Shown: in pieces, positions 1 to 64,000 of the stretch
Layout: each line of letters begins with the position of its first letter
Numbering within the stretch: the stretch's first letter is position 1
Assembly (NCBI GenBank): GCA_963798085.1
Contig: CAWCRS010000002.1
Span: 381,979 to 445,978, forward strand
DNA length: 64,000 nt
Reading direction: 5' to 3'
From: an uncultured Gemmatimonadales bacterium
GTDB lineage: Bacteria > Gemmatimonadota > Gemmatimonadetes > Longimicrobiales > RSA9
Program-made: the position numbers and the translations under genes
The notes under the pieces: model-generated
Told to the model about the DNA's origin: nothing
The model's database searches: none
The model's input: only the letters and a program-made list of their open reading frames with translations

Positions 1-537
1 GGTAGGGTTCGCCGACAACAGCCAATAGCGCTCGCTCTTCCACGGCGATCCGGTACATGTAGACTGCGGCCAATGGAAGGGTCAGCAGTGCCGCAGACAC
101 CCAGCTGCCCAACGCCATTCCGATCCCGGCATTCAAGATGATTCCCGCCGTGTACGAGGGGTGGCGCAATCGGGTATACGCGCCACGGCCCACAATCTCT
201 TGTTCTGGCCGGGCTTGCACATCCCCCGTGAATGACGAACCGAGCCTGCGCCAACAATGCCTCCGGAAAGGCTCCCCGCTATGAGCAGACCACCCCCGGC
301 ATAGAGCGCGACCACTCTGAGGCCGGTTGGGAATTGCAGGGCCGATACCCACGCGAGGGGAAACAATGCAGGGAAGGCAGGCGACTGGCCGAGCAGCATA
401 ACCTGAAGCGACTTCGCATCGGTAACGCCGTGGGCCCGGCGTGCCCGCTTTATGATGGCACGTTCAGGCCAATAAGCCCACAGGAATACGGCCCAGAACG
501 GCAACGCGTACGGCCAAACGAATGGGAGTGGCTTCAT
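1..537 (-). pseudogene. Isoprenylcysteine carboxylmethyltransferase (ICMT) family membrane protein, frameshifted and cut by the window edge
   Basis: Hydrophobic N-terminus in ORF 133..567. A shifted frame continues with LRHPSYTAG...RIAVEERAL, which are ICMT motifs. Confidence 0.7.
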
Positions 538-732
538 GCCTTCCTTCATGGACCCAGCTGCGGTCATGTGCAGCTACCACCCTCGGCCGGTCAAACTTGT
601 ACATCAGCCTCAAGCCCGTCAACGGCCGCGCGGGTTCATCTCTTGTTGGAGCGCCACGCGCGGGCGCTTGCAGCGTTGCATGACGCCTCGGGGTGCGATC
701 CACGAATCGCGCCCATCCGCCAACCGATCCGT

Positions 733-1316
733 GTCGGAGGAGAACGGAGGTCGCCCACCGCCCCCTCCACAGATCCGGACGTGCAGGATCACCGCATCCG
801 GCGCCTGCCTCAAGTGGTAACGCCGAAGCGCACGAGCGGATACCAGGACGGATTGGGTGCCATGTCAGCCGGTTCCTCGGCCTTGTTCGGCGGCTTCTGC
901 GGTGCTACCAGGCTGTCCGACAACTCGTGCTCGTTCATCACCGGTGTGTGTCCTTGGACTTCCCGGTGCGGTCTGTAAGAAGCTCACTGGCAGACAAGCA
1001 CGAGGTCCCGCGGTTCCCACGTGAGGTGCGTCCATGCATGCACGGGGTCTCTGACCGCGCCGGGTCCCTTCGCGTCTCGCCCAATCGACGCGTCAGGTGT
1101 GGCCTTCCGCTTTGCCCGAGAGCGTCGGCACCCGAATCGCCCGCCATAGGACGGGGAAGCCATTTTCACGGCTCAATACCTGGCCTGCCCTTCCCCTGTC
1201 AACGCTTCGCCGCCACCTCACGAGTGACAACGCATGACGCGGGGCCAATGTGGGTGGCTGCCTTTCAGCGTATGATTCTTTCATTCACAACACTCGACCG
1301 GTTTTGACCGGCGCAC
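733..1316 (-). mobile_element. Group II intron, ORF-less (internally deleted), ~585 nt
   Basis: The minus strand starts GTGCGCCGG and carries domain I motifs (GCGAAGCGTTGACAGGGG, TTGAGCCGTGAAA). Domain V (GCGCCGGATGCGGTGATCCTGCACGTCCGGATCTG) is at ~771-806, domain VI ends CCGAC, and only the IEP C-terminal remnant YPLVRFGVTT* remains. Confidence 0.85.
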
Positions 1317-1331
1317 CGTGCACCGGCTTTC

Positions 1332-1477
1332 AGATAACGTCTCGGTTGTTCACGACGTGCCGGAGCCGACCGCCGACGCGACGACGCAGGCATGCCCGCG
1401 CCCTTCCCATGCTGCCCGCCTCGGGCAACTGCGCGGCGAGCGGCCGACGGGCCGCGCGGGGCAATTTTGTGTTAGAT
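1332..1477 (-). repeat. attC-like site 1 (degenerate)
   Basis: agataac...gttagat on + strand; repeat-family body. Confidence 0.8.
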
Positions 1478-2051
1478 CGCGTGCTGCGCCCCCGTTGCGT
1501 CGCCGCTGCACCCTTGTCAATCGACGTGACTGCCTCGCTTCTGCCGTGCATGTCAGTCAGGCGGTGAGTCGACCGCGTTGCGGGCAATGGGCCAGCGGCG
1601 CGATGTCGCGACGACTGCGAGTTGCGCCGACAGCTTCGGCCAACCGGTGTCTTGACCGGCCGGAATGCCTACACGGTAAGGGCCGTTCCCTGACAGTCAC
1701 GGCGACCCCGCGGGTGATCTTGGAAACGGCTCCATGAACCTCGAGGAGGGCGTGAGGACCACTACCGAGCGTGGATCGGACGTCGGCCGGCCCGTTGGTG
1801 GAACGGATACAGCGGCATGCCCGCGAAGACGCTCCTGCTTGCCTGTGGCATTCTCCTGCCCGGCGTTCTGCCGCTCGAGCGACGTCCTCGCGTCTGAACG
1901 ATATGCCGGCCAGTGCTACATCAGGCAATGAGCCAGTTCGTCGCACTCGAGCGCCAACCCGAGCCCCGCGTCGCGTTGGCGGGCAGTGGCGGGCGTGCGG
2001 CGTATGAACCTGGATTGATGGCACTCTCATAACGCAGGAGGTGCCGACGAC

Positions 2052-2810
2052 ATGGATCGGGGGCCAGGGAGCGCATGGCCGTCTGCGTCAGTGAGGACCT
2101 CTGGACGATCGTCCTGGGTCGCAGGAGGATTCGACTTGTCACTCCGCAGGATTCTGCTCGGCTGCGGCGTGGTTTCATCGCTTCTCTACGCCGTCGCGAT
2201 CAATGTTCTGGCGCCGCTGGTACACCCGGAATACCACAGCTACACGTATCGAATGGTCAGCGAACTATTCGCCGTCCACGCCCCGACGCGTCCGCTCCTC
2301 GGTCCTCCAATGATCGTCTACAACCTGCTTGTTCTTTCCTTCGCGATCGGCGTGTGGATGTCGGCTCGGGGAAAGCGAGTTACACGATACACAGCCGTGG
2401 CACTGGCTGCATATTTCGTCGTGAGCACAACCGCATGGTTCTTCGCTTCAATGGATGTGCGAGGCACTCCAGGTTTGACGGCGCGCAATGTCGTACATGT
2501 TGCGGCCACAGCTGTGCAGGGAATCGCCATGCTATCGGCACTCGTGCTGGGCGGCTTCGTACACGGGCTGCGGTTCCGTCTCTATACATTCGCGACTCTT
2601 GCGACGTGCGTCGTGTTTGGTGCGTTTGCAGGCCTGCTGGCCGCCGGAAACCCATCTCCGTGGCTTGGAACCGCAGAGCGGGTATCCATCTATGCGTGGC
2701 TGCTATGGGTGGGCGCATTGGCCATCGCATTCCTGCGCGCTCCAGAGGCGAAGCGCACCTCGGCGCCGGCGGCGAGTCTGCAAGGCCCGAAGGCGGAGCG
2801 TGTCAGCTAA
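2052..2810 (+). CDS. DUF998-like membrane protein (inverted cassette gene)
   Basis: Multi-TM protein with Y...VSELFA..APTR motif. Confidence 0.7.
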   Translation: MDRGPGSAWPSASVRTSGRSSWVAGGFDLSLRRILLGCGVVSSLLYAVAINVLAPLVHPEYHSYTYRMVSELFAVHAPTRPLLGPPMIVYNLLVLSFAIGVWMSARGKRVTRYTAVALAAYFVVSTTAWFFASMDVRGTPGLTARNVVHVAATAVQGIAMLSALVLGGFVHGLRFRLYTFATLATCVVFGAFAGLLAAGNPSPWLGTAERVSIYAWLLWVGALAIAFLRAPEAKRTSAPAASLQGPKAERVS

Positions 2811-2945
2811 TGTCTCGGTTGTTCACGACGGGGCGGAGCGGACCGGGGCGGCCCAGGCTTGCCTGGGCCTTCACGGCGCGCGACATCATGCATCGACTGC
2901 CGGCACGGCGGCCGACAGACCGCCGTGCTGAGTGACGTGTTAAAT
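2805..2945 (-). repeat. attC-like site 2 (degenerate)
   Basis: agctaat...gttaaat. Confidence 0.7.
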
Positions 2946-2962
2946 GCAATGGAGTGCGGCGC

Positions 2963-4282
2963 TGGTATGGACCGGGCTGATGGGTTACAGTCAGGTCCAG
3001 GCTGATGGGTTACAGTCGGGCACTCACAGGGGAGGTGCCCAATGCCTTGGACTCAGGCCTCGGCCACGGACATGCGCACACGCTTCATTGCCGACTTCCA
3101 GTGTCACCGCTTCCGCTTTGCCGAGCTCTGCGAGCGCTACGGCATCAGCCGCAAGACCGGCTACAAAGGGGGGCAGGGCTCTAGCGGAAGAAGGCCCGCC
3201 GGGGCTCTGCGACCGCTCCCATCGCGTGCATACCTGCCCACACCAGATTCCCGACGCCATCGCGGCCGCCCTGCTCGCGCTGCGTCGACGACACCCACCT
3301 GGCGGGCCGGCAAGAACTTGACGGTGCTGCAGACACGCCGACCCGATTGGCTGCTGCCGGCACGCTGCACCACCCACGATCTCCTTCGCCGCCACGGCCT
3401 CGTACGGAAGCAGCGCCGGCGCTGCCCGCATGCACACCCGGGCACCACCCCGATCGTTGCGGACTCCCCCAATGTGCTCGGGACCGCTGACTTCAAGGCC
3501 AGTTCAAACCGCAGGACGGACTCCACTGCTTCCCCCTCACCGTCGCCGATCGCTTCAGCCGCTTTCTCATCGGCTGTCACGCTCTCACTACCACTCGCGA
3601 GTTTCGCGCTCGCCCCGTCTTCGAGCGCCTCTTCCGTGCGTACGGGCTGCCCAGCGCATCCGCACCGACAACGGACCGCCCTTCGCCACCTACTCGCTCG
3701 ACCCTCTCTCCACCCTATCTGCCGGGTGGATTCGCCTCGGCATTCGACCGGAGCTTATCGAGCCCGGCAAACCTCAGCATATTGGCGCCCACGAACGCAT
3801 GCATCGCACGCTCAAGGCGGAAACCACCCGACCGTCGGCCCACAGCCTGCGCGCTCAGCAGGGGCGCTTCACACCTTTCGCCACTGCTACAACCAGGAAC
3901 GCCCACACCACGCGCTTCACCAGCGCACGCCTGCCTCACTCTATCGGCCTTCGTCCCACCGCTTCCCCAACAAACTGCCACGCCTCATCCGCCTCATTTC
4001 GAAGTCCGGCTCATCTCTTCCAACCGGGGCATGCGCTGGCGCAACCGCATGCTGCACGTCAGCACGGCTCTCATCGACCACTACGTCGGCCTCGAAGAAA
4101 TCGACGACGGCCTCTGGTCTCTTTACTTCGCTCACGTCGAACTCGGTCGCCTCGACAACCGCACCTTCAAGATCACGGACTTGCATGGAAGACAAGATCG
4201 CAGTACATCCGGAAAACTATGATGACAAACTGTAACTCATCAACCCAGACTTTTCTGTAACCCATCAGCCCGGACGGTCACA
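2963..4282 (+). mobile_element. IS481-family insertion sequence with frameshifted transposase (3042-4222)
   Basis: MPW... N-terminus and ADFK, IRTDNGPPF, HERMHRTLK and YNQERPH motifs spread over several frames. Terminal IRs contain doubled ctgatgggttacag repeats. Confidence 0.85.
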
Positions 4283-4492
4283 GATCTACCCACCAATGCA
4301 TGACCCGAGGACATACTTGAGTCGCGCACTCGCGTTCCACTCCACGTTGTGGCGCTGCCAAGCTCGTGCTCGCCGTCGGCGAGCCCCTCGCGCGACCGTA
4401 CCATGAACATCAGCTGGCAACCGGTCCACGTTAGATCAACTGCGCGTCCCGCGTTCTATGGAAGCCCTACTCCTCTGAAGGAGGCATTGGGA

Positions 4493-4984
4493 ATGGCCCA
4501 TGGCACCAGGGCACCAAGCTCCGCAGGTAAGAGGCCGCGATCCCTTGCGTATGCAACCCTCGTGGTTGCCGGACTGGACGCGCTCGATGCCGTCATCTTC
4601 TTCGGCCTGCGGGGCATCAGCCCCACACGCATCTTTCAGAGCATCGCATCCGGCCTGCTCGGCCGATCGGCGTTTCAACATGGCCTGCCCGCAGTCGCTC
4701 TCGGTATCATGTGCCACCTGCTCGTCGCGTTCGGTATCGCGGGAACCTACTGCCTCGTGAGCCGGCGCGTCGCTCGCCTGCGTCGCCAACCGTGGCTTTG
4801 GGGCCCGCTTTACGGGCTCGCGGCTTGGACGGTCATGAACTTTCTCGTCATTCCATTGTCACTGGCCAGCCGAGGCCGCTTCACATGGCCGGTCGTCCTC
4901 AACGGACTGCTGATTCACGGGCTTGCTGTGGGCCCGGCGAGTGCGTGGTTCGCTCGTGACCGAAGAACGACTCCAACAACATGA
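4493..4984 (+). CDS. Hypothetical 4-TM membrane protein
   Basis: Hydrophobic ORF with GGAGG RBS and IFQSIASGLLG motif. Confidence 0.7.
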   Translation: MAHGTRAPSSAGKRPRSLAYATLVVAGLDALDAVIFFGLRGISPTRIFQSIASGLLGRSAFQHGLPAVALGIMCHLLVAFGIAGTYCLVSRRVARLRRQPWLWGPLYGLAAWTVMNFLVIPLSLASRGRFTWPVVLNGLLIHGLAVGPASAWFARDRRTTPTT

Positions 4985-5065
4985 CCCCAACAAAACCAGG
5001 GTGGCCCTGCGTGCGCCGCATGCCTGCGTACGGAATCCGGCCAACGTGCGACAAGGATCAGTTGC

Positions 5066-5197
5066 AGCGAACATCTCAGAGGTTCATGACTGGCCGGAGC
5101 CGCTTGCGGCGCAGGCCTGTCCGCGCCCGTCACGAGCGACCCGCCTCGGCCATTGCGGCGGCCGGCAGGCCGCCGAGCGTGAAATTGCGCGTTAATG
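5066..5197 (-). repeat. attC-like site 3 (degenerate)
   Basis: agcgaac...gttaatg. Confidence 0.75.
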
Positions 5198-5297
5198 CTG
5201 CAGAGCGCGCGCAGCGCCTGCGGCACCCTGACGCGCGGGTCTGCCACACCGCGTGGCCATTTGCCTGCAACGTCGAAACCCTTCGGGCAATTCTGCA

Positions 5298-5870
5298 TTA
5301 CTGCCCTTGTCGGCGCTGCGCGTCGGCCAATAGGCCTGCAATATCGGCGTGACCCAGGGACTCCGCCAATTCACGCGCCGTTTCGCAATCGTCGATGCGG
5401 GTTCGTAGACCCGGGTCGGCGCCATACTCCAGAAGGAGCGCTACAGCATCCGAATGCCCTTCGCCAACCGCATAATGCAAGGCGGTGTAATCGTTGATGC
5501 CACGTTGATTGGGATCCGCCCCAAAGGACAGGAGCAGCCGCAGGACCTCAAGCACATCGGGCCGGCCTGGCGCACCCGGTTGGGGGCGAGAGCAGCTCAG
5601 TGTCGCAATGAGGGGCGGGAATCCATCGTCGACCTCGAGCCTGGGGTCAGCCCCCATCTCGAGAAGCGTCCGGATAAACACTACCGGGCTGTGGTAAATC
5701 GCGTACACCAAGCAAGGGCCAACGGCGAGCGGCATTGGCCCGTTGGGTATCGCGCTCGGCTGATCCACCGCGGCCTCGAGCGCGGCCAAATCACCGGCAC
5801 GGAACGCCGCGTCGATCCTCCGGAACTGCTCATGCTCGGCGCAACGCTCCTGTTCTGACTTCATGGCCAC
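5298..5870 (-). CDS. Ankyrin repeat protein
   Basis: LLxxGADP repeats and TALHYAV motif. Confidence 0.85.
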   Translation of the reverse strand: MAMKSEQERCAEHEQFRRIDAAFRAGDLAALEAAVDQPSAIPNGPMPLAVGPCLVYAIYHSPVVFIRTLLEMGADPRLEVDDGFPPLIATLSCSRPQPGAPGRPDVLEVLRLLLSFGADPNQRGINDYTALHYAVGEGHSDAVALLLEYGADPGLRTRIDDCETARELAESLGHADIAGLLADAQRRQGQ

Positions 5871-6079
5871 TCATTCATGATTCTGAAACTGTTCGCGCTG
5901 CCATGTACTGCAAACCAGTCTACCTGCAGCGCCCGCTCAGGTCACAATCTCGAAGGCGATTCCATGTCTGTCGGCTCGCCGCAAGGGGCCAGACCGCACA
6001 CGAATTCAGCCTGACATGGCTCATGCCCTCACAAATCTGCGTCAGCGACCACACCAACGCGATGCGTGCGCTCTGTTGC

Positions 6080-6194
6080 ACCTAATGTAGATGAGTTCAT
6101 GACGTGCTGGAGCTTACGGCAAGGGCGGCGCAGGCACGTCTGGCGCCGCCGGCAGGGCCGCGCCAGCGGCCGCAGCCTGAACTGTATGTTAGCT
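6080..6194 (-). repeat. attC-like site 4 (short variant)
   Basis: acctaat...gttagct. Confidence 0.7.
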
Positions 6195-6361
6195 GATGCG
6201 AATTGCGCCCTGGATGGCCACGCCATGGTGCCTTGGCAGAGCCGATGGTCTTGCGCCGTGGCGGTGCTGCACGTCTGACAAGTTCTACGACCTGCGCATC
6301 AGCTGCAAAGGCTCGGCGGCTGGCGCACGAAGAGCGCTCCCCCATCAGCTACACGTCCTGC

Positions 6362-6826
6362 TTAGACCCCGGAAGAGAGCGTTGCCGGATCTCGCCCTTC
6401 TGCACCGGACTCGAGTGCCTTCATGGCCTTGCGATTGCGGCGCTTCATCCATGCCATCGTGCCACCAACGAAGAGGCTGTACTGCCCCGCGGCTGCGGCC
6501 GGAAAGAACCAATAGACCCCGCCTCCATTGAGCGCTGCCCCGATGGCCGTTCCGATCACGACAGCGCTGCCCACGCAGACGGTTGCGCCGAGCGCGAACC
6601 CCATACGCCGCGCGATCTGCTCGACGCAGGGAGCGCACATGAGCTGCCCCTGGATGAGGGAGGGCCCAGTCGATGCTCCTCTCGCATAAAGAGGGCCGCT
6701 ACAATGCCCGCACAACTCGACCGCATTGCGCCGCCTGGATCTACCGGCAGATACGGCGACGGAGAGTGCGCCGGCCACGGGCACCGCTCCGAGTCCAGCC
6801 ACGATGATGTCGATGATGGGAACCAT
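6362..6826 (-). CDS. Membrane protein with two CxxC motifs (paralog of 39218-39706)
   Basis: TM, CGHC...CAPC, then 2 TM. Confidence 0.65.
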   Translation of the reverse strand: MVPIIDIIVAGLGAVPVAGALSVAVSAGRSRRRNAVELCGHCSGPLYARGASTGPSLIQGQLMCAPCVEQIARRMGFALGATVCVGSAVVIGTAIGAALNGGGVYWFFPAAAAGQYSLFVGGTMAWMKRRNRKAMKALESGAEGRDPATLSSGV

Positions 6827-7223
6827 GAGTTGGCCTCCCCACGGTACGATGGACGACGGTTGCCGGCCGCGGGAGTAAAGCCAGCCACTCACCGAAGTAT
6901 CGGAGCCAACCCAGGCGGAGTGGAGGCCCCGCTTACTCGGCTGAAGCAACCTACGCGTTACCTGCGGCCCCGGGGTGGATCAGCTCTACTCGGCATGCCA
7001 ACACGCGTGGACCGTGCGTAGTCACGGGCTGTCTGGCAGCGAAACTGCGACTGCGAAATTCTGGCGACGACATGCACACATGGCGCGGTTCCCGTTGTAC
7101 CAAACTGCGGTGGTCGGATCCTGCGCCCATGATCCATCGACCGCCACTGAATCGACGAACCATCTCTGCATTACCGTCCTACCCAGTTCGCCTTCGTCTT
7201 CTGTTCCACGCGCCGCACATAGT

Positions 7224-7368
7224 ATCTAACGTGATGGGTGTTCACGACGTGCCGGAGTCGACCGCCAGGGCGGCGTAGGCATCTCCGCGCCCTTCATCGA
7301 GCTGCCCGCCTCGGCCCCTGCGCGGCTGGCGGCCGAGAGGCCGCCGTGCGGGAAATGGCGTGTTAGAA
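7224..7368 (-). repeat. attC-like site 5
   Basis: atctaac...gttagaa. Confidence 0.8.
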
Positions 7369-7617
7369 TGATGCAAACTGGGCCCGTGGTAGCGGTGCAC
7401 ACCATGCATCGGTGTGCGAGAAGCCTGCCGAGGGAAGATGTCAAGTTTAGGCCGTGTGATAACGACTTGTGCTTCTGCTGTGAGGCCTTGCCGAAACGGC
7501 CGTGAAGCCAAGAACGCAAAGGTATCTCGCGGCCGCTGAGGCGCTCTGGACATGGGCAGCAGCAAGTGCCGGTCATGCTGCGAGCCGGCGCTGCTGAGCC
7601 GCGCCTTACTCCGCGCG

Positions 7618-8358
7618 TCACGGACTGATCGGCACGTCCTCGAAGGGCTCCGAGACGCCGGGGATAATAAATGTCACTCGGGAGGACGAAACCGGCGGCG
7701 CATTGAACTTCGCCCAGGTGTTCAGAATCTGGTGGGCGCCGACCTGGAGTTTGGCGGCAGCGTATCGCTGGGCCACCGCCTGGTTGCTCGCGTCCCGCAA
7801 GACCTCAAACTTGGTCCGGGTCGCTCCATCGAGGAAGTTGACCTCCTCCGCCAGGCTGTAGGTGCAGCCCATACCCACGCACCCGGCCTGCTCAAACGCT
7901 AGCGGCTCTTCGCTGCCGTTGATGTATTGCCACCGGGCCGTCACGGTGTTACCGGCGGTGCGTTTTACTTCCAACAGCACTACCAGCACCCCGTTCGCGT
8001 CGTGCGAGTGAACGCCCAAGGCCTGGCCGGGACCTCCCAGATCGGAGGTCATGTTGCAACATGGATCCATGGGATTGCGGACTCGGCCGAGGTTGGCGGC
8101 GAATGCCATGCCCTTGTGCAGCTTCGCGAGCGGCACATCGAAGGCATCCCCCAGCTGGATGTTGGTGAACGTCGCCGGGCTGGTCACCGCAAAGGCGAAG
8201 TACTTGGCACTGGCCCGATCGATGGCGGTGATGGTTCGTGTCGTCTCGTCCCTGGCCACGACGTTGCAGCAAGGCTCTGCGATTGACCGGCTTCCCCCAA
8301 TCCAGCCGATGGCTCCCAAGCTCAGGCAGGTGAGGCGGTACCTTCGAATGGTCTTCAT
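7618..8358 (-). CDS. Secreted hypothetical protein with two PCCN motifs
   Basis: Signal-peptide-like N-terminus, GGAGG RBS, single ORF filling the cassette. Confidence 0.7.
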   Translation of the reverse strand: MKTIRRYRLTCLSLGAIGWIGGSRSIAEPCCNVVARDETTRTITAIDRASAKYFAFAVTSPATFTNIQLGDAFDVPLAKLHKGMAFAANLGRVRNPMDPCCNMTSDLGGPGQALGVHSHDANGVLVVLLEVKRTAGNTVTARWQYINGSEEPLAFEQAGCVGMGCTYSLAEEVNFLDGATRTKFEVLRDASNQAVAQRYAAAKLQVGAHQILNTWAKFNAPPVSSSRVTFIIPGVSEPFEDVPISP

Positions 8359-8672
8359 GCTGGAACCCTCCTCCAATGGAAACAATGGACACGCGAAGAT
8401 CGACGCTCCGCCTTACGTCGGATATCCAGAAAGGGCCCTGAACGTCGCTGCATAACACGGATAGCCGGGTCCGCTTGAGACTCCTCTCGAGAAATCAGCG
8501 TCCGTTCTAACGTCCGAGACTCACCAATTGCGTCAACGTTCAATTGACATCGCTGCATAATGTTGCACCGACGCCTCGGCATAGCAAGGGTCCATACGCG
8601 GTCCCGTGTAAGGGCTCACAACCGAAGGGGTCGACCAAGCTATTTCCGTATTCGTTGGGCCCAGTTTGCGCC

Positions 8673-8807
8673 AGCTAACGTGAACAGGTTCATGACGCGC
8701 CGGAGCCGCTTGCGGCGCAGGCGTGGATGCGCCTGCTGAAGCGTAACCGCGTGAATAGCCTGCGCGGGGGGCCGCGTCAGCGGCCCTGCATGAACCAAAT
8801 GTTAGCC
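8673..8807 (-). repeat. attC-like site 6
   Basis: agctaac...gttagcc; same subtype as site 27. Confidence 0.85.
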
Positions 8808-8894
8808 GCAGTGAAATCCTATGCCTGCCTTGCGCAGCCGTTTGGCCAGCCGACACATGGTCTGGCGATCGCCCGCACGACGGCCATCGCCGGC

Positions 8895-9221
8895 TCAGGG
8901 AGCAAACATCTCCGCCAACGTCACCAACACCTGGTCTTGAGTCTGCTTGTCAATCCGGCCCAGTCGCTTGACCAGTCGGGCCTTATCCACCGTGCGGATC
9001 TGATCCAAGACGACTTGACCGTCCTTCTTCTCAAAACGGCAGCTCACCCGCGTCGGGTAAGAGCGGCCCTTCGTGGTCATGGGTGCGATGTTCACTGTCC
9101 CGATGTAGCGGTTCATTTCTTCCGGGCTGATAATCAGCGCGGGCCGCGTCTTCTTGATCTCTCGCCCCACGGTTGGGTCAAGATTCACCAGGTAGACATC
9201 GAACCGTTTCACCAACGCCAC
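8895..9221 (-). CDS. mazF: PemK/MazF family toxin
   Basis: VYLVNLDPTVGREIKKTRPALIIS and DQIRTVDKARL motifs. Confidence 0.92.
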   Translation of the reverse strand: MALVKRFDVYLVNLDPTVGREIKKTRPALIISPEEMNRYIGTVNIAPMTTKGRSYPTRVSCRFEKKDGQVVLDQIRTVDKARLVKRLGRIDKQTQDQVLVTLAEMFAP

Positions 9222-9466
9222 TCCGACTCGCCCCAGCGCGGCCCCGAAAGCGTAGCCTGCGGATCCAGCAAGGCGTCATCGCCCTTCTCGGCCATCACTT
9301 GAAAGGCAATTGCCCACCCTTCGCGAGGTTTGCCGCTGCGTCGGATCACAATAGCGCCCTTCTCCACTTCGAGCTCCACCTCGTCCGTCAGACCGGATTG
9401 CTCCAGCAAGGGCTTCGGGATGCGAATCCCTTGCGAGTTGCCGATGCGGACAATGCGGGTTTTCAT
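9209..9466 (-). CDS. mazE: AbrB/MazE family antitoxin
   Basis: IVRIGNSQGIRIPK motif; overlaps the toxin start. Confidence 0.9.
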   Translation of the reverse strand: MKTRIVRIGNSQGIRIPKPLLEQSGLTDEVELEVEKGAIVIRRSGKPREGWAIAFQVMAEKGDDALLDPQATLSGPRWGESEWRW

Positions 9467-9599
9467 TGCGACCTCCTGGCTGCTTGGGTGGCCACAATGT
9501 AATCACGACGCCTCACCCAAGCAATCCCTGAGGCGCAACCCTTGGCCTGGGCTGCTCCTATGTCACGACCGTTTTGGGAACAGCACGGGATTTCATTGC

Positions 9600-9718
9600 A
9601 GCTGACGTATGAGGATTGCTGACGTGCCAGAGCCCACCGCAGGGCGGCGCAGGCAAGTCGCGCCCGTCCCGAGCTGTCCGCCGCGGCCACTGCGCGGGCG
9701 TGAAACGACGTGTTAGGT
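9600..9718 (-). repeat. attC-like site 7 (degenerate)
   Basis: agctgac...gttaggt. Confidence 0.7.
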
Positions 9719-9823
9719 GACGTGCCCTGCCGTTGCATGGGATCCGGCTATTGCATGAGATAACTAATCGCTACCGATATTCCGGGGCTGTCGCGATACC
9801 GGGATCGAGGCCGGATGTGCTCG

Positions 9824-10260
9824 CTACTCCTCGATGAGGTGTCGCACACCCCGATGAAGGCTGGGAATGTGATTCTGGACGACATCCCACACGATGGCGT
9901 AATCAACCCCCAGGTAGTCATGGATCAGCCTGTCCCGCATGCCGCAATCCGACGCCAATCAATCTGCGGATGACCTTCCCGAAATGCATCCGGGAGCTTC
10001 TTCACGGCCTCGCCAATGATCTCAATGCTGCGTACGAAAGCCCGCTGTAGCGTCCCGTTTGCCATGAACTCGTCTGCAGTCACACGGGCACTTTCGCGAA
10101 TCAGGGAGTCCGCCTCCTGAAGGATGTGACGGAGGTAGTCACGCGGCTCGAAGGACATCCTCTGCGTCGCCAGAATGCGAGGACCGATGTAGGGCGACAG
10201 GGCCTCGATGGTGATAAGCTCAACCCGGCGCCCGAGCCGGGCTTCAAGGAGCTCCGCCAG
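9824..10260 (-). pseudogene. HepT (DUF86) toxin, frameshifted, plus C-terminal remnant of an MNT antitoxin
   Basis: RSIEIIGEAVK, then MRDRLIHDY in a shifted frame. The upstream LAELLEARLGRRVEL remnant is cut at the attC remnant. Confidence 0.8.
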
Positions 10261-10261
10261 A

Positions 10262-10278
10262 GAAATGACGTGTTAGAC
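10262..10278 (-). repeat. attC-like site 8, remnant (only the R'' end remains)
   Basis: gaaatgacgtgttagac matches the ends of full sites; the rest is deleted. Confidence 0.7.
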
Positions 10279-10329
10279 GAAGTCCGCCGCCGTTGCTTGG
10301 AACTGGCTAATGGCCTCGGACGGGCCGGG

Positions 10330-10705
10330 CTAACTGTTGGATGCCGACCCTGGAAACCGCGGCCGAATGCGAAGACCGGTCTTCATTAGCACAGAAAACG
10401 CGCCAGGGAATTCGTGCCCACGTTGGCGCACTGCGTCTGAGAGGAGTTGCTTGCGCTCCTTCATCGGCACACCCGCCAAGCGAATCAGGAGTACACCGTG
10501 CGTTGCCAGCCGCTGGCGGAATACCAATTGCCCGAAGCCCTTGTCGCGCGTGATGAGAATGGCCGCGTCTCGATTGGCCATCGCCAAGACCTCTTCGTCC
10601 ATGCAGTCCGCCTTGATCTCGGTCATGTACGCAACCTCATGGCCTTCATCGCGTAGGCGTTGGACCAGGGGGCCGTCGACGTCCCGCATCGCACAGGAAC
10701 TTCAA
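10330..10705 (-). CDS. DUF5615 PIN-like toxin (possible frameshift near the start)
   Basis: LRDEGHEV...ILITRDKGFG motifs; the natural start MKFLCD lies in an adjacent frame. Confidence 0.75.
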
Positions 10706-10935
10706 GCCGCTTCATCGGGAGTCGGGTACACGAGCTCGCCGCTCAGGACTTCCGCTGCATAGGTCAAGGCGCCCTGGATCGCTTCACGGGGAAGCTGAGG
10801 GTAGGCTTCCAGCACCTCGTCAACCGTCTCGCCCGCGCCCAGACGCTCCAGGATATTCTCAACCGTGATCCGCGTTCCCCGGATCACTGGCTTGCCCAGC
10901 ATTACCTTGGGGTTTACCTCAACAAAGGCATTCAT
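10702..10935 (-). CDS. DUF433 antitoxin
   Basis: PKVMLGKPVIRGTRITV...YPQL motif. Confidence 0.9.
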   Translation of the reverse strand: MNAFVEVNPKVMLGKPVIRGTRITVENILERLGAGETVDEVLEAYPQLPREAIQGALTYAAEVLSGELVYPTPDEAA

Positions 10936-11034
10936 CCCAGACCTCCATGCGATTGACCGAACGACGTAAGATGACCGCCAAATGTGGGCAAATCAAGCCT
11001 CTACGTGCCGGAAGGACGGCGGCGGATTTCGGCT

Positions 11035-12350
11035 TTCTATGGATTGTCTGCTGTCAAGCCCCACGCTTTCAAGCGACACGATTCCGTTCAGTGCGGTTCA
11101 CACTGTTCCAGCGAACGACTCGACGTCGGCGGCTTCATGAGTTTGTGCGGCAGGCTGCGCCGTCACGCCCTTCTATCCGTGCCGGCCGCAAGGGAACCGG
11201 TCACCCTCTACTGCATGCGCGCGATCCACTCGTGCGCCCTGAAGCCGCTGTCGGGATGGGCTCCATCTAACGTACGGTTTCCTCATGGGAGAACCACCCG
11301 CCATAACGAACTCCACCTCTCGACGTCGTCTGTCAAACAGCGGTGCTTGCTTCCGATCAGGCCGTACGCAGCTTCGCGCCTTCCGGTACCACGCCCGCAT
11401 CCGCATAGCGCCAGAGCGCAATCAGCAGCTTGCGCGCCAGTGCCACAATGCCGATCCGTCGCATGCGTTTCCCGCCATGACCGAAGCGCGCTTCGTACCA
11501 GCGGCTCAGCTGACTTCGCGGCTGGAAGCGAAGCCAGCACCAGGCAATCTCGATCGCCATCGCCCGGACCGGCCGGTTGCCCGCCTTGGTGATCCCCAGC
11601 TCGTGATCCATCTCGCCGCTCTTGTGCGGCGTACCCACCAGTCCCGCCAGCGCTCCCACCTGACGTCGATTGCGGAACTGTCGCCAACTGAAGAATTCCA
11701 TGCTGAAGGTCCAGGCACTGTTCAGGCCGATCGCTTTCAATGATCCCAGGCGCCGTACCATGGTGTACGCGGGCTCACTCGACGTGCGGAGCAGTCGCCG
11801 CCGTTCCGCTTCCACTCGCCGGATCTGCTGCTTCACCAGCAACACCCGCTCCCACTCCCGCTCCAACCGCGCCCGCAGCGCCGCCGGGAGCTTCGTCCGG
11901 TTCCAGAGCCGCGCCCGGCTCAAGCGTGCGAGAAAGTCCGTGACCAGCTCGAGCCGCAACCCCTGACTGGCCAGCAGGCCCTTGATCCGGTTCGTCAACC
12001 GCGTCGGCTCGTGCTTCAGCGTCTCCAGCTCCCGGTGCAGCTGCCGCCGGTCTTCCTCTTCCACACTCGGAACCTGCACCACACTCCAGGTGCGTACTTC
12101 TCCGCCACAGTACTCCACCAGCATGCGCAGCAGCTTCGTCAGATCCACACGGTCCGTCTTCACGCGCCGCCGCCCTGGCCACACCTCGAAGCTCGTCGCA
12201 TCCACCACCAGACTCCTCACTCCGTTCGCCTCCAGAAACCGGTGCAGCCAGAATCCCTCACGTCCCGCTTCGTAGCAGCACACCACCTTCGCATCGCTCT
12301 TCAGACTGAAGCGCCGCTTCGCACGTCCCACTTCCTCCAGAAGCGCTTCT
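11035..12350 (-). mobile_element. IS110-family element, 5'-truncated; transposase 11357-12331
   Basis: CYEAG, KTDRVD, SG..ITKAGN and ALARKL motifs. A ~320 bp non-coding right end carries an outward TTGACA and CATAG. Confidence 0.85.
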
Positions 12351-12452
12351 CGTCCCGTGCCTTTCGCATGAGCTCCTCCGGGTTGTGAGAGACTGCGGTA
12401 GGAGCTTAACAGCAGCGGCCCGTCTTCTCGAATTCTGCGCGCCCTGAGTTTC

Positions 12453-12596
12453 AGCTAACGTCTCGGCTGTTCACGACGTGCCAGAGCCGACCGTCAGGGC
12501 GGCGCAGGCATGTCCGCGCCCTTCACGAGCTGCCCGCTTCGGCCACTGCGCGGCCGGCGGCCCACAGGCCGCCGAGCGTGAAATGGCGTGTTAGAT
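12453..12596 (-). repeat. attC-like site 9
   Basis: agctaac...gttagat. Confidence 0.9.
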
Positions 12597-12662
12597 GATG
12601 CGCTGCACGCCCGCTTGGCTTGCGCTACCGCATTCCGAAGACCCACGCCCAATCAGCCCTCG

Positions 12663-13106
12663 TCAGCTCGGCCATGGTGTCATGTACTGAAACTTAATGT
12701 AGTGACCAACCTCGTCGAGATCAGCCACATTCTCCGAGACGAGCGTCGCGCCCGATTCCCGGCATGAGGCTGCGAGCAGGTAGTCATTGACCAACGATTT
12801 CGGGATCGTTCGCAGGTCTCGCTTCTCCTTCCGCGCCATCCGGGCAATCGCCTCGGCCGACGCCTGCCATGCCCCATGGCTCGGGGTGATGACCCGCCCC
12901 GCGCGCAGCAGCGGGACGGCCATGGTTTGCATGATGTGTTGATGCTTGGCCTCCGTGTTGGCACCAACCAGCAGTTCGTGCAGGACGATCGAGCTCAGAT
13001 AGGTGCTGGGTGTGAAGGCAGCGTAGTAGTCGCGGAGTTGCTGGGCGCCTTTCTCGCTGCGGAATGCCCGTACGTACAGGTTCGTGTCAAGCACATACCT
13101 CTTCAC
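12663..13106 (-). CDS. vapC: VapC/PIN domain toxin
   Basis: YVLDTN...E...NDYLLAAS PIN motifs. Confidence 0.85.
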   Translation of the reverse strand: MKRYVLDTNLYVRAFRSEKGAQQLRDYYAAFTPSTYLSSIVLHELLVGANTEAKHQHIMQTMAVPLLRAGRVITPSHGAWQASAEAIARMARKEKRDLRTIPKSLVNDYLLAASCRESGATLVSENVADLDEVGHYIKFQYMTPWPS

Positions 13107-13345
13107 GGCTCTACATCACCCTCGAAGTAGTTCGTGACACCACCAGTCCCGGCGATCTTGGCCACGCCCTCCATGAGCTCATCGCGAAGCAGGAGCAGCG
13201 AGAGCGCCTGATCAATGGCTTCCGTTTCGGACTGAGCCCCCAGGATCTCACGAACCCGATCCAGTTTGGCCTGATCGATGTTCACATTCTTCCTGCGAAT
13301 CCACGACCTGGTTCGCTTGGCCGTCTTCTTGGCTGGCTTGGACAC
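13103..13345 (-). CDS. VapB-like antitoxin
   Basis: Small basic ORF overlapping the PIN gene by 4 nt; ETEAIDQAL. Confidence 0.75.
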   Translation of the reverse strand: MSKPAKKTAKRTRSWIRRKNVNIDQAKLDRVREILGAQSETEAIDQALSLLLLRDELMEGVAKIAGTGGVTNYFEGDVEP

Positions 13346-13533
13346 CGCGAGACCTCCTTCTAATTGGGCATTTGTATCGGCTACAAGTTAACTCTGTACC
13401 GGCTTCCTGGCCAGTGTCCGGGTCGCAGGAGTCCCGCTTGGATGAGAGGGAGTGGGGCAAGTGGGGCTCGACCTGTGCGCCTGATTGCCTGTCCACCCGT
13501 GCCCGTTCAGGATTAGAAGGCGTGCAGCGTTTC

Positions 13534-13675
13534 AGCTAACGTATGAGGTTGATGACGGGCCGGAGCCGACCGTCAGGGCGGCGCAGGCATGTCCGCGCCT
13601 TTCACGAGCTACCCGCCACAGCCACTGCGCGGCCGGCGGCCGCCAGGCCGCCGAGCGTGAAATTACGTGTTAGGT
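13534..13675 (-). repeat. attC-like site 10
   Basis: agctaac...gttaggt. Confidence 0.9.
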
Positions 13676-13749
13676 GCAGTAGCAGGCGGCGCTTGCCTCG
13701 CCGATCTGTTGACGTAAGGCGCATGCTCTGAGGCGGCTGCCTCGCACGC

Positions 13750-14115
13750 CTACCGAAGGGCGGCGAAAAGCGCGACGCCGGCTTGGACTAGCGTCGCCAG
13801 AATGAGACTGCCGGTGAGCCAAAGAAGGCCGAGGGAGTACCTGCGTGTCGCAGCCGCCAGCTTCTCCTGCGACTGGATCGACTTCCCGACGGATTCACCG
13901 AGCGCTTCTGTCATCGACGCTGAAACGGTCTCCATCGCACGGACGAGCCCAGAAACCGCCGAAGCTGTTCTCTTGGTTACGAGATATGAAACGAGTACTC
14001 GGGTTTGATTGATTTCAGCTGTGGCCGGGGTGCCGGCAACATTCAAGAATTCGCGCTCAGCATCGGTAAGGTCGAGCTCGTCAACCAGTTTGACTCGGGC
14101 GACAGGGTACGTCAC
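13750..14115 (-). CDS. Hypothetical protein with C-terminal TM helix; its RBS is separated from the start by IS630
   Basis: Removing the IS restores GGAGGctagcGTG. Confidence 0.55.
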   Translation of the reverse strand: MTYPVARVKLVDELDLTDAEREFLNVAGTPATAEINQTRVLVSYLVTKRTASAVSGLVRAMETVSASMTEALGESVGKSIQSQEKLAAATRRYSLGLLWLTGSLILATLVQAGVALFAALR

Positions 14116-14117
14116 GC

Positions 14118-15269
14118 TAGTACTTACTTGCACAAGTCAGCGTAACGGTGCTTGAGCGGCACCGGGTGTACGACTTCCTTGCGCCATTCGAAGGGCGTGG
14201 CCCGGGGGTTGTAGACGGCGACGAATGCATCAATGGCTTCGCGGACCTGCTCCGGTGATGTGAAGCTGGCGCCCCGAAGTGCCGCGCGCGCCATGATGCT
14301 GAACCAGAATTCCACCTGGTTCATCCAACTGGCGTGGGTGGGAGTGTAGTGGAAGTGGACGTTCTTGTGCCGTGCGAGCCAGTGGTCGTGCCTGGGCTTG
14401 TGCGTACTCAGGTTGTCCAGGATCACATGGATCTCCACGTCGGCCGGATAGTCCGCGACAACCTCGTTCATGAAGTGGAGGAATTCCCGGCGGCGGCGGC
14501 GCTGGTAGTGCCCGGCCCTGATCTGACCCGTGAACACATCGAGGGCAGCGAACAACGTGGTGGTTCCGTGACGCTGGTAGTCGTGGCCGAAGCCGCTGAT
14601 CGCGCGGCCATTCGGCAGCCGCAGGTAGCCCTGAGCCCGCTCCAGAGCCTGGATGTGCGGCTTTTCATCGATACTCAGCACGATCGCGTTTTCGGGTGGG
14701 TTCAGGTACAGCGCAATGATATCGGCCGCCTTGGGACCGAACTCGGGGTCCGTGCTAATGCACCAGCTCCGGCGCCGTTGCAGTTGGATCTGGTGCTTGC
14801 GCAGTACCCGCCAGACGTGGGCCTGCGACACATCGCCCAGCGTTTCCGCCACCAACCGCCCGTTCCACTGCGCAAAACCGCGCGGCGCCGGTTCATCCAG
14901 TTGCGCCAGGATGCGCCGCTCGGTGTCCTCGTCGTAGGCGGCTGGCGCCCCCGTCCGCGCCGCGTCGTCCAGGCCCTTCACACCCTGCGCCGCGAAACGA
15001 AGCCGCCACTTGCTCACGGTCGCGGGGCGCACCTGATGCCGTCGCGCAATCGCGCTCGTGCTGTCCCCGCGCGCCGCATCGAGGATGATGCGAGCGCGCT
15101 CCACATAGCGAAACTCCATGACCTTGCTGCGGCTCCACGCTTCCAGCGTCTGCCGCTGCTGCGCCGTCAATACGACTCGATCGCCCGGCCCATGGTGCTC
15201 GCTCCGCGAGGAGTGAATACTGTGGACCCTTATTTACATGATAACGCGATCTTGTGCAAGTTAGTACTA
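14118..15269 (-). mobile_element. IS630-family element A, copy 1 (transposase 14124-~15193, 1-nt deletion near the start)
   Basis: IDEK, YQRHGTTTLFAALD, ILDNLSTHK and SWMNQVE motifs; IRs tagtact(t/a)acttgcacaag; CTAG target. Confidence 0.93.
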
Positions 15270-15306
15270 GCCTCCGAATTCGTGTTGGCCCAAAGGGGCG
15301 TGCCGA

Positions 15307-16043
15307 TCACCTCGGTGAATCTTCATACGGCCGAAAGCCGTGCTCGCGCAATGACCATGATTCCCACCGGCCGACAGGCTCGAACAGAATTGCGTTCCGA
15401 TAGGGCCGTCCGGCATTCGTTGCTCGAACGCCGAAGGTGACGAAGCCGTCGAAGCCGGTTCGGCGCACGATGGCGGCAAGGCTACGGCTGAACGGCCCAG
15501 CGTCGATTCGCTCTGCAATGTCAAACGCGGCGCGCACGAGCGGTGCAAGGTGTCGGCGCGCGCAATCGACGATGCGAAGCTTTGCGGCGTTCAGCGCAAA
15601 ATCTTGGCAGGTAAAGCCCAATGGGTCCTATTTCGGCCACGGCCGCGTCGACGGAGTCGCAAAGGTAGAGTACGGGTACACCTGCTGAGTTGTATCTCTG
15701 AGCCGCAGGCGAAATCGGGGGCCCCATGTCTTCCCAGCCTCGAATGGCCTGGTGATCACATCCGCGAACGAGCACCGACGGGCGGGCGCGATGGTTGGGG
15801 TTGCCTCAAGGTCGCTCTGAAAGTCTGACACGAGCGCGTGGGTAAGCAGGAGCTCCTCGTCCCCACTCGATGCCGCCCACTTGAGAGCTTCGGGATACCC
15901 GTCGCTCGCGACGTGGCGGCCAATTCCGCGATCAATTGCCCACTGAACGTGCTCGGGTTGAGCCGCATGAATGGACTCGTTGATTGCGCTTACAATTTCA
16001 GCCATGTCACGCGCTTTCGCATCGAACTTGAGCCAGGATGCAA
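15307..16043 (-). pseudogene. RES-domain protein, frameshifted and 5'-truncated by IS630-B
   Basis: QRYNSAGVPVLYLCDSVDAAVAE and FDGF...NAILF in different frames. Confidence 0.65.
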
Positions 16044-16044
16044 C

Positions 16045-17182
16045 TAGTGTAGTGTGGCCACAGTCTCTTTGGCTTTGGCGACTTTGGAGAGGATGCTGTT
16101 CAGCGAAGCCGTCCAGACGAATGGCTTTGGGTCGAGGTTGCGCGTATCCAGATAAGCGGAGATCGCCGCAATCAACTGGTCGACGTTATGGACAACCAGC
16201 CGGCGGAGCTGGCGTACGGTGAGTTCACTGAAAAGGCGTTCCACAAGGTTCGCCCAGGACGACGACGTGGGCACGAAATAGAATTGGACCCGTGGGTTGC
16301 GCTCCAGCCAGGCGAGGACTTCGGGCGTCTTGTGGCTGGACGCGTTGTCGAGGATGAAATAGACGTCGAGTGGCTTGGGGACCGTGCGCACCACCTTTCG
16401 TGCGAAGCGCAGAAACTCGCTGGCGCGGTGGCGGGGCATGCATTCATGCACCACGCTGCCGGTCTTGATCTCGAGTGCGGCAAAGAGCGTGGTCGTCCCG
16501 TGACGCTTGTAGTCGTGGGTCATTGTGCCGGCCCGTCCCTTCTTGAGCGGCAAGCCGGGCTGCGTACGATCCAGCGCCTGGATCTGACTCTTCTCATCAA
16601 CCGCAAAGACCACAGCATGCTCCGGCGGATGGAGATACCGCCCCACGACCGCCCGCAGCTTCTTTACGAAGTCCGGATCCCTGGAAAGCGTGAAGGTGCG
16701 GATGCGATGGGGCTTGATCCCGTGACCGCGCCAGACGCGCGCCACCGTGGTGGGGTGCCACCCGAGTTCCCTGGCCATGATCCGCGTACTCCAGTGCGTG
16801 CCATTCGGCGGGCGCGTCTCCAGCGTCTTCTTGACCATGGCCTCTTCGTGCGCTGCCGTGATCCACTTCGGTCGGCCCGTGCGCGGTCGATCGCTCAGCA
16901 ACGCCGGCAGGCCGCCCTCTTCATACCGGTCGAGCCACAAGGTCACGGTCGGCCGCGATACGTGCACCGCCGCGCAGATCGCCTGACCCGACAGGCCCTG
17001 TGCCGAAGCCAGCACAATACGGGCGCGTTCGGCGATGCGCTGGGGGGTCGTGCGCTTGCGCATCAATTCCTCGAGACGTTTCTGATCGCCTCGGCGTAAC
17101 CGGATTACTCGCGTGGGCAATGGCATGCAGCAGGATACAATATCCACGCACATTATGCAAGATACTTCTGCCACACTACACT
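16045..17182 (-). mobile_element. IS630-family element B, copy 1 (transposase 16044-17126)
   Basis: VDEKSQIQALDR, DYKRHGTTTLFAAL and ILDNASSHK motifs; IRs gtgtagtgtggc. Confidence 0.93.
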
Positions 17183-17290
17183 CGTCACTCAATGCATTGT
17201 TGTCATGCACGTTGACGGCTTTAGAGACAGACGGCATATTGCACGTGTGCACACAGTCACAATCTCACGACAAAGAGGAGGTACCCCCGT

Positions 17291-17592
17291 ATGTTTTCAC
17301 GCGTTAAGCTCGCCGTCGCACTGTTCTTGGTGGCGCTCGCAGGCACCACGTCGTATCCGCGGTACGCCGGCGCCGAGGAGAGTGCTCCATGCGGCCTCTC
17401 AATGGATTACCTGGACAACGAGTATCCTCACCTTTACTGGCAGCACGGTGGCGTTTGTGTCGGGCCACCCTACGAACTGATGGGCACCGTCGAGCCCGTG
17501 AAATGCATGCCGGAATGATTATGGGCCAGGTCACGTACGAACACACCGACTTCTGGGGTAATCCCTGGCACACGACCTGTAACGAAAACTAA
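17291..17592 (+). CDS. Small secreted Cys/His-containing protein (75 aa, or ~100 aa if a frameshift is repaired)
   Basis: GAGGAGG RBS and signal peptide; an overlapping frame continues MHAGMIMG...HTTCNEN. Confidence 0.55.
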
Positions 17593-17619
17593 CGAGTATC
17601 GAAAGAGGGAAAGCCCTGC

Positions 17620-18798
17620 ATGAATTGCCAAACAAGCATACTGTGCGCACTGACAGGGCTTATCGTGGGCTGTCCTCCCGGCGTGACGCCAGTCAGTTCA
17701 GGCGACAAGCCCATTCAGTTCACGGACTCTCCTTTCGAACTTCGTGCGTCAGTCGAGCTGGACCTCGGTGCCGACAGCAGCAACGGTGTGCATTTCAGTG
17801 TGGTGAAGGGGATCGCGGTAGATCACGAAGGGGTCATCTACGTAGCGGACCAATTCGAGCACAATGTCCGTGCCTTTGACAGCGCCGGCAGGCTGCTACG
17901 GCACATCGGCGGTTACGGGCGTGGTCCGGGAGAGTTAACGTTTCCTACCCGACTTGTGCTCAGCAACGACACGCTGTTCGTTGTCGATTCATCAGTTGGC
18001 AGCCTTAACATATTCCGTACCGATGGGAGTTTTCTCAATGTCGTCCAGGTTGGGCCGGGGATTAATCGTGCGCAGAACCTCGTAGCGACACACAATGGGC
18101 TCGTTGAAGTCATGTGGGGAACCGCCACGAAGACTCACCTTGTCTTGGATTCAATCTACGTCACCACACTCGACGTGCACTCTGGGCAGTTTGCGCCCCC
18201 GGTGCTCCAAATCGCGGTCCCAAAGATGGCGCCCATACGAGGGTCGGTTGCAGCGTCACCGCCGCTGGGTTCGGCTCCGCCCTCCGTGGACATTAGCCAG
18301 GATGGACGCATCTTCAGCACAAAGGGTTACCCGTTCGCAATTTCAGTGATGCGAGCCGACGGCAAGCTGATCGATCGCGCGAGCGCCGCTGTGCCGCGGA
18401 TGCGGGTGTCTTCGGTCGATGAAGAGCGCGACTTTCAGAAGCTCGTCCAGGAGGCACAGTTCGCGCACGTGCCGCCGCCAAGACGATCAGCTTACAGGGT
18501 GAAGAAGGAGAAGTACCGGTCGCCCATCGGTGCGCTGATCCTAGACGACGCCGGGAACCTGTGGGTGAAGAGGCAGGACCTGTTGGGGGACGACGTCGTA
18601 TGGGACCACCTGTCGACGAAGCCTTGGCGTTTGGACGGAAGAGTTCACCTGCCGAACCAGTTCACGCTAAGGCTCGTGCTAGGCTGCCACATTTACGGCG
18701 TCACCAAGAACGATCTGGCGGTGGAGAGCGTCACTCGTTACAGAATAACGCCCTGCCAGGGCACAACGAACGAACAGCGAAGGAAAGACGCGAGCTAA
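17620..18798 (+). CDS. 6-bladed beta-propeller (NHL-like) lipoprotein
   Basis: Lipobox-like IVGC; IAVD..G.IYVAD and GGYGRGPGE motifs. Confidence 0.85.
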   Translation: MNCQTSILCALTGLIVGCPPGVTPVSSGDKPIQFTDSPFELRASVELDLGADSSNGVHFSVVKGIAVDHEGVIYVADQFEHNVRAFDSAGRLLRHIGGYGRGPGELTFPTRLVLSNDTLFVVDSSVGSLNIFRTDGSFLNVVQVGPGINRAQNLVATHNGLVEVMWGTATKTHLVLDSIYVTTLDVHSGQFAPPVLQIAVPKMAPIRGSVAASPPLGSAPPSVDISQDGRIFSTKGYPFAISVMRADGKLIDRASAAVPRMRVSSVDEERDFQKLVQEAQFAHVPPPRRSAYRVKKEKYRSPIGALILDDAGNLWVKRQDLLGDDVVWDHLSTKPWRLDGRVHLPNQFTLRLVLGCHIYGVTKNDLAVESVTRYRITPCQGTTNEQRRKDAS

Positions 18799-18804
18799 CC
18801 AAGC

Positions 18805-18839
18805 AACGGACGGGAGGCCAGATCGGCTTCCCGCCCGTT
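18805..18839 (+). terminator. Hairpin after the propeller gene, possible terminator
   Basis: aacggacgggaggcc-agatc-ggcttcccgcccgtt inverted repeat with a weak U tract. Confidence 0.4.
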
Positions 18840-19358
18840 CGCATAGATATGGCGGCGGGGCGAGGCCTCACTTGCTAGTGAGGCCGGCTGTGACGGCTTC
18901 CGTTGCGCAGTTTGGTATGTTTGATAGTTCTTCGCTGTTCTGCGTGGACATGTACCCTGCCGAGATGGGTCCAGGGAAGCTTAAGCTGTCCGGGGGTGGC
19001 AAAGGCGCTGCACCGCGACGCACAGGACCTGACGCCTCAGCGTGTTCGTCGTGACCTATGCTAGCAGGCGTGGTTGGGTGGCTTGGGTCTGGTCGACGGC
19101 TGACGCGTTACACGTTCGGCGTTTGATACCGCAACCCCGATTGCAATGGCGTACCTGCTCGCTGGCAAACTGGACTTTCACCTTTCTGCCCATGTGAAAC
19201 AGCGAGGAGCCTGAATTGGAAGACACGATCGTTTCCGCGATTCATGAGGCCATCCGGTCTGCGAGCGATCAAATACCGTCGCCGTGATAATACCGACGGC
19301 AGCCCTGAGAGAGCAGCGCTTGGTGCTGCGGCCTGTCTGGGTAGGGAGCCGCCATTGC

Positions 19359-19503
19359 AGATAACGTATGAGGGTTGCCGACGTGCCGGAGCCGACCGCA
19401 GGGCGGCGCAGGCATGTCCGCCGCCCTTCCCTCGCATAACCGCATCAGCTGCCCGCGGCGGCGGCCGTGCGCCAGCACGGCCTGCGGCAAACCGATGTTA
19501 TCT
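19359..19503 (-). repeat. attC-like site 11
   Basis: agataac...gttatct; ttgccg/cggcaa variant. Confidence 0.85.
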
Positions 19504-19616
19504 GAAGTACCGCGTGCCGTGACGCACCGACTCGCCACCTCAATGTGGACGGCCGAGCGTACGAGTGATCGCTCCACCGGAGCACGCTCTTGTCCGCGAT
19601 GACCGTCCGATGGCTG

Positions 19617-20093
19617 CTACCGGTCATCGTGTTGGTGGGCGGAAGTCGAGTCATCGGGTTCAATCTCACCTGGTCGGTCCGGTTGGCTTGTTGACCGAGT
19701 GCGTGCGGGTATCAGAAGCTGCACGAACGCGGCACCGGTGACCGCACCAGTTAGCGCAGCCACCGGCACCAGTGCTCGCGCCCCCGGTCCATACCACTTC
19801 GGCCATGTGAGCACCTCGACGATCAGGATGCCCACGACGGCAAACACAGAAACAAACCAGATCGGCCGCAAATGCCGGGTTCGTCGCAGCACCAGGTATA
19901 GGGGAAGGCCCACGATCCACGTGCCCGCGTAGATCGGCACGCCGAACACGGGTGCGAAGATGTACAGAAAAATGACCGGCGCTTGCAGCCCACCGCGTGG
20001 CGGGGCGAAGACAAGGTACAACGGCAGGCACGCGAGGAGGCCCACAAGTAACGCGAGCATGAAGGCGCGGATTGGACGACGCTCGTTCTGCAT
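19617..20093 (-). CDS. Hypothetical 4-TM membrane protein
   Basis: Strongly hydrophobic ORF filling the cassette. Confidence 0.65.
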   Translation of the reverse strand: MQNERRPIRAFMLALLVGLLACLPLYLVFAPPRGGLQAPVIFLYIFAPVFGVPIYAGTWIVGLPLYLVLRRTRHLRPIWFVSVFAVVGILIVEVLTWPKWYGPGARALVPVAALTGAVTGAAFVQLLIPARTRSTSQPDRPGEIEPDDSTSAHQHDDR

Positions 20094-20335
20094 GCCCGGA
20101 GAACTCGGGTTGATGGGTGGACCGATTGGGCTCCGACGGCATCGATGCACCGCCGTGCTTGCAAGGACTCCTGAGACGAGCGTGTCCGCGAATCGATACA
20201 AGCAATCGCGCTCCGCCGATCAAGAGTCCCATCACTCTGCTCGTTTGACCTGGGTACGGCAACGGGCTTCCATGTCGCCCACCACAAAACGGGCCACTGC
20301 CGCCCCAATTTCGCCACTGCGTGACGCGGTATTTC

Positions 20336-20479
20336 AGATAACGTCTCGGTTGTTCACGACGTGCCGGAGCCGACCGTCAGGGCGGCGCAGGCATGTCCGC
20401 GCCCTTCAACGCTGGCCGCCTCAACAGTCGCGCGGGCCGGCGGCCGCCAGGCCGCCGTGCGTGAAAAGACGTGTTAGAT
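20336..20479 (-). repeat. attC-like site 12
   Basis: agataac...gttagat. Confidence 0.9.
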
Positions 20480-20659
20480 GATGCCGGTCCCCGCTGCCTG
20501 CCATGCCCGCCCGTACCGGGTCAAGCCCAAACGCCCGTGGCTTTGGAGGCGTCTCGTTGACATCGGGCCGACCCCATCCTATGCGTTCTCGGACCAAGAT
20601 GCGACAGCGATGTGGCGCCGGCGTCGCATGGGGACACTGCTATTGAGAAGCGCATCGGA

Positions 20660-21472
20660 ATGACCATGGACGGACACGCACGAAACGAGGGTGTGGCCGC
20701 AGCGATTTCAGACCTCTATTCGGGGCCTCTCGACAGCTTCGTGGCTCGGCGTGACGCGTTTGTGAAGGAACTGCGCGCCGCGGGTGGGCGCGAAAATGCC
20801 TTGGCGGTCAAAGGCCTGCGCAAACCTTCGCGGCTGGCCTGGGCTCTCAATGCCGCGTCGCTCGCCGACCCGGCGCGCATGGATCAGCTCGAGGCGGCAG
20901 TCGCATCGACAATCCAGGCGCAGGCCGGTGGTGGCGACCTGCGTTCCGCGCTGAGTGCGTTGCGCGAAGCCGTCCGGGGTGTGGCGGACGCGGCCGCTGG
21001 TATCGCTGCCACGGGGGGCCACCCCATGGCACCCGAGCCTCTCGCGAACGCGATCATGGCCGTGATCGGTGCATCCGATGCATTTCGCTTGTTGCGAACC
21101 GGCCATCTCGTGGACATCCCTGAGGCCGGCGGATTCGACTTCTTCGCGTTTGCGGCACCGAGCCCAACACCCTCGAGTCCCGCCGATATTCAACCCGCAC
21201 GCGACCCGTCTGCAGCGGATGACGCCTATCGGGAGGCCGTGCGCCGAGCTGAGGCCACTTTCGCCGCTGCGCGCGAGGGATTCGCACTGGCTGAGCAAAC
21301 CCTGCGCGATGCCGAAGCAAGGCTTCAAGAGGCTGAACACAGGTTGGCAATGGCTCGCCCGGACGCGGTCGCGGCAAAGGCTACCTACGATCGGGCCCAA
21401 GCGGTCATGAAAGCGGCCGAAACCGAGCTGCGACAGGCGGAATTGTCGCGGGATCTCGCGCACCGAACCTAG
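20660..21472 (+). CDS. Hypothetical coiled-coil protein (inverted; duplicated at 42328)
   Basis: LY..PLD.FVA.R...LRKPS..AWALN N-terminus and coiled-coil C-terminus. Confidence 0.75.
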   Translation: MTMDGHARNEGVAAAISDLYSGPLDSFVARRDAFVKELRAAGGRENALAVKGLRKPSRLAWALNAASLADPARMDQLEAAVASTIQAQAGGGDLRSALSALREAVRGVADAAAGIAATGGHPMAPEPLANAIMAVIGASDAFRLLRTGHLVDIPEAGGFDFFAFAAPSPTPSSPADIQPARDPSAADDAYREAVRRAEATFAAAREGFALAEQTLRDAEARLQEAEHRLAMARPDAVAAKATYDRAQAVMKAAETELRQAELSRDLAHRT

Positions 21473-21528
21473 CAATTGCCTCAGCCTCGCAAAGGACTCG
21501 CTCTCAATCCGTTGCGGGGACCGGTTTC

Positions 21529-21666
21529 AGCTAACGTGATGGCGGTTCATGACGCGCCGCAGCCGCTTGCGGCGCAGGCGTGTCCGCGCCCATCCCAAGC
21601 TACACGCCTCGGCCGTTGCGCGGCCGGCGGCCGCCAGGCCGACGTGCGTGAAATGACGTGTTAGAT
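21529..21666 (-). repeat. attC-like site 13
   Basis: agctaac...gttagat. Confidence 0.9.
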
Positions 21667-21882
21667 GATGGCCAGCGCACGTGCCGGGAACTGCGATTCG
21701 GTCCAGGCTCGCTCGACGTTGAGTTCGGTTCGTCACCCCGAAGCGGAGCCTGCCATCTTGGGTTTCAGGCACAGAATGTGTGGCCAAAGCCAAGGTACGA
21801 GCGGCCCCTGGAGCGCGGGACCGTCAACGCCCCACGCCGCCAGCAACCCATTCGTGAGCCGGCAACGGACCTTCTCCTTTGG

Positions 21883-22608
21883 CTAGCACTTCCGCATGAC
21901 CCAAGTCGTCATGGCTCGCGCATTCTGAATGACTGTCGTCTTCAGCGGATCGACGAGCGTTCCTCCAAGTCCCGCGCTCAGCCTCATCAGGTAACTCTCG
22001 TCCACCAGGAAACGATCACTCCCATCCGGTAGGTGATACCACCGGCCCCTTTGAGGAGTGACCAATGCTTCGATGCCGATCGTCGACGCGAGCCGTGCGA
22101 AGAAGATGCCTCCTGGCCCGAGGACGCGCCACATCTCTGCCACCATGCGCTCGCAGTCAGCCTCGTCTTCCGCGAAATGGAGGACGGCGCTGCAGATCAC
22201 CGCCTCAAAATGGTCGTTCGGAAACGCCAGGTCCGACAGTCTGGCCACTACGAAGTTGTCGGCGGGGAGCCCAGGAGCGGCGATGGCGGCAACCTCCCGA
22301 ATCCGCTCGATCTGCATGGGGTCACAGTCGACTCCATGCACGTTGGCACCACACCGCATGAGGTATTCAGAATTTCGGCCTCCACCGCACCCGGCGTCGA
22401 GAATGCGCATCTGAGGTGTGATGTTACCACGGAGAATCTGGTCGAAGACGTAGATATCGATCCGACCGAACTGCGCAAGCAGTTCTTCAAATGCATGCGA
22501 TGGGTCCGTTGACGTCAACCAGCCTCCCTTTTTGCCACGCTCTCCAGCACATCGTGAACCCCACGGAGGTCCTCGCGTAATGTGCATCTGCGACTTCGAA
22601 CAGGTCAA
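21883..22608 (-). CDS. Class I SAM-dependent methyltransferase (true start probably ~22520)
   Basis: ILDAGCGGGRN and SAVLHFA motifs. Confidence 0.85.
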   Translation of the reverse strand: MTCSKSQMHITRGPPWGSRCAGERGKKGGWLTSTDPSHAFEELLAQFGRIDIYVFDQILRGNITPQMRILDAGCGGGRNSEYLMRCGANVHGVDCDPMQIERIREVAAIAAPGLPADNFVVARLSDLAFPNDHFEAVICSAVLHFAEDEADCERMVAEMWRVLGPGGIFFARLASTIGIEALVTPQRGRWYHLPDGSDRFLVDESYLMRLSAGLGGTLVDPLKTTVIQNARAMTTWVMRKC

Positions 22609-22702
22609 GGTTCGGGAGAGTCCGCCTCACCAGGGTTCATGGCTTCAAAGACGCGGCCAACAGGTTGTGCCCAGGTGCCAGTCGATGAGTGCGCTGGCTT
22701 TC

Positions 22703-22846
22703 AGCTAACGTTCCGTCTGTTCACGAAGCCCCGGAGCCGAGCGAAGCACGGCGAAGGGGTTTCCGCGCCTTTCCCAATCTGACCCTTTCATGACCTGCGC
22801 GGCAAGCGGCGCGAAGCGCCGCGCTGCGTGAAATAGACTGTTAGAC
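22703..22846 (-). repeat. attC-like site 14
   Basis: agctaac...gttagac. Confidence 0.85.
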
Positions 22847-22901
22847 GTAGTGACCTGCGCCTGGTTGCCCGACCTACGTGCCTCGGGATTACCTTCGCTT
22901 G

Positions 22902-24113
22902 TCAACTCATGGTCTTCTTCAAGCCGAACAGCGCGACTCGATCCAGTCCCACCTCATCTCGGAGAAAGCCAAGGACGTAATCCGGACCAATGTCCTTCAC
23001 TTGCAGTCCATCTGGCAGGGTGACGGTGGTGAGCCACCGACCAGCCTGATCGAACACGGTCCACTCCGATTCCGGCTCGGTATACACACGATAGGTCTCA
23101 ACCCAGAGATTACCCTCGCGATCGACAAGCATCGCCGAATAGGCGGGAACAAAGGCCGGGTAATCTGCCTCGTCAACGTACTTGAGAACCTGCTCGAGCT
23201 GCGCCGGCGGAAGCTGACCCGCTTCAGCTTCGACAGTCTTCGCGTACCCTTCTCGGAAGCGGGCCCTTCGCTCTGGTGTCACAGGGCTTGGGTCATGCGA
23301 CTTGCGGATCAACCGGCGCATGCTACCGTCCAATGCGTATTCGCCGATTTCGAAGGACTGGCTCGTTCCCATGTAGAACCGGTCTCTTGCCAAGGCGAAC
23401 TGCATGCGATGGCCAAAATGATACGGCCGCGGCTGGCCGCCGCCGAGGCCTCGTTGCTCGCTCAACGCGTAACGACCAATCGTGTCCACGGCCAGGCCTG
23501 GACCGCGGTACAGGACGAACCATGTGGAATCCCAGTAGATGCCGCTGATGTCCCTTGGGCGACCACCCTCTCCCGGTGACGCCAGAAACACGAGGCTGTC
23601 GCCAAGCACCCCTTGGGCCCAGTAATTACGGCCAAAAACAACGAGCATCGATCGGCCAAATCTACCATCCGCATCGAGAATCGATACGCGCGTGAGGCTA
23701 TAGTCGTAGACCATAAGCGAATCGCCTCGGAACGGTCGAATCGTCCACATCGTGTTGAATTCCCCGGGACCTTCCCCTTGACGTCCGGTCGCTGCAATCA
23801 ACCGACCTGTTGAAGAAAAGAACTTGACCTGATTCGCGCCTTCGTCCGATACCACAATGCGGCCGTCAGCCAGGCGAATCGCGTCGCGGGGTCTGATGAT
23901 ATCCTCGGTCTCTTTGCTGCCAATCACGACACTCGGCTGACTCGCGACCATCCATGCCGATTCTTCCAACTTTGGGCGCCGATTCTCGACGATGGTAATC
24001 CCAGCGCTATCCCGAACACCAAGACCGGCAGCAGGCTCGTGACGGCTATCGCACGCCGACATGATCAGGATTGTAGCGGAAAGGACTGCGTAAGTTCGAG
24101 TGTGCGCCGCCAT
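22902..24113 (-). CDS. 6-bladed beta-propeller lipoprotein
   Basis: MSAC lipobox; RDSAGITIVEN, GRQGEGPGEF and VDREGNLWV motifs. Confidence 0.85.
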   Translation of the reverse strand: MAAHTRTYAVLSATILIMSACDSRHEPAAGLGVRDSAGITIVENRRPKLEESAWMVASQPSVVIGSKETEDIIRPRDAIRLADGRIVVSDEGANQVKFFSSTGRLIAATGRQGEGPGEFNTMWTIRPFRGDSLMVYDYSLTRVSILDADGRFGRSMLVVFGRNYWAQGVLGDSLVFLASPGEGGRPRDISGIYWDSTWFVLYRGPGLAVDTIGRYALSEQRGLGGGQPRPYHFGHRMQFALARDRFYMGTSQSFEIGEYALDGSMRRLIRKSHDPSPVTPERRARFREGYAKTVEAEAGQLPPAQLEQVLKYVDEADYPAFVPAYSAMLVDREGNLWVETYRVYTEPESEWTVFDQAGRWLTTVTLPDGLQVKDIGPDYVLGFLRDEVGLDRVALFGLKKTMS

Positions 24114-24142
24114 TTCAACCTCACGATAGCGCAGGTCATTTC

Positions 24143-24287
24143 GGCTAACGTGATCTGCTGTTCACGACGTGCCGGAGCCGACCGTCAAGGCGGCGTAGGC
24201 ATGTCCGCGCCCTTCCTAAGCTGCCCGCCTCGGCCACTGCGCGGCCGGCGGCCGCCAGGCCGCCGAGCGTGAAATGGCGTGTTAGGC
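24143..24287 (-). repeat. attC-like site 15
   Basis: ggctaac...gttaggc. Confidence 0.9.
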
Positions 24288-25184
24288 GCTGCGTGATCCA
24301 CTGCCAGGCTTAGCAAACGTGCGGGCTTCAGTTCTACTTACCGAAGCAACCGCCTTGCGGCGTTCGCCAGGGGAGATGGCTGGGTTCTCAGGACTCAGCC
24401 GCTCGTGATCTTCGATTGTCCAGATTGCGGAGAGGACGGCTTGCGCAAATGCCCATTCCGCGACGCGCTCCCTGTCAAGGTCCAGGGCTTCGGCGAATCG
24501 TGCGGTTCGGCGTCGCACCACGGCCGGATTCATGTAGAGGTCCGGCTGACCTTCCGGGTTCCTCAGCATAGCGCCGAGCTCGTACTCGATCTCGCCAATG
24601 ACACCTTTGGGATCAATGGCGGTCCAGCCACGCCGCTCGTCCCACACAATATTGTGGTGCTGGAGATCCCCATGCACCAGCCGCCGGCTCCGTTGCGTTT
24701 CCGCGAGCCTCTCATAGCGGGTCTGGGCTTCTTCGACAAGGTCTCGACCCAGCTGGCCGTCGCCTAGCGCGAGGTACCGACCGAAGCTCTCTCCCCACTC
24801 TTCAACCGTAGGGACCGATTCCAACTGGGGCGCCACGCTGCACATCTCGCTGATCACGCCGGCCGCGATTCCGATGGCCTCGTCGTCGCGACCCGTGAAA
24901 ACCAGTTCTGCCAGCGGCGTCGCCGGCTGGAGCCGCTCCATCAGCACGGCACCCGGAGCGTACTCGAGTGTCCGCACGACCCCGCGGCCTTCGAAGGCAG
25001 TTCCAATGCGACCGGCTTGCCACTCATCCCCCATCGATCGCACTACTTTGAGTACAACATCTTCTCCCTGGCGCGTGCCATACCCGATCAAGGACGTGTA
25101 TGAAGCTGCCACCTCGTGAACGATGATCTGCCATTCATGGGCGAGTGCATGCAGGCGCTCGGTCGCACTACCTGTCTCGGCCAC
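24282..25184 (-). CDS. APH(6)/streptomycin-6-kinase-like aminoglycoside phosphotransferase
   Basis: VVLK, LMERL, HGDLQHHNI and AIDPKG motifs; TAA stop inside GCCTAAC. Confidence 0.8.
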   Translation of the reverse strand: MAETGSATERLHALAHEWQIIVHEVAASYTSLIGYGTRQGEDVVLKVVRSMGDEWQAGRIGTAFEGRGVVRTLEYAPGAVLMERLQPATPLAELVFTGRDDEAIGIAAGVISEMCSVAPQLESVPTVEEWGESFGRYLALGDGQLGRDLVEEAQTRYERLAETQRSRRLVHGDLQHHNIVWDERRGWTAIDPKGVIGEIEYELGAMLRNPEGQPDLYMNPAVVRRRTARFAEALDLDRERVAEWAFAQAVLSAIWTIEDHERLSPENPAISPGERRKAVASVSRTEARTFAKPGSGSRSA

Positions 25185-25214
25185 AACGGCCTTTCGCGAT
25201 GTGGATCACGTTGC

Positions 25215-25354
25215 GCCTAACGTCTCAGAGGTTCATGACGCGCCGCAGCCGCTTGCGGCGCAGGCGTGTCCGCGCCCTTACCAAGCTACACGCCTCGGCC
25301 GCTGCGCGGCCAGCCGCGCGAAGGCGCGGCGCCGCATGAACTAGCGTGTTATGT
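25215..25354 (-). repeat. attC-like site 16
   Basis: gcctaac...gttatgt. Confidence 0.9.
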
Positions 25355-25421
25355 GCTGTCTGATCCCTGCGTGGGATGTGCAATGTGTGTCTAGCTGTGC
25401 GCCACTAGCTGCGGTCGTTCT

Positions 25422-26432
25422 TCAACGACCGTGATGCTTGGCAATGTCAGCCTCGGTCAGCCGCAGGAATCTCGCTGCATTGTTGTACAGAATGTCCCGC
25501 TTTTGCTCCTGCGAGAGAAACGACGCATTCTCGATTCGCGTGATTCCTCGCTCGATCGTTTCAGGCCATACCATTTGATCCGACCCAAACATAACGCGAT
25601 CGCCAAACCCAGCGTCGACGATCGTGCGAAGGTAGCGATAGAACTCGGCTTCGGGCAGCGCATACACGATGATGCCCACGTCCACGTACACTTGGGGATG
25701 TGTCCACAGCACCGCCAGTAGGTCGTCCAGCATCGGCCAGCCCGCGTGCATGATGTAAATGCGAAGCCGCGGGTGACGTACCAGTGCTTCCTCAAGGAGC
25801 AGCGGACTGTGCAGGCGAGCTCGGTAGCCCTCAAAGCCGAGGTAGGGAGCTCCCGGAGGTCCTGTACCGATATGGATGCCCACGGGTATGTCCAACGCCT
25901 CGGCAACGGTCAAATAGGGGTCGAAGATCGAATCGCTTGGGCCAATGCCCGCGTACTGGTTCGTCACCTCTCCCAGCACGGCCAAAGCGCCCGACGCATG
26001 AAGGCGGCGGATGGAGTCCGGCGTGATCTGAGTGTCGGCAATGTTGAACATCAGGCCTGGAATGATCCGGTCCGGGGCATCAGCCCTCCACCGTTGGACG
26101 AAAGCAACGGAGCCACTGGTCACCCCGATAATGTTACGTCGCTCGAGGATCTCCAGCGTGCGCCGCTCAAGTTCTTGATCGGTCTCCGGCGACCAGGCGG
26201 GATTCGAACACGCTGGATTCTTCAACGCGGCCATGAAAACAGCCGGCCAAGGCCGGGACGCATCGAAGTGCAAACCCACAATGGGAGTGCATATCGCCAA
26301 TGGTGGAGGCCCTTGGGAACTTGCCGCCACCGCGTGAAGGTGCATGTCAATTACCGGATCGGGCCGCCGTTGTCCAGCGACGGGAACAAAAAGGCCCAAT
26401 GCGAGAGAAGCGACGACGACGGTTGTCCTCAT
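25422..26432 (-). CDS. Secreted amidohydrolase_2 family protein
   Basis: IDMHLH, IMHAGWP, VMFGSD and ILYNNAARFL motifs. Confidence 0.88.
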   Translation of the reverse strand: MRTTVVVASLALGLFVPVAGQRRPDPVIDMHLHAVAASSQGPPPLAICTPIVGLHFDASRPWPAVFMAALKNPACSNPAWSPETDQELERRTLEILERRNIIGVTSGSVAFVQRWRADAPDRIIPGLMFNIADTQITPDSIRRLHASGALAVLGEVTNQYAGIGPSDSIFDPYLTVAEALDIPVGIHIGTGPPGAPYLGFEGYRARLHSPLLLEEALVRHPRLRIYIMHAGWPMLDDLLAVLWTHPQVYVDVGIIVYALPEAEFYRYLRTIVDAGFGDRVMFGSDQMVWPETIERGITRIENASFLSQEQKRDILYNNAARFLRLTEADIAKHHGR

Positions 26433-26596
26433 GATTCACGCTCCGGGAACAACCCTAGGATTGCAGTCCCGGCTCCCTGCTGACGTTGCCTCGAAGCAAC
26501 CTCCAAGCTTCAGCGCGGCCCATGCGATGTCAATGAGCACACGCACACTAAACATGCGCGTCAGTGGCTTTAGATCTTCCGAGGGGATCAGATTGC

Positions 26597-26740
26597 ACAT
26601 AACGTCTCGGTTGTTCACGACGTGCCGGAGCCGACCGGCAGGCGGCGCAGGCATGTCCGCGCGCTTCCAAGTGCCGCCCGCCTCGGCAGTTGCGCGGCCG
26701 GCGGCCGCCAGGCCGCCGAGCGTGAAAGGACGTGTTAGCG
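26597..26740 (-). repeat. attC-like site 17
   Basis: acataac...gttagcg. Confidence 0.9.
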
Positions 26741-26773
26741 GATGTCGAGCCGGCGCGATGCTGTTTGGCAACA

Positions 26774-28411
26774 CTATTCTGCGACCTCTTTCTGCTTCAA
26801 GAATGCTGCGGCTTCAGCCAGTTCTGGACGTCGTGATTGCTTCGCGGCCAGACGTAGCAGTTCGCGATAGTAGGTCCTCGCGAGGCTAGTGTCGCCAGCG
26901 CGTCCAGCCGATCTGGCGGCGCCAGCAAGACTGTTGAAACGCCCGGGTTCCGATTTCAGCGCTGCTTCATAGGCCTGGAGTGCGGCCGCTGGGCGGTCGA
27001 GCTCGAGCAGCAAATCACCCAGAAGCTCCGAGGCTGGCAGGATGGGCGCGGGCGTCACAGGAGGTTTGGGTGTACTGGCCTCAAGGCGCACGGCTTGCTG
27101 CATGAGCGCAAGCGCACTGTCTGTATTGGCTGCCGCCTCTGCAAGCCATGCCGCAACGCTCAGCCGCAGAATCTCGGTCTGGCGAGCGAAGAGGTCCTCT
27201 CCCATTCGCTGCGACGCATCCCTCAGAGCGCTGAGGTGCCTTTGCGCTTCTTGCGCCGCGGGTACGTTTCGGGTTCGGATTGCGCCAATGCCGCGGGCAA
27301 ACCACGTGACGGCTTCTGGCCATGGGAAAAGATCCCAGGTGAGGGTGGAATCAGGCCGCGGGGTGAGGCGGGACGCCTGCGTCCAGTCCCGTCGCTCGAG
27401 CGCGTATCGGGCCGGAATCGACGACAGGTGAAACGCAGTCTTGAAGCTCGGCTGGAGATTGGTCGTCTGCTGCAGCCGCGCCATCGCCATCGCGGCAGCC
27501 GAATCGTCTCCAACCTGAAGTAGGGCATAGACCAGGTACTCAATCGTATGCGGGAACTCGTCCCAGACCCACTGCTGGCGGTCGCCGGCCGGAGTCTCCA
27601 ACGCCGCATCCGCGGCCTGACGATTGCCGTCAATGACAGATGCCCAATCTCCCAGCCGAACGTAGATGTGGGTCGGCATGTGCAGCGCGTGCGGATTTCG
27701 GGGCGCGATTTCCACGTAACGACGCACGACGTCGAGGGATTCCGTCTCGCGGCCAACTGCATCATTTGCGTGGATCATGTAGTGAACCGCCCCGGGATGC
27801 ATTGGTTCAACGGCAAGAATCGCCTGCAGCACCGCTGCCGCTTCATTCTGGTGCGTCAGCCCTCCCGTTGAGGGAGCTGTAGCCAGAACGGAAAGGGCAA
27901 AGAACGCCTTGGTCTCCACCTCCTGCGGGTATGCCTCGTACAGCGCGCGCGTAGCCTCGGCCCACTTGGCAATGCGTTCCCAGTAGCCATTGACCGCTGG
28001 GTCGAAGAATGCTGCGGTCGTGGCAATAAACATCGTGTCCCGGCGCGTCCCCGCCCCACTCGCCTCGGCCCGCAACACCTCTTGCCAACCGTGCTCCAGA
28101 TCGTCCGCGCTCGGGCGGGTGGGCCAGAGCGGCTGAAAGTACGTCATCGCGATCCCCCAGTGGGCCATGGCGCACTCCGGATCCGCTGAGGCAATGGCGG
28201 AGAATTCGGCTCGGGCCCGCGAATACGTCATGTGGTGGAGTAACGCCACCGCATGGTTGAACTGCGCTTGTGTGTTCTCCCTGCAGGAGATCTCGAAATG
28301 TACGACTCCGAGGTGTTCCAATGCGGTATCGTGCTGGCCTGATGCTTCGACTGGGACGAGTGCAGTGACAGTGGCTACGACCAGCGCAACGATAACATGA
28401 TGCGTTGCCAT
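26774..28411 (-). CDS. Secreted TPR-repeat protein
   Basis: Signal peptide; HPGAVHY.IH and PHALHMPTHIY motifs; helical repeats. Confidence 0.8.
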   Translation of the reverse strand: MATHHVIVALVVATVTALVPVEASGQHDTALEHLGVVHFEISCRENTQAQFNHAVALLHHMTYSRARAEFSAIASADPECAMAHWGIAMTYFQPLWPTRPSADDLEHGWQEVLRAEASGAGTRRDTMFIATTAAFFDPAVNGYWERIAKWAEATRALYEAYPQEVETKAFFALSVLATAPSTGGLTHQNEAAAVLQAILAVEPMHPGAVHYMIHANDAVGRETESLDVVRRYVEIAPRNPHALHMPTHIYVRLGDWASVIDGNRQAADAALETPAGDRQQWVWDEFPHTIEYLVYALLQVGDDSAAAMAMARLQQTTNLQPSFKTAFHLSSIPARYALERRDWTQASRLTPRPDSTLTWDLFPWPEAVTWFARGIGAIRTRNVPAAQEAQRHLSALRDASQRMGEDLFARQTEILRLSVAAWLAEAAANTDSALALMQQAVRLEASTPKPPVTPAPILPASELLGDLLLELDRPAAALQAYEAALKSEPGRFNSLAGAARSAGRAGDTSLARTYYRELLRLAAKQSRRPELAEAAAFLKQKEVAE

Positions 28412-28492
28412 TTCGCGCCTCTCTGCTTTCAGTGTCCACTACATGTCCAGTGACGCCACACACATCCCAACACGGTTTTCCGGCTCGATTTC

Positions 28493-28635
28493 CGCTAACG
28501 TTTCTGGTGTTCACGACGTGCCGAAGCCGGGCGAAGCACGGCGCAGGCATGTCCGCGCCCTTCAACTGCTGCACGCTTCGGCCGTTGCGCGGCCGGCGGC
28601 CGCCAGGCCGACGTGCGTGAAATGACGTGTTAGGC
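28493..28635 (-). repeat. attC-like site 18
   Basis: cgctaac...gttaggc. Confidence 0.9.
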
Positions 28636-28661
28636 GTAGGCGGCCCCGCTGCTCGGTGATG

Positions 28662-29870
28662 CTACTTCACCAGGGTGTATTGCCGAATGAACTCGACATC
28701 AGCCTCGTTCTGCCAGACACCAAGTACATAATCCACGCCAATGTCCTGGATGTGGAATTTCGCCGGTACAGCGAGCGTGCCAAGCAGCCGGCCGTGACCG
28801 TCGAATATGATCCATGGGCCAAGGGGCTCGCCATATATCTCTGTGGGACCCAGCCAGATATTGCGCTCCGGGTCGACCAGAATCCGCTCGAAGGCGGGCT
28901 TGCGTTCCGGCAAATGCATCTTGGCCCATCCCGCTTCAGCCGTTGCCCGTGCTTCTGGCCGCATGCGGGCGAGAATTGCATTCGTGAACAGTGCTACATC
29001 GGAAGGCTTGAGCGTCAAATCCGGTGTCGGGCCACGGAGAATACGCTTGACCGCGCCGGCCGAGTCCAGAACCAGGACCTCGTAGGAGTCACCGAGTCCG
29101 ACCAAGAGTTGGTTGCCGTCAGGATGAACTGCCAGCGTATGGCTGAACGGCGGCTGTGCATACGAGGGACGATCTCCGTCCATTGTGAGGCTGATCTCCT
29201 GGCCTGGAAAGGTATGCACGGTGTCTACCGTCGCGCCGTCCCGGGAGAATGCCAGGATGGGCGCAGTGATTCTGTGTAAACCCGGGCCGACCGATGGTGG
29301 AACGTCCTGTGAGCTCCACCCGACCGTGGCGCCGAAACGGCCATCGGGGAGGGGAAACACGTTGTCTATCGGTGCAAATCCTGGCTGCTGCAGGGTTACG
29401 GAACGACCGTAACGGCCGGATTCATCAAGGATTGAGATACGCCTCAATGGCAAATCGTACACGAACAGCGAATCTCGGCGGAATCGCTGTATTGATCCAA
29501 TGTACCTGTACTCACCGGGGCCACTTCCGCTACCGCCCGTCGCGAAGAGAAAGGTGCCGCGTGAATCGAAGAACCGGATGCGGCTCGAGCCACCATCGGC
29601 GACAACGATCGTGCCATTCGGAAGGCGGACGGCGCCTCGGATCCGGAAGAACTGGTAGATCGAATCGCCATCCACGGCACCGATCTGAACCGCGGGCTGC
29701 GACGCCAGACTCCATGCAACGTCGGAGGTCCACGCGATCTGGGTCGTGGAAACGACTTCGATTCCGGAGCTGTCCTGGACAGTGTAGTGAGCACGCGAAC
29801 CGCTGCCGACACAGCCTGCAAACAGAACGGTGTTCAGCGCGATGGCTATCCCGCTCGAAGTCCGTTTCAT
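28662..29870 (-). CDS. 6-bladed beta-propeller lipoprotein
   Basis: FAGC lipobox; QDSSGIEVV and GGSGSGPGEY motifs. Confidence 0.85.
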   Translation of the reverse strand: MKRTSSGIAIALNTVLFAGCVGSGSRAHYTVQDSSGIEVVSTTQIAWTSDVAWSLASQPAVQIGAVDGDSIYQFFRIRGAVRLPNGTIVVADGGSSRIRFFDSRGTFLFATGGSGSGPGEYRYIGSIQRFRRDSLFVYDLPLRRISILDESGRYGRSVTLQQPGFAPIDNVFPLPDGRFGATVGWSSQDVPPSVGPGLHRITAPILAFSRDGATVDTVHTFPGQEISLTMDGDRPSYAQPPFSHTLAVHPDGNQLLVGLGDSYEVLVLDSAGAVKRILRGPTPDLTLKPSDVALFTNAILARMRPEARATAEAGWAKMHLPERKPAFERILVDPERNIWLGPTEIYGEPLGPWIIFDGHGRLLGTLAVPAKFHIQDIGVDYVLGVWQNEADVEFIRQYTLVK

Positions 29871-29908
29871 TCAGTGACCCTCCGTCGCTGGAACAAGGGG
29901 CCGCTTTC

Positions 29909-30047
29909 GCCTAACGTGATGGGTGTTCACGACGCGCCGGAGCCGCTTGCGGCGCAGGCGTGTCCGCGCCCCTCCCAGGCTACCCGCCTCGGCCATCTGC
30001 GCGGCCGGCGGCCGCCAGGCCGCCGTGCGTGAAATGCTTTGTTAGAT
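29909..30047 (-). repeat. attC-like site 19
   Basis: gcctaac...gttagat. Confidence 0.9.
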
Positions 30048-30129
30048 GATGCACGTTGAGCCCTGCTTGCTGAGCCCATTCCCTTGCCAGATCGCGACCT
30101 CTGTAGCGCCTGATCCGCTGGACAACCGC

Positions 30130-30501
30130 CTACGGTTCGTCTTCCGGGCTGTCAGCAATCGGGAACGCACCAGCCGCCGCCTTCAGCAGTGGCGCAACCT
30201 CCGGCAGATTCATGGTCGCGGTCCGCCACACGATTCCCAGATCCACAACGAAGTAGTCATGGATCAGCTTGTGACGAAGACCGGTGATCTCACGCCACGG
30301 GATCTCCCCGTGCGCCTTCACGAACCCGGCCGACACTCGGCCCGCAGCCTCACCGAGCACCTCCAACTCGCGGATTACCGCATCCTGAACTACCCAATCG
30401 CGGTCGAAGGTCTGCCGATCGATCCTGGTGAGCAGCTCAGCGACCCGTCCGATCGCGGCCAGCATGTGATGGATAAACAGCGCGTCAGGCGGCCGCATCA
30501 A
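30130..30501 (-). CDS. hepT: HepT (DUF86) HEPN ribonuclease toxin
   Basis: LEVLGEAA and IPWREITGLRHKLIHDY motifs. Confidence 0.88.
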   Translation of the reverse strand: MMRPPDALFIHHMLAAIGRVAELLTRIDRQTFDRDWVVQDAVIRELEVLGEAAGRVSAGFVKAHGEIPWREITGLRHKLIHDYFVVDLGIVWRTATMNLPEVAPLLKAAAGAFPIADSPEDEP

Positions 30502-30775
30502 AAATGACAGACGCGCTCGAGAGAATGGATCGCCTCAAGTAGGGGCTGAGACCCGGCTCGGTCACCAAGTCTACCGGCCGGTCGAACACGGCTTGCAGCT
30601 CATCCTCCAAGCGGATTAGCTCGAAGAGCCCCTTCGGAGCGCCAAAATCCACGATGAGGTCGATATCCGAGTCCGGACGCTCCACGCCGCGTGCGGTAGA
30701 GCCAAACAGCCGGAGCCGCGTCACGTCATTGCGCCGGCAGATCTCGGCGAGCCGCTTCTGATCGAACGTTACCAT
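30485..30775 (-). CDS. mntA: MNT nucleotidyltransferase antitoxin
   Basis: LFGSTARG...SDIDL motif. Confidence 0.88.
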   Translation of the reverse strand: MVTFDQKRLAEICRRNDVTRLRLFGSTARGVERPDSDIDLIVDFGAPKGLFELIRLEDELQAVFDRPVDLVTEPGLSPYLRRSILSSASVIFDAAA

Positions 30776-31088
30776 CGGGACAAGTCTACGACTTGGCTGC
30801 CGCAGGTCAAGGTGGCCAACGGGTAAGGCCTTGGACTCGGCGCTGCAATACACCCTGAAGGTAATCCGCGCTGGACGGGATAGGCCTGCTCCATACAAGG
30901 TCGCTGTGTGGATGGGCCCGCAGCACGAGAACCTGCTTCTACCCTCAATGACGGAACCATCAGACGCGGTCCACGCCCGCCGCAATCAATCCCCTCGGAA
31001 CGAGCCGCATCGCAACATGCTTCTCGCTTCACGGCGAGCACGCTCTCCGCTGACCCACTTCGTTGATCCGTTGGGCTCAACGTGTTTC

Positions 31089-31232
31089 AGCTAACGTCTC
31101 GGGTGTTCACGAAGCCCCGGAGCCGACCGCCAGGGCGGCGCAGGCATGTCCGCGCCTTTCACCAACTGCCCGCCTCGGCCACTGCGCGGCCGGCGGCCGT
31201 CAGGCCGCCGAGCGTGAAATGGCGTGTTAGGC
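31089..31232 (-). repeat. attC-like site 20
   Basis: agctaac...gttaggc. Confidence 0.9.
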
Positions 31233-31305
31233 GCAGTCAGTTGCGTGGTTGGAATTGCCGGCAGGCATCCTCCATAGCTCGAATCTGCGCCACCCGATCC
31301 TGTAG

Positions 31306-31812
31306 TTACCGGTCCTCAACAATAACCTCGACGCCACTGTCTCTCGTCAGATTGTTCATAAAGATCACGAGGTTGTGCCCAGGGTGCCTTGCGCTTGGTA
31401 CGATCAGGCCTTCGCAACTTAGCCAGTCTACCGCGTCGCCCACATGCTGTGAAGCCTGGAGGTCGTCTTCGAACAGCACATCCGCTGAGAGGCCGTGCGT
31501 ATCCAACGACGTGAAATCCTGTAGGTACACTACTTTCTCGAGAGATGCACTTATGCGATACGTAACGCGTGGAGCAGTTATAGGCCGCGGTTGGCGCGAA
31601 GCAAGATAACTGATCTCTGCTATGGCTGTCTCGAGCGATAGCGAGGTGTACAGCGCTTCGATGCCTGGTGGATTCCAGCGAGCACCACGTACGTTTGCCT
31701 TCAGCGGTTCCGTGCCGGCGAAAACCTGCCGCCAACACTCACCCGCCCATTCGGTGACGTGCTCTTCAAGCGTGTCCAAGAGCGCCGGATCGAACGGGCG
31801 GGTGAATCGCAA
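31306..31812 (-). CDS. RES family toxin (NAD+ phosphorylase-like)
   Basis: GARWNPPG..ALYTS...AIAE and GLIVPSAR motifs. Confidence 0.85.
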   Translation of the reverse strand: MRFTRPFDPALLDTLEEHVTEWAGECWRQVFAGTEPLKANVRGARWNPPGIEALYTSLSLETAIAEISYLASRQPRPITAPRVTYRISASLEKVVYLQDFTSLDTHGLSADVLFEDDLQASQHVGDAVDWLSCEGLIVPSARHPGHNLVIFMNNLTRDSGVEVIVEDR

Positions 31813-31817
31813 TGTCG

Positions 31818-32156
31818 TCAGCTGTAGGAGGCAGACTGCAGGCGATCTATCAGCGCCAAGACCTCATTGATCCGATCATGGGCAATCAATTCGGCCGGGC
31901 GCTCGCCGCCGAGATCTCGGTGGTGGCTAAACAACCAGAGCCTAGCCTCGTCGGGGCTGTAGAACTGAGATAGTTGGTCAGCAAGCCACTCTAGCTTCAA
32001 AAGCCGATCGAGGCTGCTCGGCTGTGGAGCCGATCGACCGTTCTGCCACCGTGAAACCGTCTGCTCAGTAATCTCAAGGAGTTGCGCTACTTCGCGTGCA
32101 GATATGCCGCTGCGCGCCTTGATATTATCCAGCTTCCGTGCTAGTGCCGTTGCCAC
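31818..32156 (-). CDS. Xre-HTH / MbcA-ParS-like antitoxin
   Basis: HTH VAQLL..TEQTVSRW and ARLWL...LGGERPAELI motifs. Confidence 0.85.
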   Translation of the reverse strand: MATALARKLDNIKARSGISAREVAQLLEITEQTVSRWQNGRSAPQPSSLDRLLKLEWLADQLSQFYSPDEARLWLFSHHRDLGGERPAELIAHDRINEVLALIDRLQSASYS

Positions 32157-32202
32157 CCTGTGCCCCCCTCTCCCCGTTCATTTGACAATGTCACCATCTG
32201 AC

Positions 32203-33468
32203 TCATGCTCCCCATTGCTGGATGCGACGCCCAGTCGGGATGTGGGCGATGGACGGTTCATCGCGCTTGTCGATCATCCTCTGGTCGCTAAGCGCCGTCC
32301 TCCATTCGTCGAGACGCTTACAATGTTTCGACAGGCGCGGCAGTACCCTTGCTGCTACGCCAACTCGATCGCTTGCTGGTCGGAGCCAAGTATCTAGGTA
32401 TTGATCCGGCCGAACTTGCACCGGCACACGGGACAGTTCCGCAATTTCATCTGACCGACACACAAGAAAATGGCGACGTGGGTCGCGAAGCATGTCGTGA
32501 ATGCCGCGCTTGCAACATGGCCTCTGGCACCCAAAACGATTCTTGGCGCTTCGATCGGTAAACAGCTGTTCCGCTTCGTTCTGCTTGATGAAAGCGCCAA
32601 TCTCCGCCAAATAGACCCTCGGAGCCGGCATGAACCCAGCCGAACCACTTGGTTCTCGCAACAGGGGTTTGACATCGAACCGTTCGCCGAACGTGACGCC
32701 TTGCTCAATTCCGCCTACCGCTCCAAAGGCCAGCAGAGCCAAACCAAGCGTACCAGTGCGCTCCGCAACCACTGGCACGCCAAGACCATGCGTGGAACGG
32801 GCAAACTCTATGTAGCGGAGCAGTGCTCGAGAACTACTCTGTGACGCACCGAATCCAGATACACGAAGCCACAACGCGTCCATGCCGTGTCCACCGATAA
32901 GTTCGCGGAGTCGTTCCATCAAGTGCTTGCGAACAGCGGTAGACTCAAAAGCCTTGGTGTTATCACGAGCGGGTAGTAGATTGAAATGGCGCGTCCGCCC
33001 GAGTCGTTCAGCGATTCGCGGAGGTCCGTGGCTAGCTCGATATCCGAACCGAACCAGCGGCTGGGTATCGAGTCGATATAGTGCGTTGGCGCGAGGACGG
33101 CCGTCGCTCTAGCCTGTACGACGCACTTTGCAATCCGCTGAGTCAGCTTACGGCACGCGTTGCGAGGCAGTGCTTCCGGCGATTCTCTGCCAAGACCAAA
33201 CCAAGGCAAGTCCTTCATTCCCGAACGACTGCGACCGGTCTGCGTAGCCAACTCTACGGACAACGGATCGAGGATCAACTCGAGTCCTTTTTCGCGCGCG
33301 ACAGCTCGGAGCTCTTCTCCTCGGTCCAAATGGCGCGGATCCATTATCATTCCTGTCCCCACCTGGACTCCGGCGCTCATCAGACTCATGAGATGGGTGT
33401 AGTCTCTCGGGAACGGGCGAACGTAGTTCGCCAAGAGGGGCGGCTGCGATCGGGCTCTGGATGCCATT
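32203..33468 (-). pseudogene. ~420-aa hypothetical alpha/beta protein with C-terminal Cys/His cluster, split by one frameshift (~32950)
   Basis: ORFs 32919..33539 and 32203..32922 overlap, and the downstream frame is open upstream of its listed start; CQRPCC...HFL. Confidence 0.6.
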
Positions 33469-33694
33469 CGTTGACTCCGACTTGCCGATTGCCTTACCAG
33501 AATCATGATCATAATACTTAACATCCACCTGGCTGTCAAGACGGCCCGGGGCTCCCCGGGACGTGGCCGTTGAAATGCCTCAACTGGTTGTAAATCATGC
33601 GACTTATGGCGGACTCGTTACCAAGGAATGCGACGGCAGAGGTCCGATGAGTTGCCTGTTGAGCCGCGCGTAAACGCGGGTAGCAACTGATTGC

Positions 33695-33838
33695 GCCTAA
33701 CGTTCCTGGTGTTCACGACGTGCCGGAGCCGACCGCCAGGGCGGCGCAGGCATGTCCGCGCCCTTCACGGGCTACTCGCGTCGGCATCTGCGCGGCCGGC
33801 GGCCGACAGGCCGCCGAGCGTGAAATACCGTGTTAGAC
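33695..33838 (-). repeat. attC-like site 21
   Basis: gcctaac...gttagac. Confidence 0.9.
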
Positions 33839-34243
33839 GAAGTGCGCCGTACCACGCTTGCATCACGCACGACCTGTGACGGCGGGTCGCTCACCAGTAC
33901 CACGACCACTCGATGCGTGTACGAGGGAGCGCCGAATCTGCCGATCACGCTCCGGGACACGGTGGAAACGACACCCTGTTCGGTCATTGCGATAGAGCGG
34001 CGCGGCACACGTCCCCAGGTTACAAGATCCGGCTTGACTTCACATTTCCCGTTGCTGCCGCCGGGCAGGACCACCCACCGGGTCTGAGCCATTGGAGCCT
34101 GCCGTGGCTCGTGCCTCGGGTGGAGGCCGGTTATCTTCCCGACGGACATGATTGGCCTCACTGGGCAAACTGGCGCCCTTGGCCGGAAGCGGCCGCATGT
34201 GCTAAGATGCCTGCGTGACGACGAGCCGGCAACGGAAAGCGCC

Positions 34244-34486
34244 ATGCCCACGATTCCGAACATCTCCGGGCCGTACCGGTTCTTCTTCTACAGCTTCGAT
34301 TGCAACGAGCCGATGCATGTACACGTCGAACGAGATGATGCGAGCTGCAAGTTCTGGCTGGACCCCATTGCCCTCGCTTCGAATCGAGGGTACTCACCAG
34401 CTGAGCTCAATCGTATTCGTCGAGTCATCGACGCGAACCTTGAGGTGATGCGCAATGCCTGGATTGAACATTGCGGCCGCGCCTGA
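34244..34486 (+). CDS. DUF4160 protein (putative TA component)
   Basis: MPTI...YRFFFYS.D.NEPMHVHV...KFWL motif. Confidence 0.88.
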   Translation: MPTIPNISGPYRFFFYSFDCNEPMHVHVERDDASCKFWLDPIALASNRGYSPAELNRIRRVIDANLEVMRNAWIEHCGRA

Positions 34487-34727
34487 GCCGTTGATCAAGA
34501 CCGTGCGGGTATCTGAGGACGAAATCACGGCCTTCTTGAGCGATGGCCGAACCATCAGTGTCCCCCTTGCGTGGTCCTGGCGGCTCTTTGAAGCGACCCC
34601 GGAGCAACGGGCCAATTTTCGCCTGATCGCCAGCGGCGAAGGCGTGCACTGGCCTGACATCGATGAAGACATCAGTGTTTGGGGAATGCTCTACGGAATG
34701 CCTGCACATCAGCCGCCTTCCCGCTGA
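34455..34727 (+). CDS. DUF2442 protein (putative TA component)
   Basis: LSDGRTISVPLAW...GVHWPDIDEDIS motif. Confidence 0.88.
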   Translation: MPGLNIAAAPEPLIKTVRVSEDEITAFLSDGRTISVPLAWSWRLFEATPEQRANFRLIASGEGVHWPDIDEDISVWGMLYGMPAHQPPSR

Positions 34728-34771
34728 TCCGCCGCATCACGCCGCCCAGTCGCCAGAGGTAGGCGCATTTC

Positions 34772-34906
34772 GGCTAACGTGATCAGGTTCACGAAGCGCC
34801 GGAGCCGCTTGCGGCGGAGGCGTTTCCGCGCCTATCCTAAGCTGCACTCTTCATGGCCTGCGCGGCAAGCGCGCGAAGCGCGCTGGCGTGACACCGTTTG
34901 TTATCT
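34772..34906 (-). repeat. attC-like site 22
   Basis: ggctaac...gttatct. Confidence 0.85.
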
Positions 34907-35063
34907 GCAGGTGATCCGTTGGTTGGGTTTGCCTGCGGACACCCAAGCTGGGCGCGGTGTGCCTGGAGGCTTTACTGGCGTGCCTTAATGGCTTCGCCGA
35001 CCCCTGACGATATTCTGACACTGAGCGGCCGAAGACAAGGTTTCTTGTCATCACTTCACCCAC

Positions 35064-36317
35064 GTGAGGCACCGATTGTACGGCTCCGGACCGAAACGGT
35101 CTCCGATCGTCATGTTGCTGGCCCTTGAGTTGGCCCTGTTCGGCAGTTCTGGGTGTGGTTCGGATCTTGATCCAAGCGTTGGCGTCCAGGAAGGGGCTGG
35201 CTTTCCAACCATTGAGCCCGCATGGACGGATTCTGATACATGGCGCATTGGCACTCAACCGACCTTTGTAGTCGGGACCGCCAATGGTCCTTCAGAGTAC
35301 GCCTTGGCGGATGTCCGAGGCGCAACGACCTTTGCCGACGGCCGGATTGCCGTCGCCGATAATTCAGCGAGGCAAATCAAGTTCTTCAGCGCGACGGGAG
35401 AGTACATTGGGTCGTCCGGCCGGGAAGGCTCAGGTCCTGGAGAATACAGGTCTATTGTGGCCATGACGCGGACTCCGAGCGACACGCTTCTCGTGGCTGA
35501 TCTCTTCCTTCGCCGTATCACCGTCCTTGATGCGACTGGTGAGTTTGTCCGGTCTATAAGCTTGCCCAGCTCCGGCCGGATCACAGCGTTGGTGGCGGTG
35601 AGCGACACCAACGCGGTGTTCATCTCGGCCCTGGCGATGGACGCCAGGACAAGACCGGATGGTATGTATCAGGATACCGTACCCGTGTTCCTGCTCGATC
35701 TAGCGACGGAAGAGATGCAATTGGCGGGTCACGTGACCGTAGCGCAGTACATTTCCAAGAAGCTCGGTGAAGGTCAATCGACTGGGCGATTGGCACCCTT
35801 CGCGAGCCCTGGCTACGTGGCGGCCGCTGCTGGCCGGTTCGTAATAGCGGCGTCGGCGGATGACGATGTTCGGATCTATTCTCCAGACGGAACCGAAACG
35901 GCGGTGCTCCAGCACGTCCGCCCGATGCCATCTGTGGGAGTCCACGAGATACGAGCCTATTATCACGCGTGGTATCCCGACGGTGACGCAGCGGTGAGGT
36001 TGGCGAGGACTGGCTTTGCGGATGTTGGACCGCCTCGAATGCCGGCATTCGACGGCGTGGCGGTTGGTCCCGATGGCAACGTATGGGTTCGACGATTCGA
36101 TCCGCCGTGGGATTTGCATCGATCGAAGTGGGACGTTCACGGATCTGATGGACGATGGCTCGGAACGGTGGAACTACCCGTGGACAGGCATGTAGATTGG
36201 CGAACCAAGGACCTGCTCGAGGTTGGCGACGACCACGTTCTCGTGCTTCTTACTGATACAATTGGAGTACAGCGAGTGGGTCGGTTTGAGCTCACGCGAG
36301 GCATGCCGTCGAGTTGA
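35064..36317 (+). CDS. 6-bladed beta-propeller protein (inverted)
   Basis: GREGSGPGEY, VGPDGNVWV and GRWLGTVELP motifs. Confidence 0.85.
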   Translation: MRHRLYGSGPKRSPIVMLLALELALFGSSGCGSDLDPSVGVQEGAGFPTIEPAWTDSDTWRIGTQPTFVVGTANGPSEYALADVRGATTFADGRIAVADNSARQIKFFSATGEYIGSSGREGSGPGEYRSIVAMTRTPSDTLLVADLFLRRITVLDATGEFVRSISLPSSGRITALVAVSDTNAVFISALAMDARTRPDGMYQDTVPVFLLDLATEEMQLAGHVTVAQYISKKLGEGQSTGRLAPFASPGYVAAAAGRFVIAASADDDVRIYSPDGTETAVLQHVRPMPSVGVHEIRAYYHAWYPDGDAAVRLARTGFADVGPPRMPAFDGVAVGPDGNVWVRRFDPPWDLHRSKWDVHGSDGRWLGTVELPVDRHVDWRTKDLLEVGDDHVLVLLTDTIGVQRVGRFELTRGMPSS

Positions 36318-36339
36318 CTCGGCCGATAGGATCACTTGC

Positions 36340-36484
36340 AGATAACGTCTCGGCTGTTCACGACGTGCCGAAGCCGACCGCCAGGGCGGCGCAGGCATGT
36401 CCGCGCCCTTCACGAGCTGACCGCCTCGGCCACCTGCGCGGCCGGCGGCCGACAGGCCGCCGAGCGTGAAATAGCGTGTTATCT
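36340..36484 (-). repeat. attC-like site 23
   Basis: agataac...gttatct. Confidence 0.9.
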
Positions 36485-36624
36485 GCTGGTGATCCGTGCT
36501 TGGTTCAACGATGCATGAGCACGAGTCCGCCGGGAACCGCAGTCCGCCTTCTTCGGCAAGGGACATGTTCGGTCGCCCCAGAGCCTCTGACAGACCAACC
36601 TGGTCGAGTGTGACGTTCAAGTCA

Positions 36625-37368
36625 CTATTCAGCGCATCGAAACATGCCGGGCTGCTGTGTGGTTTTTGGATCCTTACACCAATCATCGAGCCGAACAATG
36701 TACGCACTGTCTCGAATGGAGCGCCGAACGCCTGGTAATGCGTCCTCCGCTGTCTGCCTGCTTGAGTACTCGATTGCGGTACGAAGCCATGCGCCTCGTT
36801 GAAAGATGCTCGGCGAAGGGAAGCCCAGCTTCTTCGCGCGATTCACTTCGAACTGCGCCGGCTCCAAGTCTTTGTCCGCGGAGATCACTACTGCCCACGT
36901 GCCGGAATTCTTGTCCGCTGCAGGTGTAAGCTCGTTGAGTACGACTTCTTGTGCCTTCAAGCTTGACGCAAGGTCGCTCTGTGTGGCGCGAGCCACCTGA
37001 GTCGAGCTATCGAGGACTGTTGCAAACTGGTTGATCGCGAGCTTGATGCTGGTCTCGCTTGCGCGGCTGGCCAATACGCGCAGCTCTCGCCGCACGGAAT
37101 CGACGCGCTGCAAAACGGCGTCGATCTGCTGAGTCGCCCTCCCTGTCGCCTCTGCAGCCTCCTGCGCTTTCTCCCAATGAAAGCCCGCAATGTCAGCCTT
37201 CGTGAAACCCGCCCTTTGGAGACGGTTGTTGAGGCCTGCCGGCCAGACCAGGAGCGCCAGCAGAACGAGCAAGATCGCCGAATCCCGCACCACGTTGAGG
37301 CCCTCCTTGACGGTTGTCAGTAGGCCAGGGCCCTTGGCTTTCGGTGGGTTGGGGTCTGGATTGTCCAC
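36625..37368 (-). CDS. Membrane-anchored coiled-coil protein with SPOR-like C-terminus
   Basis: TM helix, coiled coil and WAVVISA...SAYIV. Confidence 0.6.
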   Translation of the reverse strand: MDNPDPNPPKAKGPGLLTTVKEGLNVVRDSAILLVLLALLVWPAGLNNRLQRAGFTKADIAGFHWEKAQEAAEATGRATQQIDAVLQRVDSVRRELRVLASRASETSIKLAINQFATVLDSSTQVARATQSDLASSLKAQEVVLNELTPAADKNSGTWAVVISADKDLEPAQFEVNRAKKLGFPSPSIFQRGAWLRTAIEYSSRQTAEDALPGVRRSIRDSAYIVRLDDWCKDPKTTQQPGMFRCAE

Positions 37369-37487
37369 GTGGCTACCTCCGCCGGTCTGGTTTCGAGACT
37401 CGGAGTGATGATGGCTCGTGGCGTAGCCCGACGCCAGCCGGCTACCGGAATCCATGCTGTCGGATAGGCACAATAAGGATCACTTGC

Positions 37488-37628
37488 AGATAACGTGATG
37501 GCGGTTGCCGACGTGCCGGAGCCGCTTGCGGCGCAGGCATGTCCGCCGCCCTTCCCTACGTGTCCGTCTCGGCCTCCTGCGGCGGCGGCCGCGCGCCAGC
37601 GCGGCCTGCGGCAACTAGCTTGTTATCT
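37488..37628 (-). repeat. attC-like site 24
   Basis: agataac...gttatct; ttgccg/cggcaa variant. Confidence 0.88.
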
Positions 37629-37690
37629 GACGTTGGGCTCACCCCTGTGCTACGCGACGGCCCCTCCGAGCGGGAGCTGATGCACAAGGA

Positions 37691-38209
37691 TCACGCATAA
37701 TCGAGCAAGTGAGCAACCCGCTCGGCCGTGAATCGCCAGCTATCTGGAATCCGGTCAATCGTGCCGGCTCCGTGCGCGCGGGCAGTCCACTCTCTATACT
37801 CATACAAGATAGTCTCACCGCGACCACGCGACGTGGCGCGCAACCTATCAGCCACCTCCAATGGAGTGGCAAGGTACGCTCGAGGCATCTCGGTGAGCTC
37901 AACGTCTTTGAACTGAACGAAGCAGAGTGCCGTCCGCGGTTTATGCTTGTTGAGCCATTGGTCAATGGCTGCGAGGTAATCGCGGTTCCGCATGTAGGAC
38001 TGCGTCAAGCCCCAGCTGCCGGATTTGCTTCCTTTGACGGAGACCTTAAGCAGTTTCTCTCCTCGCGCCACCATCAGGTCGTATTCTGGCTGGTTGGCAC
38101 CGTACTGCACCGACACATCCATGCCGCAGCGTGCGAACAGGGCTGCGGCGATCGCCTCCGCCGCGACGCCGACGTGAAAGGAGCTGAACTCAAGTGATCT
38201 ACTCGGCAT
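37691..38209 (-). CDS. PD-(D/E)XK-like endonuclease
   Basis: G..AE...YDLMV...VSVKGS motif. Confidence 0.7.
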   Translation of the reverse strand: MPSRSLEFSSFHVGVAAEAIAAALFARCGMDVSVQYGANQPEYDLMVARGEKLLKVSVKGSKSGSWGLTQSYMRNRDYLAAIDQWLNKHKPRTALCFVQFKDVELTEMPRAYLATPLEVADRLRATSRGRGETILYEYREWTARAHGAGTIDRIPDSWRFTAERVAHLLDYA

Positions 38210-38509
38210 TGGTTTGGCCCTCAAGACTGGTATGTCTTCAGACGCTCCCGTTCAGACCGGGCATGGCGGATCGAGTAAACGCTGGCCTTCATTATAGTAT
38301 GGCGGATGACAGGGAGGTGAAATCCCGTTCACCGCTTCGCTGACGATCCTGGCCCTGCCTGCAAATGCTCAACAATACAACTGTCATAAGCCAGTTGGCC
38401 AACCAGACTTCAAGGGAGTACCTGGTGGGGAGAAGGACGGCCTTCGTGGCGTGCGTCGCCATGCAAGCAAGTACGGACATATTGCTGCCGCTTGATGCAC
38501 GGTGGCATC

Positions 38510-38725
38510 TCAATTGTCAGGCGGAGAACTGTTGCCTTCAGCTTCGAGGAAACGGCGCATGGAGGCCAAGGCTGCACGCGCTGCCGCGCGTCGTTGGCCG
38601 AATTCAGCGCCGAACAGCCGACCGACGTTCACTGATGCCCCGACAAGAGGGGTCTGCTTTACTTGTGTTACACGCTCTTGGACCCAGCGGAGATCAGCCG
38701 TGAGGCGCGCAGCTAGCTCCGTCAC
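38510..38725 (-). CDS. Hypothetical protein (start uncertain)
   Basis: Open frame at the 5' end of the cassette. Confidence 0.35.
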   Translation of the reverse strand: MTELAARLTADLRWVQERVTQVKQTPLVGASVNVGRLFGAEFGQRRAAARAALASMRRFLEAEGNSSPPDN

Positions 38726-38899
38726 TCGGGGGCCGAACAGCGGTGCGAGTCGGTCGAATTCCGCGATCTCGTCTGCCGGCCACGCCTCAGTCTGCCGAAT
38801 AATGTCGATGGGTGGCGAGTCCCTTCGCCTGGAGCGAGAAGTCGTGCATCGTAATGCTCCACAGTCATGTGCCCGGGAAGCACCTGTGAGCCCAATGTC

Positions 38900-39044
38900 A
38901 GATAACGTCTCGGCGGTTAACGAACCCGCGAGAGCCGACCGACAGGGCGGCGAAGCGGGTTCCCGGCCCTTCCCAAGCTACTCCTTTCCGGGGCTGCCGG
39001 GCCAGCGCGCAAAGCGCGCGCGGCGTTAACCCAGCCTGTTATCT
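38900..39044 (-). repeat. attC-like site 25
   Basis: agataac...gttatct; ttaacg/cgttaa variant. Confidence 0.85.
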
Positions 39045-39217
39045 GATGCGAGTTGTGCCCTGGCGGCCCAGGCTACTACGCAAAGGTGCAGCCGAGGAGC
39101 CGCCCAAGACTGTCGGCCTGGCATCAAACCGCGGATCGCACCGTCTCAGGCCCTCGACGCGCGACGGGGTGTTCAGCTGGCACCGGAGCTGCGAGAGTAG
39201 GCACTCAGGCTACCGAG

Positions 39218-39706
39218 CTACGTCAGCGTTGGCAGCCTGCCGGAATGCGCCTCCACACCTTTGGTGCCGTCTGACCGGAGCGATCTCATGTCGGGAAATT
39301 CGCCCGCGGCAATTCGACGCTGCGCAATTCGGTTGGCGAGTTTCATTAGCTGGACCCCCACGACGGTCATCACAATCGTTGAACCGACTGGCAGGAGCAT
39401 CATTACTGGTACGTCCGCACCGGCAACTGCGATTCCTGTGGCGATTCCAGCCGAAAGGCCGAGAATTCCGAAGTGCCAAGGCATTCGCCGACGTGCTTTC
39501 TCGGCACAGTCCTCACACACGAGCCGGCCATGAATGAGGTACGGGTCGGCAGCGCGTGCTGCACGCCATGGAGTACCGCATGCCGCACACCTGCCGCCTC
39601 GATTGCGGCCTCGCGAACGCAACGACTCAAGTAACCATAGGCCGCCAACCGTTGGAATGCCACCAAGCACGGTGAAGGCTGTCACAAGTCCCCAAAATGT
39701 GAGCAT
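39218..39706 (-). CDS. Membrane protein with two CxxC motifs (paralog of 6362-6826)
   Basis: TM, CAAC...CEDC, then 2 TM; GAGGAG RBS. Confidence 0.7.
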   Translation of the reverse strand: MLTFWGLVTAFTVLGGIPTVGGLWLLESLRSRGRNRGGRCAACGTPWRAARAADPYLIHGRLVCEDCAEKARRRMPWHFGILGLSAGIATGIAVAGADVPVMMLLPVGSTIVMTVVGVQLMKLANRIAQRRIAAGEFPDMRSLRSDGTKGVEAHSGRLPTLT

Positions 39707-39938
39707 GCTCCCACTCCTCGTTCGATCAGGAGCCAACGCATGCTGGTAGTATCGTCGGAGTCGGTCTCGCTGTTGAGAACGCCACGCCAAGCCGCTCGCG
39801 TCGTGCTCCCGGGCGCTACACTGGGCCAGTTTCCCCACTCAGAAGGGGTATGCGCTCTCGGTCGAGTAGTTCACGTGGTCTCGATTCAGGTTGGTCAATG
39901 CCCATTCGCATGGGTTTCCGTTGGGCACAACACGTTTC

Positions 39939-40085
39939 AGATAACGTCTCGGTCAAGTTCATGACGTGCCGGAGCCGACCGCCAGGGCGGCGCAGGCATG
40001 TCCGCGCCCTTCCCACCGCTGCCCACTTCGGCCGTTGCGCGGCCGGCGGCCGACAGGCCGCCGTGCGTGAAAGGACGTGTTAGCT
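39939..40085 (-). repeat. attC-like site 26
   Basis: agataac...gttagct. Confidence 0.9.
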
Positions 40086-40348
40086 GATGCAAGAACCGCT
40101 GGTTGCCTTGCCTCCACGCCCAGGTTCCGACAACGGGCTACGGCCGATATCCTCCTGGTACGCCTTGAGCGCTTGCCGGTTCACCCGCCCATTGTGCCCC
40201 GCGAATCGCCTCGCCATGACAGACCTTCGTACGTGCCCGTCAATGGGGATGGCGGCCCGTTCTGCGAAGGCCGTCGACGCGAGCAAGTGCGCAGCCAATG
40301 CGCCACGTGTGATGGCACGAGAGCGAGCAACGCCCTTTTCGCGTCCTG

Positions 40349-41008
40349 CTAGATCCGTTTGATCGTCGCGAACCAGGCCGGTGCGCCGTCGGCGTGAAAT
40401 CTCGTCTGGAGGCGGTCCGGTTCGATCGCGGTGACATTCCATCCATGGCTGGGGCTGAACGCCGCTCTCAGCTCTTGCAGACTGATGGGGTGCGGACCAG
40501 TACCGGGACCCTCGTCACTGAAGCACAGCACATACAGGGCGCCACCGTGCTCGGTCACCGAAGCCAGACTTGCTACGTATCCGGGCCGCTCATCGCCGTT
40601 GAAGGTGTGAAACAGCCCGCAGTCCAGCACCGTGTCAAACCTGCGTCCCAAGCGCTCCAAGTGAAGCGCGTCCGCCGCAGCGAACTCAACCGCGATCCCA
40701 CGCCTGTCGGCCTTCTCTCGGGCGATCGCCAGTGCCGTCTCAGCCACGTCAACGCCCAGAACCGTCAATCCCAGCGAGGCAACGTGAAACGCGTTTTCGC
40801 CGGTTCCGCAGCCCGCATCGAGCACTGCTCCGGCGAAGCCGCCAGCGGACGCCAAACGCAGCACTGCCGGCTGCGGCTGGCCAATATCCCAAGGCGGCGG
40901 GCCATCGTGGTACGACGCGTCCCAGGGCAGTCCCGACAGCCGTTCGTGACTGGTTGGGTGCCGACCCCTGAATGGACCGTCAGCGAAGGTTTCTGATCGC
41001 TCTGACAA
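40349..41008 (-). CDS. Class I SAM-dependent methyltransferase
   Basis: PWDIGQPQP, VLDAGCGTGEN and LDCGLFH motifs. Confidence 0.88.
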   Translation of the reverse strand: MSERSETFADGPFRGRHPTSHERLSGLPWDASYHDGPPPWDIGQPQPAVLRLASAGGFAGAVLDAGCGTGENAFHVASLGLTVLGVDVAETALAIAREKADRRGIAVEFAAADALHLERLGRRFDTVLDCGLFHTFNGDERPGYVASLASVTEHGGALYVLCFSDEGPGTGPHPISLQELRAAFSPSHGWNVTAIEPDRLQTRFHADGAPAWFATIKRI

Positions 41009-41090
41009 TTTCGACGCCTTCCTGCACCTGATCTCACCACCTTATTCTAGCACAAGTCCGTACCGCTTGGGCAAAAGCGGTTCTTGTTTC

Positions 41091-41225
41091 AGCTAACGTG
41101 AACAGGTTCATGACGCGCCGGAGCCGCTTGCGGCGCAGGCGTGTCCGCGCCTGCTGGAGCGTGACCGCGTGAATGGCCTGCGCGGCGGGCCGCGTCAGCG
41201 GCCCAGCATGAACCAAATGTTAGCT
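41091..41225 (-). repeat. attC-like site 27
   Basis: agctaac...gttagct. Confidence 0.88.
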
Positions 41226-41376
41226 GATGGCCGCCGCCGCTGTCTGCACTACTACGCATCCGCTCAGGCTGAGCCCACCTGTCCCGACTGTTGCCCCTCG
41301 CAGCGAGAGAGCTACGAAAGGAGTCCAGCATCGCACAAGGTGTGCAACCCGCGTGACCTCCCCAAGACATGGGTTG

Positions 41377-41913
41377 CTACTCGCCCTCCAGCTCAACGCC
41401 CAGCCCGTCAGCAATCCTGTTCACGAAGGCAAAATAGCTGATGATCGCACACGCATCATGAATCGCTCGGTCATCCATGCCCACCTCTCGGAGACGGGCA
41501 ATGTCTGCGGCGGTTACCGAGGCTGGGTCGCGGGTGACCTGATCGGCATAAGCGAGGAGAGCCCGCTCCCGTGTGCTGACATCCAACGCGCCCACGTCTG
41601 CTTCGTGGAGGCCTGCCACAAGCCTGTCCTGGCTTTCCGAGGACAAGCCCGATGCGCCCAAGAGCCGACGGAGTCCCGCTCCGTGATGGGCGATTCAGTA
41701 CCGACACTTGTTCAACGCCGAGACGCGGACGGCGATCATCTCTCGCTCCCGGCGCGAGAGCGGTCCGCTTCGATGCATGAGTTGCCGGTACAGCTCGAGG
41801 TGCTGTCGCATGACCGCCGGGTGTACGGAATGCACCTGGATAATGTGATCTGAATCGTCCACGCGCTCCGGCTCGGGCAAGACGTCGGGCGGGATGGATC
41901 GAATGTACGCCAT
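41377..41913 (-). CDS. AhpD/CMD-family peroxidase-like protein with in-frame UGA (probable selenocysteine, C-R-Y-U)
   Basis: ORFs 41695..41913 and 41377..41661 are in one frame separated only by TGA: REMIAVRVSALNKCRY*IAHHG...FAFVNRIADGLG. Confidence 0.8.
41668..41684 (-). promoter_or_regulatory. Candidate bacterial SECIS hairpin
   Basis: ACGGAG-CGGGA-CTCCGT stem-loop starting at the 11th nt after the UGA. Confidence 0.55.
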
Positions 41914-42002
41914 TGTCCAGATTCACTCCTCGCTTGTGCGTCGCGGTCAGTTCAGCGAGCCGGCTCGGGATAAGCCTCCAACGTGTGGCGGCGGCGGCTT
42001 TC

Positions 42003-42147
42003 AGCTAACGTCTCAGTTGTTCACGACGTGCCGGAGCCGACCGTCAGGGCGGCGCAGGCATGTCTCGGCCTTTCATCGCGTGGCCCCATCAACAGCCCGC
42101 CGGGCCGGCGGCCGCCAGGCCGCCGTGCGTGAAAAGACGTGTTAGAT
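42003..42147 (-). repeat. attC-like site 28
   Basis: agctaac...gttagat. Confidence 0.9.
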
Positions 42148-42327
42148 GATGCCGGTCCCCGCTGCCTGCCATGCCCGCCCGTACCGGGTCAAGCCCAAAC
42201 GCCCGTGGCTTTGGAGGCGTCTCGTTGACATCGGGCCGACCCCATCCTATGCGTTCTCGGACCAAGATGCGACAGCGATGTGGCGCCGGCGTCGCATGGG
42301 GACACTGCTATTGAGAAGCGCATCGGA

Positions 42328-43141
42328 ATGACCATGGACGGACACGCACGAAACGAGGGTGTGGCCGCAGCGATTTCAGACCTCTATTCGGGGCCTCTCG
42401 ACAGCTTCGTGGCTCGGCGTGACGCGTTTGTGAAGGAACTGCGCGCCGCGGGTGGGCGCGAAAATGCCTTGGCGGTCAAAGGCCTGCGCAAACCTTCGCG
42501 GCTGGCCTGGGCTCTCAATGCCGCGTCGCTCGCCGACCCGGCGCGCATGGATCAGCTCGAGGCGGCAGTCGCATCGACAATCCAGGCGCAGGCCGGTGGT
42601 GGCGACCTGCGTTCCGCGCTGAGTGCGTTGCGCGAAGCCGTCCGGGGTGTGGCGGACGCGGCCGCTGGTATCGCTGCCACGGGGGGCCACCCCATGGCAC
42701 CCGAGCCTCTCGCGAACGCGATCATGGCCGTGATCGGTGCATCCGATGCATTTCGCTTGTTGCGAACCGGCCATTCTCGTGGACATCCCTGAGGCCGGCG
42801 GATTCGACTTCTTCGCGTTTGCGGCACCGAGCCCAACACCCTCGAGTCCCGCCGATATTCAACCCGCACGCGACCCGTCTGCAGCGGATGACGCCTATCG
42901 GGAGGCCGTGCGCCGAGCTGAGGCCACTTTCGCCGCTGCGCGCGAGGGATTCGCACTGGCTGAGCAAACCCTGCGCGATGCCGAAGCAAGGCTTCAAGAG
43001 GCTGAACACAGGTTGGCAATGGCTCGCCCGGACGCGGTCGCGGCAAAGGCTACCTACGATCGGGCCCAAGCGGTCATGAAAGCGGCCGAAACCGAGCTGC
43101 GACAGGCGGAATTGTCGCGGGATCTCGCGCACCGAACCTAG
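42328..43141 (+). pseudogene. Second copy of the 20660-21472 gene with a 1-nt insertion (~42775)
   Basis: Near-identical DNA; ccattctcg versus ccatctcg. Confidence 0.8.
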
Positions 43142-43197
43142 CAATTGCCTCAGCCTCGCAAAGGACTCGCTCTCAATCCGTTGCGGGGACCGGTTTC

Positions 43198-43337
43198 AGC
43201 TAACGTGATGGCGGTTCATGACGCGCCGCAGCCGCTTGCGGCGCAGGCGTGTCCGCGCCCATCCCAAGCTACACGCCTCGGCCGCTGCGCGGCCAGCCGC
43301 GCGAACGCGCGGCGCCGCATGAACTAGCGTGTTATCT
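43198..43337 (-). repeat. attC-like site 29
   Basis: agctaac...gttatct. Confidence 0.9.
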
Positions 43338-43411
43338 GATGGCCAGCGCGCGTGTTTGGGACGGCGCACCGTCCGGGATCGTTTTTCCTCCCAATTCGGA
43401 CGCGATAACAC

Positions 43412-44191
43412 TCACGTCTGCGACCCTGCGAGCCAGGGCATGCCGCGATACGAATCGGCGACGACCCATGCCGCGGCCGTGAGCGCCCACGAGACGACGA
43501 ACTCTCCCCAGTCCGACGCACTGGGTGTTCCGATGATGACCGGCACCCACACAAGCACAGTGAACAGGGCAAGTTGTACCACCATCAATACGGCCGCCAG
43601 CCGCGCCAGCACACCGATCAATACTGCGACGCCCGCCGCAATGAATGTCCCGCCGAAGAAGTAGGCCCAAGCCAGGTGCCACGGCAGCCAGCCGGGCACC
43701 ATTGAGGTGGTGCGCGCGAGATAGAGGAAATGCGCGACGCCGAACGGAATCAGCGCGAGACCGTACAGCGCCCGCGCAATGCGAAGTCCCGCGCCGCCGC
43801 GCGCAGACGGGGCACGCTGGCCCTCGCGCTTTCCGGCTGTCCGCACGTACAGCACCCACGCCGCTCCGGCCATGGCCGCGGTCTGGGCGCTGGCCCACCA
43901 CGTGTCCACCGCGAACGCGTGGATCATGCGCGGCACCCGGAGGAAGAGCAGCCAGACCAGGAACGACATCAACAGCACGCGCGCGGCCGCACCGGCAGTG
44001 CGCGGCCAGAGGAGGCCGACGCCGCATATCAGCGAGATAATGGCCGACAACCAGACGAGCGCCTCGCGCAACGGACCACGGTTGAGCGCGGGCAACCAGA
44101 TCTGCGTGAAGTCATCCCTGATTAAGCCCGCGATCCCCAGGATCGCCAGAGTGATCGCGAAGAAAACCAGGCTCCAGTTCTTGATGCGCAT
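43412..44191 (-). CDS. DoxX-like multi-TM membrane protein
   Basis: Two related halves; FGVAHF...MVPGWLP...WAY motif. Confidence 0.75.
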   Translation of the reverse strand: MRIKNWSLVFFAITLAILGIAGLIRDDFTQIWLPALNRGPLREALVWLSAIISLICGVGLLWPRTAGAAARVLLMSFLVWLLFLRVPRMIHAFAVDTWWASAQTAAMAGAAWVLYVRTAGKREGQRAPSARGGAGLRIARALYGLALIPFGVAHFLYLARTTSMVPGWLPWHLAWAYFFGGTFIAAGVAVLIGVLARLAAVLMVVQLALFTVLVWVPVIIGTPSASDWGEFVVSWALTAAAWVVADSYRGMPWLAGSQT

Positions 44192-44339
44192 GGTTCACGC
44201 AGACCAGATCGTGTTCGGGCCGAGGCGCAGAGAGAGCTTCATATCATACACTGTGTCTCGCGTGAGTCACTATCCTGGTGGACGCGCAACTGACTGCATT
44301 TGCCGCGAGCAATTCAACTCCGTACGCGCGCTGGCTTTC

Positions 44340-44477
44340 AGATAACGTGATGGCGGTTCATGACGCGCCGCAGCCGCTTGCGGCGCAGGCGTGTCCGCGC
44401 CCTTCCCAGGCTGCACACATCGGCCGCTGCGCGGCAAGGCCGCGAACGCGGCCGCGGCATGAACTAGCGTGTTAGCT
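44340..44477 (-). repeat. attC-like site 30
   Basis: agataac...gttagct. Confidence 0.9.
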
Positions 44478-44692
44478 GCTGGGCGCGCCCAGCCAAGCGC
44501 GCTACCGCAGCACGAGCTCTGTCACCTTTCCAGACACCGTTGCCGCTCAATGACCGCCGCGCCAGCGGCGGCTGACCTGCATCGCGCTGCCCCATTCAAA
44601 CGCCGCGCCAGCGGCGCCGGTTGCCGACAGCGAGGCCGCCTCGGCCTCGTGACCGCCAACCACAATTCTGTTCGATCCGTTGCGCGCCTTTC
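44478..44692. other. ORF-less cassette (~215 bp)
   Basis: Lies between sites 30 and 31 with matching terminal arms and no convincing ORF. Confidence 0.7.
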
Positions 44693-44836
44693 AGCTAACG
44701 TTTCTGCTGTTCACGACGTGCCGGAGCCGACCGTCAGGGCGGCGCAGGCATGTCCGCGCCCTTCCTAAGCTGCCCGCTTCGGCCACTGCGCGGCCGGCGG
44801 CCGACAGGCCGCCGAGCGTGAAATGGCGTGTTATCT
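44693..44836 (-). repeat. attC-like site 31
   Basis: agctaac...gttatct. Confidence 0.9.
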
Positions 44837-44884
44837 GCCGTTGATCTCTGCCTGGTATTCGCGACCACGTCGGGCTGCTTGCTT

Positions 44885-46033
44885 TCACCAGATTGCCCGG
44901 AATTTCAGGATGTACGGCTCATCATACGCACCCGTGGCCCAACCCCACACCGTGTGTCGCCACGCGGCGACGAGCGTGATCTTGCTTGCCAACGCCAATT
45001 TGCGCGTGCGGCCGGTGCGGTCCACGACGTACCAGTACGCGGAATCCCTGGCCGGGTGGGGAGACCTTACCCAGATCCGACCCTGGTCATCGGCGAACGC
45101 CGGCCCGTTCGCTGGGGGCTGATACTCCGGAAAAGGAACCCGATCCGCGGCTTCCAGCAATGCAGCCCTTGGAAATTCCTCTTCCTTGGCCAGACGATCC
45201 ACCCATGCCTCGCGCAGCGGTGCACAGTCCAGGGGACGCGTGGCGACGAAGTGCGTTGATATGGTGTCTCCTGTCACGCCGATTCGTACATTTGTGAAGC
45301 CGAAATTCGTTGGGTCGGTGATTTCCTGTCGGATCACTGAAAACCACCTGCCGAGCGGATCTGCGACCGCGAGATCTGGATCGGCTGCGGGGTGGCTTCC
45401 GACCATACCCCTGCCGTCCTTCATGCGAAGCACGTAGTTGCTCTCCCGAACGCGTGTCTCCGCCACCGTGTCCAGCACCTCTCCGGTGCGACTGACTCGA
45501 ATCAGCGCGAGCGCCTTGACGGCTGCCTTGGCCTCATCACCCACAGGATTGGATTGGCCACGGTAGAGCAGCGAACCGTCGGCGAGCGGAGCCATGAACC
45601 GAGGCGCGTACTGGAAGGGTCCTAACGGCGCAAGCCGGAATCGAAACTGATCAAGGTATTTACCCGACGACTGGTATCGCAGCACGGTGCCGCTCAGGTC
45701 CGGAGCCCAGATCGTGTCCTTCAGCACGCGCGGTTCAAACGGAGCGGCGAACTCGCCAGGGCCGGACCCTGTCCGCCCGATCATCGCCAGCGAATCGCCA
45801 GCCGCGCTCAGGACCAGCAATCCTGCCACCCTGAACTGCGTAACAAGGAGCACGTCTCCTGCTGGCGGGATTGGTGTGATACTTCCAATCTGTTGAAGAA
45901 CCAAGGAGCTATCAATAGACCCGAATCGATTGACCAAATCGAGCGAGGCAATCGAATCCGCATTCGATTCTCGGACGCCGCGACATCCGATCACGACAAC
46001 AAGGGCAACAATCCCGACGGCTTGTCTGCTCAT
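44885..46033 (-). CDS. 6-bladed beta-propeller lipoprotein
   Basis: VIGC lipobox; GRTGSGPGEF and DDQGRIWV motifs. Confidence 0.82.
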   Translation of the reverse strand: MSRQAVGIVALVVVIGCRGVRESNADSIASLDLVNRFGSIDSSLVLQQIGSITPIPPAGDVLLVTQFRVAGLLVLSAAGDSLAMIGRTGSGPGEFAAPFEPRVLKDTIWAPDLSGTVLRYQSSGKYLDQFRFRLAPLGPFQYAPRFMAPLADGSLLYRGQSNPVGDEAKAAVKALALIRVSRTGEVLDTVAETRVRESNYVLRMKDGRGMVGSHPAADPDLAVADPLGRWFSVIRQEITDPTNFGFTNVRIGVTGDTISTHFVATRPLDCAPLREAWVDRLAKEEEFPRAALLEAADRVPFPEYQPPANGPAFADDQGRIWVRSPHPARDSAYWYVVDRTGRTRKLALASKITLVAAWRHTVWGWATGAYDEPYILKFRAIW

Positions 46034-46060
46034 TTCGGAGCTACCAAAGAGATCAATGGC

Positions 46061-46203
46061 AGATAACGTTAATTGGTTCACGAAGCGCCGGAGCCGACCG
46101 CCAGGGCGGCGCAGGCGTTTCCGCGCCCTTCCGAACCTGCCCCTTTCACGGCCTGCGCGGCAAGCGGCCGCAAGGCCGCGCCGCGTGACACCTGGTGTTA
46201 GCG
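46061..46203 (-). repeat. attC-like site 32
   Basis: agataac...gttagcg. Confidence 0.88.
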
Positions 46204-46371
46204 GCCGTCAGATCTGCTGGCGGCCCGGCGCCTCCCTCACCTGCGGGCGAACCGGGTTGCCGCGCAACTCCAGCCCAACCTGCGGGCCTGGAACGTCACC
46301 CAATGGGCGCGGAAGGCATTGGCCGCCAACTCGGCCAGCCGGCTCATAACCGGCGTGTGCTCCTGCTGGGT

Positions 46372-47013
46372 TCAGCTGGACCATATGCGAAACCCAAAAC
46401 GAACTTGCACGAACCCTTGCCACTCGCGGCCATTACCCAGGAGTTCTCGTGGAGCGCCGAGTCTGAAACGCTCGAGATCGTAGGCGACACCAACCCTCCA
46501 ATACTCGACATCGACCACCAGGGCGCCCCACGTGGTCAGGGGCCCGTACCCTGCACCCAGAATCCAGGCCGGCGAGCGACGTGCCGGATACCACGCTCCA
46601 CCTCCAATGACTCGCACGGCACCCCCTTGCGCCCTACGCGGCGTCAGGACCACGCGGGCTTCACCAGCCACGCTGAGGTTTCCGCGTCGTGGAGTGAAGT
46701 GCCGTACAATGTCGCCGTCCATCAGGGGGAGCGCGTCGTTGGAGCAGTAGGGTCCGGGTGGAATCTGCAGCATGCCCGAGATACCCAGCTCGGCAGTAAG
46801 GATGCCGAGGACATGATGCTCTCCACGAATGGACGGAGCCGCCGCAAGTGGATTGCCGCATCCCACCTGGAACCGGTCAGGATACTGCGTGGAGAGTGCC
46901 AGATTCACGGTGAGGCGTCTGCGCGGTTCCTGCGCGTGAAGCATCGTAGCGTGGATCAAGCCTATGATCGACGCGACGATTGCCATTCTGACGATGAGCC
47001 GACTTCGCGACAT
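46372..47013 (-). CDS. Secreted hypothetical protein, possibly a small outer-membrane beta-barrel
   Basis: Signal peptide; alternating beta strands ending VQVRFGFRIW. Confidence 0.6.
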   Translation of the reverse strand: MSRSRLIVRMAIVASIIGLIHATMLHAQEPRRRLTVNLALSTQYPDRFQVGCGNPLAAAPSIRGEHHVLGILTAELGISGMLQIPPGPYCSNDALPLMDGDIVRHFTPRRGNLSVAGEARVVLTPRRAQGGAVRVIGGGAWYPARRSPAWILGAGYGPLTTWGALVVDVEYWRVGVAYDLERFRLGAPRELLGNGREWQGFVQVRFGFRIWSS

Positions 47014-47089
47014 GACGCCCTCCATGAGAAACAACGCACCGGAGGGTCTCATCCATACATCGACTTCAATCTGTTGCAGATCTGATGGC

Positions 47090-47233
47090 CGTTAACGTCT
47101 CGGTTGTTCACGACGTGCTGGAGCCGACCGCCAGGGCGGCGCAGGCATGTCCGCGCCCTTCACCTGCTGCCCGCCTCGGCCGTTGCGCGGCCGGCGGCCG
47201 CCAGGCCGCCGTGCGTGAAATGACGTGTTATAC
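47090..47233 (-). repeat. attC-like site 33
   Basis: cgttaac...gttatac. Confidence 0.9.
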
Positions 47234-48455
47234 GCCGGTGGCCGTTGCTTGGGATCGTTGGTTGACTGGCCCACGCTCCAACCGGAAGACGCCCGCATGT
47301 TCCACATCGAACTCGCCCACCCATCGACCAAGCACGGTCGCGCTATCCGCTTCGAGAGGGGTGAAGCTCACAGGCAGATCGAGTGAACCCTCGAACACGC
47401 CCTCCGCGTTGAACACCCGCCAGCGCACGGTCACTGCGTCGGCATGCGCGTACTCGCGAACCCATATCTCGCCGGTGGCGCCTACCAGCAACCCATCGCA
47501 CCTGGGAAACTGCGCGGGATAGGCGACCTCCGAAAGTGCCTCGCGCACGGCCCCCGCGACGTCGGGTGCCCGCTTGACCGTTGCCCGCGCAAAGGCCTTC
47601 TTGTCTGCTGGTGCTACGGGCTCCGGCTTCGGCAGCGCAAGTTCGAGGGTCCGGTCGAGTATGCCGGTGGACGAGTAAAAGCGAAACACCGCACTCGCAC
47701 CATCATTGAAGACATAGCCACCGCGCCAGGTCGCGAAGCGGCTCATGGGAGAAAACGGCACCTGCATGACGAACCGGTTTTGGGTACCGGGCGCGTACAA
47801 CTGCAGGCTGGGGAACTGTGCCAGGTACGTCACGCCCTTCGTGGCGAGGCCGAATCGTACAACCCACGTGGAATCCGCGATCGTGCCGCGGTGCTCCCCG
47901 GGCGGCTGCGGAGCTCCATTGCTCAACAGCAGAACGCTCCCGTCCGGAAACGCACCAAGGATCGCTGGCCATGGCCTGGGAACCGCCACAGCTGGCAACC
48001 GGACCTCGGAGCGAAACACACCGTCCCGGTCAAAGATCGAAAAGCGCCGGAGTCCAAAGTCATAGGCGAGAATCGAGTCACCACCGAGCCGGCCGATCCA
48101 GCTCAACGACTGAAACGCACCCGGGCCTCGTCCGCTTCCACCCACCGTCTTCTGGAATCGCCCATTCGCATCCCCTATACGTGAGCGTTCGATCTCGGGC
48201 GTCGGCGATTACGAACCCACCGCCATTCAGGCGAACGACATCGCCTCGGGAGAACATGCTATTGGAACCACTACTCGCGATCTCACCAAGACTGATCACC
48301 GGCTGCTTCGAAAGCTGCCAACTCGCCGCATTCGCATGCGCGACCGGGCGACCGCTACAGCCTGCCGCTGTGAGCGCGGCCGCGAGTAGAAACGGTCCGA
48401 CATGAACTCCAAGTGCTTCGCGCACAGAGTTGCCTGGGTTCAAGTCCAAGGCCAC
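47228..48455 (-). pseudogene. 6-bladed beta-propeller lipoprotein, frameshifted (~48170)
   Basis: AAGC lipobox in 48078..48455; GGSGRGPGAF and GEIWV in 47228..48145. Confidence 0.75.
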
Positions 48456-48459
48456 TGGC

Positions 48460-48603
48460 GTATAACGTCTCTGCTGTTCACGACGTGCCGGAGCCGACCG
48501 TCAGGGCGGCGCAGGCATGTCCGCGCCCTTCATGTGCTGCCCGCCTCGGCCGTTGCGCGGCCGGCGGCCGTCAGGCCGCCGCGCGTGAAATGGCGTGTTA
48601 GCG
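48460..48603 (-). repeat. attC-like site 34
   Basis: gtataac...gttagcg. Confidence 0.9.
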
Positions 48604-48937
48604 GCCGTGCTTGAACGCGGTTGCCGAACCCACCTTCATCGGAGAGCCTGAAGGGTAGCCCGGCCTTGCTTGGTCACGAGACCGGGTGGCTCACAACACC
48701 GATCACACGACTTCTTCCGCTCAACATCCAGGAATCAGACTGGCTCTTGGTAGCCCCGGCCTATCGTACCACCGGCCTGCATGCCCGTCGGCCAACCGAG
48801 GGCGCACCCGTCTGGAGGTTGCCTTGACCCGACAGGCATCGCCTTCAATACCACGGCCAGCTTCAAGCGCCACGTTGCGTCTGCTCTGGCCAGCGGCCAT
48901 TATGGTGATTATGATCCACTATCACAAGGAGGCTCGA

Positions 48938-49222
48938 ATGAACGCCAGCAAGCACGTGTCCGTCGCCGAGATCAAGGCTACGTTGTCCGAACAGATCCGC
49001 GCGGCCGAGCATGGGGGCACTGTTCTCATCACGCGGCGCGGGCGACCGGTCGCCGCCCTCGTTTCCGCCAATGAACTCGAGCGACTTCGACGTCTTCAGA
49101 GCGCCGGTCCCGAAGGTGGGCTCGCCAGCCTGGCGGGTGGCTGGAAGGGCTCGGACGAATTGGCTGATCTGATCGCCACCTCGCCGCGGCGTGGCCGCCG
49201 GCCAACGGCAAGGCTCAGTTAA
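48938..49222 (+). CDS. Phd/YefM antitoxin
   Basis: VSVAEIKATLS...VLITRRGRPVAALV motif. Confidence 0.9.
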   Translation: MNASKHVSVAEIKATLSEQIRAAEHGGTVLITRRGRPVAALVSANELERLRRLQSAGPEGGLASLAGGWKGSDELADLIATSPRRGRRPTARLS

Positions 49223-49224
49223 TC

Positions 49225-49641
49225 ATGGCATTCCTGTTTGATACCGACGCCATCTCAGAACTGCTGCGGCCCAAGCCAAGCCCGAGCTATCTGAAGTGGC
49301 TGAAGCGAATTTCGCGTGAAGACCAATTCACCAGCGCTGTCACGATCGGCGAGCTCTTCAAGGGTGCCTACCGATCGCCGGCCGCGAGGCGCCACCTGAA
49401 GAACATCGAGGAAAGGATTCTGCCAGCCGTGACGGTATTGCCCTACAATGTTGCGACAGCGCGCGTCTTCGGGCAAATCCAAGCCCACCTCGAAGACGAG
49501 GGCCAACCGCTCGCTGACGCCGACCTCCAGATCGCCGCCACTGCAATCTTCCACGGTCTGGAATTGGTGACGGGCAACCTCAAGCACTTTCAGCGTGTAC
49601 CCGGTCTCACGATCAATCCGGCAATGGCGGAAGGTCGCTGA
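49225..49641 (+). CDS. vapC: VapC/PIN toxin
   Basis: LFDTDAISE...DLQIAATA...LVTGN.KHF motif. Confidence 0.9.
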   Translation: MAFLFDTDAISELLRPKPSPSYLKWLKRISREDQFTSAVTIGELFKGAYRSPAARRHLKNIEERILPAVTVLPYNVATARVFGQIQAHLEDEGQPLADADLQIAATAIFHGLELVTGNLKHFQRVPGLTINPAMAEGR

Positions 49642-49717
49642 CTCTCGACGTGTCGACGACAGCCGGGCACTCGAACTCCCAACTCAGGCGCGCCCAACGC
49701 GTGCGGTCAAGCATGGC

Positions 49718-49857
49718 CGTTAACGTGATGGCGGTTCATGACGCGCCGAAGCCGCTTGCGGCGCAGGCGTGTCCGCGCCCTTCCCAAGTTACACGCCTCG
49801 GCCATTGCGCGGCCAGCCGCGCGAACGCGCGGCGCAGCATGAACCAGCGTGTTAGCC
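49718..49857 (-). repeat. attC-like site 35
   Basis: cgttaac...gttagcc. Confidence 0.9.
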
Positions 49858-49883
49858 GAAGGACATCCGTGCCCACCTTGTGA

Positions 49884-51214
49884 TCAATGCTCGATTTCGA
49901 CGCGGGCCACCCTTTCGACCCCGGAATCATCGCGCAGAACGCCGAGTAACCCATGGTCGCCGGCTGATTGCGGCGAAAACCCGTTGGGCATCGTGATGGT
50001 GCCGAGGAAATGCCACTGCGATCAAACCAATCCCAGAACTGACTACGCTTGCGAGGACGGGTCCAGAGGCGATCCAGGGGATCGGCAACCAGATCAAGCC
50101 GCTCCAGCCAGAGCGCCCCGTCCGAACCAACGATCAAACGTCCGATCGGGGCGAGAACCGCTTGACGAGGACCGGACGCCAGCTCGAGATCGGCAGCGCG
50201 TCCGACCGTGTTCCGGCCTGCCCGCTCCATGCTATCCCAATAGGCCCTTACTCGCTCGCGGTACCGATCGACCAACTTGTCCGTCATTGCGATGGGCCGA
50301 TGGTTGCGCCGAATCCGTCGGACGAGTGTGCCTGCTGGCGAGTAGACCGCCACGTCATAGGCCTGAGCATCGGGTACATATGTCCAGCCTGACCGGTCGA
50401 CGGTGTAGAAGTGTTCCTGCGAGCCGAATGCCGGAAATCCGCCCGGTCCCTCTCCAGCCATCCGTGTGTACCAGCGCACCCAGGGAAACGTGACGATCGT
50501 GCGAACCGAGTTCGGGTCTGACTCGTGAAGGCCGGGAAACTGAAGCACGCGGATCGAGTCAACGTGGGTTGATCCGACCGGGCCGGTCGGCGTGAACACG
50601 ACACTCACTGCTTCCCAGCCTGTGCGGGTACGCGCAACCGGGTAGATCCAGCCAACTCCGCCCTCAGGTGGCTTGAGTGAAACCACATCGAGCACCTCGC
50701 CGGCAAGACTGAACAGCGTGACACGCCTCAGACGCGCATCCCAGATCACGAGAGTGTCGCCTGTGATGAACGGAAACGCCGGCTCACCAAACTCGCCAGG
50801 CCCTTCACCCGCGCGACCGATGGTGCGGACATACTCTCCCTTCGTGTCGAACACGCGCAGCGACTGCTCGCCAGCGTCCACGACGTAAATGTGGTCTGCG
50901 TGGCCGAAAACGCTGGTGATGCGGAAAAAGCGCACGTACTCAGGACCATCCTCCCGCCCGATTAGTAGCGTGGTTTTCGGATGATCCAGTATGTCCGCTG
51001 ACAGTTCACCCGCACCCGCGTTGTCGACGATCTGCACACCGGCGCTATCCCGTACGGTCAGCCCCAAGGAGGCCGGCGTTCTGCGACCACAGCCAACGGC
51101 CAGGCTCAGCAGCGCGATCTGAACCCAATCTGCTGCAGCGCTGCCGGCCGCAGACCCGACCGACCGTCTTGAGAATCTGCCGCCGTAGAGAGGGGTTGCC
51201 GAAATGACGGGCAT
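49884..51214 (-). pseudogene. 6-bladed beta-propeller lipoprotein, frameshift near the C-terminus (~50010)
   Basis: AVGC lipobox; RDSAGVQIVDN and GRAGEGPGEF motifs; the C-terminus FLGTITMP...VARVEIEH* is in a shifted frame. Confidence 0.78.
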
Positions 51215-51247
51215 GCCTCCTCCAAATGCTTGGTCAGGATGTCTTTC

Positions 51248-51400
51248 GGCTAACGTTGAAAGTTCATGACGTGCCGGAGCCGACCGCAAGGGCGGCGCAG
51301 GCATGTCCGGCGAAGCGCAGCCCCAAGCCGCTTGCGGCGCAGGGCGCAGCGCCGCCGGCAAGACCGCGCCAGCGGGCGCAGCATGAACTGGATGTTAGCT
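51248..51400 (-). repeat. attC-like site 36
   Basis: ggctaac...gttagct. Confidence 0.85.
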
Positions 51401-51539
51401 GACGTCTGAGTGCCTGGTTGACCCGCCACACTGCGTTGGACCTCCTGGCAGCGGCCCGGTCCACACGTTCACGATCGGCCGCTTGACGTGTGTAGCACTG
51501 CGATGCTACGTTGGGACGTCTCGTCACCAGAGGTGGACC

Positions 51540-51767
51540 ATGGTTCGAAAGGTGACCCTGCGCCAAATGGGCGGCTCCGTCGGCGCCACGCTCCCCAAGG
51601 ATATGGCCGATCGACTCCATGTCGAGCCCGGGGACGAGGTCTTCATCATTGAAACCGACCGCGGCATCCTGCTCACACCTTACGATCCCGATTTCGACAA
51701 TGCTATGGCGGCCTATCACCGCGGCGCCAGGAAGTACCGCCATGCGCTCCGCAAGCTGGCCGAATAG
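51540..51767 (+). CDS. AbrB/MazE-type antitoxin
   Basis: LRQMGGSVGATLPK motif. Confidence 0.88.
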   Translation: MVRKVTLRQMGGSVGATLPKDMADRLHVEPGDEVFIIETDRGILLTPYDPDFDNAMAAYHRGARKYRHALRKLAE

Positions 51768-51773
51768 CGCCGC

Positions 51774-52169
51774 GTGCAGGAACCGCGCTGGCTGGACCGA
51801 ACGCTGCTCGAGGCCATTCACGCGGATCTGATTCGCGAACATGGCGGTGCTCCGGGCCTGCGCGATATGGGTCTGATCAATGCCGCGCTCGCGCGACCGC
51901 GGCATCACTGGGCTTACGCGAAGCAACCTACCCTGGCCACCATCGCAGCTTCGCTCGGCTTCGGCCTGATCCGCAATCACGGGTTTATCGACGGCAACAA
52001 ACGTCTCGGTCTCATGGCCATCTACGTGTTCCTGTGGATCAACGGACTGGAGCTCCATGTCAGTGAGCCAGAAGCCGCGGAAGTCATCCTTGCTGTAGCC
52101 GCCGGTTCCATCTCCGAGCGACGCCTCGCCACCTGGATCCACGCCAACACTATTGACGCCGAGGTTTAG
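51774..52169 (+). CDS. doc: Doc (Fic family) toxin
   Basis: NHGFIDGNKR motif. Confidence 0.92.
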   Translation: MQEPRWLDRTLLEAIHADLIREHGGAPGLRDMGLINAALARPRHHWAYAKQPTLATIAASLGFGLIRNHGFIDGNKRLGLMAIYVFLWINGLELHVSEPEAAEVILAVAAGSISERRLATWIHANTIDAEV

Positions 52170-52240
52170 ATCCCGCTACGACCTTCCCACACTGCGCGCG
52201 GTATGGCCGGGATCTGTTGTCGTTGGGCACTCAGAATGTT

Positions 52241-52384
52241 AGCTAACGTTTCTGCTGTTCACGACGTGCCGGAGCCGACCGTCAGGGCGGCGCAGGCATG
52301 TCCGCGCCCTTCACATGCTGCCCATTTCGGCCGTTGCGCGGCCGGCGGCCGACAGGCCGCCGAGCGTGAAATGGCGTGTTATCT
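52241..52384 (-). repeat. attC-like site 37
   Basis: agctaac...gttatct. Confidence 0.9.
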
Positions 52385-52407
52385 GATGGCCACAACCGGT
52401 GCTTGGC

Positions 52408-53064
52408 TCAGCGATCCGCATGGTTCGGGCTCGATGCCAGAGAAAGGTCTGAGGAACGACGCCGCCGGCGAGCGAGCCGTCCGACAATCACTTCGCTCGA
52501 TACTTCGCCACGAACCGGCCGCCAGATCCTGACGTCATCGACGCCGAGTACGGAAATCACGCCGATGTTCAGTCCATGGTGTTGGGACAGCTCCGAGAGA
52601 GCCGCTGTCAGGCTGGGCCCGGGTTGCGAATCCAGCGCAGCATAGAACGCAATCCGGTTCGGACGAAGGCGCCGGCCGCTACAGAGCGCTCGCCACGCCT
52701 CGGTTGGCGGACCCAACCCTCGGTTCAACATGAGCAGTGATACGGGTCGCAAGCTGCGCGCAGACCTGGCGTTGTTCTCCGCATACGACTTCATCAGACG
52801 AAGCCCCATGTAGCCAAGCCGGAGAGCGCCCGCATAATACATCAACAATTGGCCAATCACCTTGCTCTTGCTATCGACGGAGGCACCCTGCTTGGCTTCC
52901 ACGATGATCATTCGATAGGGGCCCGTAGTAGGCAGCAGCACGAGATCAGCGACGCCAAAGCCCAGTCCGATACGAGAGCGCCGAATGAAGGGTAGATCGC
53001 CAGCTCCAAAGATCGTGTGGCGATTCCGGATCACATTGTTCTCGATAAACCGCTCGCGACCCAT
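52408..53064 (-). CDS. PD-(D/E)XK nuclease-like protein
   Basis: E...ADLVLL...IVEAK...IGQLLMY motif. Confidence 0.65.
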   Translation of the reverse strand: MGRERFIENNVIRNRHTIFGAGDLPFIRRSRIGLGFGVADLVLLPTTGPYRMIIVEAKQGASVDSKSKVIGQLLMYYAGALRLGYMGLRLMKSYAENNARSARSLRPVSLLMLNRGLGPPTEAWRALCSGRRLRPNRIAFYAALDSQPGPSLTAALSELSQHHGLNIGVISVLGVDDVRIWRPVRGEVSSEVIVGRLARRRRRSSDLSLASSPNHADR

Positions 53065-53157
53065 CCGCCTCTCCTTGGATCCGCACCTTGACCTGGTTTT
53101 GGCACATTGCTGCCGACTCAGCGACCTACCTCATAGTCCTTTCCGGTTGTGGCTTTC

Positions 53158-53297
53158 AGATAACGTGATGGCGGTTCATGACGCGCCGGAGCCGCTTGCG
53201 GCGCAGGCGTGTCCGCGCCCCTCCCAAGCTACACGCCTCGGCCGTTGCGCGGCCAGCCGCGCGCACGCGCGGCGCAGCATGAACTAGCGTGTTATCT
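53158..53297 (-). repeat. attC-like site 38
   Basis: agataac...gttatct. Confidence 0.9.
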
Positions 53298-53327
53298 GCT
53301 GTTGCCCCGTGCACCGGTTCGCGATGT

Positions 53328-54119
53328 TCAGCCGACGGTACCACGAGCTCCTTTGCCCCACCGGCTTGAACCGGTGCTTGCGAAGAACCACACGTTGAAC
53401 GGGCGCTCGTTTGGAAGGAAGTCATGGTCCAAAGGCCTTCCCACTCGGGATTCGATGTGCTCGCAAAGGGGCAACTTCTTGGACTGCCCACGGGGATCAC
53501 GTCCGCCCGCTCGGTATGTTACGGCGCCGAGGAGGACATCAGCAAGTTGGTGAATCCTGGCCATCTTGGGAGTCTTCCGGTTGACCTCTGTCACTAAGGT
53601 GCCACTACCAAACTCATCCTTGAGCCGCCCGGCAACCGTCTTCCCGAGGATATCACCACGATAGGGGTACTGATCAGGCAGAATGGCGATTCTGAGATCC
53701 AGACATTGCGAGCGGGTGGCAACGTTTTCCAGGCTGCGCGTGATGAAGAAGTGGTAGAACTTGTAGAAGCCATCCTCTTCGGTGTTGCAGCCCCATGCCG
53801 GAGCTCGGAGCGGATTGGTGCTGGTATCTACGAGCATGGCGCGAAAATCAAGTAGCCTTTCAGTGCCCTGAAGCTGCCAGAACATGTCAACGAATGCCTT
53901 GTAACGATCGAGCTCGTTGCTACTGCATTTCTTCCAGCTGAATTCCTTCTCGGCGAACCCGCAGGATCTAGCGAACGCTTCAAGGGCTTCTTCGAATGCT
54001 TCAACGCTTGCTCCGAGTGCGAACGTGCCGCCGTACCCGAGGACACGCTCGCCCAGGCCGCTCTCGTCCGAGAATACGGCATAGCACTGGCGCCGAACTG
54101 GCGGTTCAAGTCGAGTCAT
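53328..54119 (-). CDS. DUF3800 family protein
   Basis: FSDESG...E..W...QLADVLLGA motif. Confidence 0.78.
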   Translation of the reverse strand: MTRLEPPVRRQCYAVFSDESGLGERVLGYGGTFALGASVEAFEEALEAFARSCGFAEKEFSWKKCSSNELDRYKAFVDMFWQLQGTERLLDFRAMLVDTSTNPLRAPAWGCNTEEDGFYKFYHFFITRSLENVATRSQCLDLRIAILPDQYPYRGDILGKTVAGRLKDEFGSGTLVTEVNRKTPKMARIHQLADVLLGAVTYRAGGRDPRGQSKKLPLCEHIESRVGRPLDHDFLPNERPFNVWFFASTGSSRWGKGARGTVG

Positions 54120-54152
54120 GCGACTTCTGACGTTGAGACAAGGGGCAATTGC

Positions 54153-54300
54153 AGATAACGTAATGAGGGTTCACGACGCGCCGGAGCCGCTTGCGGCGGA
54201 GGCGTGTCCGGCGAAGCGGAACCCAAGCCGCTCGCGGCGCAGGGTGAAGCGCCGCCGGCAAGGCCGCGTCAGCGGCCGTAGCGTGAAACCGATGTTATCT
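54153..54300 (-). repeat. attC-like site 39
   Basis: agataac...gttatct. Confidence 0.85.
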
Positions 54301-54377
54301 GCTGGTGGTCCGTGTCCAGGACAAGCTACACGTGGCACCAATCGCCGACAGAGCCGCTTAGCGTGGTGTGCACGCGG

Positions 54378-54608
54378 TCAGGATGCGATCTCGCGCGTAT
54401 GAAGGATCTCAGAGCCGGCAAAGGGCCGCAACGCGGACGCATCCAATGTCACCACAGCCACCGTGTTGCCATCGGCTCGAACGAACTCGACTTCCAGTGC
54501 CTCACCGCCACGGTAGACATGAACGACGGTTCCGACGTCTCCGGCTTCCAGACCATGCTCACGAACCGCATGCCTCAGCACCACCAGATCGAGCTCTTTC
54601 ATCATCAT
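54378..54608 (-). CDS. DUF4926 protein
   Basis: ELDLVVL...GLEAGDVGTVVHVY...EVEF motif. Confidence 0.85.
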   Translation of the reverse strand: MMMKELDLVVLRHAVREHGLEAGDVGTVVHVYRGGEALEVEFVRADGNTVAVVTLDASALRPFAGSEILHTREIAS

Positions 54609-54958
54609 CTCTCCGAACGGTCAGACGCCGGATAGGCCGTGACAAATCGCGGGCCGGCACTTGCGGTCTCGCGGATCCAGACCGTCCGCACCCACGCGGA
54701 ACCGGCCGGCCCGTTTACATACCCATCCACAACGAACTTCGAGCCGAAGCGGGAGTCTTCCTCCTGAATCAGCTCGCCGCGCAACGCAATCTCGAGGAGC
54801 GCCCGTCGGAGCAGCTGCGGTCTGCTCGCGACGAAGCCTAGCGCCCGAAAGAACCTCGCCTTCGCAGCACCGCCGGGATGGCCATCTGCGAGAAGATAGT
54901 CCACGATCTTCGAGTCAGAGACCTCTGCCAGATCGCCGTCGGGTAAACGTTTCGCCAC
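54605..54958 (-). CDS. DUF6883-like protein (putative toxin paired with DUF4926)
   Basis: KIVDYLL...H..G..KA.FF...PRFVTAYP motif. Confidence 0.75.
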   Translation of the reverse strand: MAKRLPDGDLAEVSDSKIVDYLLADGHPGGAAKARFFRALGFVASRPQLLRRALLEIALRGELIQEEDSRFGSKFVVDGYVNGPAGSAWVRTVWIRETASAGPRFVTAYPASDRSER

Positions 54959-55025
54959 GTTGCCGCCCTCACCTTCTTATCGAGGACCGGCAATCTACGC
55001 CTCGGCAGCGATAAGGACCACTTGC

Positions 55026-55170
55026 AGATAACGTCTCGGCGGTTAACGAACCCGCGGGAGCCGACCGCCAGGGCGGCGAAGCGGGTTCCCGGCCCTTCCC
55101 AAGCTATCCCTCTCACGGTCTGCCGGGCCAGCGGCCAAAGGCCGCGCGGCGTTAACCCAGCCTGTTAGAC
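55026..55170 (-). repeat. attC-like site 40
   Basis: agataac...gttagac; ttaacg/cgttaa variant. Confidence 0.85.
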
Positions 55171-55480
55171 GAAGTGCCCCCAGCGCGATTCCTTGAGAAG
55201 GCACACGATCCGACCTAAGACCCAAGCTGCTTCGCGGTTTCCGGAAACCAACGTTTGGCGAGGGGCTGAAGCCGAAAGAAACGCTCAACTCGCCGCCTTA
55301 GGAGCTTGTCGTCCTCTACTCCACCCCATTCGCGCCTTGCATGGTGTCGATGCGTGCGCCCGCGACTGAGGTGGCCCACCAGCTTGTCAGCTGCGGTGAA
55401 GCGAGATTTCTCGCGCACGGTCCATGAGAATGCGGTATGACCAGGGGGAAGAAAATCTGTGATGATTAGATCCTGGGGCC

Positions 55481-56633
55481 TAGTACTAACTTGCACAAGA
55501 TCGCGTTATCATGTAAATAAGGGTCCACAGTATTCACTCCTCGCGGAGCGAGCACCATGGGCCGGGCGACCGAGATCGTATTGACGGTGCAGCAGCGGCA
55601 GACGCTGGAAGCGTGGAGCCGCAGCAAGGTCATGGAGTTTCGCTATGTGGAGCGCGCTCGCATCATCCTCGATGCGGCGCGCGGGGACAGCACGAGCGCG
55701 ATTGCGCGACGGCATCAGGTGCGCCCCGCGACCGTGAGCAAGTGGCGGCTTCGTTTCGCGGCGCAGGGTGTGAAGGGCCTGGACGACGCGGCGCGGACGG
55801 GGGCGCCAGCCGCCTACGACGAGGACACCGAGCGGCGCATCCTGGCGCAACTGGATGAACCGGCGCCGCGCGGTTTTGCGCAGTGGAACGGGCGGTTGGT
55901 GGCGGAAACGCTGGGCGATGTGTCGCAGGCCCACGTCTGGCGGGTACTGCGCAAGCACCAGATCCAACTGCAACGGCGCCGGAGCTGGTGCATCAGCACG
56001 GACCCCGAGTTCGGTCCCAAGGCGGCCGATATCATTGCGCTGTACCTGAACCCACCCGAAAACGCGATCGTGCTGAGTATCGATGAAAAGCCGCACATCC
56101 AGGCTCTGGAGCGGGCTCAGGGCTACCTGCGGCTGCCGAATGGCCGCGCGATCAGCGGCTTCAGCCACGACTACCAGCGTCACGGAACCACCACGTTGTT
56201 CGCTGCCCTCGATGTGTTCACGGGTCAGATCAGGGCCGGGCACTACCAGCGCCGCCGCCGCCGGGAATTCCTCCACTTCATGAACGAGGTTGTCGCGGAC
56301 TATCCGGCCGACGTGGAGATCCATGTGATCCTGGACAACCTGAGTACGCACAAGCCCAGGCACGACCACTGGCTCGCACGGCACAAGAACGTCCACTTCC
56401 ACTACACTCCCACCCACGCCAGTTGGATGAACCAGGTGGAATTCTGGTTCAGCATCATGGCGCGCGCGGCACTTCGGGGCGCCAGCTTCACATCACCGGA
56501 GCAGGTCCGCGAAGCCATTGATGCATTCGTCGCCGTCTACAACCCCCGGGCCACGCCCTTCGAATGGCGCAAGGAAGTCGTACACCCGGTGCCGCTCAAG
56601 CACCGTTACGCTGACTTGTGCAAGTAAGTACTA
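55481..56633 (+). mobile_element. IS630-family element A, copy 2 (intact transposase 55557-56627)
   Basis: Near-identical to 14118-15269; CTAG at both ends. Confidence 0.95.
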
Positions 56634-57596
56634 GTGTAGTGTGGCCAAAGTCTCTTTGGCTTTGGCGACTTTGGAGAGGATGCTGTTCAGCGAAGCCGTC
56701 CAGACGAATGGCTTTGGGTCGAGGTTGCGCGTATCCAGATAAGCGGAGATCGCCGCAATCAACTGGTCGACGTTATGGACAACCAGCCGGCGGAGCTGGC
56801 GTACGGTGAGTTCACTGAAAAGGCGTTCCACAAGGTTCGCCCAGGACGACGACGTGGGCACGAAATAGAATTGGACCCGTGGGTTGCGCTCCAGCCAGGC
56901 GAGGACTTCGGGCGTCTTGTGGCTGGACGCGTTGTCGAGGATGAAATAGACGTCGAGTGGCTTGGGGACCGTGCGCACCACCTTTCGTGCGAAGCGCAGA
57001 AACTCGCTGGCGCGGTGGCGGGGCATGCATTCATGCACCACGCTGCCGGTCTTGATCTCGAGTGCGGCAAAGAGCGTGGTCGTCCCGTGACGCTTGTAGT
57101 CGTGGGTCATTGTGCCGGCCCGTCCCTTCTTGAGCGGCAAGCCGGGCTGCGTACGATCCAGCGCCTGGATCTGACTCTTCTCATCAACCGCAAAGACCAC
57201 AGCATGCTCCGGCGGATGGAGATACAGCCCCACGACCGCCCGCAGCTTCTTTACGAAGTCCGGATCCCTGGAAAGCGTGAAGGTGCGGATGCGATGGGGC
57301 TTGATCCCGTGACCGCGCCAGACGCGCGCCACCGTGGTGGGGTGCCACCCGAGTTCCCTGGCCATGATCCGCGTACTCCAGTGCGTGCCATTCGGCGGGC
57401 GCGTCTCCAGCGTCTTCTTGACCATGGCCTCTTCGTGCGCTGCCGTGATCCGCTTCGGTCGGCCCGTGCGCGGTCGATCGCTTGTAGGAGACGCCCCCAG
57501 ATTGGAGGTCTGGAGACACCCAGATTTACGCACTGACCATTGACGGTGCCGGTGTGACCGGCACACTCCGCGTCGACCTCTCGACGCGGAGACTTC

Positions 57597-58910
57597 ATGA
57601 GCAAGCTCACGAAGGAGCAGATCATGGTCGGAGCGGGAATGGTGGCCCGAGGGACATCGATCCGGCGGGTGGCCGGGCAGCTGGGCGTCGCAGAGGGCAC
57701 GCTGCGCTATCAGATGCGGAAGGCGAGGGACTCGCGGCCGGATGGACGGGCTCGGCAGCGGACCGCGCTCGATGGATTCGAGCCTGTGGTCAATGCCATC
57801 CTCGAGCGGCTGGAGGATGGTCGCAAAGAGGGGACGGGTCGGCCGGTGCAGGCCCGTGTGGTATTCGAGATTCTGCAGCGGGACTACCGCTATCACGGCA
57901 GTTACCAGGCGGTGGTGCGGCACCTGCGGCGCCGCTTCGGCGTGCCGCCCGTGCGGGCGTTGCGGCGGGTCGAGACACCCGCGGGCGTGCAGGCGCAGCA
58001 CGACTGGTTCGATGCTCAGGTCCGCTTCCGCGGCAATGAGCGCGTCACGCTGCGTCTGCTGGTGGGCACCCTCTCGTACAGCCGGGCGCGCTTCTGCTGG
58101 GCCAGCTTCGAAGCGAATCAGCTGGCCTGGCACACGGGACACCTGGCGCTGTTTCGCGCGTACGGCGGTGTTCCGCTCTGGGTGCGCATTGACAATCTGA
58201 AGACGGGTGTCGTGCGCGGCGCGGGTTCGACGGGCGTCCTGAATCGTGCGTATGCCGTGTTCGCGCGGGAGTGCCGCTTCGAGATTGATCCGTGCCGGGT
58301 GCGCACGCCTTCGGACAAGGGCAAGGACGAGCGTAGTGTACGCATCTGCCGTGATGCCTTCGGTGCGCTGTTCCACGAGAGCTGGTCGAGCATCGAGAGC
58401 CTGCAGGAGAGCCTGCACGAGCGCTCGCATGAGCTGATGGACCGGTTGCAGTGCCCGATCACAGGGACCTCGGTGCGCGAGGCCTTCGAGAGCGAGCGTC
58501 TCGTGCTGCAGCCGCTGCCGGCCATGAGCGACCCGTTCGACGTCGTCGTTGCCCGCCGTGTACAGCGGGATTGCCTGGTCTCCTTCGAGGGGCGGCGCTA
58601 CAGCGTGCCGTTCACCTGGGTCGGACGCAACGTGGAGATCCTGGGCACGCATGCGCATGTGGTGATTCGCGCGGACGGCCGGGAGATCGCGCGTCACGTG
58701 CGGCACACGCGGGAGCGGCTGATCCTCGAGCCGGCGCACTACGAAGGGGAATCCACGGATCACGTGATTCGGCCCACCCCGCTGGGGCTGCGTGGCCGTC
58801 TGCAGGTGGCGGGCCTTTCCGGTGCATCGCAGCGTACGCTGCTGCTCCTGCCGCAGCGCGTCAGTCGCCCGCTCGACACCTACGTCAGAATGGTGGAGGC
58901 GGCCCGATGA
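57597..58910 (+). CDS. istA: IS21 transposase IstA
   Basis: ETPAG.QAQHDW, IDNLKTGV and KGKDER motifs. Confidence 0.92.
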   Translation: MSKLTKEQIMVGAGMVARGTSIRRVAGQLGVAEGTLRYQMRKARDSRPDGRARQRTALDGFEPVVNAILERLEDGRKEGTGRPVQARVVFEILQRDYRYHGSYQAVVRHLRRRFGVPPVRALRRVETPAGVQAQHDWFDAQVRFRGNERVTLRLLVGTLSYSRARFCWASFEANQLAWHTGHLALFRAYGGVPLWVRIDNLKTGVVRGAGSTGVLNRAYAVFARECRFEIDPCRVRTPSDKGKDERSVRICRDAFGALFHESWSSIESLQESLHERSHELMDRLQCPITGTSVREAFESERLVLQPLPAMSDPFDVVVARRVQRDCLVSFEGRRYSVPFTWVGRNVEILGTHAHVVIRADGREIARHVRHTRERLILEPAHYEGESTDHVIRPTPLGLRGRLQVAGLSGASQRTLLLLPQRVSRPLDTYVRMVEAAR

Positions 58911-59752
58911 CGCGTGCACCGAAAGTCGATCTCGATCAGCTGGTGCAGAAGTGCACGACCCTGGGTCTGGCGCATGCAGCCGATCTGCTGCCCGAGCTGG
59001 TGGAGGAAGGCACGCGTGACGCTCTCCCGCCGCTCCGCTTTCTCGAGCTCGTGCTCGAGCGCGAGATCGAATGGAAGACGGAGCGGCGCGTCGCCACGTC
59101 TCTCAAGCTCTCCGGGCTCCCGACGGGCCGCACGCTCGAGGGATTTGACTGGACCTTTCAGCCGCGCGTCGACCGCGGCAAGCTCGAAGCGCTTGCTACC
59201 TGCGCCTTCATCCGCCAGAAGGATAACGTCCTGTTTCTCGGGCCGCCCGGTGTCGGCAAGAGCCACTTGGCTGTGGCCCTGGGCGTGAAAGCAGTGAAGA
59301 ACGGCTTCAGCACCACGCACTTCGTGCTCGACGACCTCATGCACCAGCTGCGCGGCGACGCCGCCATCCCGCCCACGCGTCTCAAGGCCAAGCGTTACCT
59401 GAACAGTGCGTTACTCATCATCGACGAAGTCGGCTTCCGCCCGCTCGACCGGCACGAAGCCAATCTCTTCTTCCGTCTCGTCAGCGCCCGCTACGAGAAG
59501 GGCTCGATCGTCCTCACTTCCAACAAGCACGTCCGGGACTGGCCCGAGATCTTCGCCGGCGACGAAATCCTCACCACGGCGATCCTCGACCGCCTCCTTC
59601 ACCACGTGCACATCGTCCACATCGACGGCCGCAGCTACCGCCTGCGCGAGCTCGACGGCCTCCTCCAACCTCACGCCACATCGGCTGCTGACGCAGCCAG
59701 GGACCTGAAAGGAGGTATCACAACAGCGGAACGGATTTCAACCGGTGCGTAA
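58907..59752 (+). CDS. istB: IS21 helper ATPase IstB
   Basis: GPPGVGKSH, LIIDEVG and AILDRLLHH motifs. Confidence 0.93.
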   Translation: MTRAPKVDLDQLVQKCTTLGLAHAADLLPELVEEGTRDALPPLRFLELVLEREIEWKTERRVATSLKLSGLPTGRTLEGFDWTFQPRVDRGKLEALATCAFIRQKDNVLFLGPPGVGKSHLAVALGVKAVKNGFSTTHFVLDDLMHQLRGDAAIPPTRLKAKRYLNSALLIIDEVGFRPLDRHEANLFFRLVSARYEKGSIVLTSNKHVRDWPEIFAGDEILTTAILDRLLHHVHIVHIDGRSYRLRELDGLLQPHATSAADAARDLKGGITTAERISTGA

Positions 59753-60274
59753 AACTGGATGTCTCCAGACGCGTAAAACTGGGTGTCTCTTGACAATCGC
59801 TCAGCAACGCCCGGCAGGCCGCCCTCTTCATACCGGTCGAGCCACAAGGTCACGGTCGGCCGCGATACGTGCACCGCCGCGCAGATCGCCTGACCCGACA
59901 GGCCCTGTGCCGAAGCCAGCACAATACGGGCGCGTTCGGCGATGCGCTGGAGGGTCGTGCGCTTGCGCATCAATTCCTCGAGACGTTTCTGATCGCCTCG
60001 GCGTAACCGGATTACTCGCGTGGGCAATGGCATGCAGCAGGATACAATATCCACGCACATTATGCAAGATACTTCTGCCACACTACACTAGGTGAGCGTC
60101 CAGGCCTACCCGCATGGAAAAACTCCATCAAAGCGCGAAAGTGGGCTGCGTATGCAACGTGCATTGCCCGTATCACGTGGTCCGGATGCGAATGGGCCGG
60201 AGCTGCCAGTTCATTCGCGAGCTTGAGTACCTGGGACATTTCGTGGTCGACATGCATGCGTTGTGCCCGAGTGC

Positions 60275-60775
60275 TCATGGCGCGACCGGGCTACGGTCGA
60301 ACACTGGCCGAGGCGAACCCCGTGCGGCGCCCAACCCACTTACGGCAGCATCGGCTGGCTTCGGGCAGTCGATCTTGATTGCTGCTTGGAGTTCAACTTT
60401 CACGGACGAGAAGTACGTTGTCAGACCCGCCAGAAACGTCCTCTCGCTCTCATCCTTCAAAAGCAGCGCTGCTTCAGACGAGGACGATGTAGACGTACCG
60501 CCGCCGACGAAGCAGGTTGTCTCGGTACTCGTGAACTCGAGCCAGTCGACCTTCTTGCCGGGGATCCAACGGCGGTAATTGAGAATCGGATCATCCTCCC
60601 AACGATCTGGCGTGCGAAACGAACGGTGGGACATGACGCCAACATCAACGACGGTCTTGTCCACGAGAGCATGGTGTTCGCTCATCATGCCCCACTGGGC
60701 CTCAAGCGGCTTCGCGCCAAGTGTGGAAGCCGCAAGGATAGTCGCCGCCCATAGCGTTCCTGAGATCCAAGACAT
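60275..60775 (-). CDS. Secreted hypothetical protein
   Basis: GAGGAGG RBS and signal peptide; stop overlaps the next start. Confidence 0.6.
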   Translation of the reverse strand: MSWISGTLWAATILAASTLGAKPLEAQWGMMSEHHALVDKTVVDVGVMSHRSFRTPDRWEDDPILNYRRWIPGKKVDWLEFTSTETTCFVGGGTSTSSSSEAALLLKDESERTFLAGLTTYFSSVKVELQAAIKIDCPKPADAAVSGLGAARGSPRPVFDRSPVAP

Positions 60776-60869
60776 CGGTCCTCCTCTCGTATCGCAATGC
60801 GCTGCGCAAGACGCTCTTTGAATCCGATGGCCTGTCGGCATGGCAGCTGCGCTTGGTTGGGGGCATTTC

Positions 60870-61013
60870 GTCTAACGTCTCTGCTGTTCACGACGTGCCG
60901 GAGCCGACCGCAAGGGCGGCGCAGGCATGTCCGCGCCCTTCACGGGCGACTCGCGTCGGCCACTGCGCGGCCGGCGGCCGACAGGCCGCCGTGCGTGAAA
61001 TACCGTGTTAGGT
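60870..61013 (-). repeat. attC-like site 41
   Basis: gtctaac...gttaggt. Confidence 0.9.
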
Positions 61014-61064
61014 GACGTTGGACCCACCCTTCTGAAGCGCGCCCTCTGGGCTGCGTTGCGAGAC

Positions 61065-61943
61065 CTACGGGTCCGGGAATTCACGACGCCATTCATCAAC
61101 CAGGGCGCTCGTGGCCGCGTGCAAGTTCTCGCAATAGGTCTTAAGGTGCTTCCACTTCGCCTGCGGAACCGCTGAGAGGTTATGCGCAAGCGCAAGCGAC
61201 GAGCGCATGGCAGTCCGAGCGTTTTCGTATCGAAACGCGGAGAAGCGCCATTCCGTCGCTCTGCCAAGAACCGCGTTGTGGACGAGTAGCCGCGAATCTG
61301 CAGGCGGGTGCACCGCCCAATCGCGAAAGCGGAAAATCTCTCGGATTCCCTCTCGGAGTCCACGGTAATCCTGGCGGTTCGCCAAGGTGAATGCCAGGCG
61401 AAATACTTCGCTCGTTTGCTTCCATCTTGCCGTCTGGTTCTTGGCCCAAGCGGCTTGGTGCAGCGCAGGCACATCGATGCGTTCCTTGACATGTGAATAC
61501 AGGGCGTCAATGGAGATGGCGGCAGCTGTTACTGCCTGCATTGATGCGTGGAATTCAGCCTCGAGGAGAGGATATGCTTCTTTCGCCTGCCCTGTGGCTG
61601 CCACCTCGAGCGCCAGCCGAGCACGTCTTGCCGCCGCGACATGCCCGGTGCCGATTCTTAGCCAGTGCCGGACCAAGTCCATTCTCAGAGCGAAGCCATC
61701 ATGCTCGACCCTGAAGGCGCCGTCTGCTGGCACGATGATTCGAAACCCTTGAATGGACAGATCTGCTCCGTCTGGAACTATGATGCCAGCGGCGTTGGCT
61801 CTCGCGCTGGGAGCCGGCTTGGCGGCCTGCGGCGGTTCGTCGGAAATGCTCATTGGCATCGATCTCTTGGGTGCTTCGACTTTCGAGGCTAATGGACTAC
61901 GTACTGCTCGCGGCGATGGATGGATATGGCCCAACGTTCGCAT
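61065..61943 (-). CDS. Hypothetical helical protein with HEPN-like RxxxxH motif
   Basis: IFRFRDWAVHP. Confidence 0.6.
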   Translation of the reverse strand: MRTLGHIHPSPRAVRSPLASKVEAPKRSMPMSISDEPPQAAKPAPSARANAAGIIVPDGADLSIQGFRIIVPADGAFRVEHDGFALRMDLVRHWLRIGTGHVAAARRARLALEVAATGQAKEAYPLLEAEFHASMQAVTAAAISIDALYSHVKERIDVPALHQAAWAKNQTARWKQTSEVFRLAFTLANRQDYRGLREGIREIFRFRDWAVHPPADSRLLVHNAVLGRATEWRFSAFRYENARTAMRSSLALAHNLSAVPQAKWKHLKTYCENLHAATSALVDEWRREFPDP

Positions 61944-62063
61944 ACAGTTCCCGGGGAACGATTCCCACTTGCCTTGAGGCGGCTACCTCCCCCGGCCGAT
62001 CATCTGTGCTGACGAAGCCTCCTTCGTTGTTACTTGGCATGCACGCGCTGTGGGTCCAATGTC

Positions 62064-62207
62064 ACCTAACGTCTCGGTTGTTCACGACGTGCCGGAGCCG
62101 ACCGTCAGGGCGGCGCAGGCATGTCCGCGCCCTTCAACTGCTGACCGCCTCGGCAGTTGCGCGGCCGGCGGCCGACAGGCCGACGTGCGTGAAATGACGT
62201 GTTAGAT
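62064..62207 (-). repeat. attC-like site 42
   Basis: acctaac...gttagat. Confidence 0.9.
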
Positions 62208-62688
62208 GAAGTGCTCCGGCCTGGCGGCCTTGCGAACTGCGGCGGAGCACGGCAAGACAGCGCATTTCGGGGCGCGCTCCGCTGTACCAGTCCCCGCTGC
62301 CGGGGAGCACGAAGAGCAAAAGTGCGCCGCTGAGAGAGGGCCGATGCTACCTTGTAGCTATCACGAGGCAGGCTGACAAGAGGAGCAGGGAAGGCACACG
62401 AGTAGCTTCATGAGCCCGGCGGTAGAAGGAGTACGATTGGTTCGGCCGGGGTTGGGTCCGCGCCCGCTTCGTACGACGTCGACTACCCAGTTCAGGGCAC
62501 CACTCTCATCCAGGCCATCGCGCGGCGTCGGCGCCAATGTTGGTCAGCCGGACAGTGGTGGTGAAGCACGTGTTCCACCTTTGCCCGCTCATGGCCGCTG
62601 GTATCACGTCCTCGGGATGTATACTCACCGGTGCATCGGCGCCAGCGGTCCTACGATCGACTGTGACAGTCCACCATAGCAGGCGGAC

Positions 62689-63996
62689 GTGCGCCTGCAA
62701 GAGAATTTGCTTGACACGTCCACGGGGCGACCATATCATTCCGCCGATGTAGGCTGTGTCTTGCTGGAGTCTGCCGTGGATACCGGGGCGTCGCAAAATC
62801 TGTCGAAGCCGCCTCATGAGTGGGCTGCATGCGTACAAGCGCTCAGACGCGCGTTCTGGAGCTTCGCTTGGGCTCTGTTCAATGCTGGAGTTGTTACAAC
62901 GATTCCCTTTTCGTTAGCCGGGCAGAGCACGCAGGTCGTTCCCAACAGCCCTTCGTGTGCCACATGCGCCATCGCCGCTTCTCGCGTCGTAACCCTCCAC
63001 GGGGTGCCTGACAGTCTCGGTGGGCTGACCGATACTTATTTCATGCGCCGCGACTCCCGGGGCCGCTATTACGTGACAAGCGAGTACCGGTCGTGGGCGC
63101 TCTTGGTGTTTGACTCGACTGGACAGTTCCTAACGGTTCATGGCCGCCAAGGCTCGGGGCCCGGCGAATTCCGGCGCATCGAGACATTCGTCTTCGGGAA
63201 GGCGGATACGCTCCACGTATTCGACAGGTTCAATGCACGGCATACTGTGCTTGACGCAAAGAACAACTACGTTTCGGCATCAACTGTTGTGCCTGCGATA
63301 ACAGACGCCATTGTCACTGATGGCGTGCTGATAGTCAACGCTGATATTCCCACCCGCGCGAGCGTGGGCGAGGCACTACACTTCCTATCTGATTCAGGCG
63401 CCGTTTCCTCATTCGATCAGACGGGCGGGCTGTATGACGTCTCAATGAGAACCTCATTGAGAAGAATTCTTTCATCTTCGGATGAAGGCGGGTTCTGGGC
63501 GGCGCACCGGACGCGATACCAGATCGATCTCTGGCGCGTTTTGAATGCCGGAACGCCGAGGCTGGTGAAAGTCATTAAGCGCTCGCCGGACTGGTTCCCA
63601 CCGTATGATCGTGCGACTGCGATTAGCCCCGGGCAGGCGCCGCAGCCATTTATTAGTGGCGTCGCGTCAACTGACCGGCATGAACTATGGGTGGCGAGCT
63701 GCGTTCCATCCGGAAACTGGGAGCGCAACCTGATTGTTCAAGAAACCGCAAGAGGACGTACCTACTCTTACAAGAACGCGGATACCATGTTCGATACCGT
63801 AGTCGACTTGGTTGATACGACGACTGGTGACTTGATCAGCAGCCGGCGCTTCCGGCAGTACTTCAAGGGTTTTCTTAGCCGCGACCTCATTTGGAGCTAT
63901 TCCGAGGATGCCGACGGTGTCGGTAAGATTCAAGTCTGGCGCCTGAGCATCGTTGATAGGAAAAGCCAATCCAAACCGTTTGCCACCCCACAGTAG
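62689..63996 (+). CDS. 6-bladed beta-propeller protein (inverted; start probably ~62830)
   Basis: RDSRGRYYV and GRQGSGPGEF motifs. Confidence 0.8.
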   Translation: MRLQENLLDTSTGRPYHSADVGCVLLESAVDTGASQNLSKPPHEWAACVQALRRAFWSFAWALFNAGVVTTIPFSLAGQSTQVVPNSPSCATCAIAASRVVTLHGVPDSLGGLTDTYFMRRDSRGRYYVTSEYRSWALLVFDSTGQFLTVHGRQGSGPGEFRRIETFVFGKADTLHVFDRFNARHTVLDAKNNYVSASTVVPAITDAIVTDGVLIVNADIPTRASVGEALHFLSDSGAVSSFDQTGGLYDVSMRTSLRRILSSSDEGGFWAAHRTRYQIDLWRVLNAGTPRLVKVIKRSPDWFPPYDRATAISPGQAPQPFISGVASTDRHELWVASCVPSGNWERNLIVQETARGRTYSYKNADTMFDTVVDLVDTTTGDLISSRRFRQYFKGFLSRDLIWSYSEDADGVGKIQVWRLSIVDRKSQSKPFATPQ

Positions 63997-64000
63997 GAGG

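Follow-up and report, generated by a model that had tools for sequence, protein, structure and literature searches.

In the cassette array described here, the two ends of each cassette carry arms that are complementary to each other and whose outer part is specific to that cassette. Indeed, in all 31 cassettes found between positions 19497 and 62070, the 17–22 nt that follow the GTT of one site are reverse-complementary to those preceding the AAC of the next; the novelty lies in the cassette-specific helix past position 11 of these arms, which is absent from the canonical integron arrays that we examined. The window, i.e., the whole stretch of DNA analysed, comprises 64,000 nucleotides from an uncultured Gemmatimonadales bacterium (assembly GCA_963798085.1, contig CAWCRS010000002.1, positions 381,979 to 445,978). 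The host is a soil bacterium.

The Cassette Array and Its attC-like Sites

Using nhmmer and an HMM trained on 26 of the window's own sites, we identified 41 attC-like sites (AAC...GTT) of about 133 bp each, all in a single orientation, at 1336..62203 on the minus strand, which is the top (coding) strand of the array. The array extends to the contig end, and the window holds one portion of an array of integron type, which comprises some 60 sites or more. Like integron attC sites, these sites are bordered by RYYYAAC/GTTRRRY, with inner L boxes pairing as TTCACG/CGTGAA; canonical attC folds as a single hairpin with extrahelical bases, and the fold predicted here is a basal stem with three hairpins, a kind of prediction that does not resolve extrahelical bases. 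A CALIN (attC cluster without integron integrase) is defined by at least two attC sites that the IntegronFinder model recognises and that have no IntI within reach; this rule would probably place the present array in that class.

The 31 cassettes lie between sites 11 and 42 of the first-pass annotation, whose GTT positions run from 19497 to 62201 (AAC/GTT at 19363/19497 for the first site and 62068/62201 for the last). Read on the coding strand, a cassette consists of a 5′ arm, a short leader, an ORF, a 3′ arm, and an inner attC of about 127 nt; in 21 of the 31, the minus strand carries the longest ORF. The arms are mostly non-coding: in most cassettes the ORF stops 30–80 nt short of the boundary, and the TAA of the R box serves as ORF end in only three of the listed ORFs. 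Sites 1–10, which are older, are decayed; arms are still visible there in two intervals (8801–9606 and 12590–13540), the first-pass annotation having mentioned several older ones.

Complementarity of the Cassette Ends

Cognate ends match at 6.74 of the first 7 positions and, at positions 12–22, at 9.19 of 11, versus 3.51 of 11 for non-cognate ends (sd 1.70, n = 930). Summed over the 31 cassettes, identity at positions 12–22 reaches 285/341, a value attained by none of 10,000 permutations (mean 114, maximum 162). The first-pass annotation had proposed, by eye, that in all 31 intervals the arms exceed the 7-bp core, differ between cassettes, and are far longer than canonical ones, and these points hold. 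Past position 22, no signal was detected in the 31 cassettes (2.48/10 for cognate ends vs. 2.58/10). A blind scan of the window for all GTT...AAC pairs 150–4000 nt apart with at least 15/19 matches returned 27 pairs, and none in each of five shuffles.

The arms have three parts. The inner one is a duplex of about 10 bp (GTTRNNNGNN), made of the R box plus 3 bp, the length of one tyrosine-recombinase binding arm. The middle one is an invariant wobble, a point beyond the earlier annotation: at position 11, the left arm has G where the reverse-complemented right arm has A in 31/31 cassettes, so that a G·T wobble forms only on the non-coding (bottom, +) strand, with a C·A mismatch on the − strand. 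The outer one is a helix of 6–11 bp with a private sequence of its own in every cassette, unrelated to the inner site. Each of positions 12–18 shows three or four Watson–Crick pair types, with 28–31 of the 31 cassettes paired per position; a perfect run of at least six from position 12 is found in 29, the exceptions (39038 and 51394) having one mismatch or a 1-nt shift. Position 10 is T·T in 16/31.

All cassettes are on the minus strand, and we give below their matches at positions 1–7 and then at positions 8–24 (ungapped). Scores of 7/7 and 14/17 were obtained for 43331..44346, and of 6/7 and 14/17 for 30041..31095. Those with 7/7 and 13/17 are 19497..20342, 24281..25221, 25348..26603, 37622..38906, 39038..39945 (one internal mismatch), 40079..41097, 41219..42009, 52378..53164, and 61007..62070; the ORF of 24281..25221 resembles APH(6)-type phosphotransferases, at 125 bits, under the 325-bit cut-off. 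With 6/7 and 13/17 come 20473..21535, its second copy 42141..43204, 46197..47096, and 48597..49724. Scores of 7/7 and 12/17 were found for 34900..36346, 44830..46067, 47227..48466, 49851..51254, 54294..55032, and 55164..60876; this last cassette is split by IS630-family and IS21-family elements, and its arms are still matched, as the first-pass annotation had noted. The remaining cassettes are 21660..22709 and 22840..24149 (6/7, 12/17); 26734..28499, 31226..33701, 36478..37494, and 53291..54159 (7/7, 11/17); 28629..29915 (7/7, 10/17); 33832..34778 (6/7, 10/17); 44471..44699 (7/7, 9/17), an ORF-less cassette of 229 nt with arms and a short spacer, whose longest ORF is 47 aa; and 51394..52247 (7/7, 4/17 ungapped), whose arms match only with a 1-nt shift, CTGAGTGCC being common to both, out of register.

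Crossover Point and Mobile Unit

The cassette 61007..62070 recurs with its left site (60874–61009) at C12:1752–2948 among different neighbours, and this copy begins within the left site's CTAAC and stops at the right site's AACGT. The mobile unit thus consists of the left site and the cassette body, and strands are exchanged within the invariant AA|C, which reads G|TT on the coding strand and is where the arms have their inner edge. As in integrons, where the first cassette bases complement the cassette's own inverse core, positions 5–7 covary with the cognate partner in 29, 25, and 31 of the 31 cassettes. With such a crossover, one arm ends up at the opposite extremity of the linear cassette, and in an excised circle the two arms would come together again as the attC stem base; such a circle must carry an outer stem without counterpart in array-resident sites, just as had been proposed at first pass.

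Folding predictions agree with this picture: in 30/31 cassettes, the circle form of attC gains 12.0 kcal/mol in stability over the array form, and the R arm is predicted to be paired in 28/31 circle forms versus 11/31 array forms. The + strand folds more stably than the − strand in 29/31 cassettes, and the arm duplex favours + in 31/31, by a small 1.6 kcal/mol. One has to keep in mind that these are minimum free energy folds, which ignore kinetics and single-strand-binding proteins. Recombination in the window itself is hinted at, weakly, by one metagenome contig joining 44695 to 49721, whose shorter side has only 22 bases. A Xer/dif-type site has a double-stranded core of about 28 bp, with two 11-bp arms and a 6–8 bp centre; none was seen when the junctions were scanned by eye.

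A Recombinase Beside the Array Type

On contig C12, 430 bp separate the end of an array of this type from the 3′ end of a tyrosine recombinase gene in the same orientation (C12:7963–8790), and an ORF-less mini-cassette of about 230 nt adjoins the attI-like end. The first-pass annotation had placed the recombinase beyond the right edge; in the assembly, it does not follow on the window's contig but lies on C12, and we link this enzyme to the window array by inference, the window contig not being assembled onto C12. Its score on TIGR02249 is 219.8 bits (cut-off 265), matching only positions 2–179 and 235–313; residues 179–240 of VchIntIA, its closest solved relative, correspond to just 20 of its residues, and its motif spacing is 67 aa versus 108 aa in IntI. 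It lacks the IntI-specific insertion of about 41 aa (near patch III) that characterises canonical integron integrases and that captures extrahelical bases of folded attC sites. Unusual insertions had been suggested as something to look for in the recombinase: the C12 enzyme is unusual, but by a segment missing relative to IntI, and an array type ending at such an enzyme sustains the idea of a non-canonical system.

The enzyme scores lower on the XerA model (200.9 bits, cut-off 220) than on the integron-integrase one, and a quick tree, with long outgroup branches and a support of only aLRT 80 for the insertion-less group, places its family as sister to 30 diverse IntI. In G000 and eight other genomes, its gene and the cassette ORFs share one strand, and the array lies at the gene's 3′ end; in the canonical layout, by contrast, intI points away from the cassettes, attI and Pc lying in between. 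A canonical IntI (410 bits) is encoded as well, on contig C1 of the window's genome, and we found no cassette array beside it.

Recurrence in Other Genomes

Arms are present in 4/4 complete cassettes of the same attC family on three metagenome contigs. Among nine other genomes examined, eight have, at the orthologous locus, arrays bearing matching arms with the same polarity, while no array was found at the ninth (L275). In these arrays, G/A occupies position 11 in 48 of 51 GTTA-type end pairs, and the polarity follows the orientation of the recombinase gene; many of the 51 pairs are copies of one mini-cassette, and the genomes, being related, are not independent. Overall, wobble polarity is conserved across nine genomes. 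Canonical IntI (E ≤ 1e-60) is absent from 12 of the 20 genomes having the insertion-less enzyme, five of which (G288, G380, G249, G270, and G167) carry arm-bearing arrays at the enzyme's 3′ end; in G270, a 200-nt ORF-less mini-cassette unit is repeated many times.

Canonical integrons served as controls. The surroundings of 80 canonical IntI genes (939 kb) gave seven scattered matches and no chains, and the arm signal was not above noise at 16 canonical IntI loci of the same phylum. Seventeen true canonical end pairs match only to about position 11, positions 12–22 scoring 2.59/11. Canonical cassette ends are complementary over 7–13 bp, which amends the figure of only 7 bp given at first pass.

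Proposed Mechanism and Alternatives

We consider it rather likely that the array belongs to a new integron variant, in which the outer helix, different in each cassette, clamps the arm bound by the recombinase once the single-stranded DNA has folded, the recombinase being of the insertion-less kind. With the two ends of a cassette in one single strand, whether after excision as a circle or by looping out within the array, the arms would zip and keep the R-arm duplex closed; the cassette's own ends would thus present a correctly paired cleavage site, a hybrid R box between neighbours being mostly mispaired. The G·T wobble would favour bottom-strand folding, and the outer clamp may replace the stabilisation given by the IntI-specific insertion. 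Judging from position and co-occurrence, the enzyme would be the co-oriented recombinase of the sister group, not canonical IntI. The strong cognate covariation, seen at every helix position, speaks for selection on pairing. Against this reading stand the weakness of the 44695/49721 joint, the sole hint of recombination here, the C1 IntI, which could act in trans, folds without kinetics, the small strand asymmetry, and the inferred C12 link, as well as the weakly supported tree, the non-independent relatives, and the lack of an array at L275.

Among the alternatives, it is rather unlikely, although the least so, that the arms act by pairing across the roughly 1-kb cassette in single-stranded DNA, thereby joining the flanking sites and excising exactly one cassette; the cognate R box would then close with the L′ of one site and the L″ of the next. 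In single-stranded folds of site, cassette, and site, pairing between the arms is predicted to span the cassette in 15/21 cases on the + strand and 11/21 on the −, and separate closure of a single site (AAC/GTT) is rare; the low proportion of paired R arms in array-resident sites and the L-box words shared between sites, from which hybrid L boxes can form, point the same way. However, this rests on thermodynamic prediction, the 1-kb loop must remain single-stranded, and the 5.7-kb IS-stack cassette retains its arms though looping out is unlikely there; moreover, such excision is compatible with an outer stem in the circle, and the predicted folds permit both. That we are dealing with an ordinary integron run by the C1 IntI, the arms being a roleless quirk of this attC family and the insertion-less recombinase a bystander, appears improbable: a canonical IntI does exist in the genome and canonical ends also pair beyond 7 bp, but the C1 IntI has no adjacent array, 12 of the 20 enzyme-bearing genomes lack a canonical one, five of these having arm-bearing arrays, arms occur at 0/96 canonical loci, and the covariation points to selection.

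Slightly less probable still is that the arms are a functionless footprint of cassette making, e.g., of a gene inserted into an ORF-less scaffold with a complete stem. The ORF-less mini-cassettes of arms and spacer in the window, on C12, and in G270 speak for it; yet a neutral remnant should decay, while pairing is near perfect in 31/31 young cassettes, decay of the arms is confined to the older section, where the sites decay too, and the wobble is invariant with a polarity conserved in nine genomes. Such an origin and a present function are compatible. Finally, we find it very improbable that the arms, which flank the ORF within untranslated regions, close the cassette transcript as a stem for stability, termination, or insulation, as the coding strand has an A·C mismatch at position 11 and often A·A at position 10, and it is the non-coding strand that has the wobble-compatible G·T, in 31/31 cassettes as well as in the relatives.

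Returning to the clamped variant, we put forward, more tentatively, that it might represent a sister integron lineage whose integrase never gained or early lost the insertion and which uses a clamped, wobble-marked R-arm substrate made by the cassette's own ends. If so, it would provide an alternative or ancestral route for recombining folded single-stranded DNA, with built-in pairing of each cassette's cognate ends, and cassettes made of a stem alone, without an ORF, would be candidates for the scaffolds on which new ones are built.

Comparison with Known Systems

With canonical integrons, including the sedentary chromosomal ones, whose attC sites are long and homogeneous, the system shares arrays of uniformly oriented cassettes that mostly carry a single ORF, RYYYAAC...GTTRRRY borders, the G|TT crossover, bottom-strand asymmetry, and an attI-like end beside a tyrosine recombinase. 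It differs from them by ends pairing over 17–22 bp (10 bp, G·T, and 6–11 bp) instead of 7–13 bp, by a recombinase without the insertion and below the TIGR02249 cut-off, by a gene co-oriented with a 3′ array, and by the predicted stem with three hairpins. An array at the 3′ end is known from the “reverse” integrons of Treponema/Spirochaetota and from archaeal integrons, where attI is downstream of intI. The integrases of the Treponema “reverse” integrons carry the IntI-specific domain. Archaeal integron integrases are also reported with this domain (PMC9668308). Long cassette-specific arms are not described in the passages that we consulted on either group.

TIR transposons and MITEs are likewise units bracketed by inverted repeats of about 20 bp, but all their copies carry one and the same terminal repeat, with a target-site duplication. 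The cassettes do not fit this, going by the scores of non-cognate versus cognate arms at positions 12–22: here, the outer half of the repeat varies per cassette and matches its own partner only, and the cassettes, without transposase or target duplication, abut conserved attC-like sites.

Xer recombinases ensure chromosome dimer resolution and act on pdif modules of plasmids. Like Xer/XerA, the enzyme found here belongs to the short, “simple” tyrosine recombinases that lack the IntI insertion; unlike them, it groups as sister to IntI, with its higher score on the integron-integrase model, and it adjoins cassette arrays rather than a single dif site.

Matched Cassette Ends in the Window

The window, which is the last 64 kb of contig C2 (genome of 6.2 Mb in 12 contigs), carries 41 attC-like sites, each about 133 bp long and all pointing the same way, between 1336 and 62203, as retrieved with an HMM trained on 26 clear copies. 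The sites start with RYYYAAC, end with GTTRRRY and share a conserved centre; with DNA parameters, they are predicted to fold into a basal stem (AAC/GTT, then TTCACG/CGTGAA) bearing three hairpins, not into a single hairpin. A generic attC finder relying on banded alignment of the inner arms recovered 5 of the 41 window sites and one relying on symmetric hairpin folds recovered 0; as the sites are branched, we used the family-specific HMM and a direct end-pair scan instead of generic finders. In 21 of the 31 cassettes studied below, the longest ORF is read from the minus strand, which is thus the coding (top) strand of the array, the plus strand being the bottom strand.

For these 31 cassettes, from GTT 19497 to AAC 62070, we reverse-complemented the 32 nt that end at each AAC and compared them with the 32 nt past the preceding GTT. 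We call these ends "arms", count their positions inward from GTT, and call "cognate" the two ends of the same cassette. Cognate ends agreed at 6.74/7 of positions 1-7, 9.19/11 of positions 12-22 and 2.48/10 of positions 23-32, versus 5.43/7, 3.51/11 and 2.58/10, respectively, for non-cognate ends (n = 930). The claim of the first-pass annotation that each of the 31 intervals is bracketed by a repeat of its own, thus, held for all of them, and so did the comparison of true with shuffled ends that it called for: summed identity was 285 for true partners, a value never reached in 10000 partner re-deals (maximum 162). A blind scan for GTT...AAC end pairs returned 27 pairs in the window and 0 in five shuffles.

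The arms have a well-defined anatomy. GTTA is invariant in the 31 cassettes, positions 5-7 are variable and covary between partners, and position 8 is G; at position 10, 15 cassettes have a pair and the other 16 a T.T mismatch; at position 11, all 31 have G opposite T on the plus strand (C opposite A on the minus strand). Beyond this wobble runs a helix of 6-12 bp, in which each of positions 12-18 is paired in 28-31 of the 31 cassettes and shows three or all four Watson-Crick pair types. The arms lie outside ORFs in most cassettes; they are cognate-specific, covarying and mostly non-coding. The outer helix and the inner site share no more sequence than expected by chance.

CCGTTG (AACGG on the coding strand) often lies just outside the helix on the right-arm side (e.g., 21509-21535, 31069-31095, 39919-39945) and TG on the left-arm side in window cassettes; the equivalent flanks in another genome (G288) are CGACCCA and GCGCTC. 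At 55164-60876, an IS630-family and an IS21-family element (with an IstB-like helper) are nested in one cassette, the arms of which (55164/60876) are intact despite these insertions, as had been noticed at first reading. One cassette ORF (24282-25184, minus strand) resembles an APH(6)-type aminoglycoside phosphotransferase, with 125.5 bits, far under the 325-bit cut-off; ORFs 28662-29870 (-), 62689-63996 (+) and 26774-28411 (-) have weak matches (E about 1e-6) to NHL-repeat/PEP-CTERM-associated and TPR families.

Comparison with Canonical Integrons

Our control set comprised 80 canonical IntI loci from many phyla (939 kb), including Vibrio, Marinomonas, Luteimonas, a cyanobacterium and a Treponema MAG. 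Across these loci, scanning for end pairs produced 7 scattered matches and no chains; a further 16 canonical IntI loci from the phylum of the window, each covered by 20 kb on its array side, showed nothing above noise. Cognate ends matched over 7-13 bp, by eye, in three homogeneous arrays (Calditrichia, Thermoanaerobaculia, Planctomycetota). The hairpin finder at a threshold of 0.7 yielded only 18 intervals in the canonical loci, and the threshold was then relaxed; neighbouring hairpin-type sites with 4/4 matches required at positions 4-7 (n = 17) agreed at 2.94/4 of positions 8-11 and at 2.59/11, i.e., chance level, of positions 12-22. Pairing to about 10-13 bp is, thus, ordinary in integrons, and the figure of 7 bp first assumed for canonical cassettes has to be corrected; a helix past the wobble is not ordinary, and arms of this kind are absent from the canonical arrays compared here. 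The observation is confirmed as real and non-canonical.

Crossover Point and Predicted Folds

One cassette is present twice with different neighbours, at 60874-62070 of the window and at C12:1752-2948 on another contig of the same genome. The two copies are identical from CTAAC of the left site, through site and body, to AACGT of the right site, so that the mobile unit consists of the left site plus the body, cut between AA and C of AAC on the plus strand; this is the same cut as that between G and TT on the coding strand of canonical integrons. The arms sit astride this crossover point. In an excised circle they would rejoin and lengthen the attC stem outward, as the first-pass annotation had proposed. 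In prediction, the circle form of attC exceeds the array form in stability by 12.0 kcal/mol on average (more stable in 30/31), and the 10-bp R arm is paired in 28/31 predicted circle forms versus 11/31 array forms. The plus strand gives the more stable predicted fold in 29/31, and the arm duplex is more stable on that strand in 31/31. In predicted folds of single-stranded site + cassette + site, the arms pair across the cassette in 15/21 cases on the plus strand and 11/21 on the minus strand.

A second copy pair (20473/42141) has its boundaries in site centres and was of no use for locating the crossover. The two cassette copies share their flanking sites (21533-21660 vs 43202-43331; 20340-20473 vs 42007-42141) only up to the site centres, and site 21533 joins a left half of the TTCATG type to a right half of the CGTGAA type; homologous exchange inside the conserved centres is suggested as the explanation of these shared half-sites. 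A soil metagenome contig in which site edge 44695 is joined to site edge 49721 lacks the four cassettes between them, and one flank of the joint spans only 22 bases; we did not count this joint as evidence of recombination, as it is too weak and may reflect a variant array order or a repeat artefact.

A Recombinase without the IntI Insertion

The genome encodes a canonical IntI (C1:447332-448435, loci L001/L010; 410 bits for a cut-off of 265), whose closest relatives in public records are from Longimicrobiales/Gemmatimonadota; no array was found adjoining it, and a NusG/RfaH-like gene, by reading of the sequence, lies upstream. The array on C12 stops at an attI-like junction, reading …CAGCTAAC up to the junction and GTTGAATGGG… after it (locus L009, C12:7540-8800); a co-oriented tyrosine recombinase gene has its 3' end 430 bp away. 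The first cassette at the junction is ORF-less, about 230 nt long, and has matched arms.

The C12 recombinase matches the integron-integrase model in two pieces only (219.8 bits, below the cut-off), its score with the XerA model being slightly lower. Among solved structures, VchIntIA is its best relative, and residues 179-240 of VchIntIA match only 20 residues of the C12 protein. The KGxxxR and [FL]RHSFATH motifs lie 66-70 aa apart in 116/116 relatives from databases and 67-74 aa apart in 21 orthologues from genomes, versus 108 aa in 54/55 IntI; the stretch absent from the C12 protein is the IntI-specific insertion. This insertion reportedly holds a helix capturing extrahelical bases. The first-pass annotation had advised a search beyond the right edge for the tyrosine recombinase and for unusual insertions in it; a tyrosine recombinase does stand at the end of this array type, but on C12, and what sets it apart is a missing insertion. 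In a quick maximum-likelihood tree, 30 diverse IntI form one clade (aLRT 100) and 16 insertion-less proteins its sister group (aLRT 80), the outgroup being the long-branched Xer proteins of the same genome.

Association across Genomes

Orthologues of the insertion-less recombinase (49-59% identity) were found in 20 of the 401 sampled genomes of the phylum, many of them at contig ends. Canonical IntI scored above the cut-off in 165/401 genomes, a tally that includes the unpublished G097, G182 and G157 and is the only one resting on them. No canonical IntI was detected at E<=1e-60 in 12 of the 20 genomes with the insertion-less enzyme, five of which have verified arrays. We fetched 20 kb past the 3' end of the orthologue from 9 of the 20 genomes: 8/9 loci contain repeat arrays whose end pairs are built in the same way, and at most of them the array begins 100-450 nt from the recombinase 3' end. 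When every locus was oriented by the gene, position 11 read G on the left arm and A on the right arm in 48 of 51 GTTA-type pairs; a single 200-nt mini-cassette accounts, through its copies, for many of the 51. The arms, thus, recur beside an insertion-less sister of IntI with conserved strand polarity. The mini-cassette itself, ORF-less and with matched arms, occurs in at least 10 copies beside the orthologous recombinase of L267 (G270:C1:738000-757999).

Outside the phylum, an orthologue (55% identical) was found in 1 of 381 Chloroflexota genomes (G649, 46% GC; locus L292, G649:C4:32800-52799). End pairs 12102/15457 and 15532/16958 of this locus have TG/AA or G/A at positions 10-11, with a site of about 78 nt in between; its two GTTA pairs show the right pattern but do not exceed shuffles, and we regard the locus only as a lead.

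A Possible Function for the Arms

Two tenets of integron biology are that the IntI-specific insertion is essential and that attC pairing is needed only within the site. The array described here is most likely a new variant of the integron system, with a putative function and enzyme. We infer that selection favours arms able to pair when the bottom strand is folded; there they could clamp the roughly 10-bp recombinase arm, which would otherwise be mispaired between neighbouring cassettes. Such a clamp may make up for the missing IntI insertion, and it may work in the excised circle, in the array through loop-out, or in both settings. More speculatively, ORF-less cassettes made of arms plus spacer (44471-44699, others in relatives) hint at a scaffold route to new cassettes.

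According to Cury et al. 2016 (PMC4889954; IntegronFinder), only 50 recombinases without the IntI domain lie near attC sites, four of them of intermediate phylogenetic position and each near fewer than three sites, and such domain-less recombinases were judged not to be integron integrases. Smyshlyaev et al. 2021 call the insertion "not fully conserved" within an integron-like subgroup, Ghaly and Gillings 2021 list Gemmatimonadota among the phyla bearing integrons, and Ghaly et al. 2022 describe archaeal integrons with attI downstream of intI and an integrase that has the insertion, unlike the C12 recombinase. The full-text literature, subscription journals and supplements aside, yielded no account of such arms or of insertion-less-integrase arrays.

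The insertion-less recombinases form a coherent family, encoded at the end of large arrays in several genera, and the genomes concerned often lack a canonical IntI; the cassettes of these arrays bear an extra covarying stem. If the enzyme is active, the range of integron-like systems would be wider, as arrays of this type probably pass for orphan attC clusters at present; the family would also offer a natural experiment on the recognition of folded DNA substrates without the I2 helix, and a handle on the unsolved origin of cassettes, since a new cassette here needs matched sequence at both ends.

Related Sites and an Unrelated Repeat

Contigs C12 and C3 and the end of C1 carry further sites of this attC family, with cassettes bearing the same arms; the family also occurs on three metagenome contigs, where the arms of 4/4 complete cassettes are G/A at position 11. 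In a 17-mer metagenome scan, only 3 of 119 loci were real members of the family, and one site used as a BLAST query on 400 genomes from the phylum returned only short GC-rich fragments. A genome-wide end-pair scan of the window's own genome was set aside, being swamped by an unrelated dispersed repeat. This repeat, locally tandem and of about 13 nt (GTTGCTGGGGCTG-like units, often ending in GGGAAC), forms inverted clusters in dozens of places on at least 10 contigs (C1-C10, C12), for example at C7:800844-801396, C10:87010-88520 and C3:176864-177227.
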